Virus record (IMG/VR): IMGVR_UViG_3300034349_000079
Coordinates: 1-64,000 of that record
Length of the DNA: 64,000 nt
Direction: 5' to 3' (one strand)
Origin: a virus
Taxonomy: Duplodnaviria; Caudoviricetes
Part shown: positions 1-64,000 of the stretch, one piece after another
Position numbering within the stretch: the first letter of the stretch is position 1
Layout of the letters: each line of letters begins with the position of its first letter
Position numbers and translations under genes: made by a program
Notes under the pieces: model-generated
What the model saw: the letters and a program-made list of their open reading frames with translations, nothing else
Database searches by the model: none
What the model was told of the DNA's origin: nothing

Positions 1-271
1 CAACGCTTGCAGATTATGACATATTCCCTCTTGCCATAGAAAACAATAACTTTCTGTGTTTTTCTTTGCACATCTGCATAGCAGATGGAGCATACTCCAC
101 TTCTATCAAGCATACGATACTCAGGAACTCTATTTACTTGTGGCATAGCCATTTTTTTCGGTATTGGTAGCGGTATTACTGGCATTTGCGCCGGCTTAAG
201 AGAAGCATACGTGTACTGATCAAGTATTGAAGGAGACATGTATTGACCAAGTCTTTCAATTTTTATCTCCG

Positions 272-871
272 TCATACATTCAAGCTCTGTATCTTTGCTT
301 CATCCCATAATTCCGGACGGAGTCTTTTTAAAACTTCTCCTTGATCATCGCTTGAATAAGCGCGAATGAAAGCGTGTACCCATTCAGCAGCTATTTCTAG
401 ACTCTCCATAGACTGTTTTAACATGTAAATGGCATTTGTGTTTAGTCCGATAGCCTCATATTCAAGAGCATCATATGCTGCTGTACAAGCGTTATTTGCT
501 TCAATCAGTAAAACATGCAGTTGAAATAGCCTAGCATTACATTCATCAACGGCTATGACGCTTTCTAGGTCTTGAAAAGAATTGGCTATGAATTCTACTT
601 GACCAAGCATAAATTGAGCTATTTCTTGTAGGGCTATTTCTTGATTTTTATCAACAGTTTTACCAGCCTTAATGAGTTGATACAGCAGTTGCTGGAGTAA
701 GACTCTTGGTGTAAAATTACCCCAAAGCAAGGGTAGACTGACTGTAGCAGCCTGTACTTGCTGCAAAGAAGTCAGATACGCAATTACAGCGTGACTTTTT
801 CGATATACCTTGTGTCCAACTAAGATTGAGCCTAGGTCTGCTTTCTTCTCTCGCAATTCAGTAATCTTCAT
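272..871 (-). CDS. hypothetical protein
   Basis: 199-aa ORF colinear with the minus-strand gene run; no motif recognised. Confidence 0.75.
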   Translation of the reverse strand: MKITELREKKADLGSILVGHKVYRKSHAVIAYLTSLQQVQAATVSLPLLWGNFTPRVLLQQLLYQLIKAGKTVDKNQEIALQEIAQFMLGQVEFIANSFQDLESVIAVDECNARLFQLHVLLIEANNACTAAYDALEYEAIGLNTNAIYMLKQSMESLEIAAEWVHAFIRAYSSDDQGEVLKRLRPELWDEAKIQSLNV

Positions 872-883
872 GTCATTATTTTC

Positions 884-1579
884 CTATTCTAGTGACTCAG
901 TATTACGGTCCCAACGACGCCTAGTTATGGCCGGATGGCGCAAAGAACCGTCAGGTGTTTTATTGACGAAGCTTATTTCGAAAATACTGTTGATCAAAGT
1001 CGGGTCAGTAAACCAAGCGATACGACCAAATTTTGTAATTCCGCTCGATACTCGAATTGGGCGTCCATTTAGTTCAAAAAGTAAAACTCCAACCATACCT
1101 TTGTTGTATTTACCAACACCCTCCTCAAAACCAAGACAACGAAGATCGATAGTATACTTCGTTTTCACTTTGATCCACGCATCAGTAAATGGATTATGAA
1201 TTACGAGACCTTCATGTCCTTCTTTTACTACTTCTTTTAAACGATTTTCAATATAACTAGCCGATGGATTAGTTATAGTCCCTAAACTAAGTCTTTGATC
1301 TGTTTCAGGAGATAGTGTATAGAAATCAGACAAAAGAATTTCATCTTTTCGCGCTGAATTTTTTACGAGACTAACACTTTCGGCCCAATCAGTTCTATAG
1401 AATTCCCAAATGCCATCTTCGATAGCGTTAGAAGAAATAAACTCTTCTAAATTTTCAAAAACTTTTCCTCCTTTTGAATACGGAATTCCATCAGAAATTC
1501 TAACATCTACGCCGTCAATTTTTCGACTTAGTTCAAATACACCGAGTAAACTCTCGCCGGGCCAATTTTTGAATTTCAT
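884..1579 (-). CDS. compact ATP-dependent DNA ligase
   Basis: KIDG (motif I), EGLVI (IV), WIKVK (V), OB-fold tail VSSG...PDGSLRHP. Confidence 0.85.
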   Translation of the reverse strand: MKFKNWPGESLLGVFELSRKIDGVDVRISDGIPYSKGGKVFENLEEFISSNAIEDGIWEFYRTDWAESVSLVKNSARKDEILLSDFYTLSPETDQRLSLGTITNPSASYIENRLKEVVKEGHEGLVIHNPFTDAWIKVKTKYTIDLRCLGFEEGVGKYNKGMVGVLLFELNGRPIRVSSGITKFGRIAWFTDPTLINSIFEISFVNKTPDGSLRHPAITRRRWDRNTESLE

Positions 1580-2446
1580 TTATATTGCCATTTTCATAGG
1601 ATGTGATAATTTAGGATGTGGATCATAGTTGTTAAACCAACACCATTGTTCGAGAGGAATTGTAGTCTGTTCAAGAAAATGTAAATCTGAGCATCTAGGA
1701 TGAATAATTAGAGTCGGTTGCTTTCTTGGTTCTCGTTTAATTTGTTCGGTCAATGCTTCAATGTGATTAACATAAATATGATAGTTAAAAGCAAAGTATA
1801 ATAACTTACCAAAGTTATGGCCAGTTATTTGTGCCATTATAGCTAGTAACCAAGCATATTGTGTTACATTGAACGGCATTCCAAGTCCAACATCATTAGA
1901 ACGAACATACACAAAAAGATCTAACTTATCTTCGCGCAAACCAAATTGGTAAAACATATGGCAAGACGGTAAGGCCATCATATTTAGTTCTCCTGGATTC
2001 CAATAAGAAACTATTTCTCGCCTATTATCGATTCCAGCACAAAGATCTTCGTAGACTTTTGTAACTTGATCTACAGAATACCCTTTACTATCTGTACGCC
2101 ATTTTCTACCCTGAACGCCATAAATTCTTCCTAAATCATCTACACCTTTTCGATGAAAATTATTTAACCACGTATCATTTTTATTGGCGTTAGCATCCCA
2201 GACTTTAGTACCTAAAGTTCTAAAGTCGGCAGCATTATCATATCCGCGAATAAAACCTAATTGTTCAGCAAACGCCGATTTCCAAGCAATAGGTTTTGTT
2301 GTTAGAATAGGAAACCCTTCTGCAAGATTAAACTCTAGCAGTATTCCTAACTTATACAAAGTATCTATGCCGGTACGATTGCTAGCTCGCAATCCTGTAG
2401 CTAAAATGTCGCTCACTAAGGCTATATAGGCATTATCAAAATTCAT
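1580..2446 (-). CDS. thyA: thymidylate synthase
   Basis: MALPSCH catalytic Cys, RSNDVGLGMPFN, HIYVNH; start moved to MNFDNAY behind an AAGGAG RBS. Confidence 0.95.
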   Translation of the reverse strand: MNFDNAYIALVSDILATGLRASNRTGIDTLYKLGILLEFNLAEGFPILTTKPIAWKSAFAEQLGFIRGYDNAADFRTLGTKVWDANANKNDTWLNNFHRKGVDDLGRIYGVQGRKWRTDSKGYSVDQVTKVYEDLCAGIDNRREIVSYWNPGELNMMALPSCHMFYQFGLREDKLDLFVYVRSNDVGLGMPFNVTQYAWLLAIMAQITGHNFGKLLYFAFNYHIYVNHIEALTEQIKREPRKQPTLIIHPRCSDLHFLEQTTIPLEQWCWFNNYDPHPKLSHPMKMAI

Positions 2447-2487
2447 ATAAAACTCCTTGGTAGGCCATCCCTGGCCCAAAGTTCCGA

Positions 2488-3297
2488 TCAATAGTAATCG
2501 GAGTCTAGGTCCTGCTCGTCATCCTCTTCGTAATTCGGATCCAAGCTGCCACCATAGTTGATTCTGGCCTCATTGAAGTGACCAACCACCTCATCGGTGA
2601 TGTCCGTAAGAACTTCATACCCACGACAACGAAGTTTCGAATCGTTGTAATCCGTAGGAATAGTTCCAACGTCTTCAGGCCCAATAGCAACAGCCACGAT
2701 CCTATCACCATCGTTATAGTATGTACGCAGATAGTCTCTAGAACATGCATGATAGCCACGTGAACATGTGACGTTTGGGTCAGTGTCGACCTTAGACCAG
2801 TCCAACTTTGGAACTACCGTACCCGGAGCGTTCGAGATAGCTTTAGTACGCTTGTCCGAATAATCATTGCAGACAATCTTGAAAGCCAGAAACCGGCCAT
2901 CAGGTAAGATTGGCATCTTTGTAACTTCCATGAAGCGGAACATCCGTGAACGAGTATCATGGCTAGGATTCTCAAACAGCCGTTTGATGAAATTAACGAC
3001 TGGTTCGTAATTACCATCGTCGATAGCAGCACGAAGATAAACCGCCAGATCCATGGCAATCGGAGTACCCAGATAGGTATATCCACCGCCAGAAGTCTCG
3101 ATGCCTTCTTCAACCAGCTTAAGGAATAAATCCTCAGCCCGACCTTTGATGCTCAGCAGTTGTTTCAGTTCTTCCTCATCTTGCTCAAACAGAGCTTCTT
3201 TAACGGCAGCAAACCGTCTGTCAGAACATGAGACAGGGTAAGGAACGCCGTCTAGGACGATGATAACCTCGTCATCTCTTTTAATATAATTGATCAT
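2488..3297 (-). CDS. rIIB: rIIB-like protein
   Basis: LPDGRFLAFK...CSRGYHAC...IPTDYNDSKLRCRGYEV; adjacent to rIIA. Confidence 0.85.
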   Translation of the reverse strand: MINYIKRDDEVIIVLDGVPYPVSCSDRRFAAVKEALFEQDEEELKQLLSIKGRAEDLFLKLVEEGIETSGGGYTYLGTPIAMDLAVYLRAAIDDGNYEPVVNFIKRLFENPSHDTRSRMFRFMEVTKMPILPDGRFLAFKIVCNDYSDKRTKAISNAPGTVVPKLDWSKVDTDPNVTCSRGYHACSRDYLRTYYNDGDRIVAVAIGPEDVGTIPTDYNDSKLRCRGYEVLTDITDEVVGHFNEARINYGGSLDPNYEEDDEQDLDSDYY

Positions 3298-5486
3298 GTT
3301 GTAGATTTTTCTCCGATTAATTGATTGTTAATACGTTCCGCTGCTTTTAAAGCCCTAACAGCTTGGGCATTTTTTGACTTTGCTCCTGTTGGTTTGTTAT
3401 TAGTAAATTCTGCTACCTGTTCAGCCCAGGTAGAAACCGCTGTAAACAGAATATCATTTCCATTATAACCCCAACCACGAGTAGTCGGAAACTTCACGGC
3501 AATATCGTCGATGCGAGCCTTGATCAAAAGATTATTAGGTCCTCTAATTACTGGCGCTTTCTGAATTCCGTACTTATTACAGAGTGCTTCAAAACGAATT
3601 AACCAATCCGCTGGACCGTACGCTTTAACTGTCTGCAAGTTGGATCCGTAGCCAATGACATTATTAACCTGAAGCGAATGAAAAAAGCTTCTGCGTTGTA
3701 CATAGGCAGACTTTAAAAAAGCATCAATCCATACATCAAGTTCAGAAAGTGGCTTGAAGGCTTTCTCGACAGTCTTAGTTCCACGAGATGCCGGAAGCCC
3801 GATGATTACTGGGCGCTTATACTCTGGAATAAGATCTTTAAATTCTAAAAATCTCATAAGTATAGCCGCCCCTACGCCATCGACACACCCAACTCTTGTA
3901 GCGACCCAGTAGACCTCTTTTTTTAGAGCCTTAAGAGATTGGATATTATGCGTAGCTGAATTCCAATCAACTTTGTGCTCACCTGAAGAAAGTCCATTAT
4001 ACACAAGGATATTATGTTTTGGATCTTGTATAGACTTTACAACTACTCTTGTTCGTCTCATTCGCTCGACCGCGGGAGACCTACTTAAAGCCTCTTCATC
4101 TCGCTCTTTTCTAAATGCTGCAACTTCTGCATCAAGATCCCATACTGGGAATTTATTAAGGATATCAAGAATCTGTGGATCTGTACCATACTCTTTGTCG
4201 ATTACTAGTAAAGTAGTTTTTTTAGGGAAATCTGCTGGAAATTCATAATACCTACGCCCACTACCAAGATAATCAGTCAGATCAAACTGAATAAGCTTTG
4301 CAACATAAATAGGTTCTGTTTGTTCGGAATGCCTATGAATAAGATCTAAGTAGTTATTTGATTGGTTTGGAACCTCCGTCTTTTCCCAATAATGCTTGGA
4401 CTCGTGCTGACGAATATATCTAGCACGAACTTTCAGGTTCGCTTTATCTTCGGGGAGAGTACCAAGTAATCGATACCTAAAAGTATCTTGCTCGAAATCA
4501 AGCTCCTCTTCAGCGAATAATTTATTGATGCCACGTTGTAGATCAGCCAAAAAGGTACTAATTGCACGCGGAGTAACGTTTACATACTCTCTACTTGGAT
4601 GTACAGGATATTCTCCAATAGAAGAAAGTATTTCAACGTGGTTGTTCTTGGTGATATTATCGACGATGCTAACCGCATTAACAGTTTTACCACCGATATT
4701 CAATGTGAGACTTTTTGCCTGAATAAAATCCTTGACGGTCTTCAATTCCATTTTATAGGCGACAAATCCCATGATTATGGAAATACCATTTCCGGCGCGC
4801 AAAGTTATAGGACCAAGTACTTGCTCTGCGTGTAGTTCCAAATCTTTGAAGACAATTCCATGTTGATCACCGAGTAGAACATACTTTTCTTTTGGAATCC
4901 TTGGAAGGATATTAAGCGCAGCTTGTCTAAATTGGATATAATCATTCGAACTCGACGTTGTGTATTGGACCTTGATTCCTGTCGATTCCGTAGTATCGAT
5001 ACACGATATGAGATCCACACAAGGTAGATTATCTTCATTGTAATACACAATGTAGATTCTAGCCTTTGTTCCACCATCCTCATTATGATATGAAGTAACA
5101 GTAAAGGACGTTGTGTAAGCTAGTGGACTCTTAGTACCAAGACCAAGGCCACCATGTACTTCATTACTACCACGTCTACTACTATTACCATAGTCGAGGT
5201 ATATCGCCATGAAGTCTTCATGAGACAACCCAGTACCAAAGTCGCGGATTGAAAACTGCTCCTGCCAAATAGTTGGAAGCAGAATCTCAACTGGTCGGTC
5301 TACGCAAGATTCAATGTGCGCATCTAACGCATTGATAAGCACTTCTCGAAACGGACTCTCCACATTTTTTTGGTACAAATCTTTTGATAAGACGTGCAAA
5401 ATGACAGGATTAAGTGAAATACTCGCTACTTTATGGTCTAGAACTTCAGAAGTTTGAACTGCGCTTTTGAGCGCGTTTACTATCAT
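3294..5486 (-). CDS. rIIA: rIIA-like protein (N-terminal GHKL ATPase)
   Basis: REVLINALDAH, IRDFGTGLS, GGLGLGTKS; 730 aa, ATGA-coupled to rIIB. Confidence 0.85.
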   Translation of the reverse strand: MIVNALKSAVQTSEVLDHKVASISLNPVILHVLSKDLYQKNVESPFREVLINALDAHIESCVDRPVEILLPTIWQEQFSIRDFGTGLSHEDFMAIYLDYGNSSRRGSNEVHGGLGLGTKSPLAYTTSFTVTSYHNEDGGTKARIYIVYYNEDNLPCVDLISCIDTTESTGIKVQYTTSSSNDYIQFRQAALNILPRIPKEKYVLLGDQHGIVFKDLELHAEQVLGPITLRAGNGISIIMGFVAYKMELKTVKDFIQAKSLTLNIGGKTVNAVSIVDNITKNNHVEILSSIGEYPVHPSREYVNVTPRAISTFLADLQRGINKLFAEEELDFEQDTFRYRLLGTLPEDKANLKVRARYIRQHESKHYWEKTEVPNQSNNYLDLIHRHSEQTEPIYVAKLIQFDLTDYLGSGRRYYEFPADFPKKTTLLVIDKEYGTDPQILDILNKFPVWDLDAEVAAFRKERDEEALSRSPAVERMRRTRVVVKSIQDPKHNILVYNGLSSGEHKVDWNSATHNIQSLKALKKEVYWVATRVGCVDGVGAAILMRFLEFKDLIPEYKRPVIIGLPASRGTKTVEKAFKPLSELDVWIDAFLKSAYVQRRSFFHSLQVNNVIGYGSNLQTVKAYGPADWLIRFEALCNKYGIQKAPVIRGPNNLLIKARIDDIAVKFPTTRGWGYNGNDILFTAVSTWAEQVAEFTNNKPTGAKSKNAQAVRALKAAERINNQLIGEKSTT

Positions 5487-5809
5487 TGTAGTTTGCTCTC
5501 ATCGAAAGGAGGAAAAAATGTCTTCACAGTCTCAACTTGCATTTTTCCTGCAAGGAAATACCGAATCCAGATTGTTCCTTTCGGTTCTTCATGACTATAG
5601 ACAGTGAGTAGGTGCGTTGGAAATACATCGGATACTTTCCTCATGTCAGGAACTAAAGTATCCCACCAAGTATCACCCTGATTCTTTGCGAACATATCTT
5701 CGCACTCAGGACACTCCCTGATTCGTTCAACGATTTTTAGCCGAGTGTCCTTATCAGTATCAGGAGTGAATTTTATCTTATATTTGATGTAACTTATCTC
5801 TTTGTTCAT
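5483..5809 (-). CDS. hypothetical protein
   Basis: 108-aa ORF translationally coupled to rIIA. Confidence 0.7.
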   Translation of the reverse strand: MNKEISYIKYKIKFTPDTDKDTRLKIVERIRECPECEDMFAKNQGDTWWDTLVPDMRKVSDVFPTHLLTVYSHEEPKGTIWIRYFLAGKMQVETVKTFFPPFDESKLQ

Positions 5810-5825
5810 GTTTATTTTGCCATAA

Positions 5826-6245
5826 TTAGGAAATTTGATTTCCTGTAAGACACTTCGATAAATAATCTGCTAAGGTCTTTATAGGAAGAAAAAGGTTAAT
5901 CATTGGGTCAAAGCTAAATGGATAAGGCAGAAGACAGGCGATTGTTGTACGCCCCATACCTGATCCCACTAAAACCCTTACTTTTTGATTATTTTTGTTA
6001 GCCCGCTCTAACCAAAGTCGTTGGGCGATCCATGATTTTGTGTTACAGATATCAGCAGGTAATACAACCTCAGTCCAAGGAATTTCGATCCATTTGTGCT
6101 CAATCCAGAATATGCAAGAAGAACCCTCATAAAGAAAATCTGGTGTACCAGAACGAAATGGATTATTCATTTTCTCAAAGTAGACATCCTTGTCTAACTT
6201 TGAATTGAATAGCCGAGAAAATCTAGTCTCAGGTTTCCCAGCCAT
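5826..6245 (-). CDS. PD-(D/E)xK nuclease (VRR-NUC / Holliday junction resolvase-like)
   Basis: E...GTPD...WIEHK motif. Confidence 0.75.
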   Translation of the reverse strand: MAGKPETRFSRLFNSKLDKDVYFEKMNNPFRSGTPDFLYEGSSCIFWIEHKWIEIPWTEVVLPADICNTKSWIAQRLWLERANKNNQKVRVLVGSGMGRTTIACLLPYPFSFDPMINLFLPIKTLADYLSKCLTGNQIS

Positions 6246-6401
6246 TCTCTGCTTCTTCGCCTTTGTAGTACTCCTTCAAGGCATCGTCATACCATTTCCA
6301 GTTATCACCTCCGCCACGCTCAAGAGCTTCAAGTTTTCTACTGTCATCAATGAGTTTTTTGTACTCACTATCTTCTAGAACAATTTGTTGCGTTAATTTG
6401 A

Positions 6402-6782
6402 TCATATTGCTGTAGCCTTCTCAAAAGAGCGTCTTAGATCTTCATCTTCCTCACTTTCCTCTCTATCTAAATCTCCTAGAAGATAGCCACCAGGTGGTTC
6501 CCACTGCTCACCTTGTTTAAACTGCTCAAACAGTTCTGCTACCTCTTCAGTTTCTTGAATCGGGAGCACTTGTGGCGAAGAAGAACTTTCTCTTTGATAT
6601 TTTTGCCAGGCGAGGAGTACCTTTTTGTATTGAGTCTTTAATTTCGGTGTTTGAGTATAACCGTCGATAAAGATGTCAATTTCTTCGGTATCAACTTTGC
6701 TAAGCTCATGCAGTAGCATTTCGCGCTCAGTTGAGAAACTGGTACCATCGTCGGCAACCCAAACTATTGTAGATTTACCCAT
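6402..6782 (-). CDS. hypothetical protein
   Basis: 126-aa ORF with acidic C-terminus. Confidence 0.7.
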   Translation of the reverse strand: MGKSTIVWVADDGTSFSTEREMLLHELSKVDTEEIDIFIDGYTQTPKLKTQYKKVLLAWQKYQRESSSSPQVLPIQETEEVAELFEQFKQGEQWEPPGGYLLGDLDREESEEDEDLRRSFEKATAI

Positions 6783-6784
6783 GT

Positions 6785-7621
6785 TTAGCGCTCCCGAGCC
6801 TTTCTAATTATCTCTGGTTCAGTATTAGCATTACTAGGTTCAACCGGAATACCACGCTTGTATGCATCAATCGCACGAGCCGTAAGCATATCAGTTGCTT
6901 CATCAAGCCGGTTCGCCAGGTTTGTAATAAGTTCTCTGCTGACAGGGCTTGTTGCGACGAATTCTTGTGCCCACTTATCTTTCTCACCCATACTAAATCG
7001 GACATATACAGTAATAGTATGACCAAATTTGGCATTGATGGTTGCTAGGAAGCCATCAGCAACTTTAGCATTGGCTTTCTTAGCCTCAAGGAGAAGAAAG
7101 TCTTCTCCAACTGCTGGAACATAAACAGCGAGAAGGACATGCTCAGAGCATTCCTTACCACGGCCTTTACCGCCTTTGTCTGAACCCCATTCGAATTTGC
7201 TGCATGGAGTACCACATGGCCCAGCACAATATGGCGCTATTACAGAAGCATGAGGGGATAGATTTTCGTTCTTTGCATCAAACGCTCCTTCAAGGATCGC
7301 AAAGCAGTCCACTGGATTGTTCTTACCTTCTTCATAGGATCCTGCATAATGAATGTTGCAGTGCTTTGCAGCGACAATAATACCCGTGAAAGACTGTGTC
7401 TCAGTACTATCAGCATCAGGTAAAATGAACGCCTTAGCATCAAGGCGAATTTTATTAATGGTTATAGCAGCCGAGTTTTTCAGTTGCTCAGAGTATGATG
7501 CAATCTTGCGTTGAAGTGCTTCAGGGAGAAAAGTTAAAGAAAAGACTTCATCGACAGGAGCCAGTTCATTAGCTGAGATTAGATCAGTAATATCTGTCAT
7601 ATAGTTTCCTATGTTGTTCAT
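6785..7621 (-). CDS. hypothetical protein, possibly ssDNA-binding/annealing
   Basis: 278-aa ORF with Cys cluster (C-x3-C...C...C) in the replication module; function is inference. Confidence 0.55.
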   Translation of the reverse strand: MNNIGNYMTDITDLISANELAPVDEVFSLTFLPEALQRKIASYSEQLKNSAAITINKIRLDAKAFILPDADSTETQSFTGIIVAAKHCNIHYAGSYEEGKNNPVDCFAILEGAFDAKNENLSPHASVIAPYCAGPCGTPCSKFEWGSDKGGKGRGKECSEHVLLAVYVPAVGEDFLLLEAKKANAKVADGFLATINAKFGHTITVYVRFSMGEKDKWAQEFVATSPVSRELITNLANRLDEATDMLTARAIDAYKRGIPVEPSNANTEPEIIRKARER

Positions 7622-7650
7622 TGTTTGAAAACGTCCTTGTTGTAATGGTA

Positions 7651-8373
7651 CTATCTATGTACTTGGTTAATTCGAGTTTTCGTCACGACGACAATTCCAG
7701 GAATAGAATAAAATGTTTCTAATTCCTCTAAGACTCCTTCTTTCAATCGATTTGCCAAGGTTAATGCCAGTAGCTTGGTTCCGAAAACTTCTTGTGGCGG
7801 TTTATCGTCCATATTTTCGTATAGTTTACAAAAAACTGCCGCACAAGATTCAGCATCATACTCGGCTGCCTCGAGAAAGTCCAGAAATTCTTTTTTTTCC
7901 AGCGCGAAAATTGCGAGTTCCTCTTGAATGGTTTTTACAGCGACTCGTTTTTGATACAAATACAGTTTATGGGTCCTTAAAACGTACCGTTCGAAAGCTG
8001 TTTGATCATCGATTTGCGGATAATTGAAGTCCCTTGACTTAGAGATTGTGTAAGTTGAGGTCTTAGTACCCTCAGATTTTCTTTCGTCGAACCTCTCAAG
8101 AAACTCCTGATCGATGGAGTCCCGCTCGGCACGAAGAGCTTCACTTGCACGTTCGCAGATTGCGATTTCTCCTTTAATGGCATATCTACGAGTAGCTAGC
8201 CATTCATCATCTCGATCAGCTAGTAAAGGTGCTTTTTTGGCCTCAAATTCTTGCTCTGGAGCAGATACAGGAACTGAATTTAAAACAGCCATGACTGGTT
8301 GTTGCGTCAATTTTGCAAAAGAGAAAAGATCCTCTACGAATGAGTCAGAAAATAAATCAGGTTTTTCCAACAT
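7651..8373 (-). CDS. hypothetical phage protein
   Basis: 240-aa ORF with AGGA RBS. Confidence 0.7.
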   Translation of the reverse strand: MLEKPDLFSDSFVEDLFSFAKLTQQPVMAVLNSVPVSAPEQEFEAKKAPLLADRDDEWLATRRYAIKGEIAICERASEALRAERDSIDQEFLERFDERKSEGTKTSTYTISKSRDFNYPQIDDQTAFERYVLRTHKLYLYQKRVAVKTIQEELAIFALEKKEFLDFLEAAEYDAESCAAVFCKLYENMDDKPPQEVFGTKLLALTLANRLKEGVLEELETFYSIPGIVVVTKTRINQVHR

Positions 8374-8539
8374 TTCCTACTCCTAGTAGTTTGGATTGAT
8401 TTATCTTAAGTGCTTTAGCTAGTAAGCTAAAGTTATCATCAGCCGGAAAATACTTCGCAGCTAAGTAACCACGAATAGTGCTTACTGGAATCCCTGAAGC
8501 AAGAGCTAGTTGATTTACAGTAGTCTTTTTCAATAACAT
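8357..8539 (-). CDS. XRE-family helix-turn-helix regulator
   Basis: TVNQLALASGIPVSTIRGYL...LLAKAL; probable start MLLKK. Confidence 0.75.
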   Translation of the reverse strand: MLLKKTTVNQLALASGIPVSTIRGYLAAKYFPADDNFSLLAKALKINQSKLLGVGNVGKT

Positions 8540-8568
8540 ATATCTAGCAAGTTCTGCGCTAAAAATAG

Positions 8569-9294
8569 CTAGTGCTGGTGGTATATTACATACTCTTGGT
8601 TTAGGTCCCAACACGCGCGGCATTGGCCACACTGATTTTGTTGGTAGCGGGACGGACATATATGGGCATCCTTTATTGGTTCATTGTTCTTGACGTTATA
8701 AACAGCGGAGTTTACAACTCCAACTATTGTCGTTGTTTGTTTCTCGTTTATTTTGGTCGACGAGATTCGTATTGTGAGATTTGGAGCAATCTGTTTACTT
8801 AGCGCTGAGACATAGTTCCTTTGTTGAGTTGGAAGCCATACGTTTACATAAGGTTCTATGTTCCAAGCGATTTGATTAATATCCTCCATCATCTGAGTTG
8901 ATTGAACATCGCCCGAATCAAAGAAACGAAAGTATTGATATTTATCTGCTAGATATAGCAGTCGTATACTCATTAAAATAACCCAATCCTTGTCATTTTT
9001 CCAACCATAGTAGCGATTATGCAAGGCGCTTTTGACCGTTTCAAAGGAGTACCTTCCTTTTAACGCATAACATGTGGAACAAGGAGTTCCAGGAATTTTG
9101 CGCAAGGTAGATCCAACTTGGCATTTAGTTGCAGAGATGGACCACGAGGGTCCTGGCATCTTTGAAGTGAAACTGAGAGTTCCGATCCGTTTATCGATCT
9201 CTTCAAGTATTTTTGTTTTCGATGTTGCTTGTAAGTTAGTTTGTAAGGTTGTCTGTAAAGCAGTAATTTTGCGATTTACAGGCGTATCTTCGAT
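8569..9294 (-). CDS. gp88-family Cys-rich (radical-SAM-like) protein
   Basis: TSKMPG-SWSI, C-x12-C-x2-CYA, FRFFDSGD, C-terminal C-x2-C-x2-CW; frame is open to 9316; probable start is an ATC at 9294 (first ATG is at 9159). Confidence 0.7.
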   Translation of the reverse strand: MEDTPVNRKITALQTTLQTNLQATSKTKILEEIDKRIGTLSFTSKMPGPSWSISATKCQVGSTLRKIPGTPCSTCYALKGRYSFETVKSALHNRYYGWKNDKDWVILMSIRLLYLADKYQYFRFFDSGDVQSTQMMEDINQIAWNIEPYVNVWLPTQQRNYVSALSKQIAPNLTIRISSTKINEKQTTTIVGVVNSAVYNVKNNEPIKDAHICPSRYQQNQCGQCRACWDLNQEYVIYHQH

Positions 9295-9369
9295 AGTATT
9301 CTCCTCAACTGGCGACTAGCTGATATATTTGGTCTTTACTTTCCTAGATAGACGATTCGTGATGTATAG

Positions 9370-9518
9370 AGGAACTAGATAGGACTCGAACCTATTTGAT
9401 CGGGGCATATTGAATTATCCAATAGTACACATGTGCACTGTGTAGTATCCTTTCTTTCGTTACCTGTTCCGAGACGGTCAGTAATCCGTTCTGCCTACCC
9501 ATAGCCGTTACAAGTTCC
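9370..9518 (-). ncRNA. oversized tRNA-like RNA A (8-bp acceptor, T-arm, ~115-nt interior)
   Basis: GGAACTTG/CTAGTTCC stem, ATAGG-TTCGAGT-CCTAT T-arm. Confidence 0.55.
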
Positions 9519-9533
9519 TCTATGCACCATAAA

Positions 9534-9623
9534 GGGAAGGTCAACCTAGGAATCGAACCTAGTATAACAGAGATCGTTATGCACTTGATCTCCACTGCTA
9601 TCCTGTTTGCCCGGGCCCCTTCC
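9534..9623 (-). ncRNA. tRNA-like RNA B with a long hairpin in place of the anticodon arm
   Basis: GGAAGG/CCTTCC stem, CTAGG-TTCGATT-CCTAG T-arm, ATAGCA..GAGATC/GATCTC..TGTTAT hairpin. Confidence 0.5.
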
Positions 9624-9712
9624 GCACCCTGTCTCTTTCCATAAGATGACCCAAATACAAATGCTATTACCTGGCCAGATAATTCGCTTTGTACCAAGAT
9701 GTTGACCATAAT

Positions 9713-9778
9713 TGGTGGACAATAGCGGTGTCGAACCGCTTATTCCTACGTGATAGGAAGTATTCCCGATAATTGCCC
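9713..9778 (-). ncRNA. D-stemless tRNA-like RNA C (G3:U70, A73, CCA)
   Basis: GGGCAAT/ATTGTCC-A-CCA, 12-nt TATCGGGAATAC loop, TTCCTAT/GTAGGAA hairpin, AGCGG/CCGCT T-arm. Confidence 0.7.
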
Positions 9779-9788
9779 ATAGTTTGAT

Positions 9789-9869
9789 TGGTTGACACTG
9801 GTGGATTCGAACCACCACCTCCCCCGCGTTAAGCTTAAACGCGTGGGAAAGACTTCCCAAAGAGTGCCA
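9789..9869 (-). ncRNA. D-stemless tRNA-like RNA D (G3:U70, A73, CCA)
   Basis: TGGCACT/AGTGTCA-A-CCA, 12-nt CTTTGGGAAGTC loop, 12-bp hairpin, GGTGG/CCACC T-arm. Confidence 0.7.
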
Positions 9870-9876
9870 GTATTGA

Positions 9877-10081
9877 TCTCCAGTACGGGAGTCGAACCCG
9901 TTATAGACTATACTGCGTGCATTACTTCGCAGCGAACACTGAGATTAAAACGCGCATCATCGAAACTAACTCGTCTCTGGGCTAGCCACTGCACCTGCAA
10001 AATCCCTCAGTTTCCTAAAGTCATCGCTTTTTCGCTTCACCTCTTCGTTTTTAGGCGGCGGTACCATTTGCCTTACTGGAG
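9877..10081 (-). ncRNA. 205-nt tRNA-framed RNA E
   Basis: perfect CTCCAGT/ACTGGAG acceptor, GGC/GCC D-arm, ACGGG-TTCGACT-CCCGT T-arm, ~150-nt multi-hairpin interior. Confidence 0.6.
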
Positions 10082-10086
10082 TTAAT

Positions 10087-10160
10087 TGGCGGGTCAGCAG
10101 GGAATCGAACCCCAGTCAGTAGTTTTGGAGACTACTACTTTGCCACTAAGCTACAAACCC
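10087..10160 (-). tRNA. trnW: tRNA-Trp(CCA)
   Basis: cloverleaf, GTAGT-CTCCAAA-ACTAC anticodon arm, encoded CCA. Confidence 0.9.
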
Positions 10161-10422
10161 TGAAAGCTTCTTCATTATCACGACATTTAATAACGTCATC
10201 CCAGTCGACCCATTTTCCGCTATCTCGATCAAAGATATCATAACAACCTACTTTTTCAAGGTTTACTTCTCTGTTATCTGCTTCTTTATCTTCCTTAGCA
10301 AGAGCTTCGATATCCTCCCATTTGACCCAGTCTCCTATTGTGTCTTGAATGGATTCCCAATGGCATCCATATTCTAAACCGTAGGCGGCAATATCGTATC
10401 TGTCAAGTTGTTCAATTTGCAT
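10135..10422 (-). CDS. hypothetical protein, paralog of 10374..10694
   Basis: shared RYDI..Y...W...GD.VKW.DI and DIFDR....W.DWDD modules. Confidence 0.65.
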   Translation of the reverse strand: MQIEQLDRYDIAAYGLEYGCHWESIQDTIGDWVKWEDIEALAKEDKEADNREVNLEKVGCYDIFDRDSGKWVDWDDVIKCRDNEEAFRVCSLVAK

Positions 10423-10694
10423 TTCGTTTCACTTTGTTCTTTGATCCGGGTGGTCGACCCCTTTTCTTCTTTAAGACTGGCACAGATATCATCCCAGTCC
10501 AACCATCTGCGTCCTTCTCTGTCAAAGATATCACAGTATTCGAGTAGTTTGATAATTTTGGCGATATCTCTCCATTTGACAAAGTCTCCTCTTGAATCGG
10601 ATTCTTCGGTCCAATAGACTCCATATTCTCCGTCGTCATAAGCATAAATATCGTATCTTTCAAGCATGGTTGTTCCTCTGTTGAAGATAAACAA
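10374..10694 (-). CDS. hypothetical protein, paralog of 10135..10422
   Basis: same two modules; true start probably MLERYDI. Confidence 0.65.
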   Translation of the reverse strand: MFIFNRGTTMLERYDIYAYDDGEYGVYWTEESDSRGDFVKWRDIAKIIKLLEYCDIFDREGRRWLDWDDICASLKEEKGSTTRIKEQSETKCKLNNLTDTILPPTV

Positions 10695-10917
10695 TTAGGC
10701 GCGGCAGCGCATTCTTGTATCTCTTCTATGCGTAGTTCCCATACAGACATATCTATAAGAACTGGTTTTGAGTAGTAAAAATCTGTTATGACGGCTGGAG
10801 TCCCAGTTCTAGTCCCTACGATAATCTCTCCTTGACCTAAAATATAGTCTTTACCAGTTTTTATATTTAAAATCCTGTATTTTTTCATGCCTTTGTATTT
10901 CCACATGGGACAGTTAT

Positions 10918-11115
10918 TTATCTGCCTTTACGTTCACCTAGAACACGTACTACTGCATAGAAGATTGAGCGGTGTAATACTGATTCTATTTCAGGCAAAA
11001 TATGATTTATAGACTCTTCTCTCACAATATCCAGTATAATACTATCTACTTTTCTTGAAAGTTCTTCTCCGCTCGGAGTCATACGATCAATTTCATTATA
11101 AAGTGGGTCTTTCAC
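10918..11115 (-). CDS. hypothetical protein
   Basis: 65-aa ORF in the gene run. Confidence 0.6.
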   Translation of the reverse strand: MKDPLYNEIDRMTPSGEELSRKVDSIILDIVREESINHILPEIESVLHRSIFYAVVRVLGERKGR

Positions 11116-11611
11116 GTTTCTTTATCTCCGCAGTAATTTGTTCTAATCGCACAGGCATATAGTCCCAACAATCTACCCCGATGTCTACTGCTCGTGGATC
11201 ATAGTACTTAGTACCATGTGAATGCCCATGGATATGAGCCCAACCATGGAACTTGTTCGGCCAATCATATATAGGATAATGTGACATAACCAAACCAATG
11301 TTAGAATCGGTTACGATATCTCTTGGATGAATCGAGAAGAACTCTTTTAATTTATTAACATTTCCCATATCGTGATTTCCAAGAATTAATATCTTCTTAC
11401 CTTTTAGCTCATGTAGCATAGAGTAGTCTCTAAAAAAGACATCCCCAAGGTGCCAGATAGTATCATCATCCTCAACAACAGAATTCCATCGTTCAACCAG
11501 TACTTTATTCATCTCCTGCACTGTCTGACATACTCTGTATCTATTGCTAAACTTGATGATGTTTTCGTGACCAAAATGGTGGTCGGATGTATACCAAACG
11601 TTGTTGGACAT
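11096..11611 (-). CDS. calcineurin-like metallophosphoesterase
   Basis: SDHHFGH, HLGD, LGNHD, SHYP, HIHGHSH. Confidence 0.9.
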   Translation of the reverse strand: MSNNVWYTSDHHFGHENIIKFSNRYRVCQTVQEMNKVLVERWNSVVEDDDTIWHLGDVFFRDYSMLHELKGKKILILGNHDMGNVNKLKEFFSIHPRDIVTDSNIGLVMSHYPIYDWPNKFHGWAHIHGHSHGTKYYDPRAVDIGVDCWDYMPVRLEQITAEIKKRERPTL

Positions 11612-11628
11612 TTTAAATACTCTCCTGC

Positions 11629-12327
11629 TCAAGTTCTAGGTTTTAAGACTGGGTTATATGGGCGTAGAAGCTTGCGCTCTATTTCGTGAGCCATTGTTGG
11701 TGTTCGATCCAGTCTGTAGAAATACTTTGTATCATCAGGTTCTTCAGACCATCCAAATTGTTCGTACCAGTCTGACTCTGGTTGCCCAAAGAATTCCCAG
11801 ATAGCTTGATAATTTTCTCTTGTCCAGGAAGTACGAGATGGAAGTAAGTTTCTCGTACAAGCGTGATCTGGGTACTCAGCATTTTTCCATTTTTTGTGTG
11901 TTGCTATTTTACAACCCTTATACAATAGTAGAGCACGGAGGCCAGAATGAAATTCTTCATCCCCCCAAAAAGGAGGATCAATTTCTGGATACTCTGCCTC
12001 CTCCAGTTTTGAGACTATGTCACGCCACTTAAAAAGCGCTTCCTTACGCTTCTTCAGCATCTCAGTTTTGCCACTTACCTTGATAGGACGTATGATTCGT
12101 TCTTCAGATGTGGTGGCTATAAAACGAGCTAATTGTAGTTCGGCGTTAGTCCAGAATTTTGCCATTGTGTGGTATGAATATCCACTTTCTCCATTAGCCC
12201 TTTTGGGATAACATTCACAAAGACTTTTCAAGATAAGTAGACCAGCTACTTCTACTTGATATAAGTGCTTGATACTCAGTGCCTTAGCACTTCTCTCAAA
12301 ATCTGGGAAAGGCATAAAGACGATCAT
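11629..12327 (-). CDS. pyrimidine-dimer DNA glycosylase (DenV / MSMEG_6728-like)
   Basis: FMPFPDFERSAKAL...HTMAKFW...PPFWGDEEFH pattern. Confidence 0.7.
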   Translation of the reverse strand: MIVFMPFPDFERSAKALSIKHLYQVEVAGLLILKSLCECYPKRANGESGYSYHTMAKFWTNAELQLARFIATTSEERIIRPIKVSGKTEMLKKRKEALFKWRDIVSKLEEAEYPEIDPPFWGDEEFHSGLRALLLYKGCKIATHKKWKNAEYPDHACTRNLLPSRTSWTRENYQAIWEFFGQPESDWYEQFGWSEEPDDTKYFYRLDRTPTMAHEIERKLLRPYNPVLKPRT

Positions 12328-13004
12328 CAGAATTTTCTTATGCTAGCTTCGCCATCATTAATCTCAAGAACTTCTCGTTTTCTTGGAAAACAATCGACAT
12401 TGAAGTTATCTGGATAAACTTCCCATACTCCTTGTGAGGTACCAAAAGGACGATAATTAGAATGTCCAAACACTTGTTTGATGCCAGGGACTGGTTTAAA
12501 TTCTTCTGTATCACACCAGAGAATTCCTCCAACAGGAAATAGGCCGCCTCTAGTATAGCCAATTTGTGCGAGGTTTTCGATTGGTGCTTCATCAAGATAT
12601 TTTACTATTTCTTGAAAATTCATATCTTTTTCAGGTAACCAACTTTCGCTGACTCCAGCGTGAGTGACGAGAAAATCATCTACTATAACATACCATCGAA
12701 AATTTCTTAAAATACGTGCCTTCCGTTTGTTTATTTCTTGCTGTGTTTTATGTTCATAACCAGAACATGCATAACGATTATTCAAATACCCATATTCGTG
12801 ATTCGCGATTAAAGCAGTTACATTATCTCTTGTTTCAATAGCTTCTAAAACTAAATCAACGCATTCTATTTGTTCATCTATGTTTTTATCAAAGCTATCT
12901 ACAAAATCAGATACGAATACTGTGGCTTGGTCTTTGTCTTGGAGCAAATCTCTAACATGGCCGACCAACCCATGGATGTCGCCGCATACAATAACGCTAC
13001 TCAT
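12327..13004 (-). CDS. metallophosphoesterase
   Basis: GDIHG, SDFVD, ANHE, THAG, WCD, FGHS. Confidence 0.85.
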   Translation of the reverse strand: MSSVIVCGDIHGLVGHVRDLLQDKDQATVFVSDFVDSFDKNIDEQIECVDLVLEAIETRDNVTALIANHEYGYLNNRYACSGYEHKTQQEINKRKARILRNFRWYVIVDDFLVTHAGVSESWLPEKDMNFQEIVKYLDEAPIENLAQIGYTRGGLFPVGGILWCDTEEFKPVPGIKQVFGHSNYRPFGTSQGVWEVYPDNFNVDCFPRKREVLEINDGEASIRKF

Positions 13005-13422
13005 TTGATGTTTCTCTAAGTGCTAGTTCCAAAATAGCTAGAGCATTCCACGCTGCATGCGCTAAGTGCAATGACCCAGATTCTTTATCATTTGGCCCTT
13101 CAATGAATTGTTTGAGGGTGTGGCGTCCTTGCGCATCGCTATAGCGAGTCATTCCGTCTTGTACGGTTCGCCAACCACCTCGTGTGTATTTATTAGCTCC
13201 ATCTCCTGCAACCTTTGCAACAGCTAACAAGGCTCGTGGAAAACTTTCAAAGACAAGACCAACTGGAGGCTTGTCGTCGTCATCTTTTGCCCCCGGCTGA
13301 TGAAGATTTAGTTTCTTGGTAATTAGAGGGTTTGGATTTGGAGCTGTTAAAACTATCTCAAGTATTTCTCTGAAGGAAGCTTGTGAATCACCATGCCATT
13401 CAAACTCGTTGTGGTCATTCAT
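12997..13422 (-). CDS. dATP/dGTP diphosphohydrolase (DUF5664-like)
   Basis: GAKDDDDKP...GANKY...W...RH...DKESGSLHLAHAAWNAL. Confidence 0.85.
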   Translation of the reverse strand: MNDHNEFEWHGDSQASFREILEIVLTAPNPNPLITKKLNLHQPGAKDDDDKPPVGLVFESFPRALLAVAKVAGDGANKYTRGGWRTVQDGMTRYSDAQGRHTLKQFIEGPNDKESGSLHLAHAAWNALAILELALRETSNE

Positions 13423-14075
13423 TTACGTCTCTTATTTGTTTTTGAACTCATAAATTCATCTATTGGCACGGTAAGAGCTTTTTCTAGGTCCCACCCATAC
13501 TCAAGTCTATTCCATAGGTTTTTGGCAGTTATATTGAACTTATCGGCCAAATCCGCAAGACAATAATCTTGCCCCTCATAACTTAGAATCCTATTAGTTC
13601 TTCTATTTCGTTGCTGAACAATTTTGGTAGCCCAACAACAGTTGTCTTTCGAGTAACCTAGAGAATTATCTTTTCGCTCAAGAGTATGTTTCATCGAAGG
13701 TTTTTCTCCCATATCAGACAGGAAGGTTTCGAAACTAGCAAGCCATTCTTGGCACACAGTTATCCCCCGCCCACCATAATTTTCATAGTGCTTATGACTT
13801 GGATTACTGCATCTGTTTTTCATACAAGACCAAGTAATGTATTCGCTAGTACGACTTCTACCGTGTTTTGTTGCAACACGTTTCATCCTTTCTATGCGAA
13901 GACACCCACAACTTGTAGAAGAACCGTTCATTAAAGAACCAGATTGAACTACTCTTTCAGTCCCGCAAGAACAACGAACTAGCCATCTAGCAGAACCTTT
14001 TGACGTATTTTCTGCTCTAGCAATTACTTCGTTTTCTCCAAACTTATCACCCACCTTTACTTTCAAAGAGCTCAT
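13419..14075 (-). CDS. HNH homing endonuclease
   Basis: WLVRCSCG, SCGC, RCSNP..YGGRGITVC.EW, TLERKDNSLGYSKDNCCWAT. Confidence 0.9.
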   Translation of the reverse strand: MSSLKVKVGDKFGENEVIARAENTSKGSARWLVRCSCGTERVVQSGSLMNGSSTSCGCLRIERMKRVATKHGRSRTSEYITWSCMKNRCSNPSHKHYENYGGRGITVCQEWLASFETFLSDMGEKPSMKHTLERKDNSLGYSKDNCCWATKIVQQRNRRTNRILSYEGQDYCLADLADKFNITAKNLWNRLEYGWDLEKALTVPIDEFMSSKTNKRRK

Positions 14076-14137
14076 TGCTTACTCTTAGGATTAAAGACCC
14101 TAGTATAACATAGAAGGTCTACGGAATAGTAACTATG

Positions 14138-16150
14138 TTACTTGGTGTAGTTGTAGGCGTGTCCCCCCTCTGCATCAAGAGGAATGCCAGGGGCCCAGGT
14201 CGGTGATTTACGCATTGCGGTAATGCCAAATGCCAAAGCTTCATCAGCTTCTTCTTTCTTAGCGAGGAATACAACTTCGTCATGAACAAGAAGAACTATA
14301 CGATGTTTCTTAGCTATTTCAAGAGCTTGTTCTGCCACGATTATCCTCGCTAGGCATTGGCATATATTCTCATCGAGCTTTGAGTGCCAAATACGCGTGT
14401 AGATTGCTCCAGTCTCCCGAGAGAATCCGGTTTGGTATACCAGCTCAGAAAATTCCTTATCCTTAAAAGTATGGAAGTGAAGATTCTTATAATGCAGATA
14501 TAGTTCATTCGGCATGAAGATCTTGTCATCACAGATGCCTAGTAGATTCTGTACTTTGAAGCCAGTTTGTTTCGCGGCCATCATAACTAGAGCATGCTTT
14601 AGAATGTCCCAGCCCTCGATGATCTTGTTTCTTTTAGCCCTATAGAAGTCAACAGCTGCTATAGCTCCCTCTGGAGTCATCGGAACAACTTCCCCGATAA
14701 TGGATCCAGACAGACAACCATCGAGATATTTCTTCCAGCCCATCCCAAATCCTAGGCCAAGCTCCATGGCTTTACCTACTGGGCGTAAGTGTGCATTAAT
14801 ACCATCTTGGTGCTTTGAATGCTTACGTACAGTAACTCCATATAGTGCGGAGGCAAGGGCTGCGTATGGATCATCACCATTAGCAAACAAATTAAGAAGG
14901 TCAGTCTGTCCCCACAACCAGGCATTGACTCTAGCCTCAATTTGCGAGGAATCGGCGACCACAAGTACATATCCAGGAGGAGCAGTAATAGCTTCGCGGA
15001 GCCTAGAACCACGCCCATCTCTACCTGAGGGAAGATTTTGGAGGTTGATTTTATCCCAACCACTCCACCTCATAGTATGTGCCCCACAATACTTAAGTGG
15101 AACACAAAGAGGTTTTGTACCAGCATCTGTTGCAATAAGAAAGCTTTCTGCCCTAGTTTTGCGAATCGTTGACTTAAGTCCTGTCCAAGCTGCAACTAGG
15201 TCTGATACGCGCGAATCTTCGCCAAGATTCATAAGCTCTATATCATTTTTGGCAAAAGCATAGGTATAGACTGGAGAACCATCATCGTTATATTTCAGCT
15301 CTCCCTTTGTCGTTTTTGCATGCTTCATTGGTGGTACTACACCACGCGATTTAATAAGTTCTGCAAAACATGGGCGGGAACGCATTAATCCCGTAGTACC
15401 TTTGTCCACAACTATTTGCCGACATTTAGACGACAGTTGGGCGTCTTTTATTAAACTCGATTCTAGTAATGACTTTAGTCTGATATCTTCTTCTTCAATC
15501 TCAGCTCGGCATAAACCGGCATTGACTTCAAGTATAGGAACAGTAAAAGCACGAATAGTTATGTCGATGATATGAAGTTCAACTTCTGGAAAACCTCTAT
15601 CATAGTATAAGATTTCAAAAGCTGAGCGCGTCTGCTCAGAGTCTCTTATGGCATAAGGAATTAGCGCAGTCTCTTGTTCACTACTAAGTATGCGTATTCC
15701 AGAGGTTTCTTCTAGAACACCTTCAAGTTTACCAGGTAGATTCAAGCGTTTACAGAGATTCTTTAGGCTACCACTTTCATGAACGCCCCACTCTCCATAA
15801 GACATGCTCATAGTATCAAGATAATAGTCTGCTTCAATTCCATAATGCTCGTAGGCTAAAAAGCCATCGAAGGCGCAATTATGTGAGAGCCATGCAAAAC
15901 GTTGTTTTTTTAGCTCATTGAAAAACGCTTGAAGTTTATAGTGCGTAATCCATCCAGACTTACCCTCTGGATCTACATAACTAAACCCGTGGCAATAAAA
16001 TCTTGGATCTCGTATATACATGCAAGTTGTTAATCCCTTATTTCTTAAGGAATAACCTGAGGGATTGTTTTCATAATACGTTTCAGCGTCCAAAGTGAAA
16101 ACGGGTAAAGATTCTCCCAGTGAATTTTTTACGGTTAAAATTTTACCCAA
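14138..16150 (-). CDS. polA: family A DNA polymerase with 3'-5' exonuclease
   Basis: LDAETYY exonuclease, NLQNLP, ADSSQIEARV (A), RPVGKAMELGLGFG (B), LLVHDEV (C). Confidence 0.95.
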   Translation of the reverse strand: MGKILTVKNSLGESLPVFTLDAETYYENNPSGYSLRNKGLTTCMYIRDPRFYCHGFSYVDPEGKSGWITHYKLQAFFNELKKQRFAWLSHNCAFDGFLAYEHYGIEADYYLDTMSMSYGEWGVHESGSLKNLCKRLNLPGKLEGVLEETSGIRILSSEQETALIPYAIRDSEQTRSAFEILYYDRGFPEVELHIIDITIRAFTVPILEVNAGLCRAEIEEEDIRLKSLLESSLIKDAQLSSKCRQIVVDKGTTGLMRSRPCFAELIKSRGVVPPMKHAKTTKGELKYNDDGSPVYTYAFAKNDIELMNLGEDSRVSDLVAAWTGLKSTIRKTRAESFLIATDAGTKPLCVPLKYCGAHTMRWSGWDKINLQNLPSGRDGRGSRLREAITAPPGYVLVVADSSQIEARVNAWLWGQTDLLNLFANGDDPYAALASALYGVTVRKHSKHQDGINAHLRPVGKAMELGLGFGMGWKKYLDGCLSGSIIGEVVPMTPEGAIAAVDFYRAKRNKIIEGWDILKHALVMMAAKQTGFKVQNLLGICDDKIFMPNELYLHYKNLHFHTFKDKEFSELVYQTGFSRETGAIYTRIWHSKLDENICQCLARIIVAEQALEIAKKHRIVLLVHDEVVFLAKKEEADEALAFGITAMRKSPTWAPGIPLDAEGGHAYNYTK

Positions 16151-16424
16151 TGTCCTGCTCCTCTTTTAGCCATTTGCCATACGTCTTATCTAGTGCGAGC
16201 ATACTCTTGTAAAGTTTGTCTCTGTATTTTTCTTCTGGCAATTCTCCAGAAACTATCTCAGCAATTGCGGAAGCATGATTAAATGCTCCGAATAGGAATA
16301 AAACTCCATACTGCAGATCCTTTAGGGTTCTGCCGCTATACTTGCCAGAGTTGATTAATTCTTCAACTTTCTCAGCAATTTGACGTATCTTCAACTCTTG
16401 AAAGTCGAAGTAATCATTGGTCAT
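16143..16424 (-). CDS. hypothetical protein
   Basis: 93-aa ORF overlapping the polymerase start. Confidence 0.65.
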   Translation of the reverse strand: MTNDYFDFQELKIRQIAEKVEELINSGKYSGRTLKDLQYGVLFLFGAFNHASAIAEIVSGELPEEKYRDKLYKSMLALDKTYGKWLKEEQDIG

Positions 16425-16521
16425 GCTAATACTAGTCCTGGGCCTGCAACAGCCTGAATGAATACTATGGCAGCTTGTACTACTTTGACTAGTATAGTTA
16501 AGAACGAGAATAAGAAACTCA

Positions 16522-16749
16522 TTAAATCGTCTCCGAAGTCTCTAGAAAGGTTTGCGCCGCGATCAAGGAACGCTGTGCCAGCGTTGTATATTCTTTTTCA
16601 CCTGGTACATTAGCAATATTTACACGACGAGCATAAATATCAAACGCAAGAGATATTACGAATTGCTTGCGTATTGCAGCAGCTTGTTGATTTTCCAGTA
16701 GGCGCTCTGCAGCATTCGGAGGGAGAATGAGATTTGTTACATCTGCCAT
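16522..16749 (-). CDS. hypothetical protein
   Basis: 75-aa ORF with RBS. Confidence 0.6.
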   Translation of the reverse strand: MADVTNLILPPNAAERLLENQQAAAIRKQFVISLAFDIYARRVNIANVPGEKEYTTLAQRSLIAAQTFLETSETI

Positions 16750-16764
16750 TTCATGTATCCTATG

Positions 16765-17037
16765 TTATTTACAAGCAGCTATGTGCTCATAGACTAGTTG
16801 TGGTTTGAAGTAAGGGTAGTTATCTTCTGTTACACCAATGTGAAACATATAAACCCTATATTTTTGTGTACGCAATCCTACATGTCCAGATTTGCCTCTT
16901 GTTGCTCCCCATTTAGCGTCATCAAGAGTATCAAAGAAACCATTGTAGTTACCGGGACCATACCAGTTTCTTAGGGTTCCATCCTCTTTAAAAGCTCGGT
17001 AGATTATATCGACTTTGGCTTTGGAATGATCAAACAT
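16765..17037 (-). CDS. hypothetical protein, likely paralog of 17412..17714
   Basis: TLDDAKWGATR...YRVYMFHIG vs TLAGAKRSAAR...YEVWKLHIG. Confidence 0.6.
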   Translation of the reverse strand: MFDHSKAKVDIIYRAFKEDGTLRNWYGPGNYNGFFDTLDDAKWGATRGKSGHVGLRTQKYRVYMFHIGVTEDNYPYFKPQLVYEHIAACK

Positions 17038-17371
17038 CTTTTACAAACTGCCCGTTAATTGTTTGCCCTTTTCTTGCTTGAATCTTATTATAAGCAGCAA
17101 ACAAGGCATCTCTAAGATCAGTATCATCGCAGGCTGCTACCATGACTAATGTAACTAGAACATCACCTAACTCTAAGAGCCATTTAGTATAGTTTTCCTC
17201 GGATGCATTTACTTGCAGATCTTCAAAAGCCTCCTTGAATTCTACTACTTCTGATTCAAACTTATCAAATTGACGCTTCATGTTTCCGGGATGTACGATA
17301 TTTTTATTGTATCCCCATTCTTTTACTGCATCAGCAATTTGATCAAAACTCCAATTATTATCTTCTTCCAT
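17030..17371 (-). CDS. MazG-like nucleotide pyrophosphohydrolase
   Basis: KFESEVVEF...ELGDVLVTL...AAYNKIQARKG. Confidence 0.85.
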   Translation of the reverse strand: MEEDNNWSFDQIADAVKEWGYNKNIVHPGNMKRQFDKFESEVVEFKEAFEDLQVNASEENYTKWLLELGDVLVTLVMVAACDDTDLRDALFAAYNKIQARKGQTINGQFVKDV

Positions 17372-17411
17372 TGTTTTTCCTAATTTGGTTAATTAATTGA
17401 GATCGAAGTGC

Positions 17412-17714
17412 TTATACATATTTAAAAAACACTATTTCAGGTAGAAAATAAAGTAGGCTGCTGGAAGAATCACCGATGTGAAGTTTCCACACCTCATATC
17501 GTAGTAGATTTTTCCGTGCAGCACTTCGTTTAGCACCAGCTAATGTGCCATGAATCTTGTGCCCGTCACCAAGTCCTATGTAGTCGCAGAACCAACTAGT
17601 GATTAATCCCGTCGGTACACTGTACTTATAGGTTGGATAATCAAAGATCTTTATTCTGTACCCAATGTCTTGGTGTTTAAGAGTAGGTGCTGTTATTGCA
17701 ATTGTGTTAACCAT
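17412..17714 (-). CDS. hypothetical protein
   Basis: 100-aa ORF; see 16765..17037. Confidence 0.6.
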   Translation of the reverse strand: MVNTIAITAPTLKHQDIGYRIKIFDYPTYKYSVPTGLITSWFCDYIGLGDGHKIHGTLAGAKRSAARKNLLRYEVWKLHIGDSSSSLLYFLPEIVFFKYV

Positions 17715-18738
17715 CGTTTTTCAGTAAGTACTCGTTGTTAATAACCTTAAATGACGTCGCACCATCTGCCGATTTGAATACCAACCCTTCAATTGAAGGC
17801 ATAGAAGGAAATTTTGTCCGGTTAATTAACTCCGGCAAAGCTAGAATTGATTCCATATCTGTAATACCTAATTCAGGCAGTGTAAAATTCAACCCAAGAG
17901 TAGGAACATGGTTCAAAAAATGTGCTTCGCAAAATGCCGTACGTTCAATATGCGGTAAATAACACTGGTTGTCAATATCCCAAATGTCAAAGATGTAAAT
18001 TTGTACATTGAGATAACCTGCTCTATTTCTTTGAACCCCTGGTCCTGCAAGTTCTCCTTGTACTGCAAGATTTCGACCACAGGCTTCTAGTGCCTTAATG
18101 ATCCCTGAATTCTGTGCCGCATGTATGAACGCATTCCCTGAATTTTCGGGATCCATTTTTAGATCTATGTTGTGAGAACAGACTCCAACTACTCCATCTT
18201 TTAAATAGCCTGTTATTGAACTTCCATCAACTTTCAGAGAGATTTCATACTTAGTCTCTTGGTCAAGTAGTACCTCAGGAATATTTTGTATACGCGTTTG
18301 ACTTGTGCGATGTACAAAATATGGAAAATTGCCTTTACCTAAACCCCTCATATTTTCGGGTAGTGCGCGCTCCCACTTAAGCACGCCGAGTAGCTCAGTG
18401 AGGTCCATGCCCTCGACAAATTTGGCATGCGGCCAATCAGGAAGTTTTAGCAGCAGTCCCTGTGATAATTGTCCACGTAAGCGAACTGTACGTAGTCTTT
18501 CACCTTGAACTTCTTCAAAAACCTTTGGAGAATGCCCAGGTTTTGTAAGAAATGGAGCGAGTTCTGTTGGTACCCAACTATCCACCTCAAAATATAGCAC
18601 TAATTCATCGGTCTTAAAATCATCTTTTTTTACAACACACATCCAGCCATCTACTCTGGCGACCTGGATACTATCCGCGCCTTCAATTGGATTAATTTCT
18701 GCGATACGTCGTATTGTTGCTAGTCTTCTCTCAGACAT
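17707..18738 (-). CDS. RNA ligase, Rnl2 / DRB0094 family
   Basis: N-terminal OB domain (LRTVRLRGQLSQGL), KVDGSS, QGELAGPGVQ, EGLVFK, SFKVINNEYLLK. Confidence 0.9.
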   Translation of the reverse strand: MSERRLATIRRIAEINPIEGADSIQVARVDGWMCVVKKDDFKTDELVLYFEVDSWVPTELAPFLTKPGHSPKVFEEVQGERLRTVRLRGQLSQGLLLKLPDWPHAKFVEGMDLTELLGVLKWERALPENMRGLGKGNFPYFVHRTSQTRIQNIPEVLLDQETKYEISLKVDGSSITGYLKDGVVGVCSHNIDLKMDPENSGNAFIHAAQNSGIIKALEACGRNLAVQGELAGPGVQRNRAGYLNVQIYIFDIWDIDNQCYLPHIERTAFCEAHFLNHVPTLGLNFTLPELGITDMESILALPELINRTKFPSMPSIEGLVFKSADGATSFKVINNEYLLKNDG

Positions 18739-18747
18739 AGTATCCTC

Positions 18748-19452
18748 TTAAACAACGGTAAATTTACAATGGCCCGAACCACCAGAATCATGACTGCGGT
18801 AAGGACAAAATCCACACCTAAACTGTGATGGAATCGGGCGGTAAAATTTATCTTCCATAATGATGTCTATGCGCGACAAAAAATTTTGTTGTAATCTTGC
18901 TACACTGTTATATCCATAGGTAGGAAGAGGGACAGTGTAGTCATTCTCTGGGAAATGTAAGACTAGTTGCCATTCACCGATTTCTGGGTGCTTTGCGCTT
19001 TGTCCTACCAAAAAAAATTCTAACTCATCTCTGTAGCGCGTTAAACCATAATCTGGATTTGCAAATTTCCAATCAGCGATCAGCACTTTTGTAGGACCTG
19101 TCCACGCACAGTCTATTCTAGAAGATACATAATCTCCTTCGGGTTTGCATGGAATTGGATTAAACCCCGTGTCAAAGAAATCTTGTACTTCAATCTGAAC
19201 TTCTCCTTGTGGTAAGTCATGAAAAAATGCAATCGTATCAGTAATGTATGGAAATTCATCTATTTCATGTTTTAGATAAGCCGCGACATCATTATGTAGT
19301 TGAATTCCTCGTACTCTTCTTGAAGGTTCTTTTTCAGCATTTAATTCCTCTTCAGACTTTGCTATAAGTACTTTTTGAATGTTTTTGAAGAAAAAACTTC
19401 TTGGGCATTGAAAAGTATATGGCGCAATAAATCCATTATAACTTATATGCAT
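18748..19452 (-). CDS. PD-(D/E)xK / Cas4-like exonuclease
   Basis: CPR...RGIQLH, RID...ADWK, C-terminal C-x2-C-x12-C. Confidence 0.8.
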   Translation of the reverse strand: MHISYNGFIAPYTFQCPRSFFFKNIQKVLIAKSEEELNAEKEPSRRVRGIQLHNDVAAYLKHEIDEFPYITDTIAFFHDLPQGEVQIEVQDFFDTGFNPIPCKPEGDYVSSRIDCAWTGPTKVLIADWKFANPDYGLTRYRDELEFFLVGQSAKHPEIGEWQLVLHFPENDYTVPLPTYGYNSVARLQQNFLSRIDIIMEDKFYRPIPSQFRCGFCPYRSHDSGGSGHCKFTVV

Positions 19453-19668
19453 TTAACCTCTTCCTGTGCGGCGTGTCCATACTCCATAGCATGTGAACAT
19501 TCTGTTTTGTGCCTTTTTGGTTTCAGCAACATATAGTTTCTCGTTTTCATTAGCAACGTATTGAGCGGCTATTTTCTCTGCTTCCCAGAAGTCTAAGAGA
19601 CTATGAGGTGACTTCTTGCGCTTATCTAGTTCCGCGAGAATGATCACTAGTGCTTGTTGTAAGTTCAT
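19453..19668 (-). CDS. hypothetical protein (tandem paralog)
   Basis: starts MNLQQALVIILAELDKR, identical to the next ORF. Confidence 0.7.
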   Translation of the reverse strand: MNLQQALVIILAELDKRKKSPHSLLDFWEAEKIAAQYVANENEKLYVAETKKAQNRMFTCYGVWTRRTGRG

Positions 19669-19669
19669 T

Positions 19670-19876
19670 TTAGCCCCCTAGCGTGTGCCGAATCCACGTT
19701 CCATTAACATTTATCAGAGTATTTTTTGATACTCCTATGCTTGTTATTTCTACATTTGAGTTAGTAGCATGATGTTTGGCAATTGCTTTTGCTACTAGAA
19801 ATTCTGCTGGAGTGTGATTAATTTCTCGCTTATCTAGTTCCGCGAGAATGATTACTAGTGCTTGTTGTAGGTTCAT
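19670..19876 (-). CDS. hypothetical protein (tandem paralog)
   Basis: same 17-aa N-terminus. Confidence 0.7.
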   Translation of the reverse strand: MNLQQALVIILAELDKREINHTPAEFLVAKAIAKHHATNSNVEITSIGVSKNTLINVNGTWIRHTLGG

Positions 19877-20172
19877 GCTATAAGATTTTCGAGTTCTGTT
19901 GTTGGTGGATCTGGAAGTGGTGGTATGTCAGCTTCTTCCTTTACATTTGCGGCATACCACTTCTTGGCAAAAGAAAATCGTACTGCGTCTAAATGTTCTG
20001 CAGCATCGTGTCTTTCTTCTAATCTCGCCGCTTGGTATTTATAATAGGCCTCTTGACATGGTAGATTGTGAAATTCTGCTACTACATATGCTTGTTTGTA
20101 TTCTATATTAGGAAAAGAACATGTGTTGTAACTTGAGTTTTTGGACGTAGCAAAAACGAGTTCGATAAGCAA
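19873..20172 (-). CDS. hypothetical protein
   Basis: 99-aa ORF coupled to the next gene. Confidence 0.6.
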   Translation of the reverse strand: MLIELVFATSKNSSYNTCSFPNIEYKQAYVVAEFHNLPCQEAYYKYQAARLEERHDAAEHLDAVRFSFAKKWYAANVKEEADIPPLPDPPTTELENLIA

Positions 20173-20237
20173 CTAAGTAGCTAGCATGATAGTAGGGTTA
20201 GTATTTTGCTTGTTCATTTGTTGTCTCCTTATGAAAG

Positions 20238-20260
20238 CAATTAAGCGCGACAGCGCACTC
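20238..20260. promoter_or_regulatory. ATTAA-GCGC-GACA-GCGC motif (copy 1 of 4; others at 33823, 38575, 41007)
   Basis: near-identical intergenic palindrome upstream of minus-strand genes. Confidence 0.6.
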
Positions 20261-22630
20261 TTATTTTTCCCGAACGTCGCGAACTACTTCGAGTTTCCTT
20301 TCTCTCTGTGCCCAACGTGCTTTGTCTTCATCTCCTGGATGAAATACAAAGTATGTGCCAGCGAAGACGACATTCCCTTCTCTAGCGGTTTTGCCGCGTA
20401 GATCAAGGCCGAATCTTGCCGAAGCCTTTGTGAATTTACCGGGTTTGTCGCTAGCCCAACCGGCCAGAAACTCGAATATGCGGCTTAGCTCTTTGAGAGA
20501 TAAAGCGACTTTTCCGCCACGCATCATTTTTTCGACAATCCCAGTATACATTATGGTCTCCATTGTCGCTGGAACTGGTCCTAGTGGCGGAACATATTCA
20601 GCAAAGAAACCAGCATTACCAGCGTCGAGTGCTTGGACAATATCTTCCGGAAGACTTTGTGTAACTCGCATGATAGCTTCTTTGGCCTTATTAGCCAAAG
20701 GTCTTCTAACTTTGACAACGTCAACAGCATAGCTGTAAAGACCATTGGCAAAATCTTGAAGATTCTGAGGCTGATAGAGGAACCCATGCTCATCATCGAA
20801 TAGTTCATACTCGTCATACACCCAAGGCGCTTCTACTAATGGGATCTCCTGTCTAGGTGCCACATTGAATCGCCTATCTTGAAAGCGAATCTCCACCACG
20901 TTGTGCTCATTACCCGCAATGATCAATCCAAAGTACAACTCGGCATTTTCCCATGCCTTCCGCATTTCTCTCATACCAGATTCGCCATCGATAAGACTCC
21001 GAAGCTTTGGAGTCATCTTGTTAGCATCCCATGAATCCGTGGTTAGCTCATCCAAGAATACTATCTGTGCTTCCTTCAAATGACCATTGAACTTATCCTC
21101 GATGCCCTCTGGTCCAGTAACCACGCAATGGGCCCCAAACAGCATCTTCAGGGTTCGTATGAGTCTTCCCTTGCCTGTGCCATATGTTCCACCGAGGACC
21201 CATGCGGTCTTTGGTCGCTTACCGGTTTGCCAGATGTAACTTAGCCAGTTCAAAAAATAGTATGCCGCTTCCGCATCGTTTCCACAGACATGAAGAATTA
21301 GATCCCAATATGTTGGCGGTATTGGCTGACCATTATTCACAGAGTTTATGCGATACGTAGTAGGTCGATATGTATTGATTGTTTTTGTTTCAGAATTTAC
21401 AATCTCCGTACTCGTTGGAGTAAACGAGACTGACCAGTCTTCGATAACCTCTGGCATTGGCAATCCATGCAGCGTGCACCAATCACTAGCATGTTTTAAA
21501 GTTGGACACGGCTCAACCTTTACGCCGTTTGCTAACTCGAGAGTAATTTTTTGATACTGTCCTGTATCTGCCCTATTTATGAGCCAGCGTTGAACCTTGT
21601 TTACTTCGTTTTTTGGGTTATGCGCCTCAAGTTTAAGAGTTTTAGCTCGGTTCTTCGCAATTCTGTAGTATTCTGTGGCGCATTCCTTAAGTAGAACTGG
21701 CGGTTCTCCGCGGAAGTTATGCAGAATCTCCGGATTAGCTGTTAAATAGTAGTAGCCCCACGAAGCACTTCCATTAATGTTGGTACGCGTAAAAATACCA
21801 TCTGCCTTTTCGCCAGTTACAGATAGCTTATCTGGATTAGCTAATACTTCAATAGACTCAGATTTTACAAACTTTGTCGTGAATTTCCTTTCAACTAGCC
21901 CTTTTGTTTTTCGCAGCTGAAGCAATAACTCCATAGCTTGCGCATCAACCCCACCCGGGATATCTCCCGAGATGGTAGCTTTTCGTCTTGTACCTTTTAC
22001 CAGCGTAATACGCTCGGCCACAGGGTCAGGTCCGCCTGAGATAGTTGGAACTCCAATGTAGATCAACCTACTAAGATCTGCTACGCAAATATCCACGGGT
22101 AGATGCAAAGCCATACCAGTCCTTGTCAAGGATATTTGATTCCTTATCGCTGAGATAGTTAGGTTTTTTGATTTTAACCACAGTTTCAAAGCTTCTGGCG
22201 CGATAGTATTCTCAAGCAGCATGAAAACATGTGCTGACAAACCTGCTTTGATTCCATGACTAGCTGAATACTGAAGAATGTAATCCACAGAACCTAGACC
22301 AAGATCCACTAGAACGTCATCAATTGACTGACGGCCTAGTTCAAATCCATCAAAGTCAATGACTAACCATTCAGTTGTTGATGCTGCGGTAAGTCCCGCC
22401 CGAGATTCTTGTCTAATTGCTCTGGTTAAATTGCCGCGTAGGAGGGCGTGTCCATCAGTTGAGTGCTTAACAAGCACCGTATGAAATTCTTCGATCGTGT
22501 TGATCGATTCATCATGGCTGGTACATGCTGATACTAATGGGTATGGTATAGAACTCCATTCTCCTGGTGCTTTCAGTATTAAGGTTTTTGTTAGTCTTTT
22601 TTCTGCCGACAAGAAAGTCAAACGTATCAT
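20261..22630 (-). CDS. primase-polymerase / SF3 helicase fusion
   Basis: N-terminal VIDFD...SASH...HVFMLL primase motifs; C-terminal GGTYGTGKG Walker A, VFLDE Walker B, GNE, DRRF. Confidence 0.85.
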   Translation of the reverse strand: MIRLTFLSAEKRLTKTLILKAPGEWSSIPYPLVSACTSHDESINTIEEFHTVLVKHSTDGHALLRGNLTRAIRQESRAGLTAASTTEWLVIDFDGFELGRQSIDDVLVDLGLGSVDYILQYSASHGIKAGLSAHVFMLLENTIAPEALKLWLKSKNLTISAIRNQISLTRTGMALHLPVDICVADLSRLIYIGVPTISGGPDPVAERITLVKGTRRKATISGDIPGGVDAQAMELLLQLRKTKGLVERKFTTKFVKSESIEVLANPDKLSVTGEKADGIFTRTNINGSASWGYYYLTANPEILHNFRGEPPVLLKECATEYYRIAKNRAKTLKLEAHNPKNEVNKVQRWLINRADTGQYQKITLELANGVKVEPCPTLKHASDWCTLHGLPMPEVIEDWSVSFTPTSTEIVNSETKTINTYRPTTYRINSVNNGQPIPPTYWDLILHVCGNDAEAAYYFLNWLSYIWQTGKRPKTAWVLGGTYGTGKGRLIRTLKMLFGAHCVVTGPEGIEDKFNGHLKEAQIVFLDELTTDSWDANKMTPKLRSLIDGESGMREMRKAWENAELYFGLIIAGNEHNVVEIRFQDRRFNVAPRQEIPLVEAPWVYDEYELFDDEHGFLYQPQNLQDFANGLYSYAVDVVKVRRPLANKAKEAIMRVTQSLPEDIVQALDAGNAGFFAEYVPPLGPVPATMETIMYTGIVEKMMRGGKVALSLKELSRIFEFLAGWASDKPGKFTKASARFGLDLRGKTAREGNVVFAGTYFVFHPGDEDKARWAQRERKLEVVRDVREK

Positions 22631-22920
22631 ACTAATTTTCCCCTTTTGGAATGATCGTCCGCTTTATACAAAGCAATAGTAAGACCGAAAAAGTATCAGT
22701 CAAAACGGCTGGCATAGTTCTCACCTAGAGCGGGGACGAAGGCTCTATTTTAACACTTTCGAGCCCTGCTTGCCGCTAGATCGTGTAGACTTCCCAGTTT
22801 TTGAGAACCTGTACATGCAAGCGATGGCTCCATCTAGATTACCACCTTCACCATTTAGTCTTTCAGTAAGCTCTCTGTTTATCCACAGGTTTTCTGCCTT
22901 TATGGTTAGACCCTCTTCGG

Positions 22921-23093
22921 ATTTGTAATGTAAAAACTAACTAAACCAGAACCGGGGTTGTTGTTGTTTTTTAGAAAAAAAACTTTAACTTTTGTAGAAA
23001 AACTACCTACAACTCCTTTTCTCTACTAAGAGCAAAAGAATCAATGGCTTACGGGTGTAAGTAAGAATCTTTCTAGATTACACGCTTACACCC
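22921..23093. repeat. ~175-bp AT-rich dispersed repeat, copy 1
   Basis: roughly 85% match by eye to 37776..37950; ends in a GGGTGTAAG...CTTACACCC inverted repeat. Confidence 0.9.
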
Positions 23094-23103
23094 TTGTTTT
23101 TTC

Positions 23104-23376
23104 TTACAGATGTGGATATCGCCACATTAAGAACCATACCAGTTTGAGTGCACCCCACCTCGTCAGCCGTTCTCGGATAAAGAAGTAGGTATCGATCAGA
23201 TATCTTGGATGATTGAGCCTGTAGCATACGCCGGAGATAATCATTTCCGAGAGTCGATCGGCACTATCCTCCATAATTCCTGTCTTTATAAGCTCTTGTT
23301 TTAACCACTCTAAAGCTTCCTTTTTCTTCGCTGACTCGACAGTATGGTTAGGTTTTTTTCGCAGTATTTTCATCAC
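23104..23376 (-). CDS. hypothetical protein
   Basis: 90-aa ORF. Confidence 0.6.
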   Translation of the reverse strand: MMKILRKKPNHTVESAKKKEALEWLKQELIKTGIMEDSADRLSEMIISGVCYRLNHPRYLIDTYFFIRERLTRWGALKLVWFLMWRYPHL

Positions 23377-23822
23377 ATGATCCTGTTTGCAAAGGCGTTG
23401 AGATCGCCGGCGAATTTGTCTGCCGTGATCAGAGGTTGATTACTTTGGGCCTTCCATCGTTTATTTTCTTCGCGAAGATGCTCCAACGCCAGTTCAAACC
23501 CTTTTGCGGTATTTTCCGTGTTGTGGCGCAAGTTTACCAAACGCTTTTTTAGTTCCTCATTCTTCTTTACCTCACGGAAGTACAGGTGTTTGTAGACATT
23601 GTTCACGATGGTCGGTAAAGACCACTGGTGAAATTTCGTGTGGATTTGTACAAAGGACCAGCCTTTGAGATATAGATCCCCCCAGTGGCTAATCGTTTCA
23701 GCATTTGGGCGAGGTTTCTTTTTCACAGTTGGCATGACTTCTTGGCCGCAAGGATTGTCTTGGCTACAAGAACCGCATTCAATAATTACGGTTTGTGTAA
23801 GGCAGTTTGTTTGAACACGCAC
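23373..23822 (-). CDS. hypothetical protein
   Basis: 149-aa ORF with coiled-coil-like C-terminus. Confidence 0.6.
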   Translation of the reverse strand: MRVQTNCLTQTVIIECGSCSQDNPCGQEVMPTVKKKPRPNAETISHWGDLYLKGWSFVQIHTKFHQWSLPTIVNNVYKHLYFREVKKNEELKKRLVNLRHNTENTAKGFELALEHLREENKRWKAQSNQPLITADKFAGDLNAFANRIM

Positions 23823-23847
23823 TATGGTTCTCAGTTTGTTAGTTTGT

Positions 23848-23935
23848 TGGTAGCCGTGACAGGGTTCGAACCTGCAAGCCGTTAAGGCTAGAAGATCTTA
23901 AATCTTCCGTGTACCGCCATTTCCACCACACGGCC
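23848..23935 (-). tRNA. trnL: tRNA-Leu(TAA)
   Basis: GAAGA-TTTAAGA-TCTTC, long variable arm, CCA. Confidence 0.9.
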
Positions 23936-23943
23936 GTTATTTG

Positions 23944-24024
23944 TCTTCGACGAGAGATTCGAACTCTCAAGCCTTACGGCATGGCGTTCTAAGCGCCACG
24001 TGTATACCATTCCACCAGCCGAAG
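23944..24024 (-). tRNA. trnL: tRNA-Leu(TAG)
   Basis: TGGCG-CTTAGAA-CGCCA, long variable arm. Confidence 0.9.
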
Positions 24025-24030
24025 AATTTG

Positions 24031-24101
24031 AAAGCACTCCCAGAATTGAACTGGGTATAACGGATTTGCAATCCGCCGCATTACCGGTTTGCTAAGTGCT
24101 T
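24031..24101 (-). tRNA. trnC: tRNA-Cys(GCA)
   Basis: AAGCACT/AGTGCTT acceptor, GCGGA-TTGCAAA-TCCGT. Confidence 0.9.
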
Positions 24102-24108
24102 ATTACTT

Positions 24109-25005
24109 TCAATGTCCTCTAAACCCTTTCGCTTCTAACGAATATGCGGTAGCATATGATTTAAGACCTTCCGAAGTGCGCTTTGTCTGCATTATCTGGC
24201 TGGTGGCCAAACCTAGTTGAGTGCTCGCTTCGGAGAAAGCGTTGATTCCAACACCAACGTAACCGATATCCCAACCTGCTGCTACTTTTCTAGCGACTAG
24301 TTCCTTGATGGCTTCCTTCGTTGTTTCCTTCGAGGAATTTTCCTCCCCATCGGTCATGATCCTGACCATTACATGGAAGTAGTCTGGGAGGGCCGTAAGC
24401 GCCTTAAAGACGGCATCCAGGAGGGATGTAGATCCGCTAGCATAAACCTGGTTGTTGCTGTACCCGATCGTCAGGGGCTGGACATACTTGAGCTGAACGC
24501 GGTTATATAGCACAGTATAGGCTGCACTAAACGCGATCAATGTAACATAGCACTCACCAGATAGTAGTTTTTGCTCTTCAATGAAGGTGTTAAAGCTGCC
24601 AACGGCGTCGGTTAGTATATTGCCCATTGAACCGGAAATATCCTGAACCCAGATGATATCCGTTAGCAGTGGTCTTGTACCTACTTCAGTCGTTACGCTG
24701 GAGTCATTCTCGTCAATGCGTACATCGTCAACTGATGGGATTAGTTGATCTACAATGACAGGCGGTGGAAGAATTGGTCGGTAGGCTGCACGTAGAACAT
24801 CGTTGATTTCATCGTTGATTTCAATGGTGTTCTTTTGCGGCACCCTCTTAGTGATAGGATTTATCCGTTCTTTATTGAGGAAGTCCTGGAAAAGAAGACC
24901 AGGCGGTGGAGGATCTACCAGCGGATCATCTATGATGATCTCACGGATGTAGGAGTTAGAATTAAGTGGTTGTAGCACTATGTTATCATCCTGTTGTTGT
25001 GGCAC
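24109..25005 (-). CDS. von Willebrand factor A (MIDAS) domain protein
   Basis: DISGSMG, TSLLDA, IMTDGEENSS; low-complexity N-terminal ~115 aa. Confidence 0.85.
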   Translation of the reverse strand: MPQQQDDNIVLQPLNSNSYIREIIIDDPLVDPPPPGLLFQDFLNKERINPITKRVPQKNTIEINDEINDVLRAAYRPILPPPVIVDQLIPSVDDVRIDENDSSVTTEVGTRPLLTDIIWVQDISGSMGNILTDAVGSFNTFIEEQKLLSGECYVTLIAFSAAYTVLYNRVQLKYVQPLTIGYSNNQVYASGSTSLLDAVFKALTALPDYFHVMVRIMTDGEENSSKETTKEAIKELVARKVAAGWDIGYVGVGINAFSEASTQLGLATSQIMQTKRTSEGLKSYATAYSLEAKGFRGH

Positions 25006-25087
25006 AGTGTCTTCGACAAAAGACTGAAGTACTTGCGTTAAGGTTTTGTTGGCAAAACGAAACTAGTTTCTCTTGAAATGCCTATAT

Positions 25088-25387
25088 TTATTGGCTTGAG
25101 TCAGCGGGGTTACCGCCACTCATTATGCCAACTTTGGCTTTACAGCCGAAGTTTATCCAATAGGCGGTGCTACATTCAAGGTTGTCTACTCGTTGTCCAT
25201 TGATGTAGATAGAGCACGATCCCCAACCATTATTGTCAGAGTCATACATCCCTTCCACGACCGAGAGTTGCGGCGTCCTCTTAGTGATAGGATTTATCCG
25301 TTCTTTATTGAAGAAGTCCTGAAAAGTACCACCTACTAGGATCACAGCAGCGAGACCCAGGAGTGCTGGAATGGCATATTCGCGCAT
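25088..25387 (-). CDS. hypothetical protein with N-terminal signal/TM segment
   Basis: hydrophobic N-terminus; shares FQDF.NKERINPITKR.PQ with the vWA gene. Confidence 0.65.
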   Translation of the reverse strand: MREYAIPALLGLAAVILVGGTFQDFFNKERINPITKRTPQLSVVEGMYDSDNNGWGSCSIYINGQRVDNLECSTAYWINFGCKAKVGIMSGGNPADSSQ

Positions 25388-25403
25388 ATTATGGCATCTT
25401 GTT

Positions 25404-25433
25404 AAAAAGAGGCCCGTAGGAGATCCTACGGGC
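25404..25433 (-). terminator. rho-independent terminator
   Basis: GCCCGTAGG-ATCT-CCTACGGGC followed by CTCTTTTT on minus strand. Confidence 0.75.
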
Positions 25434-25442
25434 TAAGGGTGA

Positions 25443-25895
25443 CTACACTACGTAGTCTTCGTAGGTGAGGCCTAGTTTAGTAGCGATCTGCTTCAGAACT
25501 ACTGTCTCAGTGGCGTCTACCTCACCGTCACTGGCGGCGATGTCATATGCAATTAGGAAAACATCTTCACAATCAGCGACAGAATCATCTCCTTCGGCGT
25601 TACGCAAATCGCCGATCTCACGCAGCAACGCGGCTTTACCGGCCATCGGACTCGCTTCGATCTTAGTGGCATAGGCAATCACGATCTTGGAAACGTCGGA
25701 TGCACTAAAGGCACCCTTGATCTTGTTGTGGTTGGCCAGGGTGATTTGGCCATTCTTCAACTCATCTTTGCTGATGCCACCGGAAGCCGCAGCCACTAGG
25801 ATAAAGGCAGCAGCGATGGCTTCGAACACGTCCTTGTTAACTTTCTTGGCCTGGCCAGATTTGAGTTGAGTAGTGAAACGGTCTAGAAGACCCAT
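25443..25895 (-). CDS. terB: TerB-family tellurite-resistance protein
   Basis: LVAAASGGISKDE...IAASDGEVDATETVVLKQIATKLGL; start MGLLDRF. Confidence 0.85.
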   Translation of the reverse strand: MGLLDRFTTQLKSGQAKKVNKDVFEAIAAAFILVAAASGGISKDELKNGQITLANHNKIKGAFSASDVSKIVIAYATKIEASPMAGKAALLREIGDLRNAEGDDSVADCEDVFLIAYDIAASDGEVDATETVVLKQIATKLGLTYEDYVV

Positions 25896-26034
25896 AGTTT
25901 TATGCTCGTGGTTGGTTAAAAGGGGTTGTGCCAGTCTTTCCTGGCTGCCAAGCATGGACTTGTTTAGCCTCGCTACTATGCTGGGCCCAACGAGGAGGTT
26001 ACTTCTCGTAATTAAATGAGACGTAGAACTGGCC

Positions 26035-26365
26035 TTATTTTTCTTCGCGCTTGTTCATACGAAGGATCCTACTACATTACACGGCTTTTTTCTTCGTGTA
26101 ACTAGAAAATCAGACTTCTTTTACTTCGCGCCGATAACTAACGAAGGATCTTAAATTCCCGTCTATTCGGGACAAGCTGAGCATTATTTTACTTCGCGCT
26201 TTGCGTCTACGAAGGTTTTCCGAGGTCAACGGAGGTCATCATGAAACAGCCGCGTCCCAACTTTATTTTACTTCGCGAGGACGCACACGAAGGTTTTTGC
26301 TCGTCTCTCCGAACTTGTCGCGGCACATCATTTATTTACTTCACCGCACCGTTTATGGTGAAGGT
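26035..26365 (-). repeat. tandem array of structured RNA repeats (CCTTCGT-N9-11-CGCGAAG-TAAAATAA)
   Basis: five full and one degenerate unit, 68-81-nt period, compensatory stem change in one unit. Confidence 0.85.
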
Positions 26366-26374
26366 TCTCCAGGA

Positions 26375-27004
26375 TTAGTTTAAGGTACGTGGCGTAGTGT
26401 ATGCTTTTTCTAGGCTCCAACCTAGCTTTAGCCGTGTAGTGATGAGAGTTGAACATCCTCCTAGATCTTTTGCCCAATCTGCTTTGCATTGAGTCTTACC
26501 ATTGAAGGTATAAAATACAGAGTTGGACTTATTTCTAGCTTGCGTAGCATTTGAGGCTCACACACAATTATCCTTTGAATACCCTTTAGAACCATCTAAA
26601 CGTTCTAAGGAATAGCCAGGCGGTCTTTGGCCCATATCGTCACGAAATTTTGTAAAGTCGTCCCATTCCTTGCAAATCGCTATTCCTTTCCCTCCGTAAT
26701 CTAAGTAACTGACATTCTTGGGATTAGAACAACGCTGGCGCATGTTTAACCAAGTACTGTATAACTGTCCTTTAGCCCCTCGTCTTGCTTCTCCATGTGT
26801 ACAATTTTGTTTCGCTAGTTCAGTTTTTAGACAACCACAACTTTTTGTATTTCCAGTTACAAGCTGTGTTCCAGTTGTCTCAAACTCTTTTCCACAAACA
26901 CAAACACACTTCCAGCGTGACCTGCCGTTCTTCGAATTTGGCCCTCGGTTTAAAACGGTTAATCGATCAAAAGCTCTACCGGTAAGTTCTAAGGGCCTAG
27001 TCAT
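26375..27004 (-). pseudogene. HNH endonuclease interrupted by in-frame TGA at 26558-26560
   Basis: KDNCV*ASNATQARN aligns with KDNCCWATKIVQQRN of 13419..14075; frame continues 60 codons to TAA. Confidence 0.8.
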
Positions 27005-27065
27005 ATTTATCTCCCAAAAAGAGCATTTTAACATGCCTAGGCCCTTAGTGCACGGTTCCTCGCAG

Positions 27066-28673
27066 TTAAATTTTCTCCGCGATGAAATCGGACACAATCT
27101 GAGGAAGGCTCGCATCAGCCCCAACGCAGTCCAGCATTCCGGAGTCTTTTGGATCAGCGATTGTGAAATTAGTCGCAGTCAAGCCCATGACTACTAACTT
27201 CACGTCGTGGCCTACTTGCTGGCGGTATTCGCGCAAAGCTTGTACTGGCTGAATACGGCCGGCGTAAGTCTCTGAATCCGTCGCGATAATTACAGTCTCA
27301 AAGTTCCGTTGCTTCTGTTTAGCCCAAACCACGGGGAGACTGCAATCAGTTCCGCCGAACGGTAATCGATTAGTTTGGCGAATTATATCGTCTAAGCGTT
27401 GTTTAGGGCTGATGTTGAGCGGAATAAAAGACGTCGAAAAGGCCATGAACTCGTAGTCTTCTTCCAGACGCGCGACTGCCATAGCAAAGGCAACAGAGGC
27501 AGTTCTTGCAGTCATATGCGTTCCTGCGACCATGCTACCGTCCATCGAGCCGCTGACATCCATGGCAAACAGGATTTTCTTTCCTGTCGGAGCAACGTTT
27601 TTGAAAGATAGGTAGAAAGCCGCATCCAGAGCATCTACTATCTTTTGAACCGGAGTCCAAGTTAAAGAACCTTTTACACCGCGCCCTGCCTGATAGGTTG
27701 TAAGAGCCAGAAGGATTGAGAAAGGATGTACACGCGCTTTTTGTAAAGCTTCTGCATCCTGTAGTTTGGAGATCACCAACTTTGTTGCTTCGCTATTTGG
27801 TTGAAGTAAGCCAATATTCGTCATCTTCGATAAGTTTCTAAGCGCCGCATGGAGTGGCATCTTTTGGAGCAAGGCTTCCCAGACGGAGACGCTATTGAGC
27901 CAGGTATTCGGAACCATCTCTCTTGTGAGCCCAAAATCATTTATCAGCGCGATATTTGGCTTATCTGGGCTAGCCATTGCCTTGATATGAGCTTGGACAG
28001 TTTGTGGAAGCATTGACTCATCCGCAACTACTTTTCCAACCGCCCACTTGAATAGATCATTCATTTCAGCATCTTTTGGGACTGGATGCGCCATACGTAG
28101 TGCGTCTTTTGTGGACCAGTCGTTACGAGTGCGATACTTGGTGAATTGATAGCCGAGTTGATCTGGGGTCTTGGATGTATACCACGAGGCAACAGTTTCG
28201 CGTAAAACACGTCCCCAGCCTCTAAGTGGATTCACATAGCTGATGAACTCAAACAAATGGCTCTGAGTCCGTACTACAGAAGAAAATACTTTCATGGCTT
28301 CATGACGTACAGGCAGAGTTCCATGCGAGAAGGCCAAGGCCAAAGCAAACAAGGTTGGACTTACTTTAGGACCCCTGCCTTCCACCGAGATTTGCTTGAG
28401 TAGCTGAATAGCTTCAACACCGATGTCTGAAGGAGCGGAGAAAATATCTACGGCTACTTTAGCGTTGTCCTTAGTCAGTTTCTGTTCTGTTGCGTAGTAT
28501 GTACCTCCGGAACTTCCAAGAATAAGAAAACGTTCGAACTGTTTAAGTGGAGAAATTGTAAAGGTCATGCCATGGGCATTGTTAAGCGACATTTCCCGTT
28601 CTCTACCAGGAATGACCTGCGTTTGTGGAGTTGTAGAATATGAGCGAGCGAAGTTTGCGTACGGACCGGACAT
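27066..28673 (-). CDS. rsr: Ro60/Rsr TROVE-domain RNA-binding protein
   Basis: RFLILGSSGGTYY, GWGRVLR, KYRTRNDWSTKDALRMAHP, MPLHAALRNL, vWA DVSGSM, GGTDCSLP, TDSET. Confidence 0.95.
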   Translation of the reverse strand: MSGPYANFARSYSTTPQTQVIPGREREMSLNNAHGMTFTISPLKQFERFLILGSSGGTYYATEQKLTKDNAKVAVDIFSAPSDIGVEAIQLLKQISVEGRGPKVSPTLFALALAFSHGTLPVRHEAMKVFSSVVRTQSHLFEFISYVNPLRGWGRVLRETVASWYTSKTPDQLGYQFTKYRTRNDWSTKDALRMAHPVPKDAEMNDLFKWAVGKVVADESMLPQTVQAHIKAMASPDKPNIALINDFGLTREMVPNTWLNSVSVWEALLQKMPLHAALRNLSKMTNIGLLQPNSEATKLVISKLQDAEALQKARVHPFSILLALTTYQAGRGVKGSLTWTPVQKIVDALDAAFYLSFKNVAPTGKKILFAMDVSGSMDGSMVAGTHMTARTASVAFAMAVARLEEDYEFMAFSTSFIPLNISPKQRLDDIIRQTNRLPFGGTDCSLPVVWAKQKQRNFETVIIATDSETYAGRIQPVQALREYRQQVGHDVKLVVMGLTATNFTIADPKDSGMLDCVGADASLPQIVSDFIAEKI

Positions 28674-28712
28674 AATAACACCTTAACGTTGGTTGGTTGG
28701 TTGGTTGAAAGA

Positions 28713-28773
28713 AGGGCTAATTAATTATCAAACGGTTTATCATTACAGGTGGTAACGTTTGAAAATCGGCCCT
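28713..28773 (-). ncRNA. Y RNA-like element Y1
   Basis: AGGGCCGA-stem-TTACC...TTAGCCCT. Confidence 0.75.
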
Positions 28774-28783
28774 AAAAAAGAGA

Positions 28784-28858
28784 AGGCTAAAAGCGTCAAA
28801 GAGGATTTTCATAGTCTGACGACTAAGTCATGGAAGATAATTCTCTGACTACGGCCCT
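28784..28858 (-). ncRNA. Y RNA-like element Y2
   Basis: AGGGCCGT-N10-TTATC...TTAGCCTT. Confidence 0.75.
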
Positions 28859-28865
28859 AAAACGG

Positions 28866-28939
28866 GGTGAGTGACGGGCTTCGGACCCGTATTTCTAGGA
28901 ATCACAGTCCTAGGCTTTACCAATTAAGCTACACTCAAC
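28866..28939 (-). tRNA. trnH: tRNA-His(GTG)
   Basis: TAGGA-CTGTGAT-TCCTA, G-1/C73; atypical TCCGAAG T-loop. Confidence 0.85.
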
Positions 28940-28948
28940 ATTTGGAGC

Positions 28949-29063
28949 GGGCAAAGCGCTGTGTTTGAGAGTTCAAGGTCTACAAGTATCTCGGTTGTAG
29001 CCTAGTCTTTAATTCGAATGGTTAGTTCGGATGTTGTCAAGATAATCAAACACTATCGGCCCC
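28949..29063 (-). ncRNA. Y RNA-like element Y3 (long form, two internal hairpins)
   Basis: GGGGCCGA-TAGTGTTTGA-TTATC...TCAAACAC..TTTGCCC. Confidence 0.7.
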
Positions 29064-29145
29064 AGAAACATTTGCATAGTTTATTCGGCAAGCTCCTACT
29101 ATGCTAGGAGTTTCACGGCCAGTCCTAGTTAGAACTGTCCTTGCC

Positions 29146-29457
29146 TTATTTTGGTAAAACGCTCGCAGCAAGCTGGTTGATGCTGCGTAAGAAAAGCAAA
29201 CGCGTTCTTGGATAAGTCCACTTTAGCCAATGTCTCTCGTTTGTTGGATCTCCTATCTCTTCAGACAGAATCATCCGCCATATTTGTGCTGGAGTGTACT
29301 TATGAATGTAGTTTTGATCCCGCGCTGCTTGGGCACTTACTACATGTCCGTGCATAATAGCTCTACGAATAGCCTTACGAACGGGGTCACTTTTATTATA
29401 TCGAGAATGATACAAATGATCTTTTGACATTGGCCTCTGATGAGAGCACCTACTCAT
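29146..29457 (-). CDS. hypothetical protein
   Basis: GAGGT RBS before MSRCSHQ. Confidence 0.6.
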   Translation of the reverse strand: MSRCSHQRPMSKDHLYHSRYNKSDPVRKAIRRAIMHGHVVSAQAARDQNYIHKYTPAQIWRMILSEEIGDPTNERHWLKWTYPRTRLLFLRSINQLAASVLPK

Positions 29458-29837
29458 AGTAGACCTCTGATTATTTCCTACATTTTCAACTAGCTTGCGG
29501 AGTATATTCGCTAGAAGCAACAAGCCGCCCCCGTGGTCCTAAAATTGAGTACACGAGCCTCCCGCCTGGCATTTTAGTAGGTTAAAACCCCCTGAAAAAA
29601 TTCGTCACCTGTGGGGTTATTTATCCTAGCATATTCTCCCACCGGTCTTCTTACAAGCCGAGGTGTGGCAAACGGATAAAGGGCGTTTTGTAAGACAAGC
29701 CCTTTAACAACTCTCTCACCTAAATGATCAATTTCTTGAGCGATGATGACAAAACGGTACTACCATAGAGATTTTTATTTTAATCCCCGGCCCTAAAGAC
29801 CGTTGGCTTTTCTTATTAGACGATGGTAGCATTAGTT

Positions 29838-29912
29838 TGGCGACCCTGCGGGGTTTCGAACCCCGGTAATGTGATAGACAATCACATGTCCTAGCCTTTA
29901 GACGACAGAGCC
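29838..29912 (-). tRNA. trnD: tRNA-Asp(GTC)
   Basis: TGTGA-TTGTCTA-TCACA, G73, CCA. Confidence 0.9.
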
Positions 29913-29921
29913 ATATTTTGT

Positions 29922-29981
29922 AGGGCTAAAGATAGTTTTGCTGTTTGATCGCCTAATGATAAAGCAAAACTGGACGGCCCT
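29922..29981 (-). ncRNA. Y RNA-like element Y4
   Basis: AGGGCCGT-AGTTTTGCT-TTATC...AGCAAAACT-ATCTTTAGCCCT. Confidence 0.75.
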
Positions 29982-29986
29982 GAAAT

Positions 29987-30116
29987 TGGTGGAGTAGCCT
30001 CGATTTGCACGAGGATCGTTCATTTTACAGATGAGAATACATCACTATCGTACCGGGTTTGGACGGTCAAGATGTTGCAATGCACTTTTAACGCTCTACT
30101 ATTAAGCTACTACTCC
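29987..30116 (-). ncRNA. tRNA-Tyr(GTA)-like RNA with a 56-nt Y-module insertion in the anticodon stem
   Basis: complete acceptor, D and T arms and CCA; removing the insert gives GTTCAT-CTGTAAA-ATGAAC. Confidence 0.75.
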
Positions 30117-30122
30117 AGAAAT

Positions 30123-30187
30123 TGGCGCGAAAATAAGGGATAATCTACCGGCCGTGTTTGGCTAAAGATGTAGGTCCCGTTTTCGCA
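30123..30187 (-). ncRNA. circularly permuted Y-like RNA with CCA end (P1)
   Basis: TGCGAAAA/TTTTCGCG-CCA outer stem; inner ATCTTTAGCC-loop-GGCCG...TTATC. Confidence 0.65.
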
Positions 30188-30192
30188 TTGTT

Positions 30193-30259
30193 TGGTGCGA
30201 AATAAATAAACTCCACCGGCCAGTGGTTATAGGTGGGATCCTAGTCTAAATATTCCGCA
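30193..30259 (-). ncRNA. circularly permuted Y-like RNA with CCA end (P2)
   Basis: TGCGGAATA/TATTTCGCA-CCA; inner TAACC-ACT-GGCCG. Confidence 0.55.
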
Positions 30260-30264
30260 TTGTT

Positions 30265-30340
30265 TGGTAGCGAGGGCGCGATTCGGACGCGCGATCTTAG
30301 GTTTATGAGACCCATGAGATAACCACTTCTCCACCTCGCT
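30265..30340 (-). tRNA. trnM: tRNA-Met(CAT), initiator-like body
   Basis: TGGGT-CTCATAA-ACCTA, CCA. Confidence 0.85.
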
Positions 30341-30473
30341 AAATTTTAAGTGTCTCTAGATCAATATTTCTATTTCTATCTTACGCCCGCGAGCGGTAGA
30401 TGGCTACTTATAGAACAAGACCTTGTTAATTCCCTAGAGACCGATCAAGGCTATTCCGTTTTACTCATATATT

Positions 30474-30525
30474 CGGTGGACATCAACGGGGTTGAACCGT
30501 TCACTACCGTCGTAGCTTAATGTCC
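30474..30525 (-). ncRNA. 52-nt tRNA minihelix-like RNA
   Basis: GGACATT/GATGTCC-A-CCG, AACGG-TTCAACC-CCGTT T-arm, one 4-bp hairpin between them. Confidence 0.55.
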
Positions 30526-30534
30526 GTAATTAGT

Positions 30535-30656
30535 TGGGACTGAGAGGTTTCGAACCTCTGACATGCTGTTGTGATAATACACCAAATCCGGACTATTTGT
30601 CAAGTTTGGATGGCGCATGTTTTTGACGGCTGCTCTACCAGCTGAGCTACAGTCCC
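30535..30656 (-). ncRNA. tRNA-like RNA with a 47-nt Y-module insertion in the anticodon stem
   Basis: GGGACTG/CAGTCCC, GCTC/GAGC D-arm, AGAGG/CCTCT T-arm; insert contains CTTGAC/GTCCGG helix. Confidence 0.7.
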
Positions 30657-30667
30657 ATTTAAAAAGG

Positions 30668-30817
30668 TGAGGGGAGCAGGTTTCGAAGCTGCAATTTCAC
30701 TATTAAGTGAACCGGTTCCTATTATTATGTAAGTCTATCGACCCATTTGTAATGGGTAAATATATCGATATACAATTTTATATATACCGGTGCGTCTACC
30801 AATTTCGCCATCCCCTC
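30668..30817 (-). ncRNA. tRNA-Leu-like RNA with a ~62-nt Y-module insertion in the anticodon loop
   Basis: Leu-type D-arm and variable arm, CCGGT/ACCGG stem; insert contains TTTACCC/GGGTCGA bulged helix. Confidence 0.7.
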
Positions 30818-30822
30818 ATAAC

Positions 30823-30898
30823 TGGCTCCGAAAAGAGGTTTCGAACCTCTGACAAACTGCTTAACAGGCAGCTACTCTACCAACTGAGTTATATCGGA
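30823..30898 (-). tRNA. trnN: tRNA-Asn(GTT)
   Basis: GCTGC-CTGTTAA-GCAGT, G73, CCA. Confidence 0.9.
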
Positions 30899-30916
30899 TT
30901 AGTGCAGAGGATTATA

Positions 30917-30945
30917 ATAATAATCTAAATCCTCGTGAAAGTCAA
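30917..30945 (-). promoter_or_regulatory. sigma70-type promoter driving the tRNA/Y-RNA cluster
   Basis: TTGACT-17 nt-TATTAT upstream of tRNA-Asn. Confidence 0.6.
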
Positions 30946-31043
30946 ATGCTTTCTCCTGTATGTTGTCGATCAAAGCGAAAAGTTCTTCGTCTGAAATGTC
31001 ATCGTTAAATAGTTCGTTGTCTATCATTTTTATACACGTTGTG

Positions 31044-31118
31044 TGGTCGGCGCCGAGGGAATCGAACCCCCTTAGTCATGGTCCCAAACCATGCGATCAG
31101 CCAATGAACCAGGCACCG
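31044..31118 (-). tRNA. trnP: tRNA-Pro(TGG)
   Basis: CATGG-TTTGGGA-CCATG, CCA. Confidence 0.9.
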
Positions 31119-31125
31119 AGATGGA

Positions 31126-31185
31126 AGGGCTAGTTAGTTATGCTGGGGTTGTATCTTAGAAGGATAACCCATCAAGAACGGCCCT
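31126..31185 (-). ncRNA. Y RNA-like element Y5
   Basis: AGGGCCGT-N10-TTATC...CTAGCCCT. Confidence 0.7.
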
Positions 31186-31385
31186 AAAATCAAAACGCGC
31201 TTACATGGAGACGTCTAGAATTCTCCTAGTGGGTTACACCACGTTTTTCTGTAAAGTAAGCGCCTCATCATCCTAGAATAGTGTGGTTAATGTTGCTTTT
31301 ACACCACAAGGTTTTATTGTAGCAACCCTTCAGCTAGTCATTAATATTACCGTTCGTCAGACTAGCAGTTGAGAACGAGTATTCT

Positions 31386-31461
31386 TGGAGCGGACACGGA
31401 AAGAATCAAACTCCGGTCATTAGCTTGGAAGGCTAAGGTAATATCACTATACGATATCCGC
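31386..31461 (-). tRNA. trnG: tRNA-Gly(TCC)
   Basis: TTAGC-CTTCCAA-GCTAA, U73, CCA; bulged T-stem. Confidence 0.85.
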
Positions 31462-31471
31462 AAAAAACGGT

Positions 31472-31531
31472 TGGGATAATTGATTTATCATGCGAGTGTC
31501 AGTAATTTAGGTAACGCACGACTTCGTCCCA
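31472..31531 (-). ncRNA. Y RNA-like element Y6
   Basis: TGGGACGA-N9-TTACC...TTATCCCA (compensatory C-G to A-U change). Confidence 0.7.
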
Positions 31532-31537
31532 GAAACT

Positions 31538-31627
31538 TGGTGTATGGTAGTTGATTCGAACAACTGTGGGCCATCAAGACCAACGGATTTACAGTCCGTC
31601 CCCGTCAACCAGCTTGGGTAACCATAC
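31538..31627 (-). tRNA. trnY: tRNA-Tyr(GTA)
   Basis: ACGGA-CTGTAAA-TCCGT, long variable arm, CCA. Confidence 0.9.
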
Positions 31628-31677
31628 AAGTAAGTAATAGTACCACATTTTGTCACAATGTGGTACTACGGTTTCGC

Positions 31678-32040
31678 TCAATCCCGAATGAGCTCAACGT
31701 ATTTGATATACTCGCCGAGCACTTCGACAACGACATCTGCGTCGATGCTATCCCCGCTATTAACGTTTTTGCGTAGCCAAGTTTGAACGGCATACGGGAG
31801 AGCGTCTTCCTTGAAGCTCAACACGACGCAGATTTCACCGTCCTCCGGAGGGTCAAACTCCCTGAAAAGAAGCTTATTCAGGTTTGCAACCAGGTCAGTC
31901 CCGTCATCGCACATGTCTTCGAAGAAGTCGTTATCTTCAGCGAATTCCAGAGCTGTGATAATCGCGGTCTTAAGCGTGGCGAGCTCGAGCTTTACACTAT
32001 CGATCTCAGCGTTAAGATCAGCTTTATTCTTCTCAGCCAT
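31678..32040 (-). CDS. hypothetical protein
   Basis: GGAG RBS before MAEKNK. Confidence 0.65.
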   Translation of the reverse strand: MAEKNKADLNAEIDSVKLELATLKTAIITALEFAEDNDFFEDMCDDGTDLVANLNKLLFREFDPPEDGEICVVLSFKEDALPYAVQTWLRKNVNSGDSIDADVVVEVLGEYIKYVELIRD

Positions 32041-32242
32041 GTTGCTTCTCCGGGAACTTGCTGTAGAGCCAGGTGGCGGCATTGACCGGCCATTGGAGGG
32101 CGATCTTGAAGGAGTTTTGCGCCGAAATACCCTGGCTCTTGTGGATATAGCCACCACGAACGAGAGCGATGAAGGCATAGATTAAGAAAAGGTCGCCAAA
32201 TGCGAACATAGTGTTGGATCTCAGGTTGTAGGTTGTGGGTTG

Positions 32243-32512
32243 TCAGGCAGCGAGTGCAGCAGCTGCTGCACCAGGGCCGTTGTCGCGGTCGTATAGCCGA
32301 GGATCGAGGCTATCGCCTTCAATTTCGACTCTCATAACGCGGCCATGAACATAGTCAAAATAGTTGTATTGGTCTAACAGGCTTCTGGCTTCTTCCTCCG
32401 TCATGGGCGCAGGATCGAAGTGCAAGATATCCAGGCCAAGAGGCTTAGCCGCATCGTAGAGCTTGCGTAGAACATCTACCTTGTCAAGTCCAGAAATGTC
32501 GATGTCTGTCAT
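32243..32512 (-). CDS. conserved phage hypothetical protein
   Basis: IDISGLDK..VL..LY...YFDYVHGRVM...LYDRDNGPGAA pattern recognised from phage proteins. Confidence 0.7.
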   Translation of the reverse strand: MTDIDISGLDKVDVLRKLYDAAKPLGLDILHFDPAPMTEEEARSLLDQYNYFDYVHGRVMRVEIEGDSLDPRLYDRDNGPGAAAAALAA

Positions 32513-32804
32513 TTGTTTGTTTCTCCAAGTAGGTTGTTTTACCGCGATACAAGTGACCAAGCTTTTGGTCATTTGTGCAGCCACTGGTTACTGCATAGCC
32601 TGCCTTATGAAGTTCGGCCCGAATGCTGAGTGGCAGCGCATCAGGCCAGCGAACAAAAGTCTTTTCTTGAACGATGGCTATTTTTATAGCATCTTTCAAG
32701 TCTTGCCGAGTTACATTCACCGAAAGCCTCGAAAGTTCGCGCGCTTCTTCAGCCGGTATGAATTCAGTTTCTAGCGCCATTTTTATTCACCACATTTAGG
32801 GTTG

Positions 32805-32828
32805 AAAAAAGCTAGCCCGAAGGCTAGC
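32805..32828 (-). terminator. rho-independent terminator
   Basis: GCTAGC-CTTCGG-GCTAGC followed by TTTTTT on minus strand. Confidence 0.75.
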
Positions 32829-32837
32829 TAAGCTCGA

Positions 32838-33089
32838 TCAGATGGTGCTCTTGTTGTGCGCCAGCGTTCTCTTTACCCGCTGGCACAGACCACGTAGACA
32901 TTCATCGCTCAGCTTAAGCGTGTTGTTTCGTTTGCCGATGATAGGAATTGGCGGTGTCGTCGTATAGTCGATCCGGATCAGGAAGTTACCGCCTTTGGTT
33001 GTTTCCACGTAGCTCGTGACGGTCCCTACCAGTTCAGGGTATCCGTGCTTGAACATTGCTCGAAGCGCTTTTGCTTTTTTGGCGCGCAT
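32838..33089 (-). CDS. hypothetical basic protein
   Basis: 83-aa ORF ending just before a terminator. Confidence 0.6.
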   Translation of the reverse strand: MRAKKAKALRAMFKHGYPELVGTVTSYVETTKGGNFLIRIDYTTTPPIPIIGKRNNTLKLSDECLRGLCQRVKRTLAHNKSTI

Positions 33090-33098
33090 GATTATGAC

Positions 33099-33788
33099 CT
33101 AGATCTGAAGGAGAGTGGCAGCATTCATGGTGCCAGTTGCACTGATAGTCTTGCCGCCAGCACGACGGCTGGCAACATTAGACTGAAGGGCGCGGAAGTT
33201 AGGACCGGTATGTACACGATACGCAATAGCTTGCGTTAAGGCAGCTGTCAGGGCCTCAGGTGTCTTGTTAACCGGCATGATGGGCGTGCTACTCGTCGCG
33301 TTCCAGGCGAATTGAATAGAATCGCGGGCATGCGGAAAGAACGCGTCACGCTGCAACCCCATGCTCAAAACCGATTCGACGCACGCCGAAATCTCAGCGA
33401 ATTCCAACTTGAATCCGGCGATCTTATCACCCGTGATTTTGTGCTCGAACTCCGGGTGCATCACGACAATGCCGTCGGCTACCGCAAACATGGAAAACAC
33501 GGGCGTTGCCGTCCCGTCAATAAAGGCATCTTCTCCGTCGATTGCAACCTGAAGCTTGCGGACAATGGTTGCAATTTGAACGACGATCTTGTCCGCAAGC
33601 GCGTTGATAACATTCAGGGGCAGCAGCCCTCGGTCGCCACGGACAGCGACATCGCCGATGTGGGCCGTCTTCAGGGTGATATCCACCAGGGGAGTGCGAA
33701 TAACCATTTCTTGGCTCGCACCAATCTGGGTGATGGCGTCGATTTCAACAGGTTTGTCGTTCAGAATGTCGATCAGGAGGTTGGACAT
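33099..33788 (-). CDS. hypothetical protein
   Basis: 229-aa ORF. Confidence 0.7.
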   Translation of the reverse strand: MSNLLIDILNDKPVEIDAITQIGASQEMVIRTPLVDITLKTAHIGDVAVRGDRGLLPLNVINALADKIVVQIATIVRKLQVAIDGEDAFIDGTATPVFSMFAVADGIVVMHPEFEHKITGDKIAGFKLEFAEISACVESVLSMGLQRDAFFPHARDSIQFAWNATSSTPIMPVNKTPEALTAALTQAIAYRVHTGPNFRALQSNVASRRAGGKTISATGTMNAATLLQI

Positions 33789-33843
33789 AGGGTACTCGAT
33801 GAGATAGAGTGATCAGAAAAACGATTAAGCGCGACAGCGCACT

Positions 33844-34083
33844 CTAAGACGTTTTCTTTTTCACAAGATCAGCCACAGTCTTTTCGATGTCGGACATAAT
33901 CTTCCAAGAGCTGATGTCGTCATCTGTAATAGTTATGCCGAAGGTGACTTCAAGATCGTCGGCATACTCGCAGAGTTCTTCATCACTCAAATACAGATAG
34001 TCTTCCAAAGACTCTGTTGGTTTTATACTACCAGGGAAACAGAAGAGAAAATCTTCCATTAAAGTATATACTGTTTCATTCAC
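33844..34083 (-). CDS. acyl-carrier-protein-like protein
   Basis: acidic 79 aa; LE-x-x-F-G-I-x-I-x-D-D-D...SDI pattern; SD instead of DS at the phosphopantetheine site. Confidence 0.6.
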   Translation of the reverse strand: MNETVYTLMEDFLFCFPGSIKPTESLEDYLYLSDEELCEYADDLEVTFGITITDDDISSWKIMSDIEKTVADLVKKKTS

Positions 34084-34120
34084 AGTGCTTCTCCACGCTT
34101 AACATGGTTGAGCATGTTGC

Positions 34121-34345
34121 TCATTTGTTTAAGGCATCTATTGCTTGGCAATATTCGCCATATTTAGGGTCTTTGTAAGATTTGCAATTACAATACCAGT
34201 CTTTCATTTCCGAGCGTGTACAAGTTTTTCCTTTTGCTTTACCATCTGTCGCTGATCCGCCCTTGTTAACTTTTTTCACCAAACGACGGGAGGTTGTTTT
34301 GTTTGGCGTATTCTTTATGGTCTTGGTTATACCTAATTCAGCCAT
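34121..34345 (-). CDS. hypothetical basic Cys-containing protein
   Basis: 74-aa ORF. Confidence 0.5.
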   Translation of the reverse strand: MAELGITKTIKNTPNKTTSRRLVKKVNKGGSATDGKAKGKTCTRSEMKDWYCNCKSYKDPKYGEYCQAIDALNK

Positions 34346-34418
34346 GGTTAGCTCCGCGGTTAAAGTGAAAGCCTCAATAGAAGCTCAACAAGATCTCTAG
34401 TCTTGTTGAGCTTCGTTA

Positions 34419-36308
34419 TTATACCAGAGTCAAACATACACGACAAGAGTTTGGAGAGGCCCTTATTACCTCAACATTTACTTTTTCGTGTCCGTCTGTA
34501 AAACGGTGGAACTCTGCCGCTGTTGCAGGAATGGGCTTCAAGTCCGCTACCTTGTATGCGCCATTCACCCATCCAGTATCGCAGATCATGGTGATCAATC
34601 TCGCAGTTTGTTTGCCAAACCGTTGGAAAAGCTCCGGGGGGGCAAACCTCGCGCTAAGACGAGGCGGGCCGAACGCGATCAAAGCGATGTTGGCATCTTC
34701 GGTGGAGAATTTCTCTCCACCAATCGAACCCGTCAAACTGGCAATCTCAAACTGCCCACGTATCGTTCTAAGCTGTTCGATCAGATCGGCCTTATAGCCT
34801 TCACGTAGCGCTTCATCTTCGATCTCTTCTGCACCAGCGGCTTCTCCGAGGTCGGATGCCAAAGTGCGGTAATTCAGGGCTAGGCTCTTCATTGCCGAAG
34901 CGGCAAGCGGATTACAGGCCGCTCTTGCACCTTCTAGGATCGAGTTTGGTAGGCGAGCATTAGCCTGGTTACGAAAGAACTCCACGTCTGTGAAGAGTTG
35001 GTTTAGTACCAGGGCGCGATTGGCCAGGGCGTGCTCGAATAGCGTACCCTCATCCCAGGTACCGATTTCTACAGCATTTATCAAGGCGATCCATGCCAGG
35101 CGCTTGTTCTCTAGTCCTCCGACGTTTTTGAGCTTGTTGATAAAGTCCGTGATAAATGGCTTTTCAGCCCCATGTTGTCGAACCAATTCCATCAACATGA
35201 GGAACTGAGACTCGACTGTTGCGTTATCGACCGGATGTTTCTTAGCCTGTACCGACGCTTGAGCGACGCCTGCCAATATGCCGCGCAGATGTTCGTCGGC
35301 CAGACCGCGTTCGATCAGCCGCATAGCAGCGAGGATAGTAGGACCTAGCCTACCTGTCACTGTCGATGCAGCAGCTTCGATCATTTGTTTACCGACGTCG
35401 TCAGAGGCGTATTGCTTTGCTTCAGGAGCCAAATAGTCCGGTCTGGATACGGCTCCCTTGGGAAGCAAGACCGCGCTTGGGGCGTAAATTACCCCATTAT
35501 CCCCATCGAAATCTCCACCTCCGGCTTTCCAGTGTTTGGAAGCTGGGTTAAGGATGATGCCATAGATAGCACGAACGGTATCATCGAGCCATTCCAGCAC
35601 ACCAGTGTACATTGCCGGATACATGGATGTCCCGTCTGGCAAAGCTGGATCACGGTGAATCAGGAACCACCGGCCCATCAGTTCATGCGGCTTGACACCG
35701 AGTTGCTTCGCCAATTTGAGGGCTGAGCCCTTCAGTAGCATGAAGCACGGAAACTCTTGATGTTCAAACCTCTCATCATAGGCACCAAAGCGCTCGGATG
35801 GAGTACTTGGCACCAGGGTTGAGCCGTAAATGATGGCTCTTATTCCAGGCGTTTCCAAGCGGTTAAAAGCATCCCATGGCGCGAGTTGATCAAGCAGAAG
35901 GGCTGGCGGGACACCAAATTCGATCTTTAGCTTGCTGTCACGGCCGAGAAGGTCGAGCGCGGTTTTTGTAGTATACCGCAAGGAGTCTTGGTCGAGAAGA
36001 GCAGCGGGATCCTTTGCGCTGAACGAAACGGTCTGCAAGGCCAAGCGGCAACGTTGCTCTCCGATTTCACCTAATTTGTGAAATTTTCCGCTCCCCCCTA
36101 GCGGCTTGCCGAAGCCAGCCTCGTCGCACTTCATCTCCTCTTCATACTCTCCCGTACGGGGATTGTATAGCAACGGACGAACAATTCCCTTGGCTATGGT
36201 AATTGCCCCATCTACGGCTGTTGAGATGAACGTTCCCTGGGCTGGCTCGGAAACACGTGGCCCTAGATATAATGTTCCATCATTTTCGGAACTTTTGAAG
36301 CTTTTCAT
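34419..36308 (-). CDS. single-chain two-barrel RNA polymerase (YonO / RdRP-like)
   Basis: RLETPGIRAII, HRDPALP, GGGDFDGD catalytic motif. Confidence 0.75.
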   Translation of the reverse strand: MKSFKSSENDGTLYLGPRVSEPAQGTFISTAVDGAITIAKGIVRPLLYNPRTGEYEEEMKCDEAGFGKPLGGSGKFHKLGEIGEQRCRLALQTVSFSAKDPAALLDQDSLRYTTKTALDLLGRDSKLKIEFGVPPALLLDQLAPWDAFNRLETPGIRAIIYGSTLVPSTPSERFGAYDERFEHQEFPCFMLLKGSALKLAKQLGVKPHELMGRWFLIHRDPALPDGTSMYPAMYTGVLEWLDDTVRAIYGIILNPASKHWKAGGGDFDGDNGVIYAPSAVLLPKGAVSRPDYLAPEAKQYASDDVGKQMIEAAASTVTGRLGPTILAAMRLIERGLADEHLRGILAGVAQASVQAKKHPVDNATVESQFLMLMELVRQHGAEKPFITDFINKLKNVGGLENKRLAWIALINAVEIGTWDEGTLFEHALANRALVLNQLFTDVEFFRNQANARLPNSILEGARAACNPLAASAMKSLALNYRTLASDLGEAAGAEEIEDEALREGYKADLIEQLRTIRGQFEIASLTGSIGGEKFSTEDANIALIAFGPPRLSARFAPPELFQRFGKQTARLITMICDTGWVNGAYKVADLKPIPATAAEFHRFTDGHEKVNVEVIRASPNSCRVCLTLV

Positions 36309-37175
36309 ACATGACTCTTTTAGTCGTCGTACTGTTAGTCTTCTCTTGGTTCTTGCCTTTCACGAGGCGCTGGTAAAGGCCGTTTATCTCTCCGGGCTTG
36401 TCGCCTATTTTTCTCATTTTCTTTCTTGGATTCTTTGATTTCCATCCATTCTTCTGTGCGCGGTTTTCTCATAGTAGTTGTAAAGCAAGAAGTGGAATTC
36501 CAAGCGCAAATGCGACTAACCAGCCGAGTCTAAAGAGGTCCCCAAGCTGTTGAAAATTAAGTGCAGATATATTACGTGTCGATATAAACAAACAGAAAGC
36601 CATGAGGGCTAAAACAAATAGTGCAAACATCTCAGTATCCTGGGTGAACGTAGTCTAGTCGTGGGTCATCGAAATAATCGTCCGTGTCATCGGGTTCTTC
36701 TTTTTTAATCTTTTTTGGTAATGGATAATCAGGTGGCCCATCAATCCATGTGGCCTCCCATTCCTTGTATGCTTGAGTGAAAGTTTGTTGCATTTTTCAA
36801 AGTATTCCATTGGTTAAGAATCCTATCGATTCTTATAAGTGGGAGGCCACCCACTCTTTCAAGTGTGTAGCGATCCTAGACGAGGACGACTACTAGGTCG
36901 TCCATGAACTAGGTATCTGGTTCTCCAAGACGCTTTGGAATCATAGGCCAGAGTCCATACAGCCATAAGCTGCGTGTTCCCAATGCGCCCACAAACGGCC
37001 GATGGCGGCGGATTGCGGTTGGGCATCGCCCTCAAGGACCATGCTGTCATAGGCAAGCACCAGGAGGAGGTCATCGACGCAGAATTGGTTGTTGTAATAC
37101 ACAGTAGTTCTTCTTTATTGATTGGGCGAGCGAGTGTTCTTTTAAGGCTAGTATACGCTCTATTGGCCAGAGTTT

Positions 37176-37751
37176 CTAGTCCAAATCCAATTCTTCGCTC
37201 GATGATCCGGGCCGCCGAAGCAGGATAGCGACACGGAGAAAGTTGCGAGATCCAAAAGCTGCGAAAACCTCCTCAGGATCCTTGCAAAAATAGGCCCGCT
37301 CATCGGCCATTCCCACCGGGTATAGGCCAAGGCACTCGCAGGCTTCAAGTATGATTGCAACAATCTCGGGGGAAAAACCTTCCTCAGATTTCGCTATTTT
37401 GATCTTGTAGCGATCTACCAGGGGCCTGAATCGTTGGGGTTCTGCCCGTGCATACACCTGATCCATTATACCCTGGTCACCAGGAAGTGGGGTGGTCGTG
37501 TATACGATACAAGCTGAAGCCGTTTGCCTGAAGACTTCCGCCCTTTTAGCCTCGTATAGCAGCATGGCCCTATCTGCTTGTTTGCCCTCTTTCATGGCGT
37601 TTCCGATCTCTGCCCAAATCCTCGCGGCAGGAATACGGTTATTGTCTAACAGCACACCCGGATGACCCCACGTAGTCACCGGAATGGAAAGAACACTCGT
37701 GCCGTCGGTAATCTCAAGGATGTTGTCATTGATCGCTTCTGTTATTCGCAT
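37176..37751 (-). CDS. hypothetical protein
   Basis: ORF probably starting MRITEAIND, directly downstream of repeat copy 2. Confidence 0.6.
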   Translation of the reverse strand: MRITEAINDNILEITDGTSVLSIPVTTWGHPGVLLDNNRIPAARIWAEIGNAMKEGKQADRAMLLYEAKRAEVFRQTASACIVYTTTPLPGDQGIMDQVYARAEPQRFRPLVDRYKIKIAKSEEGFSPEIVAIILEACECLGLYPVGMADERAYFCKDPEEVFAAFGSRNFLRVAILLRRPGSSSEELDLD

Positions 37752-37775
37752 CTTACACCTTGTTTTGCGGGGAAG

Positions 37776-37950
37776 ATTTGTAATGTAAAAACCAACCAAA
37801 CTAGAACCGTAGACTTGTTATTGTTTTTTAGAAAAAAAACTTTAACTCTTTTAGAAAAACTACTTACAACTTCTTTTCTTTACTAAGAGCAAAAGAATCA
37901 ATGACTTATGGGTGTAAGCGAGAATCATTCTAGATTACACGCTTACACCC
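37776..37950. repeat. ~175-bp AT-rich dispersed repeat, copy 2
   Basis: matches 22921..23093. Confidence 0.9.
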
Positions 37951-38036
37951 ATGATTACGCTCGTGTTTCTAACCAGAGCGTAAACCCTGGCTGGACCACA
38001 ATCCATAGAATCAAAGCCAAGGCTAATGCATCCATA

Positions 38037-38550
38037 TCACCCCGCCCGGTTCAAAACCAGATTATCGACCGCTTGGTAAAAGGCGATCAGCAGACCGGTG
38101 TGGCTGTTGAAGGTGTCGTTGGTGCCGCAGACTGCGTGGCCCGAACCAACGGACAGGGTATCGTCTTTCTCCCGATACTGGACAGCGACGAAAGTCGTCC
38201 GGTCTTCGACATCAATGACGATGTCGGTAATGACGATATCGTAGGCTTCCAGATCTTTGGCGGTGGTCTTGTATCCATTGGTTGAGCGACGGAGTGCTTC
38301 CTGCGCGTGGCGCTTCAGATCAAAGCCCTGTTGAGTGGCCCGGGACTTGGCCTTCTTCAGGCGACGACGCAGGTCGACGTTGGTCTGCTCCAGGTCATCG
38401 GCGCGGGTTACTTGGCGCCAGTAACGCTGTTCATAGGCCTCTGCGCGCTCTTCGCTGACAGCAGCGTCGGCTTGAGCTTGGGCGGCTAATTGGTAAGCAA
38501 CTCGTGCTTTGACTTCATTCAAGACGGCTTCTTCGGAAACGTGGGACATT
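38037..38550 (-). CDS. hypothetical coiled-coil protein
   Basis: start probably MSHVSEE. Confidence 0.65.
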
Positions 38551-38592
38551 TTGTGTTCTCTTCGGTTAAACAGACAATTAAGCGCGACAGCG

Positions 38593-38883
38593 CTATTCAT
38601 AGATCTCTATGGCTCTCTTTAGGACCTCTTTTAGAGTGCCTTCAGCAGCGAGTATCGCTGGATACAGTACGATGGAGCGACTGTTTGCCCACCGGTCAAA
38701 GGAGAGGCTGTTGGCTAAATGGATCTCGGTGGTGTCACTATTGTTACCACCGGAGCCGAGATGAACCATAATCTCGCAGTTTCCGATATGTCTGTGGATA
38801 CTGGATCTATCACTGTCATACCAACCAAGTACGAAATCCAGAATTTGGTTTATTGCGTCTTTCTTCTTCATTTGGCGCTCCAA
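38593..38883 (-). CDS. hypothetical protein (paralog of 38901..39149)
   Basis: MKKK.AI..., L.P.I......KE.LKRA.EI.E. Confidence 0.65.
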   Translation of the reverse strand: MERQMKKKDAINQILDFVLGWYDSDRSSIHRHIGNCEIMVHLGSGGNNSDTTEIHLANSLSFDRWANSRSIVLYPAILAAEGTLKEVLKRAIEIYE

Positions 38884-38900
38884 ACAGACAGTTCAACGCT

Positions 38901-39149
38901 TCACTCAAAGATCTCTACGGCCCTCTTTAGGATCTCCTTAGCAAGCGGACCGTGATCGTAGATCGTTGGAAGCAAGATCATGGCTCGACTGGCAGACCAG
39001 CCTTGCCATCCTACCACGCTGGCTATGTGGATTTTGTTCTTGTAAACGGCCAAGCGACAGTTACCGACTGTGCATTCAAACCTCTCAGCGGACTTACTGG
39101 AAAAGAGTGCTCCGTGCAACAGTTTTCGTATTGCCTTTTTCTTTTTCAT
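38901..39149 (-). CDS. hypothetical protein (paralog of 38593..38883)
   Basis: same N- and C-terminal pattern. Confidence 0.65.
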   Translation of the reverse strand: MKKKKAIRKLLHGALFSSKSAERFECTVGNCRLAVYKNKIHIASVVGWQGWSASRAMILLPTIYDHGPLAKEILKRAVEIFE

Positions 39150-39200
39150 CTTTGATTCTCGCTGCTATTGGCCCGTCAGTAGAACCTAAAATTGTGGGTG

Positions 39201-39274
39201 TGGGGGGCCCGGGAGTCGAACCCGGACCTTAGCAGCTTAAGTGGCTGCGATACTTGCCGTTGTACGAACCCCCC
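39201..39274 (-). tRNA. trnK: tRNA-Lys(CTT)-like, with A33
   Basis: GCAGC-CACTTAA-GCTGC, GGGGGGT/GCCCCCC acceptor. Confidence 0.7.
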
Positions 39275-39396
39275 TTTGTTGATGTAGCATAGCAGATGCA
39301 GTACCATTGCCGTACTGTTTTGCTTCAAAGTACCCACTTCTATAGAGCGTAGTATAAGGATATTCTGGCTCTATTTTCATGGATATACCTGTATTT

Positions 39397-39472
39397 TGAG
39401 ACGCCTCGGATTCGAACCGAGGACCTATTCCTTAAAGGGGAACTGCTACTAACCAGGCTGAGCTAGCGTCTC
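39397..39472 (-). tRNA. trnK: tRNA-Lys(TTT), with C33
   Basis: GTTCC-CCTTTAA-GGAAT. Confidence 0.8.
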
Positions 39473-39488
39473 GTTGAAAAAATGTTCA

Positions 39489-39562
39489 TGGGCCGGGAAG
39501 GATTCGAACCTCCGATCTAGAAATTATGAGTTTCTTGGCTTAGGCCACTAGCCAACCGGCCC
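39489..39562 (-). tRNA. tRNA-Ile2/Met(CAT)
   Basis: AGAAA-CTCATAA-TTTCT; GGGCCGG/CCGGCCC acceptor. Confidence 0.85.
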
Positions 39563-40431
39563 TATTTAATCAGTATTTGACCCTCACACGAAAGTGAGGC
39601 AGCGGGCAGCGTTACATCTATACAGACCAACGCTGCAATCATTGCCATTATGAAGATAGCAACTAACCATTTGTTCATAGTAGCACCAGTACAAGCACCA
39701 AGATCCAGGCTATTAGCCCATACCACGCTGGGGTCCAATTAATGGACAAGTCTTCGTTGACGTCTATTGAGCGCTGGCGTTGAGCTTCTACGCTGTTGCT
39801 GAAGCGGTGCCAGAGTTTATACGTAAACTGCAACGCCATCAGAAGCAAGCACACGACAGCTAGCGCCGTGATAGCAATTGTGCAAGCCAATAGCAGCCAA
39901 TCGAACATATTATTTCCGGACGATCACGTTACCGCGAAGTAGGATCAGGGTGATTAAAGAGGCAAACCAGGAAGTACTGGTAAGGCCAACGCCGGTCGCA
40001 AACAGCGTGCTCGTCGACCACACGAGCAAAGCGGGGACCAGCCAGACCAAGAAAAGGAGGATCGCCCCCACCACAATTATTGCAGCGCCGTTGGTTACAG
40101 ATGACTTCGAACGCTGTGCGTTGAAAGCTTGTCGGAATTTCGTGTTCATATATTACCTCGCTATTTTTTGAAGGCCCAGAAAACCCGGGGCTTTAAATTT
40201 CGACCTATTCTACCACAGCGTCAACAGCCTCTCAAAGCCCTGCTTTTCCTGCCATTACAAACCTCCAAAGGAAAGGTCTTGTTATCTCGGCTATCGTTAG
40301 GAATATTGCACCAGTCGGCGCGAGCTGCCCTGTTAGCAGCACTCCTGGCCTTGCATCCGTTAAATGCGTCCTTCTTGGTCTTGCCAGGTTTGCGGACGAA
40401 CTTTTCGTCGCGAACACGGATATCGGTCATG

Positions 40432-40776
40432 TTATGTTGCTTCTGTTTTTGCCGCGGGGTTGATAGGGAACACGTTGGTGCTTGATAACATTTCGTGTCC
40501 AGGTTTGCGTAAAAGCATTACGCGTTTCGTACTTGTAAAGTAGTCGACGTCGACTGGGACAGCGATGTCGCCAAGTTGAAACTCTGCCGGAGCTGGAGGG
40601 TCGTTCCCATACGCAACTTCCAGATTGACGAGAGCAGTGACTATCTGATGGACCTTTATGATCGTAGCATGATAGTCGTCACCACAGATGGACTCCCCAA
40701 CAAAATTGCGGGGAAGGAATTCGTAGAACCCATTAGTCGTGTTTAAGACGCATGGATAAAGTAATGTACTTCTCAC
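40432..40776 (-). CDS. hypothetical protein
   Basis: 114-aa ORF with GGAG RBS. Confidence 0.6.
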   Translation of the reverse strand: MRSTLLYPCVLNTTNGFYEFLPRNFVGESICGDDYHATIIKVHQIVTALVNLEVAYGNDPPAPAEFQLGDIAVPVDVDYFTSTKRVMLLRKPGHEMLSSTNVFPINPAAKTEAT

Positions 40777-41126
40777 ATCTCACCTCCATGGGGTGGGTCG
40801 GGCGGGGAGCAGAAAAAATAACTAGGCAGATTCCCTGGTAGAAACTAAAGTTTACTAACATAAGGCCGCCGTTATGACGCCATTGGTCAATCCACGGTGG
40901 TGTAGCAGAAACAGAAGTTTGTCTATCTCGCCAATCCTTCAAAGTTACATGTTTCATCCTGAAGGTTCGCGCCATGAGCAGCACCTCTATAACAGAAAAG
41001 AAAAAACAATTAAGCGCGACAGCGCACTCCTAAAACTCCCTTTTTCTCTTTCGCGAAGCGTTTTGTCGCACCACAGCTCACCAGGGTGAAAATCAAGCAA
41101 ACTTCCTTGTCACCGATAAACTCCTG

Positions 41127-41465
41127 TTATTTTCCAAAGAGATCCTGAAGCATTTTTTCCTGTTGAATTTCTATCACCTCAAAACGAACACGTTGAAGAT
41201 TTATACGAAACTCGTCGGGCAAATCAGCAACTTCATCCTCCGTCAAAAGTGCCAAACTGAGATCTTCTTTGAAACGTAAAAAACTAGTGCAGAAAGCACA
41301 AATAGTAATGTCTCCAGGTTCAGGTCTATACGTGACACCAGGTTTCCCCATCAAAGATTCCATAGGTACAGCAGCCGTAATAGCTTGCTTACATACAGGA
41401 CAAACAGCATTAGCCATAAAATAGGATTTCTTGCGGGTCATAAATAACTTCATAGAATTAAACAA
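41127..41465 (-). CDS. Cys4 zinc-ribbon family protein (paralog 1)
   Basis: CPVC...PGDITICAFC..FL.F..D..L. Confidence 0.7.
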   Translation of the reverse strand: MFNSMKLFMTRKKSYFMANAVCPVCKQAITAAVPMESLMGKPGVTYRPEPGDITICAFCTSFLRFKEDLSLALLTEDEVADLPDEFRINLQRVRFEVIEIQQEKMLQDLFGK

Positions 41466-41498
41466 GGAGAGATATATATTGATGGTTGTCGTCCGTAC

Positions 41499-41774
41499 TT
41501 ACATATATAACGATTTAATTCGATCAATAACCTCCCTTACTGCTTGAATAGCCATTCGAAACTCATCTGGCAAATCAAGGATTTCTTGCTCCGTTATAAG
41601 TCGAAGTTTCATATCATCCTCAAAAACGAGAAAACTAGCGCATTCTACGCATATTGTGACATCGCCAGGAATAACCTGCCTATTTTTGCCGACAAGAACA
41701 CTATTCAAACGTGCTTGACAAACAGGACAAAGACTGGTAGGAGTACTGAGAACTTTACAAAGTTTTTCAAACAT
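41499..41774 (-). CDS. Cys4 zinc-ribbon family protein (paralog 2)
   Basis: CPVC...PGDVTICVEC.SFLVF. Confidence 0.7.
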   Translation of the reverse strand: MFEKLCKVLSTPTSLCPVCQARLNSVLVGKNRQVIPGDVTICVECASFLVFEDDMKLRLITEQEILDLPDEFRMAIQAVREVIDRIKSLYM

Positions 41775-41834
41775 AACAGCCTCTCATTGACGTAAGTACA
41801 GTTCCATCCGCCTGCGGCAGACAGAACCGCACTA

Positions 41835-42404
41835 TTATTTGGAAGATACCAAGTGTTTAAAACGCTGGTAAGCATAACTGACGATAAAAACAGCTAAAGC
41901 TTCAGCGCTTTCTAAGCCATTCCGTTTGACAAAATCTGAACCGTGAAGTTCATCACGGCAAGTTATCAGAGCGTCAAAGGCAATCCGATCATCTCTGGTC
42001 TTTATCACCCTTTGCATGTCCCACTGATCAGCAGCAGCATTCAAATCCTCGCGGTCTCCGCGAAGGCCAATATAGGCAAATCGACGACAGTCGAATTCGC
42101 GGCAACTGGCGGGACGGATAGGATAAATGCTGCAATGATCTTCAATCAGATAAGAACATGTACCATCTTTTGTACGGGGTAAAACACGCGGAAACATCGT
42201 ACCCGCGGTAACTTCCAAAGCCGAGTTATCGGTAGGAAGCACTTCAATTTCATAGCCATGACAGCAAGCGGTACAAGTACCACAAGGAACATTGTTGCTG
42301 AAAGGACGACGGTCAATATACGCTTGGAAAACGGCATTCGTATGTCGTAACCAAGACGCGACGGAACCTGGGTACTTAGTACCTGGAAGAGCCGGAGCAG
42401 TCAT
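41835..42404 (-). CDS. YkgJ-family Cys-cluster (Zn/Fe-S) protein
   Basis: CGTCTACC...CSYL...CSIYPIRPASCREFDC. Confidence 0.8.
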   Translation of the reverse strand: MTAPALPGTKYPGSVASWLRHTNAVFQAYIDRRPFSNNVPCGTCTACCHGYEIEVLPTDNSALEVTAGTMFPRVLPRTKDGTCSYLIEDHCSIYPIRPASCREFDCRRFAYIGLRGDREDLNAAADQWDMQRVIKTRDDRIAFDALITCRDELHGSDFVKRNGLESAEALAVFIVSYAYQRFKHLVSSK

Positions 42405-42412
42405 AGATCCTC

Positions 42413-42658
42413 CTAATGACGTTTAGTAGCATTAACAGCAGTGCGAAGTCTCTGCATAAGTATGCGCATCGAATCTTTCAACCCCACGATCTCAACTTCG
42501 GTCATAAGTTTGAGCCTATAATCAGTGTCTAAAATAAGAAAAGAACCGCAACTAAAGCATACGCTATGGTTACCCGGTTCCGGTTCTTGAACAGCAAGCG
42601 CCAGTTTGTACTTAGTACTACAAACTGGACAAAAAGTATCTATGGCTTTAATAGACAT
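42413..42658 (-). CDS. Cys4 zinc-ribbon family protein (paralog 3)
   Basis: CPVC...PGNHSVCFSCGSFL. Confidence 0.7.
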   Translation of the reverse strand: MSIKAIDTFCPVCSTKYKLALAVQEPEPGNHSVCFSCGSFLILDTDYRLKLMTEVEIVGLKDSMRILMQRLRTAVNATKRH

Positions 42659-42671
42659 GACTTTACCTCAT

Positions 42672-43193
42672 TCAGTGTTTATCACATTCTCGGCGAGCTT
42701 GCATCATCTCAATACGAATCTGATCTGGAAGTTCAACGACCTCATCTTCGGTCATAACTCGAAGCTTGAGATCGTTATCAAAAACCAAGAAACTACCACA
42801 CTTACCGCAAATACCGGGATTACCGGGTTTTACGGCTTCGAAGTAAACAGTTGCTATAGCCAGATTCAAAGAGTACTCGCACACAGGGCAAGTATCGTTT
42901 ATATCAAGCTTCGCAGGATGCTCAATAGCCATTATCTGAGCACGAAAACTCACAAGCTTTCTGGAAAACCATCGGGGGAGATTAAGAACCTCCGATTCAG
43001 TTATAACCCTAAGGTTCATTTGCTGATCAAAAACTAGGATATTTCCACAGAAATTACACATAGCAATGTCATTAGGTCGAACGGAAGACCCGTCTGTCGA
43101 AATAGCCGTGTTAATATACTTGTGGCACGCTGGACATTCAGTACTGGGAAAAGAGCCTGCAAATAGCATGATACTTACCTCATAATGTGACAA
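42672..43193 (-). CDS. Cys4 zinc-ribbon family protein with two tandem domains (paralog 4)
   Basis: CPAC..PNDIAMCNFC and CPVC..PGNPGICGKC. Confidence 0.7.
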   Translation of the reverse strand: MSHYEVSIMLFAGSFPSTECPACHKYINTAISTDGSSVRPNDIAMCNFCGNILVFDQQMNLRVITESEVLNLPRWFSRKLVSFRAQIMAIEHPAKLDINDTCPVCEYSLNLAIATVYFEAVKPGNPGICGKCGSFLVFDNDLKLRVMTEDEVVELPDQIRIEMMQARRECDKH

Positions 43194-43290
43194 GAGCTAT
43201 CCAGGCACCCGTCGGTGCCTGGTAAGCTTGCGTAGATTGCATGACCAAGCGTCCCTGATTTTGCAATCCATTTTGTTGGGATACCATGGC

Positions 43291-43848
43291 TTATGCCATT
43301 ACAAACTCGATCTTGTAGAACAATCGATCGAACAGACGCATGATCAATGCATACAGCCCAATAACTGCCCTATACGAACGTGTAGCAGGCCAGCCGCCAG
43401 CAGCTTGGTCCATGGTCCAAGACACAACTAGCGGAGCAGGTGCTTCGACCTTGCCGTTACGGAAGCCAACGATCAGCGCCTTACACCAGGCGGTAAGCCA
43501 GGTGAATGCAGACGCGACTTGCTTGCTAAGCTTAACCTCGCCGTCGACAGCCAATCGTTGAGTTCCGAAGAAACAACGTAGCTCACGGCCAAGAACAGCG
43601 TAGATCAAAGCGCAGAGAACTGCGGTCGTAAAACCACCAAGCGTGGCAGCAGCGATGCCCATCAGCCAGAGGCCGAACAGGACATCGCTAACAACCAGAT
43701 AGCCTAGCAGCTTCGGTAAGTGCTCCAGCGGCAGTATGTACAGCAAGCCCAATGCGGCAATGACGGCGAGCAAAAACTCACCGCCAAAAACCACATAGGC
43801 AAGCAGCACTAATGCGACCGCTAGAAAAACAGCGGTCTCTCTATCCAT
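43291..43848 (-). CDS. membrane protein
   Basis: several hydrophobic segments. Confidence 0.65.
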   Translation of the reverse strand: MDRETAVFLAVALVLLAYVVFGGEFLLAVIAALGLLYILPLEHLPKLLGYLVVSDVLFGLWLMGIAAATLGGFTTAVLCALIYAVLGRELRCFFGTQRLAVDGEVKLSKQVASAFTWLTAWCKALIVGFRNGKVEAPAPLVVSWTMDQAAGGWPATRSYRAVIGLYALIMRLFDRLFYKIEFVMA

Positions 43849-43852
43849 GGAA

Positions 43853-44110
43853 TCACGCTGCCAGAGCCGGGGCCGACGAACGGAACCAATCGGTCACACC
43901 GTTGTAGGCCAACATAGCTCCGCCGGACACAAGCCCGATGAGCAGCACGGTGATACCGGCAATAAGCTCGGAGATGAACGGAACAAACAGGAAAGTCAGG
44001 GCGATCATGAACGCCGTACCGGCGCTCGTGAAAAACACCCAGACCAACAGAAAGGCAGTAAGGAACTGCGCAGTCTTAGAAACGAAATAAGCGGTGCTAA
44101 GGTCTTGCAT
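43853..44110 (-). CDS. membrane protein
   Basis: hydrophobic 85 aa with GGAG RBS. Confidence 0.6.
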   Translation of the reverse strand: MQDLSTAYFVSKTAQFLTAFLLVWVFFTSAGTAFMIALTFLFVPFISELIAGITVLLIGLVSGGAMLAYNGVTDWFRSSAPALAA

Positions 44111-44133
44111 GACATACTCCGGGAGTGACAGGG

Positions 44134-44802
44134 TTAAATGGCAACGTTACGAACTGCGACTTTAGCGGTAGCAGCGCGAGTAACGGTACCGGGACCAGTG
44201 GCAGCCGAGCTGCCGGAATCGCCAGGCTTATCGGACGGAACCGAAGTAGCCAAAGGCGCAGATTCAGAGTCAGAATCAGACTCGAAAACAAAACTCTTCA
44301 GCCAGATAAACTGGGCTTTCATCAAGTTGACCAGGAAACCGCCAACCAAGTGGATGCCGGTGAGCGCCATGCCAATGGCAACGAGCATGCTGAGAAAGTG
44401 CAAGCCGATGGCAAGCACGCCGGCGCCCATGAACATGCCGACCGGCATAACCATCAAGGTTCCGGTCCATAGGCCATAGCCGGTGAAGCCAGCAGACACG
44501 AACATGGCAGCCGTGAACTTGGTCGTCATGGACTTGGTGTCAAAAGCAGAATGACCAGCATTCAGGGCAGCCTCCCAGATCTTGGAGAAAAAGCCCATGA
44601 TCATCTGACCGGTGCGAGTGAGCCAGGACTTGGAAGGCTTAGAAGCTTGCTCAAAAGCTCCAACACTGGTCTCCACTTTAGAAGCGGTTCCGTACATCCC
44701 ATCAATCGTGGCCTGCATCCGAGCGATCTGCGCCCGAAGGTCAGCGACGACTTCCTCATTGGTTTTGCCAAGGTTGGCATTGGTATTGGTATGATTGGAC
44801 AC
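44134..44802 (-). CDS. membrane protein with N-terminal coiled coil
   Basis: 222 aa with 2-3 TM segments. Confidence 0.65.
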   Translation of the reverse strand: MSNHTNTNANLGKTNEEVVADLRAQIARMQATIDGMYGTASKVETSVGAFEQASKPSKSWLTRTGQMIMGFFSKIWEAALNAGHSAFDTKSMTTKFTAAMFVSAGFTGYGLWTGTLMVMPVGMFMGAGVLAIGLHFLSMLVAIGMALTGIHLVGGFLVNLMKAQFIWLKSFVFESDSDSESAPLATSVPSDKPGDSGSSAATGPGTVTRAATAKVAVRNVAI

Positions 44803-44935
44803 GGTTGATCTCCAGCGGGTTAAAGACAGCCAAATGGCCAGGAATAGAATTACGATGCTACCTCACACAATGCGCGAGCCTAAATCCTCGCGCAAAGCGC
44901 GTCCCCTGCGTAATAACTATCCTTACTTATCCAAC

Positions 44936-45388
44936 TCACCCGAATTCATCACTAAATACACCTCCGGAAGTTTCAGCGCGTTCTGCAAGAGCAGTACGAA
45001 CTTCAATATCTTGACTACGCTCAAGAAGCCGTCCGCCTGGATAGCCAAACGCTATAAGCAGAAAGAAAGCAAAAGCGCTAGCAACCCAATCAATACCAAA
45101 GGCAATTGGGAGCAAGCATAGCGAAACCGCCAAGCCTATGGTAATAGGGAAGTTGTATTCTATGCAAAACAGCAAACAATTCGCTACGAGTATACGCCTG
45201 GGTTTAGCCCAGCACACGATACAAATAAACGTAGCAAGAACAGTATTGATACTTGCATAAACAGCAATAATTCCAAGCACAGCAGGAATACTACCGAAAT
45301 ATACAAGGACCAACGCCCAGGAAATGGAAGCCAAGCTAAACAGCAAAGCTCCCCAAATCTGCATCCATACACTATAAGCTTTCATGTT
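44936..45388 (-). CDS. membrane protein
   Basis: multiple TM segments. Confidence 0.6.
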   Translation of the reverse strand, partial: NMKAYSVWMQIWGALLFSLASISWALVLVYFGSIPAVLGIIAVYASINTVLATFICIVCWAKPRRILVANCLLFCIEYNFPITIGLAVSLCLLPIAFGIDWVASAFAFFLLIAFGYPGGRLLERSQDIEVRTALAERAETSGGVFSDEFG

Positions 45389-45395
45389 AAGTACC

Positions 45396-45902
45396 TCATT
45401 CAAATGTTTCCAAATCGGCGTCGCCTTGACGTCGACCGTCGCCTTGGCGTCGACCGTACGAGACGGGAATACGAATCTGTCTACGATTACCTTCAGGTCC
45501 TAGCAGACCAACTTGGACATCGTGACGAATATTCATTAAAAGTTTGCCAAATTGATTTTCACCGACGGTACGGTAAACACCCCAAAAGGTATTTCCGCAC
45601 CTGTTGTGATAAACTAACTCCTCATCTCCAGTTGCAAGCAATTGAGAACGAAGATAAGGCGTAACAAATTTAAGTTCATTCAAATTTATCATAAGCTGTA
45701 GTCTCATATCATGCCATCCAGGACGAAGTTGAACAAGATTACCGAGGCGACGAGCTTCCTGAGCTGAACCGCACGTAAGTATATCGCGAGCAATAAGCAA
45801 ATCAGTAGTCTTGGAAGCACAATAATGTATAGTGACACAAGTACCTCCAAAAAAGTAATCAGGATGGAGGAACGAAAAGTGCCCAGTGAAATCCTCGATC
45901 AT
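45396..45902 (-). CDS. NADAR/YbiA-family protein
   Basis: F.FL...Y, AQEARRLG, W...RL.LM...KF...LR.QLLATGDEELV, FWG, GENQFGKLLM.IR. Confidence 0.85.
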   Translation of the reverse strand: MIEDFTGHFSFLHPDYFFGGTCVTIHYCASKTTDLLIARDILTCGSAQEARRLGNLVQLRPGWHDMRLQLMINLNELKFVTPYLRSQLLATGDEELVYHNRCGNTFWGVYRTVGENQFGKLLMNIRHDVQVGLLGPEGNRRQIRIPVSYGRRQGDGRRQGDADLETFE

Positions 45903-45951
45903 AACTACCTCAAGCTGGGTCCTGGCAAAAGCCAGAACCCAACATACTACA

Positions 45952-46560
45952 TCAGGCGAGGGGGGGCCTGGCGGGGGCGACAGGAGCTGAATCCTTGCTT
46001 AATAGTCGTTCAAACTGTGCGACGGTGAGTACTAGGTTGTCGAGACGAATAGTACCATCATCGAGACGGGCAACCTCGGCTTGCGTGAAGTTACCGCCTT
46101 TGGCCCGGAGTTGCACGAGCTGGGCCGCCAAGGCGTCATCCAGTTCGGGCTCCTCAAGGGCTTCGCAAAGCTCCTTGACCTGCGTTTGAAGCTCAGCGAT
46201 CTGCTCAACGAACGGAGCAGTGAGCAGCACCTGCTCTTCCAAAATCCGGTCGTTTATATTATGCGTTTCGACGAGGTTGTCGATGCGGGCATTGAGCTCG
46301 CCATACATTTCAGCCAACATTTCGAGGGTCAACGGTTGCTCGTCGCCATTGCTGCCGTAGAGCGCAGCGGCGTGCAAGGCAGTTTCAAGCGTGGTAAGCG
46401 GCTGATCCCCCGCGGGGAGCGCAACCAAGTCATCGACGATATCGACGATATCGCCGGCATGATACGCCGGACCTGTTGCAGCGGTTGATGCGCTTGGTTT
46501 CAACGCTGAAAACGTGCCAGAACCGGCAGTATTACGTTGACGATTACTTCTGTTGGACAT
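45952..46560 (-). CDS. hypothetical protein
   Basis: 202-aa ORF with AGGAG RBS. Confidence 0.65.
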   Translation of the reverse strand: MSNRSNRQRNTAGSGTFSALKPSASTAATGPAYHAGDIVDIVDDLVALPAGDQPLTTLETALHAAALYGSNGDEQPLTLEMLAEMYGELNARIDNLVETHNINDRILEEQVLLTAPFVEQIAELQTQVKELCEALEEPELDDALAAQLVQLRAKGGNFTQAEVARLDDGTIRLDNLVLTVAQFERLLSKDSAPVAPARPPLA

Positions 46561-46620
46561 ACAAATCTCCTATCAAGGTCAAGCCTTGATAACTGTGGTT
46601 GAACGAACAAAATGAAAGCG

Positions 46621-47373
46621 CTAATGACGCTTTTTATCGATCTGACGATCAAAATTGTCGTCAGAATTGCCAGAAAGTTTGCCAGCGGAACCGAAAAGCT
46701 GTTCCATAATGGCGTCGATGCTTTGCTTCATCGTGCTCGAAGAAGAAAAAGCAACTTCGCTAACGCTACCAAGCTGGGCAAGCTTGGATTCAAGCGGTGC
46801 ATGACGAGTATGCTTAGGTGCCAAGCATTCATCGCGATGTTCGCATGTAACGCACTCGCGCGCGGCTCTAGCATTTCTGGTACTGAATATGGTCTTGATG
46901 ACTTTTTCGTTAATGGCCGTAAAGACGATAAAAACTTGCCTATGGAAACGGCGAGAAAGCCTTCCGAAATTATTATTCTCAGAAGCTTCCATTATCCATT
47001 CCATCGGAACAATGTTTTGACGGCTAAGCCATGGTGGGCTCAAATCGCCTCCAGATGCGATCACGCAAGGTCCAGCGGCGATTGCTTCCGGTGTGCCAAC
47101 CACTGCCTGAGAAGCGAGCAATACGTCGCGAAAAGATGCATAGTGCATGGTAGATAATGCAGTATCAATTTCACCTTCTGGGAAAACGAATACCGGATGA
47201 AGAGACCAACTGGAATTTGCCAAGGCGTTTTCCTCGTCATCGTAATGCTGAATAGCAATTATCGCTAACGGAAATGGCGCGCCCGCCTTTTCGATCCATT
47301 CGAGCATGGCTGCGCGAATGATCGCTGCCTTTTCAGGCAACGGGGAAACACCAGAGGTATTGTAACCGAACAT
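46621..47373 (-). CDS. hypothetical protein with C-x2-C-x5-C motif
   Basis: AGGAG RBS before MFGYNTSG. Confidence 0.6.
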   Translation of the reverse strand: MFGYNTSGVSPLPEKAAIIRAAMLEWIEKAGAPFPLAIIAIQHYDDEENALANSSWSLHPVFVFPEGEIDTALSTMHYASFRDVLLASQAVVGTPEAIAAGPCVIASGGDLSPPWLSRQNIVPMEWIMEASENNNFGRLSRRFHRQVFIVFTAINEKVIKTIFSTRNARAARECVTCEHRDECLAPKHTRHAPLESKLAQLGSVSEVAFSSSSTMKQSIDAIMEQLFGSAGKLSGNSDDNFDRQIDKKRH

Positions 47374-47374
47374 G

Positions 47375-47755
47375 TCAAGCACTCCTAGAATCAGGCCGTT
47401 TAGGTATAAAGTCCCACTCTTTAGGGAATCGGATATTTGGAGTAGCCTCCTTAAATAACGCTGCAACTTGTACGGCTGTAAAGCCGGCAAGATTGCAACC
47501 AATGTTAGAAAGCTGGAATTCCAGCTTTGGATGATCACTCGCATACTGAAGGAAGCGAGCGACACTAGCAGTAAAAACTGCGGGAAACTTTCCAGATACA
47601 CCAGAATGAATGTCTTTGGAAATAATGGCATAGGCATTTCCCTGAGGACCATCAGATTGACCGAAACGGGCACCATAATGCTTGCGAGCATGACGCGCTG
47701 CGCCTTTTAAATGATGCCCTTCAGGATCAGAACTGAATACATAAATTACTGTCAC
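47375..47755 (-). CDS. A1S_2505-family (macrodomain-like) phage protein, paralog 1
   Basis: IYVFSS...GHH.KGAA..A...YGA..G...G.QG..YAI. Confidence 0.75.
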   Translation of the reverse strand: MTVIYVFSSDPEGHHLKGAARHARKHYGARFGQSDGPQGNAYAIISKDIHSGVSGKFPAVFTASVARFLQYASDHPKLEFQLSNIGCNLAGFTAVQVAALFKEATPNIRFPKEWDFIPKRPDSRSA

Positions 47756-48026
47756 ATGGGAGACCCTCCAAGGCGTTCATTCAAAATACGCAGAGCCGTT
47801 GCACGATCGCTGGCTATGAAAGGTTCAACAACTTGCTGAACGAAGTCGTTGCCTTCGCAGTCTTCGGTATAATCTTTAACATCGCCAAACCAACGCTTCA
47901 GTTGAAGCAAGCCGTTGCTATGGAGATAACCCCACCACCAAATGGCGTTGGGATTTCGACCGAAAGAATCTTGCATATGATTACCTCACTGAAAAAAGGC
48001 CGATCCATCGGCCAAACACAGCGGAG

Positions 48027-48530
48027 TTACATGATATCCAGGATCGGAATTCCATACTCCTCGGCCATATGAAGCATCTGACCAACACCATCGGTGCGCC
48101 TACCGGCGAACGTTATACTGTAAACACGATCCACCGGTGTGTTGAGATACGGCCCCAGGAGAATAAAGCAATTCCTGGCTTGCATTAATCGCGCGGCTTC
48201 AGAAGCCCGGGTCCAAGCCGGATGGAATTTCTTCGCCAAGTCGAGCGCCGCCTGCGTTACACCGTGCCGAACGATGAAATTGAAGTAGGCCAGATTGGTC
48301 GCAGGATCTTTCCAAGATCCAATTTCATATGTTGGCCAAGGCAAATAACATTCGCAATAACCTTCTGCTTGGCGCCAACCTCGCATGAATGCCTGGCTGG
48401 CGCCCCAATCGCAGCCGGTGCGAAGTGTATGCCCTGCTTTACCAAGTTCCCGTGAGAAAGCAGCTGCACGATCAACAGCAGCATTAGATGCAGAACGGCT
48501 ACCAACCCCGGTAAAAATCATATAAATCAC
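48027..48530 (-). CDS. SLOG/DprA-like protein
   Basis: FTGVGSR, LRTGC..GA..AF, L.ARNCF.LLG, GVGQ. Confidence 0.75.
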   Translation of the reverse strand: MIYMIFTGVGSRSASNAAVDRAAAFSRELGKAGHTLRTGCDWGASQAFMRGWRQAEGYCECYLPWPTYEIGSWKDPATNLAYFNFIVRHGVTQAALDLAKKFHPAWTRASEAARLMQARNCFILLGPYLNTPVDRVYSITFAGRRTDGVGQMLHMAEEYGIPILDIM

Positions 48531-48823
48531 CTCAAATTGGTTTAGCTAAAGTGCAAGGAACGTTTTCACTCTGACTCCCATCGGTCGCAAGCGTCAAAAA
48601 GAGGAAGTTCGTTAGTACATAATACCAATCGTTGATACCTCGCAGAATAAACGGTATGTGGAAAAAACTGGCCGTGAAGGGGATATGCGATGACATCAGC
48701 GGCATCGATAGTCCGATAAAAACGGCACGTAGAACATTTCTGGGTTTGGCCATCTAACAACATAGATATACCTATACTTTTGATTGATACAAAACCGTAT
48801 TTACAGTGCCCGTATCTCCTATA

Positions 48824-49261
48824 CTACACTTCCGGGATTTGAAAGAATAAAGTTCGATCTAAAATGAATTGTTCAGAATCAGGCACAAAATGCCATTCTA
48901 TTGGCACAATATATTCTTTAATAAATGAAAATTCCTCTGATGTCATTGTATGTAATACAGCGTTTGGAAACATTGTGTAGAGCGATAGTAAAGCAACTCT
49001 CTTTGTCATTTTGAAAACAGATGACAAAGCAGTTATACGATATTTGATTGGAGCAGTTTTGTCGGTATAAACCAACCAATTAAAGCTGTACATAGGTATT
49101 AGTGGTCTGGTATCCCTTTCATAAAGGCGAATTATAGCGATAGCAACTGGTCTATCAGCCTTATAAATTCGTAAAGCAGCTTGAGAAAAATCTGATGCAT
49201 AGAAATCTATGACATCAGTTACCGTGCACAAAGTGCTTAGATAAACCATAGTTTTTCTCAC
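48824..49261 (-). CDS. hypothetical protein
   Basis: 145-aa ORF. Confidence 0.55.
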   Translation of the reverse strand: MRKTMVYLSTLCTVTDVIDFYASDFSQAALRIYKADRPVAIAIIRLYERDTRPLIPMYSFNWLVYTDKTAPIKYRITALSSVFKMTKRVALLSLYTMFPNAVLHTMTSEEFSFIKEYIVPIEWHFVPDSEQFILDRTLFFQIPEV

Positions 49262-50323
49262 CTACAAAAAAGGCCAATCCTTTGGCCAATGAGGATCATT
49301 CATTCATTCAATCGATACTGAAACACCAAGCGGCAAAGCATACAGCGAAAATAAACGCTGCTATGACAAGCCAATCAATAAAACCAGGAAGTTTGGCCAT
49401 GGTAGCAATCTCAAGTTGGTGTTGTCAAAATTCAAATTGGATACATGCCTCCTAATCTGATAATGAGAGAGCCAATGATCACGATAAGTACGACAACTAT
49501 CGCGAACAGTAAAGCCCAGGGGTCAAACTTATGTGCCATAGTTAGTCAACGCCGTTGCAATCCAAAAGATCATCCATTGGTTCTTCCCAATAAGCAGTAG
49601 CGGGCTGAAATTCCTCAGAAGGAACCAGCCGGACAGGGGCAACAACGTTGATCTCGATTTCGATATTGCATTCCTCCGTTACGTTAAGGGAGACAGTCAA
49701 GCCAAAGGAGACAATGCCTGCAATACCTTGCGTAAAGGTTGTGGATAACACCTCGCTCACAACGGCAAGAACCTGCCTATGAAATACAAGAGTCTGTGCC
49801 ATGTCTTCTGGTGACATAATAATTTTCATACGCACCTCGTTGGTTTAAACCACGAACAACTCACCTATAGCGCGAGCCCTAATCCCTGGCGCTACGCGCC
49901 CGTTGACATTTTGGGGCTGTACATAATGTAAATAATAATAACCAAGAGCGAGGTTGACAAAAATGAGTAACAACATGACAAATTTGAAATTAAAAATCTT
50001 CATTTGATTCCTCCGCGAAATCATAACATTCGATGTAAAGATCAATGTCAAGAACATCATAACTTTCTAAGGTGTAACACAAAGTTGCTCCAGTCGTCAA
50101 ACCTTTAGCATCATAAGCAACAAAAAATACTTCTTGATAGGCTCCAAAAGTTGTATCCATGGAGATTCGCTTGTAGCCATTAGACGCGAAATGAATAATC
50201 CAATCGCTAGGGGGAATCTGTGGAAACTCGCATACAGTACTCACTGTGACAGTATGAAATAGGTTGTATGACATCTTATTATCACTTATAAAGTAGGGCT
50301 CCGGCTGCCGGAGCCCAACATCG

Positions 50324-50779
50324 CTAAACAATCACCGTCGCATCTTGAAAGTCATTCAGAATGTCGACAAGCGCGTGCGCTTGATTGATAGCCGTAGAGG
50401 CAAAGCAGTCGGTCAGGGTATAGTTATTAGAAGCAGCCAGGCGAGCCAGCTCCTTGATGAGGTCTGGATGAGCATCTGCCCATACCTCCCATAGCGCCTT
50501 ATAGGCTTCATAGAGTTGTGCAGAAGTCATATCATTCAATGGGGGCTTACGTTTGCCGAGCTGCCAGTTCTGGCCACCAGGGTCATAACCTTTGGTGTCA
50601 CACTGATAGTGCATTTCGATAGAGCGGCCATCTGGCATAATAGCGTTAAAAGCCGAGAAGCGTTTATCGCCACGGCTGCTGACTTCGTAACCATTACCCA
50701 GGCGCGCCCAAAGATAACGTCGATTCATAATCACTCCGCTACGTGGATTGTTGTTGGCCCTGTGATGGGCGGGCTTCAT
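50324..50779 (-). CDS. conserved phage protein, possibly NADAR-related
   Basis: GYEVSSRGDKRFSAF...DGRSIE.HYQ...KGY; family link is tentative. Confidence 0.55.
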   Translation of the reverse strand: MKPAHHRANNNPRSGVIMNRRYLWARLGNGYEVSSRGDKRFSAFNAIMPDGRSIEMHYQCDTKGYDPGGQNWQLGKRKPPLNDMTSAQLYEAYKALWEVWADAHPDLIKELARLAASNNYTLTDCFASTAINQAHALVDILNDFQDATVIV

Positions 50780-51192
50780 TTCTCACCGTGTACCACGAGA
50801 GCACTAGTAATAGTTATTACATGGCAGGTAAGCTTCACCATGCCAGGGAGTTGCTGATCTGCAAAAGCAGCACGTAGTTCTCTCGCCTTTTCTACCTCTC
50901 TTGCCCGCGATACCTTTGTTCTCGCGGTCTTATCAGCAAGCCTTTCCAGCCTACGATTCTCTTTACGCTGGCGTTTAGCTTCTTTGGCCATGAACGCCTC
51001 GCGATTTCTCTCGCGTTCAAGGCGTACTTTAATCTCATCAATTTTGTCGTGCCTCGCAAGTAACAGTTCAAGTCGTCGAGCTGATGTGTCGTCGAGCAGT
51101 TGAACTAGCTCGATTTCTATAAGATCAGGGATCTTTGAAAGTTCTATAAGTTCTTCATCTGTGAGCGAACCAAAATGTACAGTTGTAAACAT
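50776..51192 (-). CDS. hypothetical charged protein
   Basis: 138-aa ORF. Confidence 0.6.
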   Translation of the reverse strand: MFTTVHFGSLTDEELIELSKIPDLIEIELVQLLDDTSARRLELLLARHDKIDEIKVRLERERNREAFMAKEAKRQRKENRRLERLADKTARTKVSRAREVEKARELRAAFADQQLPGMVKLTCHVITITSALVVHGEK

Positions 51193-51412
51193 TCTGTAAA
51201 TTACCTCAATTGGTTAGAATTTTGGGCCCTTTCGACACGTTCACAATAAGCTATATCAAAGAGTTTAAGCTCATGTGCAGTGAGCGCATGGCTATAAATC
51301 AATGGTTGCTCGTATTTGCGTGGATCGTTCGGCCAGTACATTGTCACCAACTCTTCGATCTGTTCTTCGGTGAGCATAATGCTTACCTATTGATTAGAGC
51401 ATAAAAGTTACC

Positions 51413-51850
51413 TTACTCGTCGGCTCTGGCTTTCAAGGCAGCTATGCGGAGCTTGATCCGGATGATCAAATCATCCAAAGCTAGATGCGCTATACTTGGA
51501 TCTTCGGGTGGAATCCACTCGACGGCAACGTACTTAGCGATTTCAAGCACCTTGCTAAAAATCAGGGAGGCAATTGTTCTATGCGGGAAATCTTGATCAA
51601 GCATGATCACTAACATCTTCCCGCAAAGCTCGATAAGTTGCTCCCCAGTGAGAGCTGTACCAGGCTCGCAGATACCTACTCGTATGGCCATCCCTCTGAT
51701 GATCCTAGTAAGCTCATCACGCTGACCGCGAACCTCTTCCAACTCGGCAGTGCGTTGTTGAAGCATTGCTAAAGTTTCATCACGCTGCTGGTGCATACGG
51801 GAGAGCTGACGATTACGCTCTCCAGAAGTACCTTCTTCTTCTTCATTCAT
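51413..51850 (-). CDS. hypothetical protein (paralog of 51847..52254)
   Basis: MA..VG.CE.G..L...QL...C..MLVIM. Confidence 0.65.
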   Translation of the reverse strand: MNEEEEGTSGERNRQLSRMHQQRDETLAMLQQRTAELEEVRGQRDELTRIIRGMAIRVGICEPGTALTGEQLIELCGKMLVIMLDQDFPHRTIASLIFSKVLEIAKYVAVEWIPPEDPSIAHLALDDLIIRIKLRIAALKARADE

Positions 51851-52254
51851 ACTAAATCTCCAGGTTGGGCTTTCAAAGCGGTTATATGATTCTTGATTTG
51901 AGTACTCAAATACTCCAAAGCTAGAAAAGCTTGCTCGGAAGTAGTTGGCATCTTCCAGGCGATACCAACATGATTGGCAATATCGAGCAATTGCGCAAGG
52001 AGCATGAGCGCAGTCTCTTCATAACGATTAGGAGCATGCATAATCACGAGCATGTCTGCACAAAAGCCCGTGAGTTGCGTACTAGAAAGATTGGCACCCG
52101 TTTCACATAAGCCTACGCTCGTAGCCATGTAGGCAATAAGACGTCCCATATCATTACGTTGCTCGGTCCTTTCGTTCAGTTCTGCGGTAAGCAGGGCTAT
52201 CTCGGCATTGCGTTCATTAAGAGCTTGCTCAAGTTCTTTTTCATTGGTGTTCAT
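51847..52254 (-). CDS. hypothetical protein (paralog of 51413..51850)
   Basis: same motif. Confidence 0.65.
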   Translation of the reverse strand: MNTNEKELEQALNERNAEIALLTAELNERTEQRNDMGRLIAYMATSVGLCETGANLSSTQLTGFCADMLVIMHAPNRYEETALMLLAQLLDIANHVGIAWKMPTTSEQAFLALEYLSTQIKNHITALKAQPGDLV

Positions 52255-52267
52255 GTTAAGTTTCCGA

Positions 52268-52627
52268 TCAAACGGCTAATGGAACCCACGCATCAGGCAA
52301 CCGCACATTAGGTGTATAGCCCTTGAAAAGTGGGGCAATCTGTATAGGCATAAAGCCTGCGAGTCCGCAACCAATGTCGGCCACGATAAACGTGTCATCA
52401 GGATGTTCGCGGGCATATTGCAGGAAGGCAATCACGCTAATCCTGATCTGTTCCGCGGTGATAGCGAGCTCATCACGCCTTAATTCTTTTGTTATGATGG
52501 CGTAAGAATCATTTTGTCGACCTTCGGCACGACCAGAGATAGCGCCATATACAATGCGAGCGTGCTTAGCAGCACCCTTACCATGATGCTCTTCGGAAGT
52601 ACTTCCAAATACGTAGATTGTTGTCAT
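52268..52627 (-). CDS. A1S_2505-family protein, paralog 2
   Basis: IYVFGS...HHGKGAA...IGCGLAGF. Confidence 0.75.
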   Translation of the reverse strand: MTTIYVFGSTSEEHHGKGAAKHARIVYGAISGRAEGRQNDSYAIITKELRRDELAITAEQIRISVIAFLQYAREHPDDTFIVADIGCGLAGFMPIQIAPLFKGYTPNVRLPDAWVPLAV

Positions 52628-53477
52628 AGTAGTACACACGTCTCTATCCAGTCGGGAATGTCTTCAATATGTTCTACCCAACCGGGAACTTCACGCTCTA
52701 AATAGGGCTCACCTTTATCCCTATCAAGTTCTTTATCATAGTCATTGACATCGCACCAAGTGCCATCTTTCCACATATAAATTTGCATAGCCATTACAGC
52801 TGCCGCCTCAACCATTTATCAATGTCCGCGATAAATTTAACAGACTGTAGAACCGTCCACGTCACAATAATAGAACCTCTATCAGCGTCAAGTGATGGAT
52901 CGTAGTCATTGACATCCATCCAGGAGAGGTCTTTAAACACATGAATTCTCATTGTAGACTCCAATAGGTTGACGATCACTGATTGCGCGAGCCCTAATCC
53001 CCGCGCGAACGCGCGCCTATATAAGACGCGTCACAGAGAATTTGGTACAACCATAGGACGGCTGTACCTCCTGCTCCTTCTCCTGGCCACACACACAGCG
53101 TAACCAGAGTCGGCGTTGAAAGGCCAAAACATCCAATGAGGTGTCTTGGCCAGAAGTGATTTGTTCTCCCAGCCGGAGGATAGGCAATTCAGTCTAGTAT
53201 GCTGTTAACTATCGCTTCAAGCGGACGGCCTTCGTTCACTCACTGATTACGCAGTCATAATCCGCGCGCGAAGCGCGCGCCCCTACGCAAGAAGCGAAAT
53301 AGGGCGAACAGGAAACTAGCTTATTTTTTAACGTGTTTTCAATAAATAAAATATGAGCAAAATCAATAACTTACCTAACCTTTTTTGTGCTTAGTTACAG
53401 AACTGATGACCCCACCGCAGAAGGTTAAGGCAAAAGTGCAGAGCCAGAGCTTACGCTCTGACCCTGCACTACACTGC

Positions 53478-54347
53478 CTATTCCGCAAATGGCGAATCGC
53501 CAGCATGAGCTGCGAGAGCCTCGAGGAGACGAGAATCCACTGTCGAATTAGAGGCTGCCGGAGTAGCCAGTTCTGGCCAGTGAATCTGGTGACCGCCCAT
53601 CTCGATGAGTGTGCGGTAGCCGACAGGCTGACCAGCCTGATCATGCATACCGGAAGGCAGGTTGTCCTTGAGCCAGTTGGCAAAACCATTAGCCGGGTCG
53701 TTATAACGAGCGTTGCGGGTGCCAGCGTCGCGAGCCTTATCCAAGAGGATGTAAGCCTGGTCATGGGGAACGGTCGGAATCATCGGGTGATGAGTGACCC
53801 AGACCGGATGGATTTGGTTCCGGGTACCCGGGACGCGCTGCCATTGGCAAAGCTTGCCTTTCCAATTGTTCTTATACTGAACAAGGAAGTTCCCCCGATC
53901 GGACGGCGGAACAGGCACGTCGGCAGGCGGGTCGTTGACCGAGCCATTGGCATTGCCGGTACCTTCCATGGAGAGCGCAGCGGCCAGCATGTCCGTGGCG
54001 GGAACCACGGCGGGCTGAGCCTGATGAACGGGCTGAGCCTGATGAACGGGCTGAGCCTGATGAACGGGCTGAGCCTGATGAACGGGCTGAACCTGGTTTT
54101 GCATAAACTGCTGCACCATGGCGGCGAGCTGTTCAGAAGTCGGCGGGACGGGAGCGAGGGCGGGCGGCACGGAAACCATGCCAAGCATGGCTTGCTGGAT
54201 AGCTGCGAACCCAGCACGGAGCTCGATCTTCAGATCCAAAACATCGGCCTTGACGGCATCGAGTTCGGGATTTGACGGAATGACCTTCAAGGCGGCGGCC
54301 TTGATAGCACGAGAAGCACGAGCGGTAGGAGTCGGGGAAGTGGACAT
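53478..54347 (-). CDS. early protein with QPVHQA repeats
   Basis: GGAGAATACA-ATG start; low-complexity centre. Confidence 0.7.
   Translation of the reverse strand: MSTSPTPTARASRAIKAAALKVIPSNPELDAVKADVLDLKIELRAGFAAIQQAMLGMVSVPPALAPVPPTSEQLAAMVQQFMQNQVQPVHQAQPVHQAQPVHQAQPVHQAQPAVVPATDMLAAALSMEGTGNANGSVNDPPADVPVPPSDRGNFLVQYKNNWKGKLCQWQRVPGTRNQIHPVWVTHHPMIPTVPHDQAYILLDKARDAGTRNARYNDPANGFANWLKDNLPSGMHDQAGQPVGYRTLIEMGGHQIHWPELATPAASNSTVDSRLLEALAAHAGDSPFAE
54011..54096. repeat. 18-bp tandem repeat (4 full + 1 partial)
   Basis: cgggctgagcctgatgaa x4, encoding (QPVHQA)n. Confidence 0.95.
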
Positions 54348-54442
54348 TGTATTCTCCAAACAGGTGGGTAGTGGAAAGGCCCACGCACAGTGCGTGAGTC
54401 TTAATCCTGGCGCAAAGGGCTTGATAGCACGTTTTCAGATTT

Positions 54443-54757
54443 TCAGGTTGTCTGCATCTGGCACGTTAGGTGTTGGATCTTCACCAGGGCCCGGCCGCCG
54501 TGCTCGTCTTCAATCACTTGCACTCCGGGAACGAACGTCAGCGCCTCAGATAAGGCATAAGAGCCGTCCTGGTTAAGATACTGACTTGTCACCTGCACCA
54601 AGCAGCCGACGCCATCGATCTGCATGGCCTTGGTGGATTTCGTCCAATTTTGCTGATTAGAGCTTTCCTTGCTAATTAATCGCCAGGCATCGACACCGAA
54701 TACCTTCACATCCGTTGTTGTTGCAGTCTTCGTGTCATCAAGCGTTTTCATGGCCAT
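54443..54757 (-). CDS. conserved phage hypothetical protein
   Basis: W.KSTKAMQIDGVGCLVQVT...SEALTFVPGV pattern. Confidence 0.65.
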   Translation of the reverse strand: MAMKTLDDTKTATTTDVKVFGVDAWRLISKESSNQQNWTKSTKAMQIDGVGCLVQVTSQYLNQDGSYALSEALTFVPGVQVIEDEHGGRALVKIQHLTCQMQTT

Positions 54758-54790
54758 GATATATCTCCAAACAAGTGGTGGATTATGAGC

Positions 54791-54838
54791 GAAAGGCCCA
54801 CGCACAATGCGTGAGCCTTAATCCTGGCGCGAAGCGCC
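54791..54838. promoter_or_regulatory. representative of the early-region AAAGGCCCACGCACA..GCGCGAGCCTTAATCCT-GCGC-GAA-GCGC motif (~10 copies, 44.8-59.3 kb)
   Basis: recurrent intergenic motif always upstream of a minus-strand RBS. Confidence 0.65.
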
Positions 54839-55169
54839 TCTACAGTGGTGTCAATTCAGAATTGACATTAAGGCGACGGACATAGTTCGGGCAACCGCAA
54901 TACGGGATGTTCTGCGAACCATCTACGTTAGCGGTGCCAGTCACCATGTCGTAAATACATGTGGCATTCTTATCGAGCTTGCCATAAGGGCCGGGAAGCG
55001 GGCAGTCAACGCAGGTAAAACCCATATGCAGGTGATGACCGGTGGTCATAGAGATCGGAATCACCGGAGCGGTGAAATTCGTGCATGTTGTGCATGCGTG
55101 CATGTTGTACTCCAGGGTTAAAGAAGGATGGCTCCAAGCGCGTGAAACATTGTGCTTGGAGCCAAAGGG

Positions 55170-55547
55170 TTAAACAAACTTCCGCATAAGCAAAGAAGCA
55201 GCAGCCTCGATCTTGGTCTGAATGCCGCCGACCAAGGTCTTAGCCAAGTCGAGAATCGGCTGAACAGCCTTATAGATCTTGACCACGACGGCGATCTCTT
55301 CGTCACCGATGTCGGTGAAGAGCTTGAGTGCGGCCGGAGAAATCTCGATTTCGACCTTGCTATCACGGAAAGAAGCTCGCGTCGAGATGTAAGCCGGATC
55401 AAACTTAGCGCGAATGACCTCCTCGATCACGGTTATGGTCACCGGAGTGACATCCTTTTCAGGAATGAATTCGGCCAGGAGCTTGGCCCCATTGACGTTG
55501 GAAGCGTTCAGAACGTTCAGGTCAGCGGCAGTGATGATCAGTTTCAT
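55170..55547 (-). CDS. hypothetical protein
   Basis: GGAGAATACG-ATG start MKLIITA. Confidence 0.65.
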   Translation of the reverse strand: MKLIITAADLNVLNASNVNGAKLLAEFIPEKDVTPVTITVIEEVIRAKFDPAYISTRASFRDSKVEIEISPAALKLFTDIGDEEIAVVVKIYKAVQPILDLAKTLVGGIQTKIEAAASLLMRKFV

Positions 55548-55635
55548 CGTATTCTCCAAACAGGTGGTTAGTGGAAAGGCCCACGCACAAGGCGCGAGCC
55601 TTACTCCTAGCGCGAAGCGCAAGCGCAAGCGCAAG

Positions 55636-55989
55636 CTAAAGCATCGAAGTTTTCCAACCATCGGGAAGATGGACATTGTCAGGACAGCCCTTAAAGAGCG
55701 GAGCGATCTGGCTCGGTTTGAAACCAGCTAGACCGCAACCTATCGCAGTCACTTTGAAAGTGAGACCAGGGTTAAGGCGGGCGTAGTCAAGGAAGCGATC
55801 AACGCCAACCTTGACTTGCTCTACGGTAATGGCCGGATAACCTGGTCTAAGTTCTTTCGTGATAATGCCATAAGCATTACCTTGGCGGCCTTCGGCCTGG
55901 CCATAAATCGCTCCATACTGTAGACGAGCGGTCAGGGCCGCACCCTTACCATGACGGCCTTGCGGGTTTGAGCCAAATACGAACACCAT
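55636..55989 (-). CDS. A1S_2505-family protein, paralog 3
   Basis: VFVFGSNPQGRHGKGAA...IGCGLAGF. Confidence 0.8.
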   Translation of the reverse strand: MVFVFGSNPQGRHGKGAALTARLQYGAIYGQAEGRQGNAYGIITKELRPGYPAITVEQVKVGVDRFLDYARLNPGLTFKVTAIGCGLAGFKPSQIAPLFKGCPDNVHLPDGWKTSML

Positions 55990-56058
55990 AAAGATACTCC
56001 AGTTAGTGGAAAAGCCCACGCACAAGGCGCGAGCCTTAATCCTAGCGCGAAGCGCCTT

Positions 56059-56418
56059 TTAATCCGGATAGAGTGCAGGAACGCGTTCTGCAAGGAAGGA
56101 GCGCTCGCGCTCAGCCAACCAAGCGTTAACGTCTTCGATGCCATCAGGAACGTCGACGACTTCATAGTTGTCGCCCCAGTCGATCATATTGTCTTTGTAT
56201 TCCTGCTCGCTGCACCAAGCCAGGTTAGGTAGCACATAGATCCTGCCCGGCTTAGGAATGTAATCCGGCGGTCGTTTGGCTTTCAGAAGTTCATCGAAGA
56301 TCTCGCAGTAAACCGCGCGGTCTTCCTCTGAAAGTTCCAAAGTACTATTCCAAACCTTGAGATCAATCCCATCAAACAGGGCTTGTGCTAAGGCTTTAAG
56401 TTCTTCTCTCGTCATCAC
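56059..56418 (-). CDS. hypothetical two-module early protein
   Basis: AGGAG RBS; modules shared with neighbours. Confidence 0.65.
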   Translation of the reverse strand: MMTREELKALAQALFDGIDLKVWNSTLELSEEDRAVYCEIFDELLKAKRPPDYIPKPGRIYVLPNLAWCSEQEYKDNMIDWGDNYEVVDVPDGIEDVNAWLAERERSFLAERVPALYPD

Positions 56419-57390
56419 ATACTCCTGGGTTTAAAATTTAGGTTCTGGGCTTGCGTCCAGAACCATAAAGTCTATTTCTCGACGCGGTTGACATTCCAGG
56501 GCGAAATGGCCCAAGCCGTATCCTGTTCAGCCAGTTCTTCGGCAGTAAACTGCGCGCGATAAGCGGCTTTACGCTCGGCCTCACGAGCTTGGAGCCATGC
56601 GTCGATGTCATCTACGTCGCCAGGAACGTCGACAATTTCAAAGTCGTCGCGTGCATTCATGGCGACCTCGAGATCTTTCTCTTCGTCCTCGCTGATCCAA
56701 GACAGGTCCAGCCAGACATAAATTCTTGTTACGTTCATTGTTTAATACCCAGTTCGTCAAAAGGCTGAGTGTACCACTCAGTATTAGGATCAGCCTCAGC
56801 CAAAAGCTGGTCATAGGCTGCTTCAAACGCAGCACGCTCTTCCTTCGACAGAGCGGCGATAGACATCGTTATAGCGGCTGAAGTATCGTCGTTGAACACG
56901 GCATAAGCCAGGCTTTCAGGAGTCGCGTTCATCACATTCTCCAAAGGGTGGAGGCTCCAAGCTTGCGCCTGGAGCTTTATTGAGATCAATCTTCAGACAA
57001 GATTTAGCATGTGCAAGAGTCTTATCGACCTTATCTTGATTGCTGCAGTTTGATCCGAAAATCAAGAAACGAGGATTGAATGCTAAACCATTCTGTTTGA
57101 AGACTTTCAACCAAAGTTTTCTCCTATGCATTTGTTTCAGAACAGTGTTCTTACCAAAATGTATATTCCAGTTAAAACCTGTCAATTCATGCAGTAGTAT
57201 CTGGGCTCCTATAGCAATATCTCCTAATTCATCCATATTACGGTCTTCCAAGAACTCGGATATTTCTCCCAAGAGTTCTTTTACCGAATATGTACCACTC
57301 ACGTATTTAGCGCAGTAAGCAGTGATTTTCATATGTCACCACACATTGTGTAAGAATTTAGCTCCAAGCTTGCGCCTGGAGCCATAAGGT

Positions 57391-57666
57391 TCATTCGTTA
57401 GCGATACGTGCAAGCACGTCGCCATGACAGCGCTGGGGGTGGCACCAACAACCCAAGACTTTGCCACGAAGTTCACGCTTTGCCTTGGCAACGAGATCGG
57501 GTTGTGCCATCAACCACGCCTCGTATGCATCGACGGCCTTGTCTCGCGTCGCCACGCGGTGCTCGGCCAACGTACCAGCCTTGTGGCTGAATGGGTTGCC
57601 CCACGGGCCTGGCCGCCCAATGTACACATCATGTGCTTCTTTCTTACAGTGTACTACGTACTTCAT
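57391..57666 (-). CDS. DUF4326-domain protein
   Basis: DVYIGRPGPWGNPF...LRGKVLGCWCHPQRCHGDVLA. Confidence 0.85.
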   Translation of the reverse strand: MKYVVHCKKEAHDVYIGRPGPWGNPFSHKAGTLAEHRVATRDKAVDAYEAWLMAQPDLVAKAKRELRGKVLGCWCHPQRCHGDVLARIANE

Positions 57667-59738
57667 GATAACCTCGTTCTCCAGGGATGGAAGCTCCAGG
57701 CGCTTTGCACCTAGAGCCTTGTTGGGGTTAGAGCGGGAGTTCTAGCTGCCCGAACTCAATAGCAATAGCCTTGTTGGTCATATATCCATGAGTCTTGGGG
57801 AAAATCTCAGGGATCATGATTGCCAAGACGTTGTGAAGCAGGGTGTCGGTAGAACCGTACTTCTCAAATGTGTCATCATCGTAAGCGAGATTAACATTCG
57901 GAGAAGCTAGAGCATACCAACGCTTGTAAATCTGGGCGGCAATTGAATGTACAGGAGATGCCTTAAAGATCTCATAGCTTGGGACATCGGTATCGTAATC
58001 GGGATCAAGCTCAGCGGCAATCACTGTATCTTCGTTACCGTTGTACGGCACAGTTCGAAGCTGAACTTCGAGAACTCGAAGGGCGCTAACGACCTCAAGA
58101 CAACGGACAGAACCATCGATCAACATTGCCATGGAAGTACTCCAGGTTGGGAAGTGAGAACACAGGACAGGCGCGAGCCTTAATCCTAGCGCGAAGCGCT
58201 TGCGCCACACATTGTGTAAGGCTTCTAGGAGCTCGCGCTCCTAGAACCTTGAATTTAAAACAGGGATTGAGGCTCCAAGCGCTTTGCGCCTGGAGCCTTG
58301 TTATTAAAACGGACTTTCGTCGTCGTTGTCGTCGTCGATGACGGAACACGCTTCAATGTTCGTCATACCAAAATACGCATACCATTCGTTATTGAAGATC
58401 TGAAGCTCTTCGTCGGTCAAGGCAGCGATCTCTTTTGCCGGATACGTGCCTTCGTTATAAACGACCTTTCCAAATGCCTGAAAAGCCAGTGCAGTGATCT
58501 GTTCAACGGTCATGGTAATCTCCAACAGGGTCGGTGAAAGGTTCCAGGCTTGCGTCTGGAGCCTTGTTGTTTAGGCAAACAGAGCCAAGATGTCAGGATG
58601 AACCATCTTAGAACCGGTTGACAGACTGAACACGCCGCACTTAGTAGACACATAGCTGTGCCCATTATACTGGCGAGACTGCAGCGTCTTGACGACTTGC
58701 AGCTTGTCGACAGTAGGCGTACCGGAGAACTTTGCGCCGTGCTCATCGATGAGCTGGGCAAAACCGGACGTATTAGTGCGATAGTGCAAGAAATACTTGC
58801 CTTTGTACAAAACAACTGCGCACATAGCAGAACTCCAAGGTCGGTGGAAGGTTCGAAGTTCCTGTGACTAGACACAAAGAACTCCGAACCAAGTTGTTAG
58901 GACGCGATGCCTTCAGGGCCATCGTAGGGCAGCGGGCCAGCGGCAAGTGTATCCGCAACCATTGCAGCATACTCTGCCTTATAGTACGGAGCCTCGAACT
59001 GTTCTGCGACCAAGGCGATGTATTCGCGGTCGAGCTGTTCGAGCTCTGCGTCGAATGCCGCGCGTTCAGCAATAGGCACAGAGCCGCGAATAGCCTCGTA
59101 CTTGCAATACTCTTCCAAGGTGCGTGGCACTGGGGCATAGGCTTCTAAGGCAAGCTTGAAAATCTGTTCGACGTTCATGGATCTCTCCGGTATGTGGTGG
59201 GCGTGACGGTGTCACTCCTCACTAGCTGCGCAGCCGTAATCTTGGCGCGAAGCGCCTTTTCCATCATTTCATTGAACGATGATCGTGGATCCTTGAACGC
59301 GGTAGAATTCACCGGGTCCCCTCTTGGCTTGATAGTATCTTTTGAATCGAAGTGGGTCTATCTGTGCCTGGATGTAGGGAGGAGACTTGAACGTTAATGC
59401 CTCTCATTTCTACAGTTTTTTTAGTCACGAAAATAAAATAAAATTTTCTTGCGGCCCCACTATTAGAGTGGTATACTTTGTCCTTTAACGTAGGAGGGAA
59501 ATAATTCGGGCGTACACGTTGTATCTGGTCTACACACATGGTATAATCTTCAACCACACATTAGAAGATATATATATATATAGAGAAATTACGTGAAAAA
59601 AGTACCATTGAAAATACTTAGCTGGCGGGCTCCGAAGGCGCTACAAGACTACGTAGAAACATGCGCCAAAGAGGAGTTTCGCAGTGTAAGCAACATGCTT
59701 ACTGTCTTAGTCGAAGCAGCCAAAAAAGAGAGAGCCAA

Positions 59739-59975
59739 ATGTCAAACCTCGGCCACCGCACCGTAACAGCCATACTGCCACACGCGACAGTAAGACTCTT
59801 GGAAGCCTATGCGCTAAGAAACGGGTTGAGCCGGGCCAACGCGATTCTACGATTCATCGAGCAGGGTTTAGCCAGCGAAGGCTCTAAGATAGCCAAGACA
59901 ACAACGTACAATGACGAATGTGCCCACAACAAAGCGGGAATACCACGGCACTACGTGCTACGAGAACTACTATGA
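59739..59975 (+). CDS. ribbon-helix-helix-like regulator
   Basis: RTVTAILP...LLEAYA...GLSRANAILRFIEQGL. Confidence 0.6.
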   Translation: MSNLGHRTVTAILPHATVRLLEAYALRNGLSRANAILRFIEQGLASEGSKIAKTTTYNDECAHNKAGIPRHYVLRELL

Positions 59976-60169
59976 AAATGAATCCAGTAGAAAGACTTGC
60001 AACAAATCCTACAAGTTTGCGACTTGCTATTAACGCACGTTGCTACCAATGTGAGGGAGAAGACGCGGATCCTCACGTAAGACAGCGCATCAAAACGTGC
60101 CCATGCACTGATTGCGCCCTGTGGGGAGTAAGGCCGGGTTATAAAAAAGAGGTGATTGATGGAACTTAA
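59972..60169 (+). CDS. small Cys-rich phage protein
   Basis: AINARCYQC...C.CTDCALWGVRP. Confidence 0.65.
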   Translation: MKMNPVERLATNPTSLRLAINARCYQCEGEDADPHVRQRIKTCPCTDCALWGVRPGYKKEVIDGT

Positions 60170-60716
60170 TATCCCAGAATATGGTGATGAGCCACCTGAT
60201 GATGCAATTGCAGAGATTGCAAAAGTAGCCCCCGGTTTAACTTCCCAAGAACGTCTGTATGTTTACTGGCGGTCTATCGCGCTTCCTCCCGGGGCAGCTT
60301 TCCAGAAGGCGGGGTATGCTGGCACAGGGTGGCGAGCTGTAGAAACCAGACCGAAGATACGCGCAGCCTTGCAGGATCTCAACGAACTTCTAGAACCTGA
60401 CTACCGGATCACGCAGAAAAGAGTTGTAGGTATTCTGATGGAAGCTGTAGATATCGCCAGACGTAGAGACCAGGCGAAGAATCTCATCGAAGCTGCTGTT
60501 GCCCTTGCCAACGTTGCGGGTGTGATGTCTGCTACCAAGCTCCAGGTCAATGGTACCCACAACCATCTGCTGTCCGTCAGGCCAGAACTGGCGGCACTTC
60601 AGCTGCTTCCCAGAGTTGGTTTAGAAGAGTTAGTCGGCATAAGGCGCACCTTACCAGCTTTAATGCCTCCTGTCGAAGAAGGTGTCTTTGAGGAAGTTGC
60701 TGCGGCCCCCGCCTAA
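60156..60716 (+). CDS. terS: terminase small subunit
   Basis: HTH with A...AGY, PKIRAAL, ITQKRVV..L; upstream of TerL. Confidence 0.75.
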   Translation: MMELNIPEYGDEPPDDAIAEIAKVAPGLTSQERLYVYWRSIALPPGAAFQKAGYAGTGWRAVETRPKIRAALQDLNELLEPDYRITQKRVVGILMEAVDIARRRDQAKNLIEAAVALANVAGVMSATKLQVNGTHNHLLSVRPELAALQLLPRVGLEELVGIRRTLPALMPPVEEGVFEEVAAAPA

Positions 60717-60719
60717 TTA

Positions 60720-61760
60720 ACACATGTCGATAAACTTCAAACGGCACTGCCATCTGTGGGCCAGACATTTCAAAGTTTAATATTTGCGCGGCCGTACGTA
60801 GGCCAGACCGGTAAATAAAAAGCCTTTCAAAACAACTAGATAGCACCAAGAACATGGTGCCATCTAGAACATATAATTTGTATATATATATGTCAAACGG
60901 CAGCATAGTCCAGAAAACTCCCGACCAAGTTGGAATTCTCCCAAAACCTGCTCACCATGACGAGCGTTAGTTGCTTTTTGAACCATGTCAAATAAAGGGC
61001 CTCTACGGGCCTTTTCAGGGCGCCACATCCCCACCCTGTAGGAGTCTACGGGGGCAGTGCCAGGAGCGCTGTGGCGGGCGTGTGAGGGCCATTTTATGGG
61101 GTGTAGAAACGATGTCCGAGGTATATCGAGACCAAAAACTCAGAACCAAGTTGGAGGTTTGCAAAACCGTGTGTAAGCGGTTCACTGTGGGACGAAAACG
61201 GTGGTTTTAGAATCTAAATAAACAGCCTAAATCAGCAAAGTGTGTACAAATTACTTACACAGTTGATTATATTGGGTATTTTTTTCTGGATAGGAAAAAC
61301 TCTATAAAAAACAACGCTGTAAGTGGTTTTCAAAATGTAATGAAAGTGTAAAAAGTTGTTTTGGGCTCTTTCTAAATAAACTTTTTTCCTAAGTCCTTGA
61401 TTTATACATACTTAATGTATAAGAAGAGAAAGAAAAAATAAGGTTGTATTTGTAATTGATTTTAAAATTATAGATCTTTTTTTTTAAATTATAGATCTTT
61501 CTATATAGTTTACTATATAGAATAAATAAACTTGGTAAGTATTAAATAAAACACACTTTTTTTGAAGCCTCAGCTCTGGTAATATAGAAAACTCATTACA
61601 AATTACCGCCTTAAAAATCAAGCACTTACATAGTACAACACTTTACATTATATATCAATGACTTACAAATGCAGTCCTGAAAAAGGCCCTTATATTTAAA
61701 CCGACCAACGGCGCTACATAAACGTCTAAGTTATGGTACACTACCATCTTTACTTGGAGA
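60720..61760. other. AT-rich non-coding region (candidate packaging/origin site)
   Basis: no credible ORF; direct repeat AAATTATAGATCTTT x2; three AATCAA(T/G)N(C/A)CTTA-like motifs. Confidence 0.5.
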
Positions 61761-62097
61761 GATGATCAATGATACCCACACAAAAATGTACTATGTGCGG
61801 ATACGACCAACAATTTAGCGAGTTCCTAGGCAAATACCGGTCGAAGCAGTTCGTGGGTGTATGTAACACATGCCTCACAGTAGGACATGGTGGTAAGACC
61901 GCCACAGCACAACGAAACCCTGCTCCCAGCACCGACGAAAAGGTACTAAGGGACAGACAAATAAACGTTCTGACTGTTGCACTTGTGGTGCTTCAAAACT
62001 ACGAAGCCTCGCCAACGAGAGTCGAAGAAATCGACGATCTGCTAAAGACCATATGCGAAACTATAGTCCGTGCACTCCCAGATTGGAAACTATCAGA

Positions 62098-62568
62098 ATG
62101 AAAAAGACCGGCTTCCTGATAAAGCTTGAGTGGAAGAACCACCCACTGGCACGCGAGCCGCGTAGAGTACTAGCCGCCATGCTCAAGGTTCTAGGTTCTT
62201 ATCCCAGCGTCGAATGCGATAACCCATCACCTACTGGCTACACCCCCACTGACCTGCGGCGCCACCTGGAGAAGCTTTTCCAACCTGGCATGTCTTGGGA
62301 GAATTCCGATTCATGGCACCTGGAACATATCGTTCCAATTCACACAAATGTCACACTCGGAATAGTTGACTTAGAAAAGATACATGCCCTTAACAACTTC
62401 AAACTGGTGTGGGATAAACCAACCGTTCGGAATCAAAAACCAGAGGAATCAAATGATGCGCGAAGAGCCTACAACAGAATCTACATGCGGACCTATAGAA
62501 AGCGCCCGGAACAACTTGCCTACCAGCGAGAGTACAGAAAACCGCGAGGAAAGGGCCGCCCGTCGTAA
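62098..62568 (+). CDS. HNH-like endonuclease-associated protein
   Basis: LEKLFQPGMSWEN...WHLEHIVPI...NNFKLVW. Confidence 0.65.
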   Translation: MKKTGFLIKLEWKNHPLAREPRRVLAAMLKVLGSYPSVECDNPSPTGYTPTDLRRHLEKLFQPGMSWENSDSWHLEHIVPIHTNVTLGIVDLEKIHALNNFKLVWDKPTVRNQKPEESNDARRAYNRIYMRTYRKRPEQLAYQREYRKPRGKGRPS

Positions 62569-62693
62569 GTACATGAGGGAGTACATGAGGGTCTATTGTG
62601 ACAACGACGAGTTTCGTCATAAGCGCAAACTGTATATGCGTGCTTACAGGGCAGCAGCAGAACTGAAAGAGATGCAAAAGAGAGACGCTCGGC

Positions 62694-64000
62694 ATGTCTA
62701 GACCAATCATAGTTAAGTGCCCTCTCTGCAAGGACAAAGTAATCAAAGGGCACCTACAAGGTTCAGGGATCTGCGTACGATGCCACGAGGGCAAGGCAAG
62801 AGCCATTAGCGATGCACTGGCCGAAGCTTTCGTCGCTTCCTCCAACATGGAAGAAGAAGCACTCTCAATCTTCTTAAACCTGGAACGCCGCAAACAAGCA
62901 GTAATAAAACGTAAGGAGGACGCTGAATACAAACACGCCCTGGCAGTGGAAGAGAACCGCCTTCTTGCAATACATAGAGAGCAAGCCTCTGTTGCCTTGG
63001 CTCGTAGATCTCTTCTCCATTATGTGGAGCGTAGGATTAAGAATTATCAGACAGGGTGGTTGCACGAGGATATTGCGCGGCGAATCGAAAAGTTTGTGGA
63101 GGGTGTAGAAAGAGGAGAGTCGCCACGATTAATACTCTCGATTGGGCCACGTCTGGGCAAGGCCCTGAAAAATAAGGAGAAAATTCTTACCGCAAACAGA
63201 GGCTGGATAACGCACGGAGAGCTCAAAGTGGGTGACCTAGTGTTTGGGTCAAATGGAAAACCCACTGAAGTAGTAGCAGTTGGACAAGAGATCTACGATC
63301 TAGACCACGAAATCGAGTTCCAAGGTGGTCAGAAACTAACAGCTCACGCTGAGCACGAGTGGTTTATACGTAGAATATCAAGAAACCGCGAGTGGGACAT
63401 AGTAGAAACTAAGCACTTGGTGACTTCGGCACGCACCGGAAAACCACTACTGCAGGTTTTTGGGCCTCCGGGAAAAAGAGGTTCTCAATTCGCCTTTGCC
63501 GTGCCATGCACTCCTTCATTAATCTACCAAGAGAGTATTCTACCAATGGATCCGTACGTTATGGGAGCTATTCTTGGAGACGGTTGTTCAGTAGACGCGA
63601 GAATAACTCACCATAAAGACGAGAAGGAGATTATACGAGAGATTGAACGTAAAGGATACGTTCGTACTAGTACATCTTATTATACGGCCGCTGGATCAAG
63701 TAACACCAGATTCGGAAACACTGGCGGAAGGCATTCATCAAGAATGTTACGTGAAATGAAAAGCTCTGGTATTTATGGGAATAAGCATATTCCTAGAGTT
63801 TACTTTGCTTCATCCGAACGCCAACGCCTGGAGCTACTTGCCGGGCTTATCGATACGGACGGAACAGTCTGTAAGTCAACCTCTAGAGTATCAATCTCGA
63901 CCTGTAGTGATCAACTAAGAGACGACTACGTAGAACTTATACGCAGTCTCGGTCAGCGTCCCTACGTGTGCACTACGCAACCATGTCTATCCACATCTGG
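62694..64000 (+). CDS. terL: terminase large subunit (partial, runs off window) containing an intein
   Basis: open frame MSRPIIVKC...PRLILSIGPRLGK (Walker A), then intein; absent from the ORF track because it has no stop in the window. Confidence 0.85.
   Translation, partial: MSRPIIVKCPLCKDKVIKGHLQGSGICVRCHEGKARAISDALAEAFVASSNMEEEALSIFLNLERRKQAVIKRKEDAEYKHALAVEENRLLAIHREQASVALARRSLLHYVERRIKNYQTGWLHEDIARRIEKFVEGVERGESPRLILSIGPRLGKALKNKEKILTANRGWITHGELKVGDLVFGSNGKPTEVVAVGQEIYDLDHEIEFQGGQKLTAHAEHEWFIRRISRNREWDIVETKHLVTSARTGKPLLQVFGPPGKRGSQFAFAVPCTPSLIYQESILPMDPYVMGAILGDGCSVDARITHHKDEKEIIREIERKGYVRTSTSYYTAAGSSNTRFGNTGGRHSSRMLREMKSSGIYGNKHIPRVYFASSERQRLELLAGLIDTDGTVCKSTSRVSISTCSDQLRDDYVELIRSLGQRPYVCTTQPCLSTS
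63162..64000 (+). mobile_element. Ala1 intein with LAGLIDADG endonuclease (partial)
   Basis: ALKNKEKILTANRGW...GELKVGDLVFG, block B AHAEHEW, PYVMGAILGDG, LLAGLIDTDG. Confidence 0.85.

Follow-up and report, generated by a model that had tools for sequence, protein, structure and literature searches.

A tandem pair of putative anticodon-less, alanine-type tRNA mimics in the tRNA-gene island of an uncultured phage

Are two small neighbouring RNAs that combine an alanine-type acceptor end with a hairpin at the position of the anticodon arm to be considered as relatives of tmRNA, as decoding tRNAs, or as mimics of tRNA? Two roles are commonly assigned to the tRNA genes of phages, assistance with codon usage and replacement of tRNAs that host defences have cut, and a phage RNA with just an alanine-accepting end and an elbow fits neither. 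The two genes, termed RNA A and RNA B, are located on the minus strand of an uncultured phage, within a tightly packed array of tRNA-like genes, and the window (the whole stretch of DNA analysed, 64,000 nucleotides) covers the array. The parts of both RNAs are as follows.

9713..9778, minus strand: RNA A, whole gene including the encoded CCA, 66 nt; putative anticodon-less, alanine-type tRNA mimic
9772..9778, minus strand: RNA A acceptor 5′ strand GGGCAAU, pairing at 7/7 positions with 9717-9723 (AUUGUCC); G3.U70 is the sole wobble
9760..9771, minus strand: RNA A D region UAUCGGGAAUAC, 12 nt, containing GGGAA, predicted unpaired
9743..9759, minus strand: RNA A hairpin, predicted 6-bp stem UUCCUA/UAGGAA with loop UCACG
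9741-9742, minus strand: RNA A linker UA, 2 nt, preceding the T-arm
9724..9740, minus strand: RNA A canonical T-arm AGCGG-UUCGACA-CCGCU
9713..9716, minus strand: RNA A discriminator A73 and encoded CCA
9789..9869, minus strand: RNA B, whole gene including the encoded CCA, 81 nt; putative paralogous mimic with a longer hairpin
9863..9869, minus strand: RNA B acceptor 5′ strand UGGCACU, pairing at 7/7 positions with 9793-9799 (AGUGUCA); G3.U70 is the sole wobble, and pair 1:72 is U1-A72
9851..9862, minus strand: RNA B D region CUUUGGGAAGUC, 12 nt, containing GGGAA
9819..9850, minus strand: RNA B long hairpin, predicted 6-bp outer stem UUUCCC/GGGGAG, bulged A, 6-bp inner stem CGCGUU/AACGCG and 7-nt loop UAAGCUU
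9817-9818, minus strand: RNA B linker GU, 2 nt, preceding the T-arm
9800..9816, minus strand: RNA B canonical T-arm GGUGG-UUCGAAU-CCACC
9789..9792, minus strand: RNA B discriminator A73 and encoded CCA

An earlier note on this DNA had described two adjacent RNAs of 66 and 81 nt with the same design, and reading of the minus strand reproduced this description exactly. The design is also recovered by the ViennaRNA minimum-energy folds of both RNAs, which agree with the sequence in placing one hairpin where the mRNA-like domain of a tmRNA would be. The folding energy of RNA A is -20.6 kcal/mol (z = -3.2; 0/200 shuffles fold as well) and that of RNA B is -32.8 kcal/mol (z = -3.2; 1/200 shuffles), with an extra C19-G52 pair in the RNA B fold that leaves a linker of 1 nt. 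The core design is common to both RNAs and the hairpin apex differs, RNA A having a 5-nt loop and RNA B a further 6 bp with a 7-nt loop; therefore, the function would be expected to lie in the core rather than in an anticodon.

The stemless 12-nt D-loop that had been claimed for both RNAs holds as the predicted state, and it is open to competition. In RNA A, the per-base unpaired probability of the D region is 0.61-0.99. However, in both RNAs the UUCC(C) 5′ strand of the hairpin can also take GGGAA as its pairing partner. This alternative D-hairpin (GGGAA/UUCCU in RNA A) accounts for at most 2% of either predicted ensemble and costs 1.2-1.6 kcal/mol relative to the design folded to the same depth, or approximately 3.5 kcal/mol relative to the minimum-energy fold of RNA B. 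In RNA B, a 5-bp GGGAA/UUCCC hairpin leads to a cloverleaf-like fold of -29.3 kcal/mol, compared with -30.5 kcal/mol for the design. With a competing hairpin only 1.2-3.5 kcal/mol away, the design may not be the fold that actually forms.

When RNA A is aligned with apex-trimmed RNA B, 18/18 pairs form in both molecules. Six double compensatory changes, two in each helix, separate the paralogues, and sliding of the 3′ partners in the alignment reduces the pairing to 39-58%. G3.U70 is kept in both RNAs, and this counts for selection because a neutral G.U is the easiest pair to lose. This comparison of two paralogues of one genome, the sole sign of constraint, suggests that the structure is under selection.

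Both RNAs have the alanine-type acceptor that is expected of a tmRNA: 7 bp including G3.U70, followed by A73 and CCA. The earlier note had taken them for tRNA-like domains (TLDs) of tmRNA. Regarding layout, this reading stands: the arrangement parallels that of a TLD, a standard anticodon arm is missing, and three of the four acceptor-stem alanine elements are present. Regarding kinship, it does not. A full tmRNA match in Rfam would also have counted against the note, and no match was found at RNA A or RNA B with either the tmRNA family RF00023, even at E<=10, or the mt-tmRNA family RF02544. Two natural TLD-only RNAs served as controls, the one of phage DS6A, which we located at JN698994:28478-28560, and a second that we located in a viral contig (L269:10338-10419); these score 43.2 and 70 bits, respectively, with RF00023 and thus pass or nearly pass it. 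A covariance model built from the two controls (R2) gives 18.2 bits to RNA B and 13.2 bits to RNA A, compared with 12-23 bits for the ordinary tRNAs of the same window. Conversely, a model built from RNA A and RNA B (R1), which gives 87.5 bits to RNA A (one of its two source sequences) and 76.5 bits to RNA B, scores tRNA-type genes at 23-39 bits and the natural TLD-only RNAs at 9-17 bits. The conserved ending of the tmRNA D-loop (UCGAC/UUGAC) is missing from both RNAs, which have AAUAC/AAGUC, and the 4-nt tmRNA linker (GGAC/GCAC) is represented by 2 nt. Moreover, neither RNA has an mRNA-like domain with a tag reading frame; a hairpin is all that separates D region and T-arm, as is likewise the case in a CDS-less tmRNA. 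These comparisons suggest that RNA A and RNA B stand closer to tRNA than to tmRNA.

The bacterial alanine identity set consists of A73, G2-C71, G3.U70, G4-C69 and G20 (PMC9976931). Of its four acceptor-stem elements, three (G3.U70, G2-C71 and A73) occur in RNA A and RNA B; pair 4:69 is C-G in both RNAs instead of G4-C69, and G20 is not assignable without a D arm. The efficiency of alanine charging is uncertain because 4:69 is C-G and because RNA B begins with U1-A72. A standard anticodon arm was found in neither RNA by the Rfam tRNA model or by default ARAGORN, which makes no call for either. RNA A has no Rfam tRNA match, and RNA B reaches only 16.4 bits compared with a threshold of 29. At a relaxed score threshold of 80%, ARAGORN labels RNA A 'Val CAC' and RNA B 'Ala AGC'. 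In anticodon loops, U33 is near-universal and position 37 is a purine. The loop of RNA B, UAAGCUU, has A33 and U37 and contains the palindrome AAGCUU, and that of RNA A closes to 5 nt; opening of the A-U pair that closes it gives AUCACGU, a loop of 7 nt in which U33 and G37 are present. In the predicted folds, both are poor anticodon loops, and the set of cloverleaf features (D arm, 7-nt anticodon loop with U33 and purine 37, above-threshold score) is found in neither RNA. Judged by their sequences, RNA A and RNA B can probably carry alanine without reading codons.

The genes of the array are separated by spacers of 4-10 nt, and RNA A and RNA B are co-oriented with a tRNA-Trp at 10087-10160. 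A promoter/terminator scan of the array found no terminator inside it and no signal stronger than expected from shuffled sequence; a single weak promoter-like site is located upstream of the tRNA-Trp. A descriptor search across all 83.6 kb of the genome recovered 24 acceptor/T-arm candidates, including three further odd RNAs in the same array, and RNA A and RNA B were the only T-loop-bearing, co-oriented candidates with G.U at 3:70. A canonical tRNA-Ala is absent from the 83.6 kb, and Pfam has no match for the ORFs that overlap the two RNAs on either strand. Besides the diverged tandem pair and several further odd tRNA-like RNAs, the phage genes include Ro60 (TROVE plus vWA), an Rnl-type RNA ligase and phosphoesterases; no SmpB gene was found in the phage.

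The proposal of a covariance-model search of phage genomes, also made in the earlier note, was carried out with R1 on 100 viral loci and 50 whole viral records (approximately 8.6 Mb for the 50, and some 10 Mb in all); no orthologue was obtained, the best score being 39.7 bits and all matches being of tRNA type. Likewise, no orthologue of either RNA was found in pattern scans of viral, metagenome and genome contigs or in syntenic relatives. Contigs with homologues of the neighbouring GP88-like gene at 50-62% protein identity have no A/B-like RNAs, and at the site upstream of this gene a syntenic relative has ordinary tRNAs, six according to ARAGORN and seven according to Rfam. Two contigs encoding an identical GP88 protein yield no variation because they are 100% identical to the window. 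Among viral contigs, a protein-based locus search led from GP88 to one distant locus without tRNAs, and from the 164-aa neighbour, the primase and Ro60 to no locus. In the pattern scans, the A/B core pattern retrieved only false matches and tRNAs from viral contigs; the DNA pattern retrieved 117 matches from metagenome contigs, none with G3.U70; a strict pattern gave 0 matches in genome contigs; and a D-loop/hairpin-start pattern revealed no A/B homologue in viral and genome contigs. A pattern for the G3.U70-type 3′ end matched chiefly tRNA-Ala(UGC) in viral contigs, and a blastn search of the array against isolated phages matched the tRNA-Trp alone. Of the 117 metagenome matches, 35 belong to a 78-nt tRNA-Leu-like family; descent of RNA A from this family was considered and dropped, the two sharing only G1, U8 and a variable acceptor pair beyond the positions forced by the pattern. 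Unrelated viral contigs carry other RNAs with G3.U70, A73 and CCA, and D-arm-less tRNA-like genes with intact anticodon loops occur in the viral contigs L194 and L292-L296. The RNA A/B locus is an orphan, and whatever we say beyond its structure we infer.

The reading that we favour, with a confidence that falls somewhat short of even, is that RNA A and RNA B are paralogous, tRNA-gene-derived, alanine-chargeable, non-decoding mimics in a phage tRNA-gene island. What was observed comprises their structure and identity marks, covariation between the paralogues, the setting in the array, and the absence of tmRNA homology; processing, charging, EF-Tu binding and target are what we infer. According to this reading, both RNAs would be transcribed together with the adjacent tRNA-Trp and other tRNA-like genes and would be excised in tRNA style, with RNase P generating the 5′ end and trimming of the 3′ end back to the encoded CCA. 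Folding would then produce an acceptor/T-arm helix, an elbow in which the GG of the D region meets the T loop, and a plain hairpin at the position of the anticodon arm. Because G3.U70, G2-C71 and A73 are present, the host AlaRS should load alanine, after which EF-Tu would bind, and without a working anticodon the charged RNAs could not decode. They would consequently act as alanine-accepting mimics, or competitors, towards machinery that recognises tRNA-Ala or tmRNA by its acceptor end and elbow. By analogy, SmpB and trans-translation are the sole target with an experimental precedent, and titration of SmpB is a candidate role, if an unlikely one.

A narrower proposal is that the two RNAs are functional equivalents of the TLD, which would bind SmpB and either titrate it, thereby stopping host trans-translation, or go into stalled ribosomes, where alanine would be added without a tag. 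Their layout is that of the DS6A TLD-only RNA, a second natural RNA of this type exists in L269, the placement of GG and the terminal C in the D regions recall the D loop of tmRNA, and inhibition of tmRNA in E. coli by a TLD-only molecule is reported in the literature (PMC4131195; PMC11915505). However, RF00023 and RF02544 do not match although the controls reach 70 and 43.2 bits, R2 does not separate RNA A and RNA B from ordinary tRNAs, the D region has 12 nt where the controls have 13-14 nt and does not end in U(C/U)GAC, the linker has 2 nt instead of the 4-nt GGAC/GCAC, pair 4:69 is C-G where both controls have G-C, and the phage is without an SmpB gene. We therefore regard this proposal as improbable. 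We give about as little credence to the corresponding convergent form, in which a tRNA-derived TLD equivalent, charged by AlaRS, would capture SmpB or enter stalled ribosomes and so shut down or redirect host rescue; in this form, the conserved capacity of GGGAA to change partners might act as a two-state switch. Still less probable, in our view, is that the array site merely holds remnants of tRNA genes with no trans function of their own, either decaying copies or handles for RNase P/CCA processing and stability of the array transcript. In relatives this site is an island of tRNAs, the same array contains three further odd acceptor/T-arm RNAs, and no orthologues that would show conservation were found. 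Against decay, all helices are perfect, the T loops are canonical, CCA is encoded, six compensatory double changes distinguish the paralogues, G3.U70 is kept in both, and the interiors are perfect hairpins, unlike the products of random deletion. Regarding the handles, additional punctuation would be unneeded because the neighbouring genes own acceptor/T-arm handles.

It is very unlikely that RNA A and RNA B are decoding tRNAs, with RNA A as a D-arm-less tRNA with anticodon CAC and RNA B as a tRNA-Ala(AGC) whose D-arm is short in the selenocysteine style and whose anticodon stem has 6 bp. Relaxed ARAGORN calls them so; with its closing A-U pair opened, the RNA A loop takes the canonical form A32-U33-CAC-G37-U38; the centre of the RNA B loop, AGC, is an alanine anticodon in an RNA with alanine identity, and the cloverleaf alternative of RNA B is just 1.2 kcal/mol above the matched design. 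The D-arm-less genes of L194 and L292-L296 also favour such a role. However, RNA B has A33 and U37, and in its favoured fold the loop caps a 13-bp helix; the RNA A loop is predicted to close to 5 or even 3 nt, and as a decoder this RNA would put alanine at Val codons. Furthermore, the scores are well under the tRNA thresholds, and the paralogues share the core and not the arm length, which is unexpected for decoders. We are just as sceptical of a connection with the Ro60/Y-RNA system or with tRNA-directed conflict, in which the RNAs would serve Ro60, exoribonucleases or RNA repair as ligands or competitors, or would be decoys for host toxins that attack tRNA acceptor ends. The phage does encode Ro60, an Rnl-type RNA ligase and phosphoesterases, and the Yrn1 module of D. 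radiodurans is near the RNA A/B core (PMC4201824). Nevertheless, the Ro60 gene is approximately 17 kb away, a Ro-binding helix is not recognisable, Rfam finds only tRNA in the window at gathering thresholds and nothing of note at 9300-10300 (E<=10), and the alanine identity marks would be left unexplained.

If alanine-chargeable, non-decoding mimics are the correct reading, RNA A and RNA B point to mimicry of tRNA-Ala or tmRNA as an infection tactic, the possible targets being AlaRS, EF-Tu, SmpB and ribosome rescue, or enzymes for which the acceptor end of tRNA is a substrate or a point of attack. If the convergent TLD-equivalent reading were true, the pair would be an instance of widespread, largely undescribed anticodon-less, alanine-accepting RNAs of phage tRNA arrays.

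Several known systems resemble these RNAs in part. D-arm-lacking mitochondrial tRNAs, such as metazoan tRNA-Ser(AGY), retain a functional 7-nt anticodon loop and depend on dedicated mitochondrial factors. They share with RNA A and RNA B, as these are predicted to fold, an unpaired loop in place of the D arm, a short variable region and a length of approximately 60-66 nt; however, RNA B clearly lacks a 7-nt anticodon loop, and that of RNA A is doubtful. Bacterial Y RNAs contain tRNA-like modules, of which that of D. radiodurans Yrn1 has D-loop features without a full D arm, no variable arm, and a 5-bp 'anticodon' arm with a 6-nt loop (PMC4201824). The likeness of the Y RNA modules (YrlA and Yrn1) consists of tRNA mimicry through a T-arm and D-loop features, a short non-anticodon hairpin, and an encoded Ro60. 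In Y RNAs, however, the 5′ and 3′ ends form a Ro-binding helix, mostly without a CCA tail or charging, whereas the ends of RNA A and RNA B form an alanine-type acceptor with CCA; no Ro helix is evident in either RNA, and Rfam gives no Y-RNA match for them. A literature search for the stable 'species 1' RNA of phage T4 found nothing.

The acceptor/T-arm with G3.U70 is the part that AlaRS reads, and minihelices bearing it are charged. Similar to tRNA-Ala and the synthetic G3.U70 minihelix substrates of AlaRS, RNA A and RNA B have G3.U70, G2-C71, A73 and a 7-bp acceptor stacked on a 5-bp T-arm; they differ from tRNA-Ala in having no predicted D-stem and no UGC/GGC anticodon loop, in having C-G rather than G-C at 4:69, in the U1-A72 pair of RNA B, and in falling far under the thresholds of tRNA models. 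The TLD of full-length tmRNA (RF00023) has the alanine acceptor identity, the T-arm, no D stem and a helix at the position of the anticodon arm, as do RNA A and RNA B in their predicted folds; these two RNAs lack the mRNA-like domain, the pseudoknots, the TLD sequence signature and a match to the covariance model.

Mycobacteriophage DS6A provides an already described phage TLD-only (CDS-less) tmRNA, and strong inhibition of tmRNA in E. coli by a TLD-only molecule, perhaps via SmpB titration, is reported (PMC4131195; PMC11915505, both citing Mao et al. 2009). Therefore, neither a phage TLD-only RNA nor the inhibition of tmRNA by such a molecule is new to the literature, in which our search for natural precedents turned up only the DS6A RNA. 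The DS6A and L269 RNAs are, like RNA A and RNA B, phage-encoded molecules (of approximately 80 nt) with a 7-bp G3.U70 acceptor, A73 and no tag reading frame; their D region contains GG and is unpaired (by prediction in RNA A and RNA B), a single closed helix stands where the tmRNA body would be, and a short linker leads to a canonical T-arm. In contrast to RNA A and RNA B, however, the DS6A and L269 RNAs are recognisable relatives of tmRNA (43.2 and 70 bits with RF00023), with a D region of 13-14 nt ending in U(C/U)GAC rather than of 12 nt ending in UAC/GUC, a linker of 4 nt rather than 2 nt, and an acceptor that starts with GGGG rather than GGGC/UGGC. Furthermore, DS6A has no encoded CCA, whereas RNA A and RNA B have one and occur as a tandem pair in a tRNA-like array. 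RNA A and RNA B would thus indicate that tRNA-like sequence with no tmRNA in its descent can give rise to a DS6A-like design.

RNA A and RNA B belong to a tight, co-oriented array in which A, B and their neighbors are separated by spacers of 4-10 nt. In minus-strand order, the array consists of the following elements:

10160-10087, minus strand: tRNA-Trp
10081-9874, minus strand: acceptor/T-arm RNA, 208 nt
9869-9789, minus strand: RNA B, 81 nt
9778-9713, minus strand: RNA A, 66 nt
9707-9535, minus strand: acceptor/T-arm RNA, 173 nt

The 173-nt and 208-nt flanking RNAs each have a perfect acceptor stem of 7 bp and a canonical T-arm as their frame, and both lack G3·U70 and an encoded CCA. The ORFs overlapping A and B have no Pfam match. 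The 83.6-kb virus record, of which the window covers the initial 64 kb, has a G+C content of 46% and an estimated completeness of 64%, and nearly all genes are carried by the minus strand. The identified genes encode rIIA/rIIB-like proteins, a family A DNA polymerase, a primase-like protein, an Rnl-type RNA ligase, phosphoesterases and a Ro60 homologue with TROVE and vWA domains. ARAGORN called 13 standard tRNAs, none of them tRNA-Ala. The primase shares only ~30% identity with the closest isolated phages, and the phage lineage is poorly sampled. Three further minus-strand elements were observed in the window. The first (30474-30525) is a 52-nt miniature tRNA-like element with a 7-8-bp acceptor containing A3-U70, a 5-bp hairpin, a T-arm with UUCAACC and a 3′ end ACCG (fold z = -2.7), and it is the third-best match (21.7 bits) of R1, a covariance model built from A and apex-trimmed B. 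The others are Rfam tRNA matches, one at 30535-30656 (46.9 bits across 122 nt) to a tRNA carrying a large insertion and one at 31395-31461 (32.9 bits); default ARAGORN called neither.

The design that the earlier note had ascribed to both RNAs (G3·U70 acceptor, A73, CCA, 12-nt D region, hairpin, linker and T-arm) was confirmed by sequence and folds. Each acceptor stem has 7 bp with G3·U70 as its sole wobble, both RNAs carry A73 and an encoded CCA, and the 12-nt D region is UAUCGGGAAUAC in A and CUUUGGGAAGUC in B. A single hairpin is followed by a 2-nt linker and a T-arm consisting of a 5-bp stem and a UUCGA-type loop. Both RNAs adopt this design in their minimum-energy folds, each with z = -3.2 relative to dinucleotide-shuffled sequences. 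No other acceptor/T-arm candidate in the genome has G·U at 3:70 together with a canonical T loop. The hairpin apex is a 5-nt loop in A and a bulged A, six further pairs and a 7-nt loop in B; the palindrome AAGCUU within the B loop could permit loop-loop dimers.

The D region had also been described as stemless. In both RNAs, a 7-nt segment within the D region matches the hairpin 3′ strand plus linker at six of seven positions, which creates a competing D-hairpin fold (GGGAAUA/AGGAAUA in A, window 9760-9766 with 9741-9747; GGGAAGU/GGGAGGU in B, window 9852-9858 with 9817-9823). GGGAA is able to pair with UUCC(C) of the hairpin 5′ strand, which would give both RNAs a 5-bp D-type hairpin and would make B resemble a cloverleaf whose "anticodon" stem has 6 bp. 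This alternative is close in energy to the design (-16.4 versus -18.0 kcal/mol in A; -29.3 versus -30.5 kcal/mol in B, whose minimum-energy fold reaches -32.8), and its predicted ensemble share is ≤2%. A stemless D region is thus favored in the predicted folds but not proven. Relaxed ARAGORN settings return tRNA-Ala(AGC) for B and tRNA-Val(CAC) for A; however, the B loop contains A33 and U37, predicted folding leaves A with a loop of ≤5 nt, and the Rfam tRNA model gives B only 16.4 bits against a threshold of 29 and does not match A. We consider it quite unlikely that A and B are real decoding tRNAs.

Constraint was assessed from A against B, the only pair available, no orthologue having been found, and the B hairpin apex was trimmed before alignment. 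All 18 base pairs are formed in both RNAs. Six of them, two per helix, have changed on both sides in a compensatory manner, and this covariation signal is lost when the 3′ partners are slid by 1-3 columns. Acceptor pairs 2-5, G3·U70 included, are identical. A G·U pair becomes a Watson-Crick pair by one transition, yet this one was kept while neighboring pairs were replaced, which argues that the wobble itself is selected, provided that A and B are true paralogues. Paralogy is likely because of the shared oddities of the two sequences, namely GGCA at 2-5, GGGAA at 12-16, C19, a hairpin starting with UU and the 2-nt linker. The hairpin apex is free to vary; therefore, the conserved part is the acceptor/T-arm/elbow core and not an anticodon.

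According to the accounts of mycobacteriophage DS6A in PMC4131195 and PMC11915505, its ssrA is "little more than the TLD" (the tRNA-like domain of tmRNA), so that tag-less tmRNAs are already known, and a DS6A-like molecule is a strong inhibitor of E. coli tmRNA, perhaps via SmpB titration (citing Mao et al. 2009). We located the DS6A TLD-only element at JN698994:28478-28560 and found a second natural TLD-only RNA, 82 nt long, on contig L269 (IMGVR_UViG_3300021958_001001; 10338-10419, plus strand), 18 nt from the contig end. The L269 RNA has a hairpin on its 5′ side and a T run on its 3′ side, and its 70-bit match spans the full Rfam tmRNA model except for the interior, all of which is deleted. 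The same contig carries a Pistol ribozyme match at 5883-5946 (plus strand; 59.4 bits, threshold 34.5). The L269 and DS6A elements served as positive controls, and the tmRNA model RF00023 aligned to them over its full length, at 70 (L269) and 43.2 bits (DS6A), whereas at A and B it had no match at E ≤ 10 and RF02544 (mt-tmRNA) had none. R2, a covariance model built from the L269 and DS6A RNAs, scored B at 18.2 and A at 13.2 bits, compared with 12-23 for ordinary tRNAs of the window, and R1 scored the controls at 17.4 and 8.9 bits, compared with 23-39 for tRNA-type genes. The D region of the controls has 13-14 nt ending in U(C/U)GAC, whereas that of A and B has 12 nt ending in UAC/GUC; the linker has 4 nt (GGAC or GCAC) versus 2 nt, and the 5′ start is GGGG in the controls, GGGC in A and UGGC in B. 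An SmpB gene was not found in the phage. A and B thus share the TLD architecture but do not group with tmRNAs. The earlier mini-tmRNA reading therefore holds for architecture and not for membership, and TLD-like working, if any, would be convergence from tRNA-like sequence.

Starting from homologues of the GP88-like gene downstream, we reached contigs that keep the gene order at 50-62% identity; none of these syntenic contigs contained A/B-like RNAs. In one lineage (contigs L028-L031), exactly the A/B site is occupied by ordinary tRNAs, six according to ARAGORN (Pro, Asp, Asn, Glu, Tyr and Leu) and a seventh according to Rfam; the site is therefore a tRNA island with changing gene content. No other instance of the design came up when viral, metagenome and genome collections were scanned by pattern. 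R1, which as a model built from both gives A 87.5 and B 76.5 bits, gave nothing above 39.7 bits in 100 viral loci plus 50 whole viral records (~8.6 Mb in total for the 50 records listed), where all its matches were tRNA-type genes. With no relatives detectable by synteny, pattern or covariance-model searches, A and B are orphans at present.

Several other unusual tRNA-like genes were encountered. The nearest look-alike found (R1, 32.4 bits) is an identical 75-nt RNA inside tRNA clusters of two viral contigs (L173:8402-8476, minus; L197:1381-1455, plus), with G3·U70, A73, CCA, a long D region with GGGAA, a 6-bp hairpin with the 6-nt loop AACCAA, a 4-nt linker and a T-arm, and no tRNA call by ARAGORN or Rfam. 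A family of tRNA genes of 78-79 nt (L012:4607-4684, minus, and 35 metagenome loci, e.g., L093:854-932, plus, L046, L117 and L130) reads GGGCArN-UGAyGGGAAyUG-GyAUACC..., with G3-C70, A73, an encoded CCA, a short variable region, a weak D stem and Leu anticodons CAA, UAA, UAG and CAG; ARAGORN calls it tRNA-Leu. Elements of 61 nt (L194:4987-5047, minus) and 59 nt (L247:2797-2855, minus) are tRNA-like without a D arm and have G3·U70, the former with G73 and a canonical anticodon loop CUGUCAC (GUC). An Alphaproteobacteria MAG has a 72-nt G3·U70/A73/CCA element with a GC-rich interior (L311:~3386-3457, plus) and no ARAGORN tRNA call. Four viral contigs have in common a 65-nt D-arm-less tRNA-Ala(UGC)-like gene:

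L292:~6599-6663, plus strand
L294:~3250-3314, minus strand
L295:~693-757, plus strand
L296:~146-210, plus strand

It has an intact anticodon arm (GAAUC-CUUGCAA-GAUUC), G3·U70, A73 and CCA; position 2 is variable (C, U, A) and never paired to C71, and ARAGORN makes no call.

Acceptor/T-arm helices are substrates for RNase P and 3′ trimming, even minihelices are charged by AlaRS, and EF-Tu binds the aminoacyl acceptor/T-arm helix. AlaRS identity comprises G3·U70 with G2-C71 and A73 (PMC9976931). Structure, identity marks and array context are what we observed for A and B. The two RNAs would be cut out of the array transcript, charged with alanine and then bound by EF-Tu; because they would nevertheless be unable to decode, their role may be mimicry or competition at the acceptor end and elbow. 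Pair 4:69 is C-G in both rather than G-C, and B has U1-A72, both of which make the charging reading uncertain. SmpB and trans-translation are a possible but doubtful target, and the only specific one with experimental precedent. Other options are a role in Ro60 and RNA turnover, action against toxins targeting the acceptor end, action on alanyl-tRNA-dependent transferases, or simple stability/processing handles.

Judged from sequence, the structure of A and B appears to be real and the hypothesis testable; the proposed function is hypothetical, and the concept has a precedent. A phage alanine-type tRNA-like RNA with neither message nor anticodon is a kind already known from DS6A. Unlike the DS6A element, A and B are tRNA-like rather than tmRNA-derived and form a diverged tandem pair, and what is new is this pair, its occurrence in a Ro60-encoding phage and the other odd tRNA-like genes alongside.

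What the first reader, a model, noticed from the sequence alone, without database searches (positions are those of the whole stretch)
11096..31627. Putative phage RNA repair / quality-control system centred on Ro60
The window encodes Ro60/Rsr, a large Y-RNA battery, an Rnl2/DRB0094 RNA ligase, two metallophosphoesterases (possible end-healing), TerB, a vWA protein, duplicated tRNAs (canonical plus chimeric Tyr and Leu) and tRNA mimics. In bacteria, Rsr and Y RNAs are established partners of RtcB-type RNA repair and of PNPase. Inference: the phage counters host anticodon nucleases or toxin RNases by capturing broken RNAs on Ro60 and ligating them, using Y-tRNA chimeras as tethers, gates or decoys.
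Basis: inference. Interest (0 to 1): 0.8.

Follow-up and report, generated by a model that had tools for sequence, protein, structure and literature searches.

The report
Phage Ro60 with Y-RNA/tRNA island
An uncultured phage carries a Ro60 RNA-binding protein next to about a dozen partner RNA genes, some built into whole tRNA bodies. This pairing recurs in many viral genomes, but the nearby RNA ligase and phosphoesterases are a separate cassette, not parts of one Ro60 repair machine.

Summary
Nearly every listed part is real:
- a full-length Ro60 (27066-28673, minus strand);
- a 3-kb co-oriented RNA island upstream of it, holding seven tRNAs plus a Gly-like one, six linear Y-RNA-like genes, two small CCA-ended permuted Y hairpins and three tRNA-framed Y RNAs (Tyr-GUA and Leu-UAG bodies among them);
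- an NgrRnl/DraRnl-type RNA ligase (Rnl5, not Rnl2);
- two metallophosphoesterases, TerB and a YegL-like vWA protein.

The Ro60 plus Y-RNA unit is strongly supported. The signature GGGCCG(A/G)..GGUUAYC lies beside Ro60 on its own strand in 56 of 80 viral loci (172 hits against 12 on the opposite strand). tRNA-framed Y RNAs recur in about 19 loci with compensatory base changes.

The wider "repair system" is not supported:
- The ligase lies within 10 kb of Ro60 in one other lineage among the 80 loci.
- TROVE occurs in 1 of 50 ligase-bearing records.
- The cultured-phage host genera listed for the two genes share only Microbacterium.
- No kinase, RtcB or RtcA was found.
- The ligase's conserved partner is the aq_1665-like phosphoesterase (23 of 80 loci, seven adjacent).

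Phage Ro60 as a repair or counter-defence platform is already published. The acceptor-open ("unpermuted YrlA") architecture and the size of the battery I did not find described.

The parts
27066..28673 (-). Ro60/Rsr orthologue (TROVE ring plus C-terminal vWA with a DxSxS MIDAS motif)
   Evidence: Pfam hits. PDB Ro60/Rsr matches at E 1e-105 to 1e-114. D372, S374 and S376 are invariant in alignment A1.
31472..31531 (-). Linear Y RNA 1: GGGACGAAG..GUUACC..UUAUCCC. It starts 7 nt after the tRNA-Tyr 3' end.
   Evidence: Signature hit; fold; sequence.
31126..31185 (-). Linear Y RNA 2: AGGGCCGUU..GGUUAUC..CUAGCCCU. It ends about 7 nt before tRNA-Pro.
29922..29981 (-). Linear Y RNA 3. It ends about 9 nt before tRNA-Asp.
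   Evidence: (z -3.4).
28949..29063 (-). Linear Y RNA 4 (long form): GGGGCCGAUAG..UUAUC..UUUGCCC. It ends about 10 nt before tRNA-His.
28783..28858 (-). Linear Y RNA 5. It starts 5 nt after the tRNA-His 3' end; a G-U change keeps the basal helix paired.
28713..28773 (-). Linear Y RNA 6. It ends about 40 nt before the Ro60 start codon.
   Evidence: (z -2.8).
29987..30116 (-). tRNA-framed Y RNA ('Tyr'). It has an open 7-bp acceptor stem, A73-CCA, D and T arms, and a 56-nt Ro-site arm (CUUGACC-loop-GGUACGA) inserted between nt 28 and 29. An intact CUGUAAA anticodon loop is retained.
   Evidence: Covariance model R1 scores 82.5 bits. The minimum-energy fold gives all five arms. With the insert deleted, ARAGORN calls tRNA-Tyr(GUA).
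30534..30656 (-). tRNA-framed Y RNA 2. The Ro site CUUGAC-AAAUA-GUC[C]GG sits on a long arm at the anticodon position, with UUAUCAC in the loop remnant. Its T arm is identical to that of the neighbouring tRNA-Asn.
   Evidence: Rfam tRNA 46.9 bits over 122 nt. R1 84.9 bits. Fold z -4.1.
30667..30817 (-). tRNA-Leu(UAG)-type body with a 62-nt hairpin (UUUACCC..GGGUCGAUAG) inserted after U33.
   Evidence: ARAGORN with introns allowed; R1 27.8 bits.
30123..30259 (-). Two small RNAs, each a terminal stem ending in CCA that encloses a loop-closed Ro-type helix (..UUUAGCC-loop-GGCCGG..AUUAUC).
   Evidence: Folds with z -3.7 and -3.0; sequence. No comparative support was obtained.
29758..29830 (-). Aberrant tRNA-shaped RNA with AGGGCCGG as the 3' strand of its 'anticodon' stem.
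   Evidence: Rfam tRNA 25.9 bits, below the gathering score. Fold z -3.1.
28864..31627 (-). Canonical tRNAs interleaved with the Y RNAs: Tyr 31538-31627, Gly(UCC)-like 31395-31461, Pro 31044-31118, Asn 30823-30898, Met 30265-30340, Asp 29838-29912, His 28864-28938.
17707..18738 (-). Rnl5-type (NgrRnl/DraRnl) RNA ligase. It belongs to a separate cassette, not to the Ro60 module.
11096..11632 (-). aq_1665-like metallophosphoesterase, the conserved partner of the Rnl5 ligase.
   Evidence: It occurs in 23 of 80 ligase loci, always on the ligase strand, and within 12-39 nt of it in 7 loci.
24109..25955 (-). TerB (25443-25955), a 99-aa ORF and a YegL/TerY-like vWA protein (24109-25005). A strong terminator lies at 25412-25433, between TerB and the 99-aa ORF. 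No link to Ro60 was found beyond proximity.
   Evidence: TerB occurs in 0 of 80 Ro60 loci and the vWA protein in 5 of 80.

Best explanation
The window holds two independent things.

(1) A Ro60 / Y-RNA module embedded in a phage tRNA island. Twelve candidate Ro60 ligands are encoded co-directionally just upstream of Ro60, interleaved with tRNAs.
- Inferred: they are made from polycistronic precursors. Host tRNA-processing enzymes (RNase P, RNase Z or E) cut out the tRNAs, and those same cuts define the Y-RNA ends, because most linear Y RNAs start or end about 5-10 nt from a tRNA end.
- Shown at sequence level only: each RNA offers Ro60 a GG(G/U)C[C]G(A/G) / UU(A/G)NCC bulged helix.
- Shown at sequence level only: the tRNA-framed ones are circular permutations of bacterial YrlA. 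The Y arm leaves the anticodon stem at the same place, but the acceptor stem is open (one ends in CCA) and the Ro helix is closed by a loop.
- Most likely function (inferred from D. radiodurans and Salmonella RYPER, Thermus phage phiLo and coliphage Bas63 gp130): the RNPs tether or sequester host RNA-decay or tRNA-binding factors such as PNPase. That would protect phage RNAs or blunt a host defence.

(2) An Rnl5 ligase plus aq_1665-type phosphoesterase cassette inside the replication module. It probably heals 3' ends and seals nicks that have an RNA 3'-OH strand, and it evolves independently of Ro60.

TerB, the vWA protein, the second phosphoesterase, MazZ and the HNH genes are bystanders.
For: Ro60 identity.

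Y-RNA signature:
- Six hits lie in 2.8 kb, against about 3 expected per strand in 83.6 kb.
- The same signature lies within 3 kb of Ro60 in 56 of 80 viral loci, 172 hits on the Ro60 strand against 12 on the opposite strand. A looser form is found in 71 of 81 loci.
- The closest relative, L003, has three GGGCCGAA..GGUUAUC..CUUGCCC RNAs plus one tRNA-framed Y RNA directly upstream of Ro60.

tRNA-framed family:
- In a 16-sequence alignment, 22 of 25 consensus pairs show compensatory changes.
- The covariance model finds 25 strong hits, all within about 1.3 kb of Ro60, two of them in the window.
- 10 of 10 manually parsed type-A members keep a 7-nt loop with U33, R37 and A38.
- Mycobacteriophage Catera YrlA has the same 28/29 junction but a closed acceptor stem.

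Ligase and phosphoesterase cassette.

Independence from Ro60.

Literature: phage Ro60 with Yrl RNAs binds and attenuates host PNPase (PMC12135203). Bas63 gp130, a Ro60-like protein upstream of tRNA genes, counters the Ppl defence system (10.1101/2024.10.10.617714).
Against: - No expression, processing or binding data exist. The phage is uncultured and its host unknown.
- The window's linear Y RNAs carry GGGCCG(U/A) rather than the canonical GNCGAA, and a C-A mismatch instead of a clean C bulge. Several folds are not better than shuffled sequence.
- No Rfam Y-RNA hit.
- When the ligase and Ro60 do co-occur they are usually 4-12 kb apart (window; L031/L032; G051; A3Wally). Complete independence is therefore not proven.
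- The PNPase or counter-defence role is borrowed from distant relatives (Ro60 identity to cultured-phage homologues is at most 43%).
- The record is only 64% complete.
Confidence: 0.6

Rival explanations
1. First reader's model. Ro60, the Y RNAs, the Rnl5 ligase and the phosphoesterases form one repair machine: Ro60 captures RNAs broken by host anticodon nucleases or toxin RNases, the phosphoesterase heals the ends and the ligase reseals them.
For: - All parts lie on one strand within 20 kb.
- Bacterial rsr-yrlBA-rtcBA operons link Ro60 to an RNA ligase (PMC7790460).
- Where a PF09414 ligase and Ro60 co-occur they are mostly 4-12 kb apart.
- In Microbacterium phage A3Wally both lie in the same tRNA island.
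- In L031/L032, Ro60, a DNA ligase, an AAA_28 P-loop protein and an Rnl5 ligase lie within 6 kb.
Against: - The Rnl5 ligase lies within 10 kb of Ro60 in one lineage among 80 loci.
- TROVE occurs in 1 of 50 ligase-bearing records.
- The cultured-phage host genera listed for the two genes share only Microbacterium.
- PF09414 occurs in only 4 of 19 near-complete Ro60 phage records.
- No 5' kinase, RtcB or RtcA was found.
- From my own knowledge of Shuman-lab biochemistry: NgrRnl-type ligases seal duplex nicks rather than broken anticodon loops.
- The ligase sits among PolA, primase-helicase and nuclease genes.
Confidence: 0.12
2. Decoy or shield model without repair. The tRNA-framed Y RNAs are recognised as tRNAs (open acceptor, CCA, intact anticodon loops). 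They bring Ro60 onto the anticodon arm, where they act either as nuclease-resistant baits for host anticodon nucleases and tRNA-sensing defences, or as Ro60-shielded spare tRNAs.
For: - Anticodon-loop hallmarks are kept in 10 of 10 manually parsed type-A members, while the triplet varies.
- The window's chimeras duplicate the Tyr(GUA) and Leu(UAG) specificities also present as canonical genes.
- YrlA has been proposed as a competitive inhibitor of an anticodon nuclease (PMC7790460).
- Bas63 gp130 is a proven counter-defence gene (10.1101/2024.10.10.617714).
Against: - The loops are biased to CUUG(U/A)AA, seen in 8 of 18 automated parses, which suggests a conserved motif rather than free anticodons.
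- Type-B members lack an anticodon loop altogether.
- The Tyr chimera lacks the long variable arm of bacterial tRNA-Tyr.
- There is no evidence of charging or nuclease binding.
- The only tested phage Ro60-like counter-defence targets Ppl, for which that preprint proposes DNA degradation.
Confidence: 0.18
3. Housekeeping quality control. Ro60 scavenges misfolded phage tRNA and ncRNA precursors from the very dense RNA island, and the Y RNAs act only as gates that regulate access to the Ro60 cavity.
For: - Established role of Ro60 in binding misfolded ncRNAs and of Y RNA as a gate, as summarised in 10.1101/312249.
- Ro60 lies beside tRNA genes in 27 of 80 loci and inside large arrays in about 8. 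It also does so in Gordonia phage Forza and A3Wally.
Against: - 53 of 80 Ro60 loci have no tRNA within 10 kb, yet most still carry Y RNAs.
- This reading does not explain why up to a dozen different Y RNAs, or tRNA-framed forms, are needed.
Confidence: 0.08
4. The 'Y RNAs' are not Ro60 ligands. They are spacer hairpins or processing signals of the tRNA operon, and Ro60 is an unrelated passenger gene.
For: - No Rfam hit.
- Weak thermodynamic z-scores for some hairpins.
- All of them lie between tRNAs.
Against: - The same signature tracks Ro60 in loci that have no tRNAs at all, and is strand-specific.
- It matches the published GNCGAA/YUAY features of YrlA (PMC4201824).
- It is absent from the window's second tRNA cluster at 39.2-39.6 kb.
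Confidence: 0.02

Closest known systems
YrlA / Y RNAs next to Rsr in bacteria and mycobacteriophages (Chen et al. 2014, PMC4201824; Wang et al. 2018, 10.1101/312249)
   Same: - Encoded beside Ro60 on the same strand.
- 5' GNCG(A/G) motif followed about 10 nt later by YUAY(C).
- A tRNA-like D arm, T arm and acceptor stem.
- The Y arm joins the tRNA body at the anticodon stem. I re-derived this in phage Catera.
   Different: - In the tRNA-framed RNAs here the acceptor stem is open, one with A73-CCA, and the Ro helix is closed by a loop. This is the circular permutation of YrlA.
- There are about 12 candidate ligands here, against the 3 signature-bearing RNAs I saw upstream of Catera Ro.
- The Ro helix keeps both strands, as in D. 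radiodurans and metazoan Y RNAs.
Thermus phage phiLo phiRo60 with Yrl1/Yrl2 (Hu et al. 2025, PMC12135203)
   Same: A phage-encoded Ro60 with Y-like RNAs encoded immediately upstream. That study shows binding to the Yrl RNAs and to host PNPase, with attenuation of the nuclease.
   Different: phiRo60 matches the window protein only weakly, if the 'TROVE domain-containing protein' entries 9L5Y/9KOP (E 1e-4) are that structure, which I did not verify. phiLo has only two Yrl RNAs, defined by a CGAA motif, and no tRNA-framed forms are described.
Coliphage Bas63 gp130 (PhageMaP preprint, 10.1101/2024.10.10.617714)
   Same: A Ro60-like protein directly upstream of a run of tRNA genes. The authors suspect that some of those 'tRNAs' are Y RNAs. 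It has an experimentally shown counter-defence role.
   Different: The similarity of gp130 to Ro60 is structural only. The defence it counters (Ppl, ATPase plus PHP) is proposed there to degrade DNA. No Y RNAs have been defined.
Salmonella rsr-yrlBA-rtcBA RNA repair operon (Hughes et al. 2020, PMC7790460)
   Same: Ro60, Y RNAs and an RNA ligase in one genome, connected to tRNA damage.
   Different: In Salmonella the ligase is RtcB (3'-P/5'-OH chemistry), accompanied by the RtcA cyclase and the RtcR sensor, all in one operon. Here RtcB and RtcA are absent. The ligase is ATP-dependent Rnl5, lies 8 kb away in a replication module, and is not co-inherited with Ro60.
Naegleria gruberi / Deinococcus radiodurans RNA ligases (Rnl5 clade; PDB 5COT)
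   Same: Full-length collinear match: N-terminal OB fold plus adenylyltransferase domain, with the KxDG motif.
   Different: The phage copy is paired with an aq_1665-like metallophosphoesterase in 23 of 80 viral loci. I do not know of a published description of that pairing.
T4 Pnkp plus Rnl1 healing-and-sealing pathway against PrrC (own knowledge)
   Same: The concept of a phage countering an anticodon nuclease by end-healing and ligation, with phage tRNAs as backup.
   Different: No kinase was found. No Rnl1 was found either, but that search was uninformative because its control rang nowhere. The ligase here belongs to a nick-sealing clade.

Membership tests
Ro60/Rsr (TROVE) proteins | TROVE HEAT-repeat ring domain followed by a vWA domain, full length | tested here: met
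   PF05731 plus PF25045. Residues 15-532 align to human and Xenopus Ro60 and D. radiodurans Rsr at E 1e-105 to 1e-114.
Ro60/Rsr (TROVE) proteins | MIDAS motif DxSxS in the vWA domain | tested here: met
   D372, S374 and S376 are invariant across 16 homologues including the window protein.
Ro60/Rsr (TROVE) proteins | Binds Y RNA on the outer surface and misfolded RNA in the central cavity | not testable with these tools
   Needs EMSA, CLIP or a structure.
Y RNAs | Encoded adjacent to Ro60 on the same strand | tested here: met
   All 12 candidates lie 40-2860 nt upstream on the minus strand. The same arrangement is seen in 56-71 of 80 viral loci.
Y RNAs | Stem formed by the 5' and 3' ends that carries the conserved Ro-binding helix (GGUC[C]GA/UUGACC type, or GNCGAA in bacteria) | tested here: met
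   The window has GGG(C/A)CG(A/U) paired to UU(A/G)(G/U)CCC, with C-A in place of the bulged C. L003 has the canonical GGGC[C]GAA/CUUGCCC. The match to the consensus is partial in the window copies.
Y RNAs | Second helix and loop that vary in sequence but stay paired | tested here: met
   Helix 2 differs in every paralogue yet remains complementary, for example AGUUUUGCU/AGCAAAACU, UCAAACG/CGUUUGA, GUGUUUGA/UCAAACAC, UCGUGCG/CGCAUGA.
Y RNAs | Match to a curated Rfam Y-RNA model | tested here: not met
   No hit at E<=5 in 22600-32300. None at gathering score in five related loci.
YrlA subfamily | tRNA-like module with D arm, T arm and acceptor stem joined to the Ro-binding stem at the anticodon-stem position | tested here: met
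   Alignment A5 and the R1 model: acceptor, D and T stems with compensatory changes. The 28/29 junction is shared with Catera YrlA.
YrlA subfamily | RNA termini in the Ro-binding stem and acceptor stem closed by a loop, with no free CCA | tested here: not met
   In the window's three chimeras and about 25 relatives the acceptor stem is open and the Ro helix is loop-closed. One (29987-30116) ends in ACCA. They work like YrlA but are a permuted variant, not members as defined.
Rnl5 (DraRnl/NgrRnl) RNA ligases | N-terminal OB fold, adenylyltransferase domain with a KxDG lysine, and no C-terminal Rnl1/Rnl2-type domain | tested here: met
   PF21189 plus PF09414. 343 aa aligned over residues 2-341 to NgrRnl residues 3-337, with KVDGSS against KLDGSS.
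rsr-yrl-rtcBA type RNA repair operon | RtcB ligase and RtcA cyclase co-encoded with Ro60 and Y RNAs | tested here: not met
   No PF01139 or PF01137 match in the 83.6-kb record. The record is 64% complete.
Healing-and-sealing RNA repair (Pnkp plus ATP-dependent ligase) | 5'-kinase, 3'-phosphatase or cyclic phosphodiesterase, and ligase, co-inherited | tested here: inconclusive
   The ligase and a metallophosphoesterase are co-inherited (23 of 80 loci). No AAA_33 kinase was found. The phosphoesterase's substrate is unknown.

The most novel reading that the evidence does not exclude
The acceptor-open, tRNA-framed Y RNAs are genuine substrates of the tRNA machinery: cut by RNase P and Z, CCA-matured, perhaps charged. 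They carry Ro60 on an extra arm beside an intact anticodon loop. If so, phages would deploy 'Ro60-armed tRNAs' as baits or shields against anticodon-directed host defences. These RNAs would also be the unpermuted ancestors from which bacterial YrlA arose, by closing the acceptor stem and opening the Y arm. In this lineage the Rnl5 ligase and phosphoesterase cassette might additionally reseal the nicked RNAs.
Probability: 0.15. Interest if true: 0.85.

Novelty: new variant of a known kind. Interest (0 to 1): 0.55.

Why it matters
What Ro60 and Y RNAs do in bacteria and phages is still largely open. Only three systems carry experimental data: D. radiodurans and Salmonella RYPER, Thermus phage phiLo, and coliphage Bas63 gp130.

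This window and its about 80 viral relatives add three things:
- Multi-copy Y-RNA arrays beside phage Ro60 are the rule rather than the exception.
- A large, previously unmodelled class of Ro60 partners is a complete tRNA with a Ro-binding arm growing out of the anticodon stem.
- The bacterial YrlA "V arm" corresponds to the anticodon stem-loop.

That yields a concrete evolutionary series (tRNA, then Y-armed tRNA, then permuted YrlA). It also yields testable ideas about which tRNA-binding host factors Ro60 is brought to.

The analysis also guards against over-reading gene proximity. The ligase and phosphoesterase form a separate conserved cassette that deserves its own biochemical test.

Tried and rejected
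I could not fetch the 131.6-kb sister contig of this phage, nor the 61.3-kb JGI contig set. The JGI set appears to carry both a 51%-identical Ro60 (P0007) and a 49%-identical ligase (P0135), since both report 10 contigs with a longest of 61349. The listing of cluster members gave no accessions.
- Single-protein scans of viral contigs with the window Ro60 and with P0007 found nothing.
- The metagenome scan gave no relative closer than L003.
- megablast of the RNA island against cultured phages found no match.
- A thymidylate-synthase-anchored control set for the background frequency of RNA ligases yielded only 5 loci and was abandoned. The background rate of PF09414 in size-matched phages therefore remains unmeasured.
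- Rfam at a permissive threshold returned no Y-RNA family.
- The sigma-70 promoter and terminator scan was no richer than shuffles, apart from one strong terminator after TerB.
- PurZ was sought because of the MazZ-like gene and is absent.
- The Rnl1 (PF09511) search was uninformative because its control rang nowhere.
- MAFFT could not align the Ro hairpins of the chimeras in structural register. I relied on a 16-sequence alignment with RNAalifold and a covariance model instead.
- My automated type-A parser requires complementarity, so it cannot itself prove the split anticodon stem. It also missed the window's Tyr chimera because of its odd T loop.
- I considered introns as an explanation for the inserts and rejected it. 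They are 45-75 nt long, carry the Ro signature, and mostly lie at 28/29 rather than in the anticodon loop.

Full report
CONTEXT. The window is the first 64 kb of an 83.6-kb IMG/VR virus record estimated 64% complete. It has about 40-50% G+C and no close match among cultured phages. All genes between 9 and 34 kb lie on the minus strand.

CHECK OF THE OBSERVATION: PROTEINS.
- Ro60 is unambiguous. The ORF at 27066-28673 has TROVE plus the Ro60-type vWA domain. It aligns over nearly its whole length with human and Xenopus Ro60 and D. radiodurans Rsr (E 1e-105 to 1e-114). It keeps the DxSxS MIDAS residues, which are invariant among 16 homologues.
- The ligase at 17707-18738 has the PHA02142 OB fold plus the RNA_ligase domain. 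It is collinear with Naegleria gruberi RNA ligase (E 2e-69; KVDGSS motif I). That places it in the DraRnl/NgrRnl clade, usually called Rnl5, not Rnl2.
- Two metallophosphoesterases exist: 12327-13004 (Metallophos) and 11096-11632 (phrog_547; Aquifex aq_1665 structure 1XM7).
- TerB is at 25443-25955.
Pfam missed it, but ESM features and the Pfam labels of its homologues (PF00092, PF13519, 'YegL') agree.
- The rest of 11-22.6 kb is a replication and nucleotide-metabolism module: family-A DNA polymerase, DUF5906 primase-helicase, a weak PD-(D/E)XK hit, MazG-like, MazZ-like dGTP diphosphohydrolase and an HNH endonuclease. A small DNA ligase and thymidylate synthase lie further along.

CHECK OF THE OBSERVATION: THE RNA ISLAND. 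ARAGORN and Rfam find seven tRNAs plus a Gly-like one between 28.86 and 31.63 kb. Reading the minus strand shows six hairpins of one design:
- 5' (U)UAGGG(C/A)CG(A/U), then
- a 7-9-bp helix whose sequence differs in every copy but stays complementary, then
- UUA(U/C)C at a fixed distance (22-23 nt from the first G in five copies, 20 nt in the sixth), then
- a variable loop, the return strand, and UU(A/G)(G/U)CCC.

A strict regular expression for the 5' half hits eight times on the minus strand of the whole 83.6 kb. Six of those hits fall in 28751-31529, and Markov-shuffled sequence gives about three hits per strand. Most copies start or end about 5-10 nt from a tRNA end. No Rfam Y-RNA model matches.

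ARE THEY Y RNAS? COMPARATIVE EVIDENCE. I collected 80 viral contigs that encode Ro60 homologues of 40-50% identity.
- The closest, L003, shares the adjacent primase-helicase. Immediately upstream of its Ro60 it carries three RNAs reading GGGCCGAA(G/C)..GGUUAUCA..CUUGCCC. This is the textbook bulged Ro helix (GGGC[C]GA over UUGCCC) together with the bacterial GNCGAA and YUAY features described for YrlA (PMC4201824).
- Across all loci the heptamer GG(G/U)CCG(A/U) is about five times denser in the 500 nt upstream of Ro60 on the Ro60 strand than on the other strand (38 against 7 hits).
- The strict 22-nt signature occurs 172 times within 3 kb of Ro60 on its strand and 12 times on the opposite strand. 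It is present in 56 of 80 loci, 33 loci have three or more copies, and the maximum is eight.
- A looser form is present in 71 of 81 loci.

The window's hairpins are therefore members of a large, Ro60-linked, strand-specific RNA family. Arrays of several copies are common in viral genomes, and the window sits at the upper end.

THE tRNA-Y CHIMERAS. Rfam's tRNA model matches a 122-nt element at 30535-30656 and a 128-nt element upstream of Ro60 in L003. ARAGORN with long 'introns' allowed finds such elements next to Ro60 in many loci.
- A 16-sequence alignment gives a consensus with acceptor, D and T stems, an inner helix and a terminal hairpin. Of its 25 pairs, 22 show compensatory changes.
- A covariance model built from that alignment returns 25 strong hits (more than 54 bits, at least 97 nt) in about 19 distinct loci. 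All lie within about 1.3 kb of Ro60. Ordinary tRNAs score 30-50 bits.
- The window contributes 30534-30656 (84.9 bits) and 29989-30116 (82.5 bits), with 30667-30817 weaker.
- In every case the extra arm ends in YUUG(A/C/U)CC, a loop, then GG(G/U)(C/A)CG(A/G), followed by a helix and GGUUAYC. This is the Ro helix with its two strands in reversed order, joined by a loop.

- In ten manually parsed members the arm is inserted between nucleotides 28 and 29 of an otherwise intact anticodon stem. It is followed by a 7-nt loop with U33, a purine at 37 and A38.
- The triplets are GCA, CAU, GAU, UCG, UAU, UGU, UGA and GUA.
- The window's 29987-30116 folds by energy alone into acceptor, D arm, Y arm, anticodon hairpin and T arm, and ends in ACCA.
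- Deleting the inserts in silico gives ARAGORN calls of tRNA-Tyr(GUA) and tRNA-Leu(UAG). They are not recent copies of the canonical genes (57-62% identity).
- Other members, including 30534-30656 and L003, have the arm in place of the loop.
- Caveat: loops of the form CUUG(U/A)AA are over-represented (8 of 18 automated parses), so the loop may be a conserved motif rather than a free anticodon.

RELATION TO KNOWN YrlA. Upstream of the Ro gene of mycobacteriophage Catera I find two linear Y RNAs and a classical YrlA. That YrlA shows the same 28/29 junction and an anticodon-like hairpin, which the literature calls the 'V' arm. Its termini, however, are in the Ro stem and its acceptor stem is closed.
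- Wang et al. describe YrlA as resembling a circularly permuted tRNA lacking a free CCA end (10.1101/312249).
- The RNAs here are thus the unpermuted counterpart: the same architecture with tRNA-type ends.
- I found no description of this form in the held literature.
- The PhageMaP preprint does remark that some 'tRNA genes' next to Bas63 gp130 may be Y RNAs.

IS THERE ONE Ro60-CENTRED REPAIR SYSTEM? Evidence against:
- tblastn of every ORF of the region against the 80 Ro60 loci (10 kb either side) finds no ligase, TerB, Metallophos or MazZ homologue. Only the primase (1 locus), the aq_1665-like phosphoesterase (3 loci) and the vWA protein (5 loci) recur.
- A family HMM of the ligase finds it near Ro60 only in L031/L032. 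There Ro60, a DNA ligase, an AAA_28 P-loop protein and an Rnl5 ligase lie within 6 kb.
- In whole records, PF09414 is present in 12 of 50 Ro60-bearing contigs and in 4 of 19 that are at least 90% complete.
- Conversely, TROVE passes its cut-off in 1 of 50 records chosen for the ligase. That one is a divergent 458-aa protein about 9 kb from the ligase, with no Y signature or tRNAs upstream.
- Among cultured phages, Ro60 occurs in 381 records (Mycobacterium, Streptomyces, Gordonia, Microbacterium and others). The ligase occurs in 333 (Pseudomonas, Aeromonas, Erwinia, cyanophages and others).
- The only genus listed for both is Microbacterium, with at most three records. Independence would predict about 2.5 shared records.
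- No RtcB, RtcA or AAA_33 kinase is found in the record.

Evidence that keeps the idea alive:
- When both genes are present they are usually 4-12 kb apart: the window, L031/L032, G051, A3Wally and several PF09414 ORFs.
- In A3Wally the ligase sits inside the tRNA island that ends at Ro60.

I read this as shared residence in the early RNA and DNA-metabolism region, not as a dedicated system, but I could not measure a size-matched background.

WHAT THE LIGASE DOES BELONG TO. Of all window ORFs, only the 11096-11632 phosphoesterase recurs near the ligase. It is present in 23 of 80 ligase loci and always on the ligase strand. In seven loci it begins 12-39 nt after the ligase stop. This is a conserved two-gene cassette. 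In the window it has been separated by about 6 kb of polymerase, HNH and nucleotide-metabolism genes. By analogy with metallophosphoesterase end-healing modules such as Clostridium thermocellum Pnkp (own knowledge), it may heal 3' ends for nick sealing. Its substrate, whether RNA repair or ribonucleotide-containing DNA nicks, is untested.

TerB AND vWA. TerB is followed by a strong intrinsic terminator (25433-25412) and may be co-transcribed with Ro60, but it is absent from all other Ro60 loci. The neighbouring YegL/TerY-like vWA protein suggests a Ter-type pair (own knowledge of ter operons), unrelated to RNA repair.

MECHANISM.
- Shown: gene identities, the conserved RNA signatures and their linkage to Ro60, and covariation in the tRNA-framed family.
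- Inferred: co-transcription with the tRNAs and release by tRNA-processing enzymes; Ro60 binding to the bulged helix.
- Inferred from relatives: tethering or sequestering of host PNPase (PMC12135203) or another tRNA-binding factor, with a counter-defence pay-off (10.1101/2024.10.10.617714).
- The decoy or shield variant for anticodon nucleases (PMC7790460) is a live rival at about 0.18.
- The integrated repair machine is at about 0.12.

VERDICT. Ro60 with Y RNAs in phages, and the notion that it serves RNA repair or counter-defence, are known (PMC4201824, PMC7824862, PMC12135203). What I did not find described is the acceptor-open tRNA-framed architecture, widespread in uncultured viruses, and the size of the battery. 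I class this as a new variant of a known kind and set interest at 0.55. Other notes from this scan on the same genome cover the individual RNAs separately.

Noticed in passing
window 26035-26365 (-): Five or six tandem units of about 60 nt, reading CCTTCG-N(9-11)-GCGCGAAGTAAAATAA, lie between the HNH gene downstream of Ro60 and TerB. They are hairpin-forming with variable loops.
   Followed up: no
window 12997-13422 (-): MazZ-like dATP/dGTP diphosphohydrolase N-terminal domain (PF18909, E 2.5e-25). The family is known from 2-aminoadenine (Z-base) phages, but no PurZ/adenylosuccinate-synthetase homologue is found in the 83.6 kb held.
   Followed up: partly
window 13419-14075 and 26558-27124 (-): Two paralogous HNH homing-endonuclease genes (phrog_374). 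The second overlaps the last 59 nt of Ro60 as an ORF and separates Ro60 from the repeat array and TerB.
   Followed up: no
window 30480-30530, 31200-31394, 30345-30480, 29530-29757 (-): Unassigned non-coding stretches inside the RNA island. At 30480-30530 lies a mini tRNA-like hairpin (GGACAU..T-arm-like AACGGUUCAACCCCGUU..AUGUCC-ACC). More small RNAs may be present.
   Followed up: no
window 31395-31461 (-): Non-canonical tRNA-Gly(UCC)-like gene ending in UCCA. Rfam detects it (32.9 bits); ARAGORN does not.
   Followed up: no
L031 9000-16700 (= L032; a 146-kb record listed as 100% complete): An independent phage lineage with at least five Y-type signatures including a tRNA-framed one, followed by Ro60, a DNA ligase, an AAA_28 P-loop protein and an Rnl5-type RNA ligase, all within 7 kb. 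This is the best candidate anywhere for a real Ro60-ligase-kinase operon.
   Followed up: partly
L251 12138-12562 (Microbacterium phage A3Wally, record 104137-104561): Three 118-145-nt hits to the tRNA-framed Y-RNA model (up to 41 bits). They lie in a stretch annotated only with tiny hypothetical ORFs, 2.5 kb upstream of the Ro-like gene. This cultured phage also has the Rnl5 ligase embedded in its tRNA island.
   Followed up: partly
L250 2560-2730 (Mycobacterium phage Catera): The 'V' arm of the classical YrlA is an anticodon-like hairpin (CUC-AUUGCAA-GAG). It is flanked by a split 27-28/42-43 stem, so YrlA contains a complete anticodon arm.
   Followed up: partly
L249 (G051:52000-59086): A divergent 458-aa TROVE-like protein about 9 kb upstream of an Rnl5 ligase, in the viral record whose ligase is most similar to the window's. 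No tRNAs or Y signature lie upstream of it.
   Followed up: partly
whole record: The protein database reports the window's Ro60, ligase and vWA proteins on a second contig of 131,589 nt. A longer, possibly complete, assembly of this phage therefore exists, but it could not be fetched.
   Followed up: no

What the first reader, a model, noticed from the sequence alone, without database searches (positions are those of the whole stretch)
26035..26365. Array of six diversified H-type pseudoknot RNA repeats
On the minus strand each unit reads CCTTCGT-[variable 9-11 nt]-CGCGAAG-TAAAATAA-[variable]. Stem 1 covaries (CTTCACC/GGTGAAG in one unit). The variable loop pairs with the variable downstream sequence in each unit: GCGTCC/GGACGC, CGGTGC/GTGCCG, ATCGG/CTGAT, TTACAC/GTGTAA (degenerate unit), GAAC/GTTC and a bulged CAAAGC/GCTTG. 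So structure is conserved while stem-2 sequence changes. Tandem pseudoknots with an A-rich loop 3 are the established architecture of type III toxin-antitoxin antitoxins (ToxI/CptI/TenpI), but no cognate toxin is nearby. Inference: a library of antitoxin mimics against abortive infection, or a new RNA decoy class. It is not a CRISPR array, because the variable part lies inside the repeat.
Basis: partly seen in the sequence, partly recalled or inferred. Interest (0 to 1): 0.85.

Follow-up and report, generated by a model that had tools for sequence, protein, structure and literature searches.

The report
Five tandem phage pseudoknot RNA modules
Five diverged copies of a small, uncatalogued pseudoknot-type RNA module sit in a row in the RNA-gene region of an uncultured phage, and single copies occur among the tRNA genes of other large phages; the element is real and new, but nothing shows it to be an antitoxin mimic.

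Summary
The array is real, but it has five units, not six, and it is not shown to be an antitoxin mimic.

- **Units:** On the minus strand (26364-26026), five units with a period of 68-82 nt share a 6-7-bp hairpin (core CUUCG...CGAAG). One unit has three compensatory pair changes. Each hairpin is followed by an A-rich octamer (UAAAAUAA-like). The 'sixth unit' is only the tail hairpin of unit 4.
- **Stem 2 in the window:** Loop-to-downstream pairing is individually significant only in unit 2. Collectively it is modest (3/120 permutations, 9/2000 shuffles).
- **Support from other phages:** The same hairpin plus A-tract occurs as single copies in other uncultured phage contigs, mostly between co-oriented tRNA genes. 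There both stems covary: in 11 sequences found through an unrelated 3' domain, stem 1 is 100% paired with 2/5 pairs doubly changed, and stem 2 is 82% paired with 2/7.
- **Known families:** No Rfam family matches, including type III antitoxins, preQ1 and YrlA.
- **Context:** The array lies in a Ro60-HNH-array-TerB gene string inside the phage's tRNA region. Ro60 is absent from 16 of 17 other module-bearing records. No tandem copies were found in prokaryote genomes.

Best reading: a new phage structured-RNA module, amplified five-fold here. Its function is only inferred, as either a nuclease roadblock or processing mark, or a multivalent protein decoy.

The parts
26321..26364 (-). Unit 1: stem 1 26364-26357 / 26345-26339 (variant CTTCACC/GGTGAAG), A-rich loop 3 26338-26331, proposed stem 2 26351-26346 / 26326-26321 (6 pairs, 2 of them G-U)
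   Evidence: Found by model R1 at 19.4 bits with compensatory pairs and by R2 at 27.5 bits. Coordinates. Stem 2 is not individually significant.
26299..26314 (-). Tail hairpin of unit 1 (5 pairs, 6-nt purine loop)
   Evidence: -6.5 kcal/mol, z -3.2, 0/200 shuffles as good.
26252..26293 (-). Unit 2: stem 1 26293-26287 / 26277-26271, loop 3 26270-26263, stem 2 26284-26279 / 26257-26252 (6 Watson-Crick pairs, 8 with end wobbles)
   Evidence: Stem 2 duplex -13.1 kcal/mol, 7/3000 shuffles as good.
26173..26215 (-). Unit 3: stem 1 26215-26209 / 26198-26192, loop 3 26191-26184, weak bulged stem 2 ending at 26173
   Evidence: Stem 2 is not significant (751/3000). An alternative extended hairpin is possible.
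26157..26172 (-). Tail hairpin of unit 3 (5 pairs, 6-nt loop)
   Evidence: -7.4 kcal/mol, z -2.5.
26109..26147 (-). Unit 4: stem 1 26147-26141 / 26130-26124, loop 3 26123-26116 (UAAAAGAA), weak stem 2 26135-26131 / 26113-26109
   Evidence: Stem 2 is not significant (1042/3000).
26077..26101 (-). Tail hairpin of unit 4 (7 pairs).
   Evidence: z -3.1. No match to R1 or R2.
26026..26065 (-). Unit 5: stem 1 26065-26059 / 26049-26043, loop 3 26042-26035 (AAAAAUAA), 4-pair stem 2 26056-26053 / 26029-26026
   Evidence: Stem 2 407/3000. The same AAAAAUAA variant occurs in relatives L136b, L137b and L247.
27066..28673 (-). Ro60/Rsr orthologue (535 aa), context gene upstream on the same strand
   Evidence: TROVE 3e-44 and vWA_Ro60 2e-58; phrog_850; 42% identical to 'Ro-like RNA binding protein' of actinophages.
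26381..27124 (-). HNH homing-endonuclease gene with an in-frame TGA at 26558-26560. Its stop lies 16 nt before unit 1.
   Evidence: phrog_374 2.6e-62 when TGA is read through; sequence.
25443..25955 (-). TerB-like gene directly downstream of the array (the likely start may be the ATG at 25895)
   Evidence: Pfam TerB 2.3e-07, phrog_632 5e-23.
25412..25433 (-). Strong intrinsic-terminator-like hairpin after TerB, the likely 3' end of the transcript that carries the array
   Evidence: 9 pairs, 7 of them G-C, followed by a T-run.

Best explanation
The array is five tandem, diverged paralogues of a phage-specific structured-RNA module that is in no catalogue.

Layout of one unit (about 70-80 nt):
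- a 5-7-bp hairpin (stem 1);
- an A-rich strand (UAAAAUAA-like) placed to run along the minor groove of stem 1;
- a second stem between the hairpin loop and the sequence after the A-tract, giving an H-type pseudoknot laid out like tmRNA PK1 or preQ1-I;
- usually a small tail hairpin.

The array is read on the minus strand. The transcript would be Ro60-HNH-array-TerB, inside the phage's tRNA region.

Shown: the units, stem-1 covariation, and the module's occurrence and covariation of both stems in other phages, mostly inside tRNA arrays.

Inferred:
- The module works through its shape rather than a sequence-specific site, because both stems drift freely and only the A-rich strand is held.
- It is a compact knot that resists ribonucleases. 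It marks or protects RNA pieces released when the tRNA-region transcript is processed.
- Five are in series here ahead of terB. Their different stem-2 sequences keep neighbouring copies from mispairing.

My odds: about 0.8 for identity as a real pseudoknot-type RNA module family, and about 0.3 for the roadblock or punctuation mechanism.
For: In the window:
- The units are far beyond chance. The fifth is recovered by a covariance model with compensatory stem-1 pairs.
- Cognate stem-2 pairing beats non-cognate pairing.
- Spacing matches 'pseudoknot plus tail hairpin'. This is the same layout as the first ~75 nt of the G1/G2 relatives, the two groups described below.

In other phages:
- A scan of 2.9 million viral contigs for the hairpin plus A-tract gave 34 loci. 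The loop length peaks at 13 nt (10 loci) and 10 nt (7 loci) instead of being flat.
- In 26 non-redundant hits, chosen without regard to stem 2, cognate loop/downstream duplexes sum to -170 kcal/mol, against -133 (sd 10.6) for permuted partners. Only 11 of 20000 permutations did as well.
- Paired changes are seen between orthologues: GGUGG/CCACC versus GGCGG/CCGCC, and GUUGG/CCAAC versus CUUGG/CCAAG.
- Eleven members of one group (G1) were retrieved through an unrelated conserved 3' domain. Stem 1 is 100% paired with 2/5 pairs doubly changed (CUUCG, CCUUG and CCUCG forms). Stem 2 is 82% paired with 2/7 doubly changed. The A-tract is nearly invariant. All slid controls collapse to 35-43% paired.

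Context:
- Modules lie between co-oriented tRNA genes, for example 10 nt after tRNA-Glu and 41 nt before tRNA-Ile.
- The window's array is co-oriented with 13 tRNA genes around it.
- No promoter-like or terminator-like site lies inside the array, and a strong terminator follows terB.
Against: - Inside the window, stem 2 is individually significant for only one unit. Unit 3 can fold instead as a longer plain hairpin.
- The relatives were found with a pattern taken from the window, so their identical stem-1 and A-tract letters are partly by construction. About half of those hits are probably chance.
- One conserved group (G3) has the hairpin and A-tract without an evident nearby stem 2.
- In G1 the module is preceded by a conserved hairpin, so it is not always at a 5' end. 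That weakens a simple '5' cap' role.
- There is no expression data.
- Nothing tests nuclease resistance.
- No other five-fold array was found anywhere.
Confidence: 0.4

Rival explanations
1. Multivalent protein decoy or sponge. Each unit presents the same hairpin plus A-rich strand to an RNA-binding or RNA-cleaving protein, of the host or the phage. Five copies raise the dose, as CsrB-type sponges and repeated antitoxin RNAs do. An anti-defence role would be one form of this.
For: - Amplification to five copies in one transcript suggests a stoichiometric function.
- Within the window the constant part (stem 1 plus A-tract) is held while the rest drifts.
- Phage tRNA regions are known from the literature to counter host RNA-targeting defences (my own knowledge, not tested here).
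- Modules flanked by tRNAs would be released as free small RNAs.
Against: - In the unbiased G1 set stem 1 changes sequence freely, which is not expected for a sequence-specific protein site.
- No protein co-occurs with the module. Ro60 is in 1/17 records, an RNA ligase in 3/5, and the window's 629-aa ORF in 0/5.
- Other phages have only 1-2 copies.
Confidence: 0.25
2. Type III antitoxin mimic. The units imitate ToxI/CptI/TenpI-type pseudoknots and neutralise a host endoribonuclease toxin during abortive infection.
For: - Tandem pseudoknot-type units carry an A-rich single strand containing AAAU. By my recollection, ToxN-type enzymes cut this kind of site.
- There is a published precedent of a phage escaping ToxIN by expanding a pseudo-ToxI repeat (listed: PMC5449768, PMC3401426).
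Against: - The units are not near-identical head-to-tail repeats of 34-45 nt.
- No Rfam antitoxin family matches at E up to 10.
- The motif never occurs twice in a stretch in 185,579 prokaryote species genomes, so no host locus with this repeat is seen.
- Relatives are single copies, some built into a ~215-nt RNA.
- No ToxN gene is found in the record, though that search's control was silent.
Confidence: 0.07
3. Ro60-bound Y-RNA-like modules. The hairpins carry the CGAA-type word that Ro60/Rsr recognises, and they serve the Ro60 encoded 0.7 kb upstream.
For: - The array is on the same strand and within 4 kb of a Ro60 gene, which is the criterion used to find bacterial Y RNAs.
- Four units carry CGCGAAG, close to the published GNCGAA(N)G word.
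- A phage Ro60 binds hairpins that carry CGAA, and each of those four letters matters (PMC12135203).
- The record has no YrlA match.
Against: - TROVE is absent from 16 of 17 other module-bearing records, including 6 of the 7 that are at least 90% complete.
- CGAA is not conserved. Unit 1 has UGAA, and G1 members have CAAGG or CGAGG.
- The word lies in the 3' strand of a short closed hairpin, not in a long 5'/3' stem.
- The closest Ro60 relatives (about 51% identical) have no such module.
- Six GGGCCGA/T words between tRNAs just upstream of Ro60 are better Y-RNA candidates (not analysed).
Confidence: 0.07
4. Cis-regulatory leader (tandem riboswitch or attenuator) controlling terB or read-through into it.
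For: - The last unit ends about 70-130 nt before the TerB start.
- The preQ1-I-like layout is present.
- One relative (L055) sits 25 nt before an ORF, with stem 2 followed by a T-run.
Against: - No conserved unpaired pocket nucleotides are shared among units.
- Downstream genes of relatives are unrelated to each other: PD-(D/E)XK, Hsp20, unknowns.
- Many copies lie between tRNA genes.
- No preQ1 or other riboswitch model matches.
- Most copies have no T-run after stem 2.
Confidence: 0.05
5. A DNA-level signal: repeated palindromic operators, promoters (the A-tract resembles a -10 box) or replication iterons.
For: - The two conserved blocks are an inverted repeat with a spacer of nearly fixed length.
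- TAAAAT resembles a -10 hexamer placed 16-17 bp after the first block (sequence).
Against: - Covariation of the loop with sequence beyond the A-tract in relatives has no DNA-level explanation.
- Unit 1 changes both half-sites within one genome.
- The consensus scan finds no sigma-70-like promoter on this strand.
- A-tract variants break the -10 rule, for example TAAAAC.
- There is no GC-skew turn here.
Confidence: 0.04

Closest known systems
tmRNA pseudoknot PK1
   Same: Same layout and sizes: a 5-bp hairpin, a 9-nt loop whose 5' part pairs downstream, a U-then-A-rich loop 3 directly after stem 1, and a 5-bp stem 2. This was read directly in E. coli ssrA.
   Different: - No tRNA-like domain, tag reading frame or further tmRNA parts; ARAGORN and Rfam find no tmRNA here.
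- Model R2 does not score PK1.
- Loop 3 is longer (10-15 nt).
- The module occurs in tandem or among tRNAs.
preQ1-I riboswitch aptamer (Rfam RF00522)
   Same: A small H-type pseudoknot with a 5-bp P1 and an A-rich tail lying along P1. This architecture is recalled from the literature.
   Different: - No Rfam match at E up to 10.
- Stem 2 is 5-8 bp and variable.
- No conserved pocket nucleotides.
- Not in leaders of queuosine genes.
Type III antitoxin RNAs (ToxI, CptI, TenpI)
   Same: Several pseudoknot-type units in a row, each with an A-rich single strand.
   Different: - The units are not identical 34-45-nt head-to-tail repeats.
- No toxin gene (weak test).
- No model match.
- No host locus with the motif.
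- Relatives are single copies inside tRNA arrays.
Bacterial and phage Y RNAs (YrlA; Yrl1/Yrl2 of Thermus phage phiLo)
   Same: Encoded next to Ro60 on the same strand, with hairpins carrying a CGAA-type word.
   Different: - No YrlA match and no tRNA-like domain.
- The word is not conserved in the family.
- The family does not co-occur with Ro60.
Exoribonuclease-resistant RNAs of plant and insect-borne viruses, and bacterial 5' stabiliser stem-loops
   Same: A stem-loop whose apical loop pairs with downstream sequence, sometimes in tandem copies. Function resides in the fold, so the stems covary. This is an analogy from my own knowledge.
   Different: No sequence or model relation. Nuclease resistance is untested here, and such elements are not known from phage tRNA arrays.

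Membership tests
Type III toxin-antitoxin antitoxin RNA | Near-identical direct repeats of about 34-45 nt, head to tail | tested here: not met
   Tandem Repeats Finder finds no array. The period is 68-82 nt with only about 22 conserved letters per unit.
Type III toxin-antitoxin antitoxin RNA | Adjacent ToxN/CptN/TenpN-type endoribonuclease gene (or, for a phage mimic, a host locus with the same repeat) | tested here: inconclusive
   No PF13958 match in the record, but the control genomes were silent too. The motif never occurs twice per stretch in one genome each of 185,579 prokaryote species. Only the exact motif was scanned.
Type III toxin-antitoxin antitoxin RNA | Match to ToxI or other antitoxin covariance models | tested here: not met
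   cmscan of 25900-26500 at E up to 10 returns only a spurious snoRNA match.
Type III toxin-antitoxin antitoxin RNA | Processing to unit length by the toxin and neutralisation of the toxin | not testable with these tools
   Needs co-expression assays.
preQ1-I riboswitch | Match to RF00522, with conserved ligand-contacting nucleotides in the loops | tested here: not met
   No match. The loops of the five units share no conserved letters.
preQ1-I riboswitch | Position in the leader of queuosine or preQ1 genes | tested here: not met
   The downstream gene is TerB-like. Relatives lie between tRNAs or before unrelated ORFs.
Y RNA (YrlA type) | Encoded within 4 kb of Ro60 on the same strand | tested here: met
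   The Ro60 stop is at 27066 and unit 1 starts at 26364, both on the minus strand.
Y RNA (YrlA type) | tRNA-like domain, or a match to RF02553 | tested here: not met
   No match in the region or in the whole record. Positive controls in actinophage loci scored 36-52 bits.
Y RNA (YrlA type) | Conserved GNCGAA(N)G word used for Ro60 binding | tested here: inconclusive
   Four units have CGCGAAG (5 of 6 fixed letters) and unit 1 has GGUGAAG. Family members have CAAGG or CGAGG instead.
Y RNA (YrlA type) | Co-occurrence with Ro60 across genomes | tested here: not met
   TROVE is in 1 of 17 other module-bearing records, and in 1 of the 7 that are at least 90% complete.
CRISPR array | Fully conserved repeats separated by unique spacers, with cas genes or a leader | tested here: not met
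   The repeat's own loop varies and pairs with the 'spacer'. No CRISPR repeat family matches.
tmRNA (PK1) | tRNA-like domain with CCA end, and a tag reading frame after PK1 | tested here: not met
   ARAGORN and Rfam report no tmRNA in the window. R2 does not score genuine PK1.
New phage pseudoknot module (this report) | 5-7-bp hairpin, then an (U/A)AAAAUAA-like strand, then pairing of the hairpin loop with sequence 2-7 nt (up to about 21 nt in one relative) beyond it; both stems covary | tested here: met
   Window units. Relatives.

The most novel reading that the evidence does not exclude
The array is a phage-encoded RNA sponge. Five independently folding knots display one constant face to titrate a host RNA-cutting defence or RNA-decay enzyme (a type III toxin would be one case). 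The single copies scattered in tRNA arrays of many large phages would then be the ancestral, low-dose form of a widespread RNA-based counter-defence.
Probability: 0.15. Interest if true: 0.85.

Novelty: new variant of a known kind. Interest (0 to 1): 0.6.

Why it matters
If the reading holds, this is a new family of small structured RNAs specific to large, tRNA-rich phages. It has comparative support for a pseudoknot fold and is absent from Rfam.

Phage tRNA regions already hold unexplained RNAs (ROOL, Y-like RNAs, T4 species 1 and 2). A compact module that recurs there, and is amplified five-fold next to Ro60 in one phage, gives a concrete object for asking how phages process, protect or weaponise their non-coding transcripts.

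The same searches also exposed a ~215-nt multi-pseudoknot RNA that carries the module at its 5' side.

The function is still open, so the value lies in a well-defined, testable new element rather than in a demonstrated mechanism.

Tried and rejected
- **Rfam:** the whole window at gathering scores, and the region at E up to 10, gave only tRNAs and spurious matches. Relatives' loci gave tRNAs, ROOL and weak YrlA, with nothing on the module.
- **Close relatives of the locus:**
  - No DNA match in 50,697 phage records.
  - The exact window-type unit is absent from viral contigs.
  - The metagenome scan gave 11 hits, almost all coding sequence.
  - The Ro60 protein found no viral-contig relative by pattern scan.
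  - The identical Ro60 cluster member could not be looked up.
- **Ro60 relatives at about 51% identity (L005-L008):** no module and no YrlA.
- **A 14-mer scan:** gave only single, mostly chance hits.
- **Genome scan of 185,579 species:** 54 single hits. Nearly half (23) have an 8-nt spacer, and most of those lie in what looks like a conserved coding motif. No tandem copies were found.
- **Partner proteins across module-bearing records:** TROVE 1/17, the window's RNA ligase 3/5, the window's 629-aa ORF 0/5.
- **T4 species 1 and 2 RNAs:** unrelated.
- **G1 3' domain:** absent from the window and from named phages.
- **Literature word searches:** found no description of the motif.
- **Earlier notes of this scan:** no look-alike stretch was found.
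- **Promoter reading:** considered because of the TAAAAT word, and rejected on covariation.
- **Pistol, HDV-like and RNase P-like readings:** considered by eye, and dropped for lack of any model match.

Full report
**What is in the window.**
- Read on the minus strand, 26364-26026 holds five units that start at 26364, 26293, 26215, 26147 and 26065.
- Four carry exactly CCTTCGT, 9-10 variable letters, then CGCGAAG. None of 100 dinucleotide-preserving shuffles of the window gave even one such match.
- Each is followed by an A-rich octamer: UAAAAUAA twice, and UAAAAGAA, AAAAAUAA and UAAAUAAA once each.
- A covariance model built from the four (R1) recovers the fifth unit unaided at 19.4 bits, E 0.024. 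In that unit the hairpin is kept by changes on both strands, CTTCACC with GGTGAAG.
- Nothing else in the window or in the 83.6-kb record matches.
It is a plain hairpin in the tail of unit 4.
- Units 1, 3 and 4 each have such a tail hairpin that folds better than shuffles.
- Tandem Repeats Finder reports nothing, because only about 22 of about 75 letters per unit are conserved.

**Stem 2 inside the window.**
- The proposed pairing of each loop with the sequence after the A-tract is strong in unit 2: eight pairs, -13.1 kcal/mol, 7 of 3000 shuffles as good.
- It is moderate or weak in the others: 381, 751, 1042 and 407 of 3000 shuffles for units 1, 3, 4 and 5.
- As a set, cognate pairings beat swapped partners in all but 3 of 120 permutations, and beat shuffled partners in all but 9 of 2000.
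- The window alone therefore supports a pseudoknot in one or two units and only hints at it in the rest.

**Relatives elsewhere.**
- A scan of the viral contig collection for the 5-bp hairpin core plus the commonest A-tract gave 34 loci. The loop length is not flat: ten loci have 13 letters and seven have 10.
- The hits were chosen without regard to stem 2. Even so, in 26 non-redundant hits the cognate loop/downstream duplexes sum to -170 kcal/mol, against -133 (sd 10.6) for permuted partners. Only 11 of 20000 permutations did as well.
- About a dozen hits carry a clear stem 2. The rest look like chance matches, as the collection's size predicts.
- Orthologous pairs show double changes: GGUGG/CCACC against GGCGG/CCGCC, and GUUGG/CCAAC against CUUGG/CCAAG.
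- To escape the bias of my own pattern, I retrieved further members of one group (G1) through a conserved word in its unrelated 3' domain.
- In the resulting 11-sequence alignment (A5):
  - Stem 1 is paired in every sequence and two of its five pairs change on both sides (CUUCG, CCUUG and CCUCG forms).
  - Stem 2 is 82% paired, with two of seven pairs changed on both sides.
  - The A-tract is nearly invariant.
  - Sliding the partners by 1-3 columns drops pairing to 35-43% (an earlier 5-sequence version is).
- The H-type layout is thus supported by comparison, and what is held constant is the A-rich strand rather than the stem letters.

**Where the module lives.**
- In at least seven independent contigs the module lies between co-oriented tRNA genes. 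In one it starts 10 nt after tRNA-Glu and ends 41 nt before tRNA-Ile.
- One phage has two diverged copies 1 kb apart in its array.
- In group G1 the module is the 5' part of a conserved ~215-nt RNA with further covarying helices.
- In group G2 it is followed by a hairpin and a PD-(D/E)XK endonuclease ORF.
- A few copies sit between ordinary ORFs.
- No Rfam family covers any of these, and named phage genomes hold no match to G1.
- Other phages have one or two copies. The five-fold tandem form was found only here.

**Context in the window.**
- The array is co-oriented with 13 tRNA genes.
- It lies in a gene string made of a Ro60/Rsr orthologue (TROVE plus Ro60-type vWA), an HNH endonuclease gene with an in-frame TGA, the array, a TerB-like gene and a strong terminator.
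- No promoter-like or terminator-like site falls within the array, so it is most simply part of that transcript.

**Ro60 as partner.**
- This was my first idea. Bacterial Y RNAs are defined by lying near Ro60 and by a GNCGAA(N)G word (PMC4201824). A phage Ro60 binds hairpins that carry CGAA (PMC12135203). Four units carry CGCGAAG.
- The evidence then turned against it:
  - TROVE is missing from 16 of 17 other records that carry the module, including six of the seven that are at least 90% complete.
  - The word is replaced by CAAGG or CGAGG in G1 members.
  - The nearest Ro60 relatives have no module.

**The antitoxin-mimic reading.**
- The units are not identical short head-to-tail repeats.
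- No antitoxin model matches.
- No prokaryote genome among 185,579 species shows the motif twice in a stretch. Most of those hits are coding sequence.
- Relatives are single copies or parts of a bigger RNA.
- The reading survives only as a special case of a decoy.

**How it most likely works.**
- Shown: a recurrent module in which both stems covary and an A-rich connecting strand is conserved. It occurs inside co-transcribed RNA-gene regions and is amplified five-fold here with divergent stem-2 letters.
- Inferred: this conservation pattern is what one expects when the fold itself is the function. The layout matches tmRNA PK1, which I checked in E. coli ssrA, and the preQ1-I aptamer, in which an A-rich strand lies along stem 1.
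- I therefore favour a compact, ribonuclease-resistant knot that marks or protects RNA pieces released from the tRNA-region transcript. The divergent stem-2 letters would prevent mispairing between neighbouring copies. I give this about 0.3.
- A multivalent protein decoy is nearly as likely, at about 0.25. It is favoured by the copy number and disfavoured by free drift of stem 1 and by the lack of any co-occurring protein.
- Against a strict 5'-cap role, G1 has a conserved hairpin ahead of the module.
- No expression or biochemical data could be obtained.

**Verdict.**
- The pseudoknot idea is upheld by comparison with other phages.
- The antitoxin-library interpretation is not supported.
- The element is best filed as a new family of phage pseudoknot modules of unknown function, with an unusual tandem expansion next to Ro60.

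Noticed in passing
window 26381-27124 (-), TGA at 26558-26560: The HNH homing-endonuclease gene has an in-frame TGA exactly where the HNH motif expects tryptophan. Read through, it matches phrog_374 at 2.6e-62. It may be a pseudogene or a case of recoding. The only tRNA-Trp in the window has anticodon CCA.
   Followed up: partly
alignment A5 (L139:2965-3178, L140:308-515, L148:11500-11712, L242, L246, L247, L250, L251, L255, L136:1904-2117, L137:10327-10542): A ~215-nt conserved RNA occurs in tRNA arrays of at least 11 uncultured phage contigs. It consists of a hairpin, the pseudoknot module, a covarying hairpin and a second large pseudoknot (one helix has 4 of 5 pairs doubly changed). It has no Rfam match, is absent from named phages, and is absent from this window.
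   Followed up: partly
L032, L072, L145, L157, L159, L046 (around the motif positions listed): A third group carries the hairpin plus A-tract, followed by covarying hairpins, one with the loop GACGAAACG. It lies upstream of small ORFs or an Hsp20 gene. No clear nearby stem 2 is seen.
   Followed up: no
window 28766-31530 (-): Six GGGCCGA/T-type words on the minus strand lie between tRNA genes directly upstream of Ro60. The word is not enriched over the whole window (20 matches against 17 expected), but it is clustered here.
   Followed up: partly
window 30535-30656, 31395-31461, 30265-30340, 31538-31627, 39200-39274: Rfam and ARAGORN disagree on five tRNA calls. One Rfam-only match is 122 nt long, which implies a large insert.
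   Followed up: no
L136:39-667 (-) and L136:3460-3564 (-): A ROOL RNA (351 bits) and a YrlA-like match (43 bits, below threshold) lie in the same phage tRNA array as two copies of the module. That 97%-complete record has no Ro60 gene.
   Followed up: no
window 34419-36308 (-): A 629-aa ORF has no PHROG match and no relative in five module-bearing phage records.
   Followed up: no
window 17707-18738, 11096-11632, 3294-5486, 14138-16150 (-): The phage encodes an RNA ligase (phrog_968), a phosphoesterase, RIIA and a DNA polymerase. This is a large lytic phage with an RNA-repair-like gene set near the tRNA region.
   Followed up: partly
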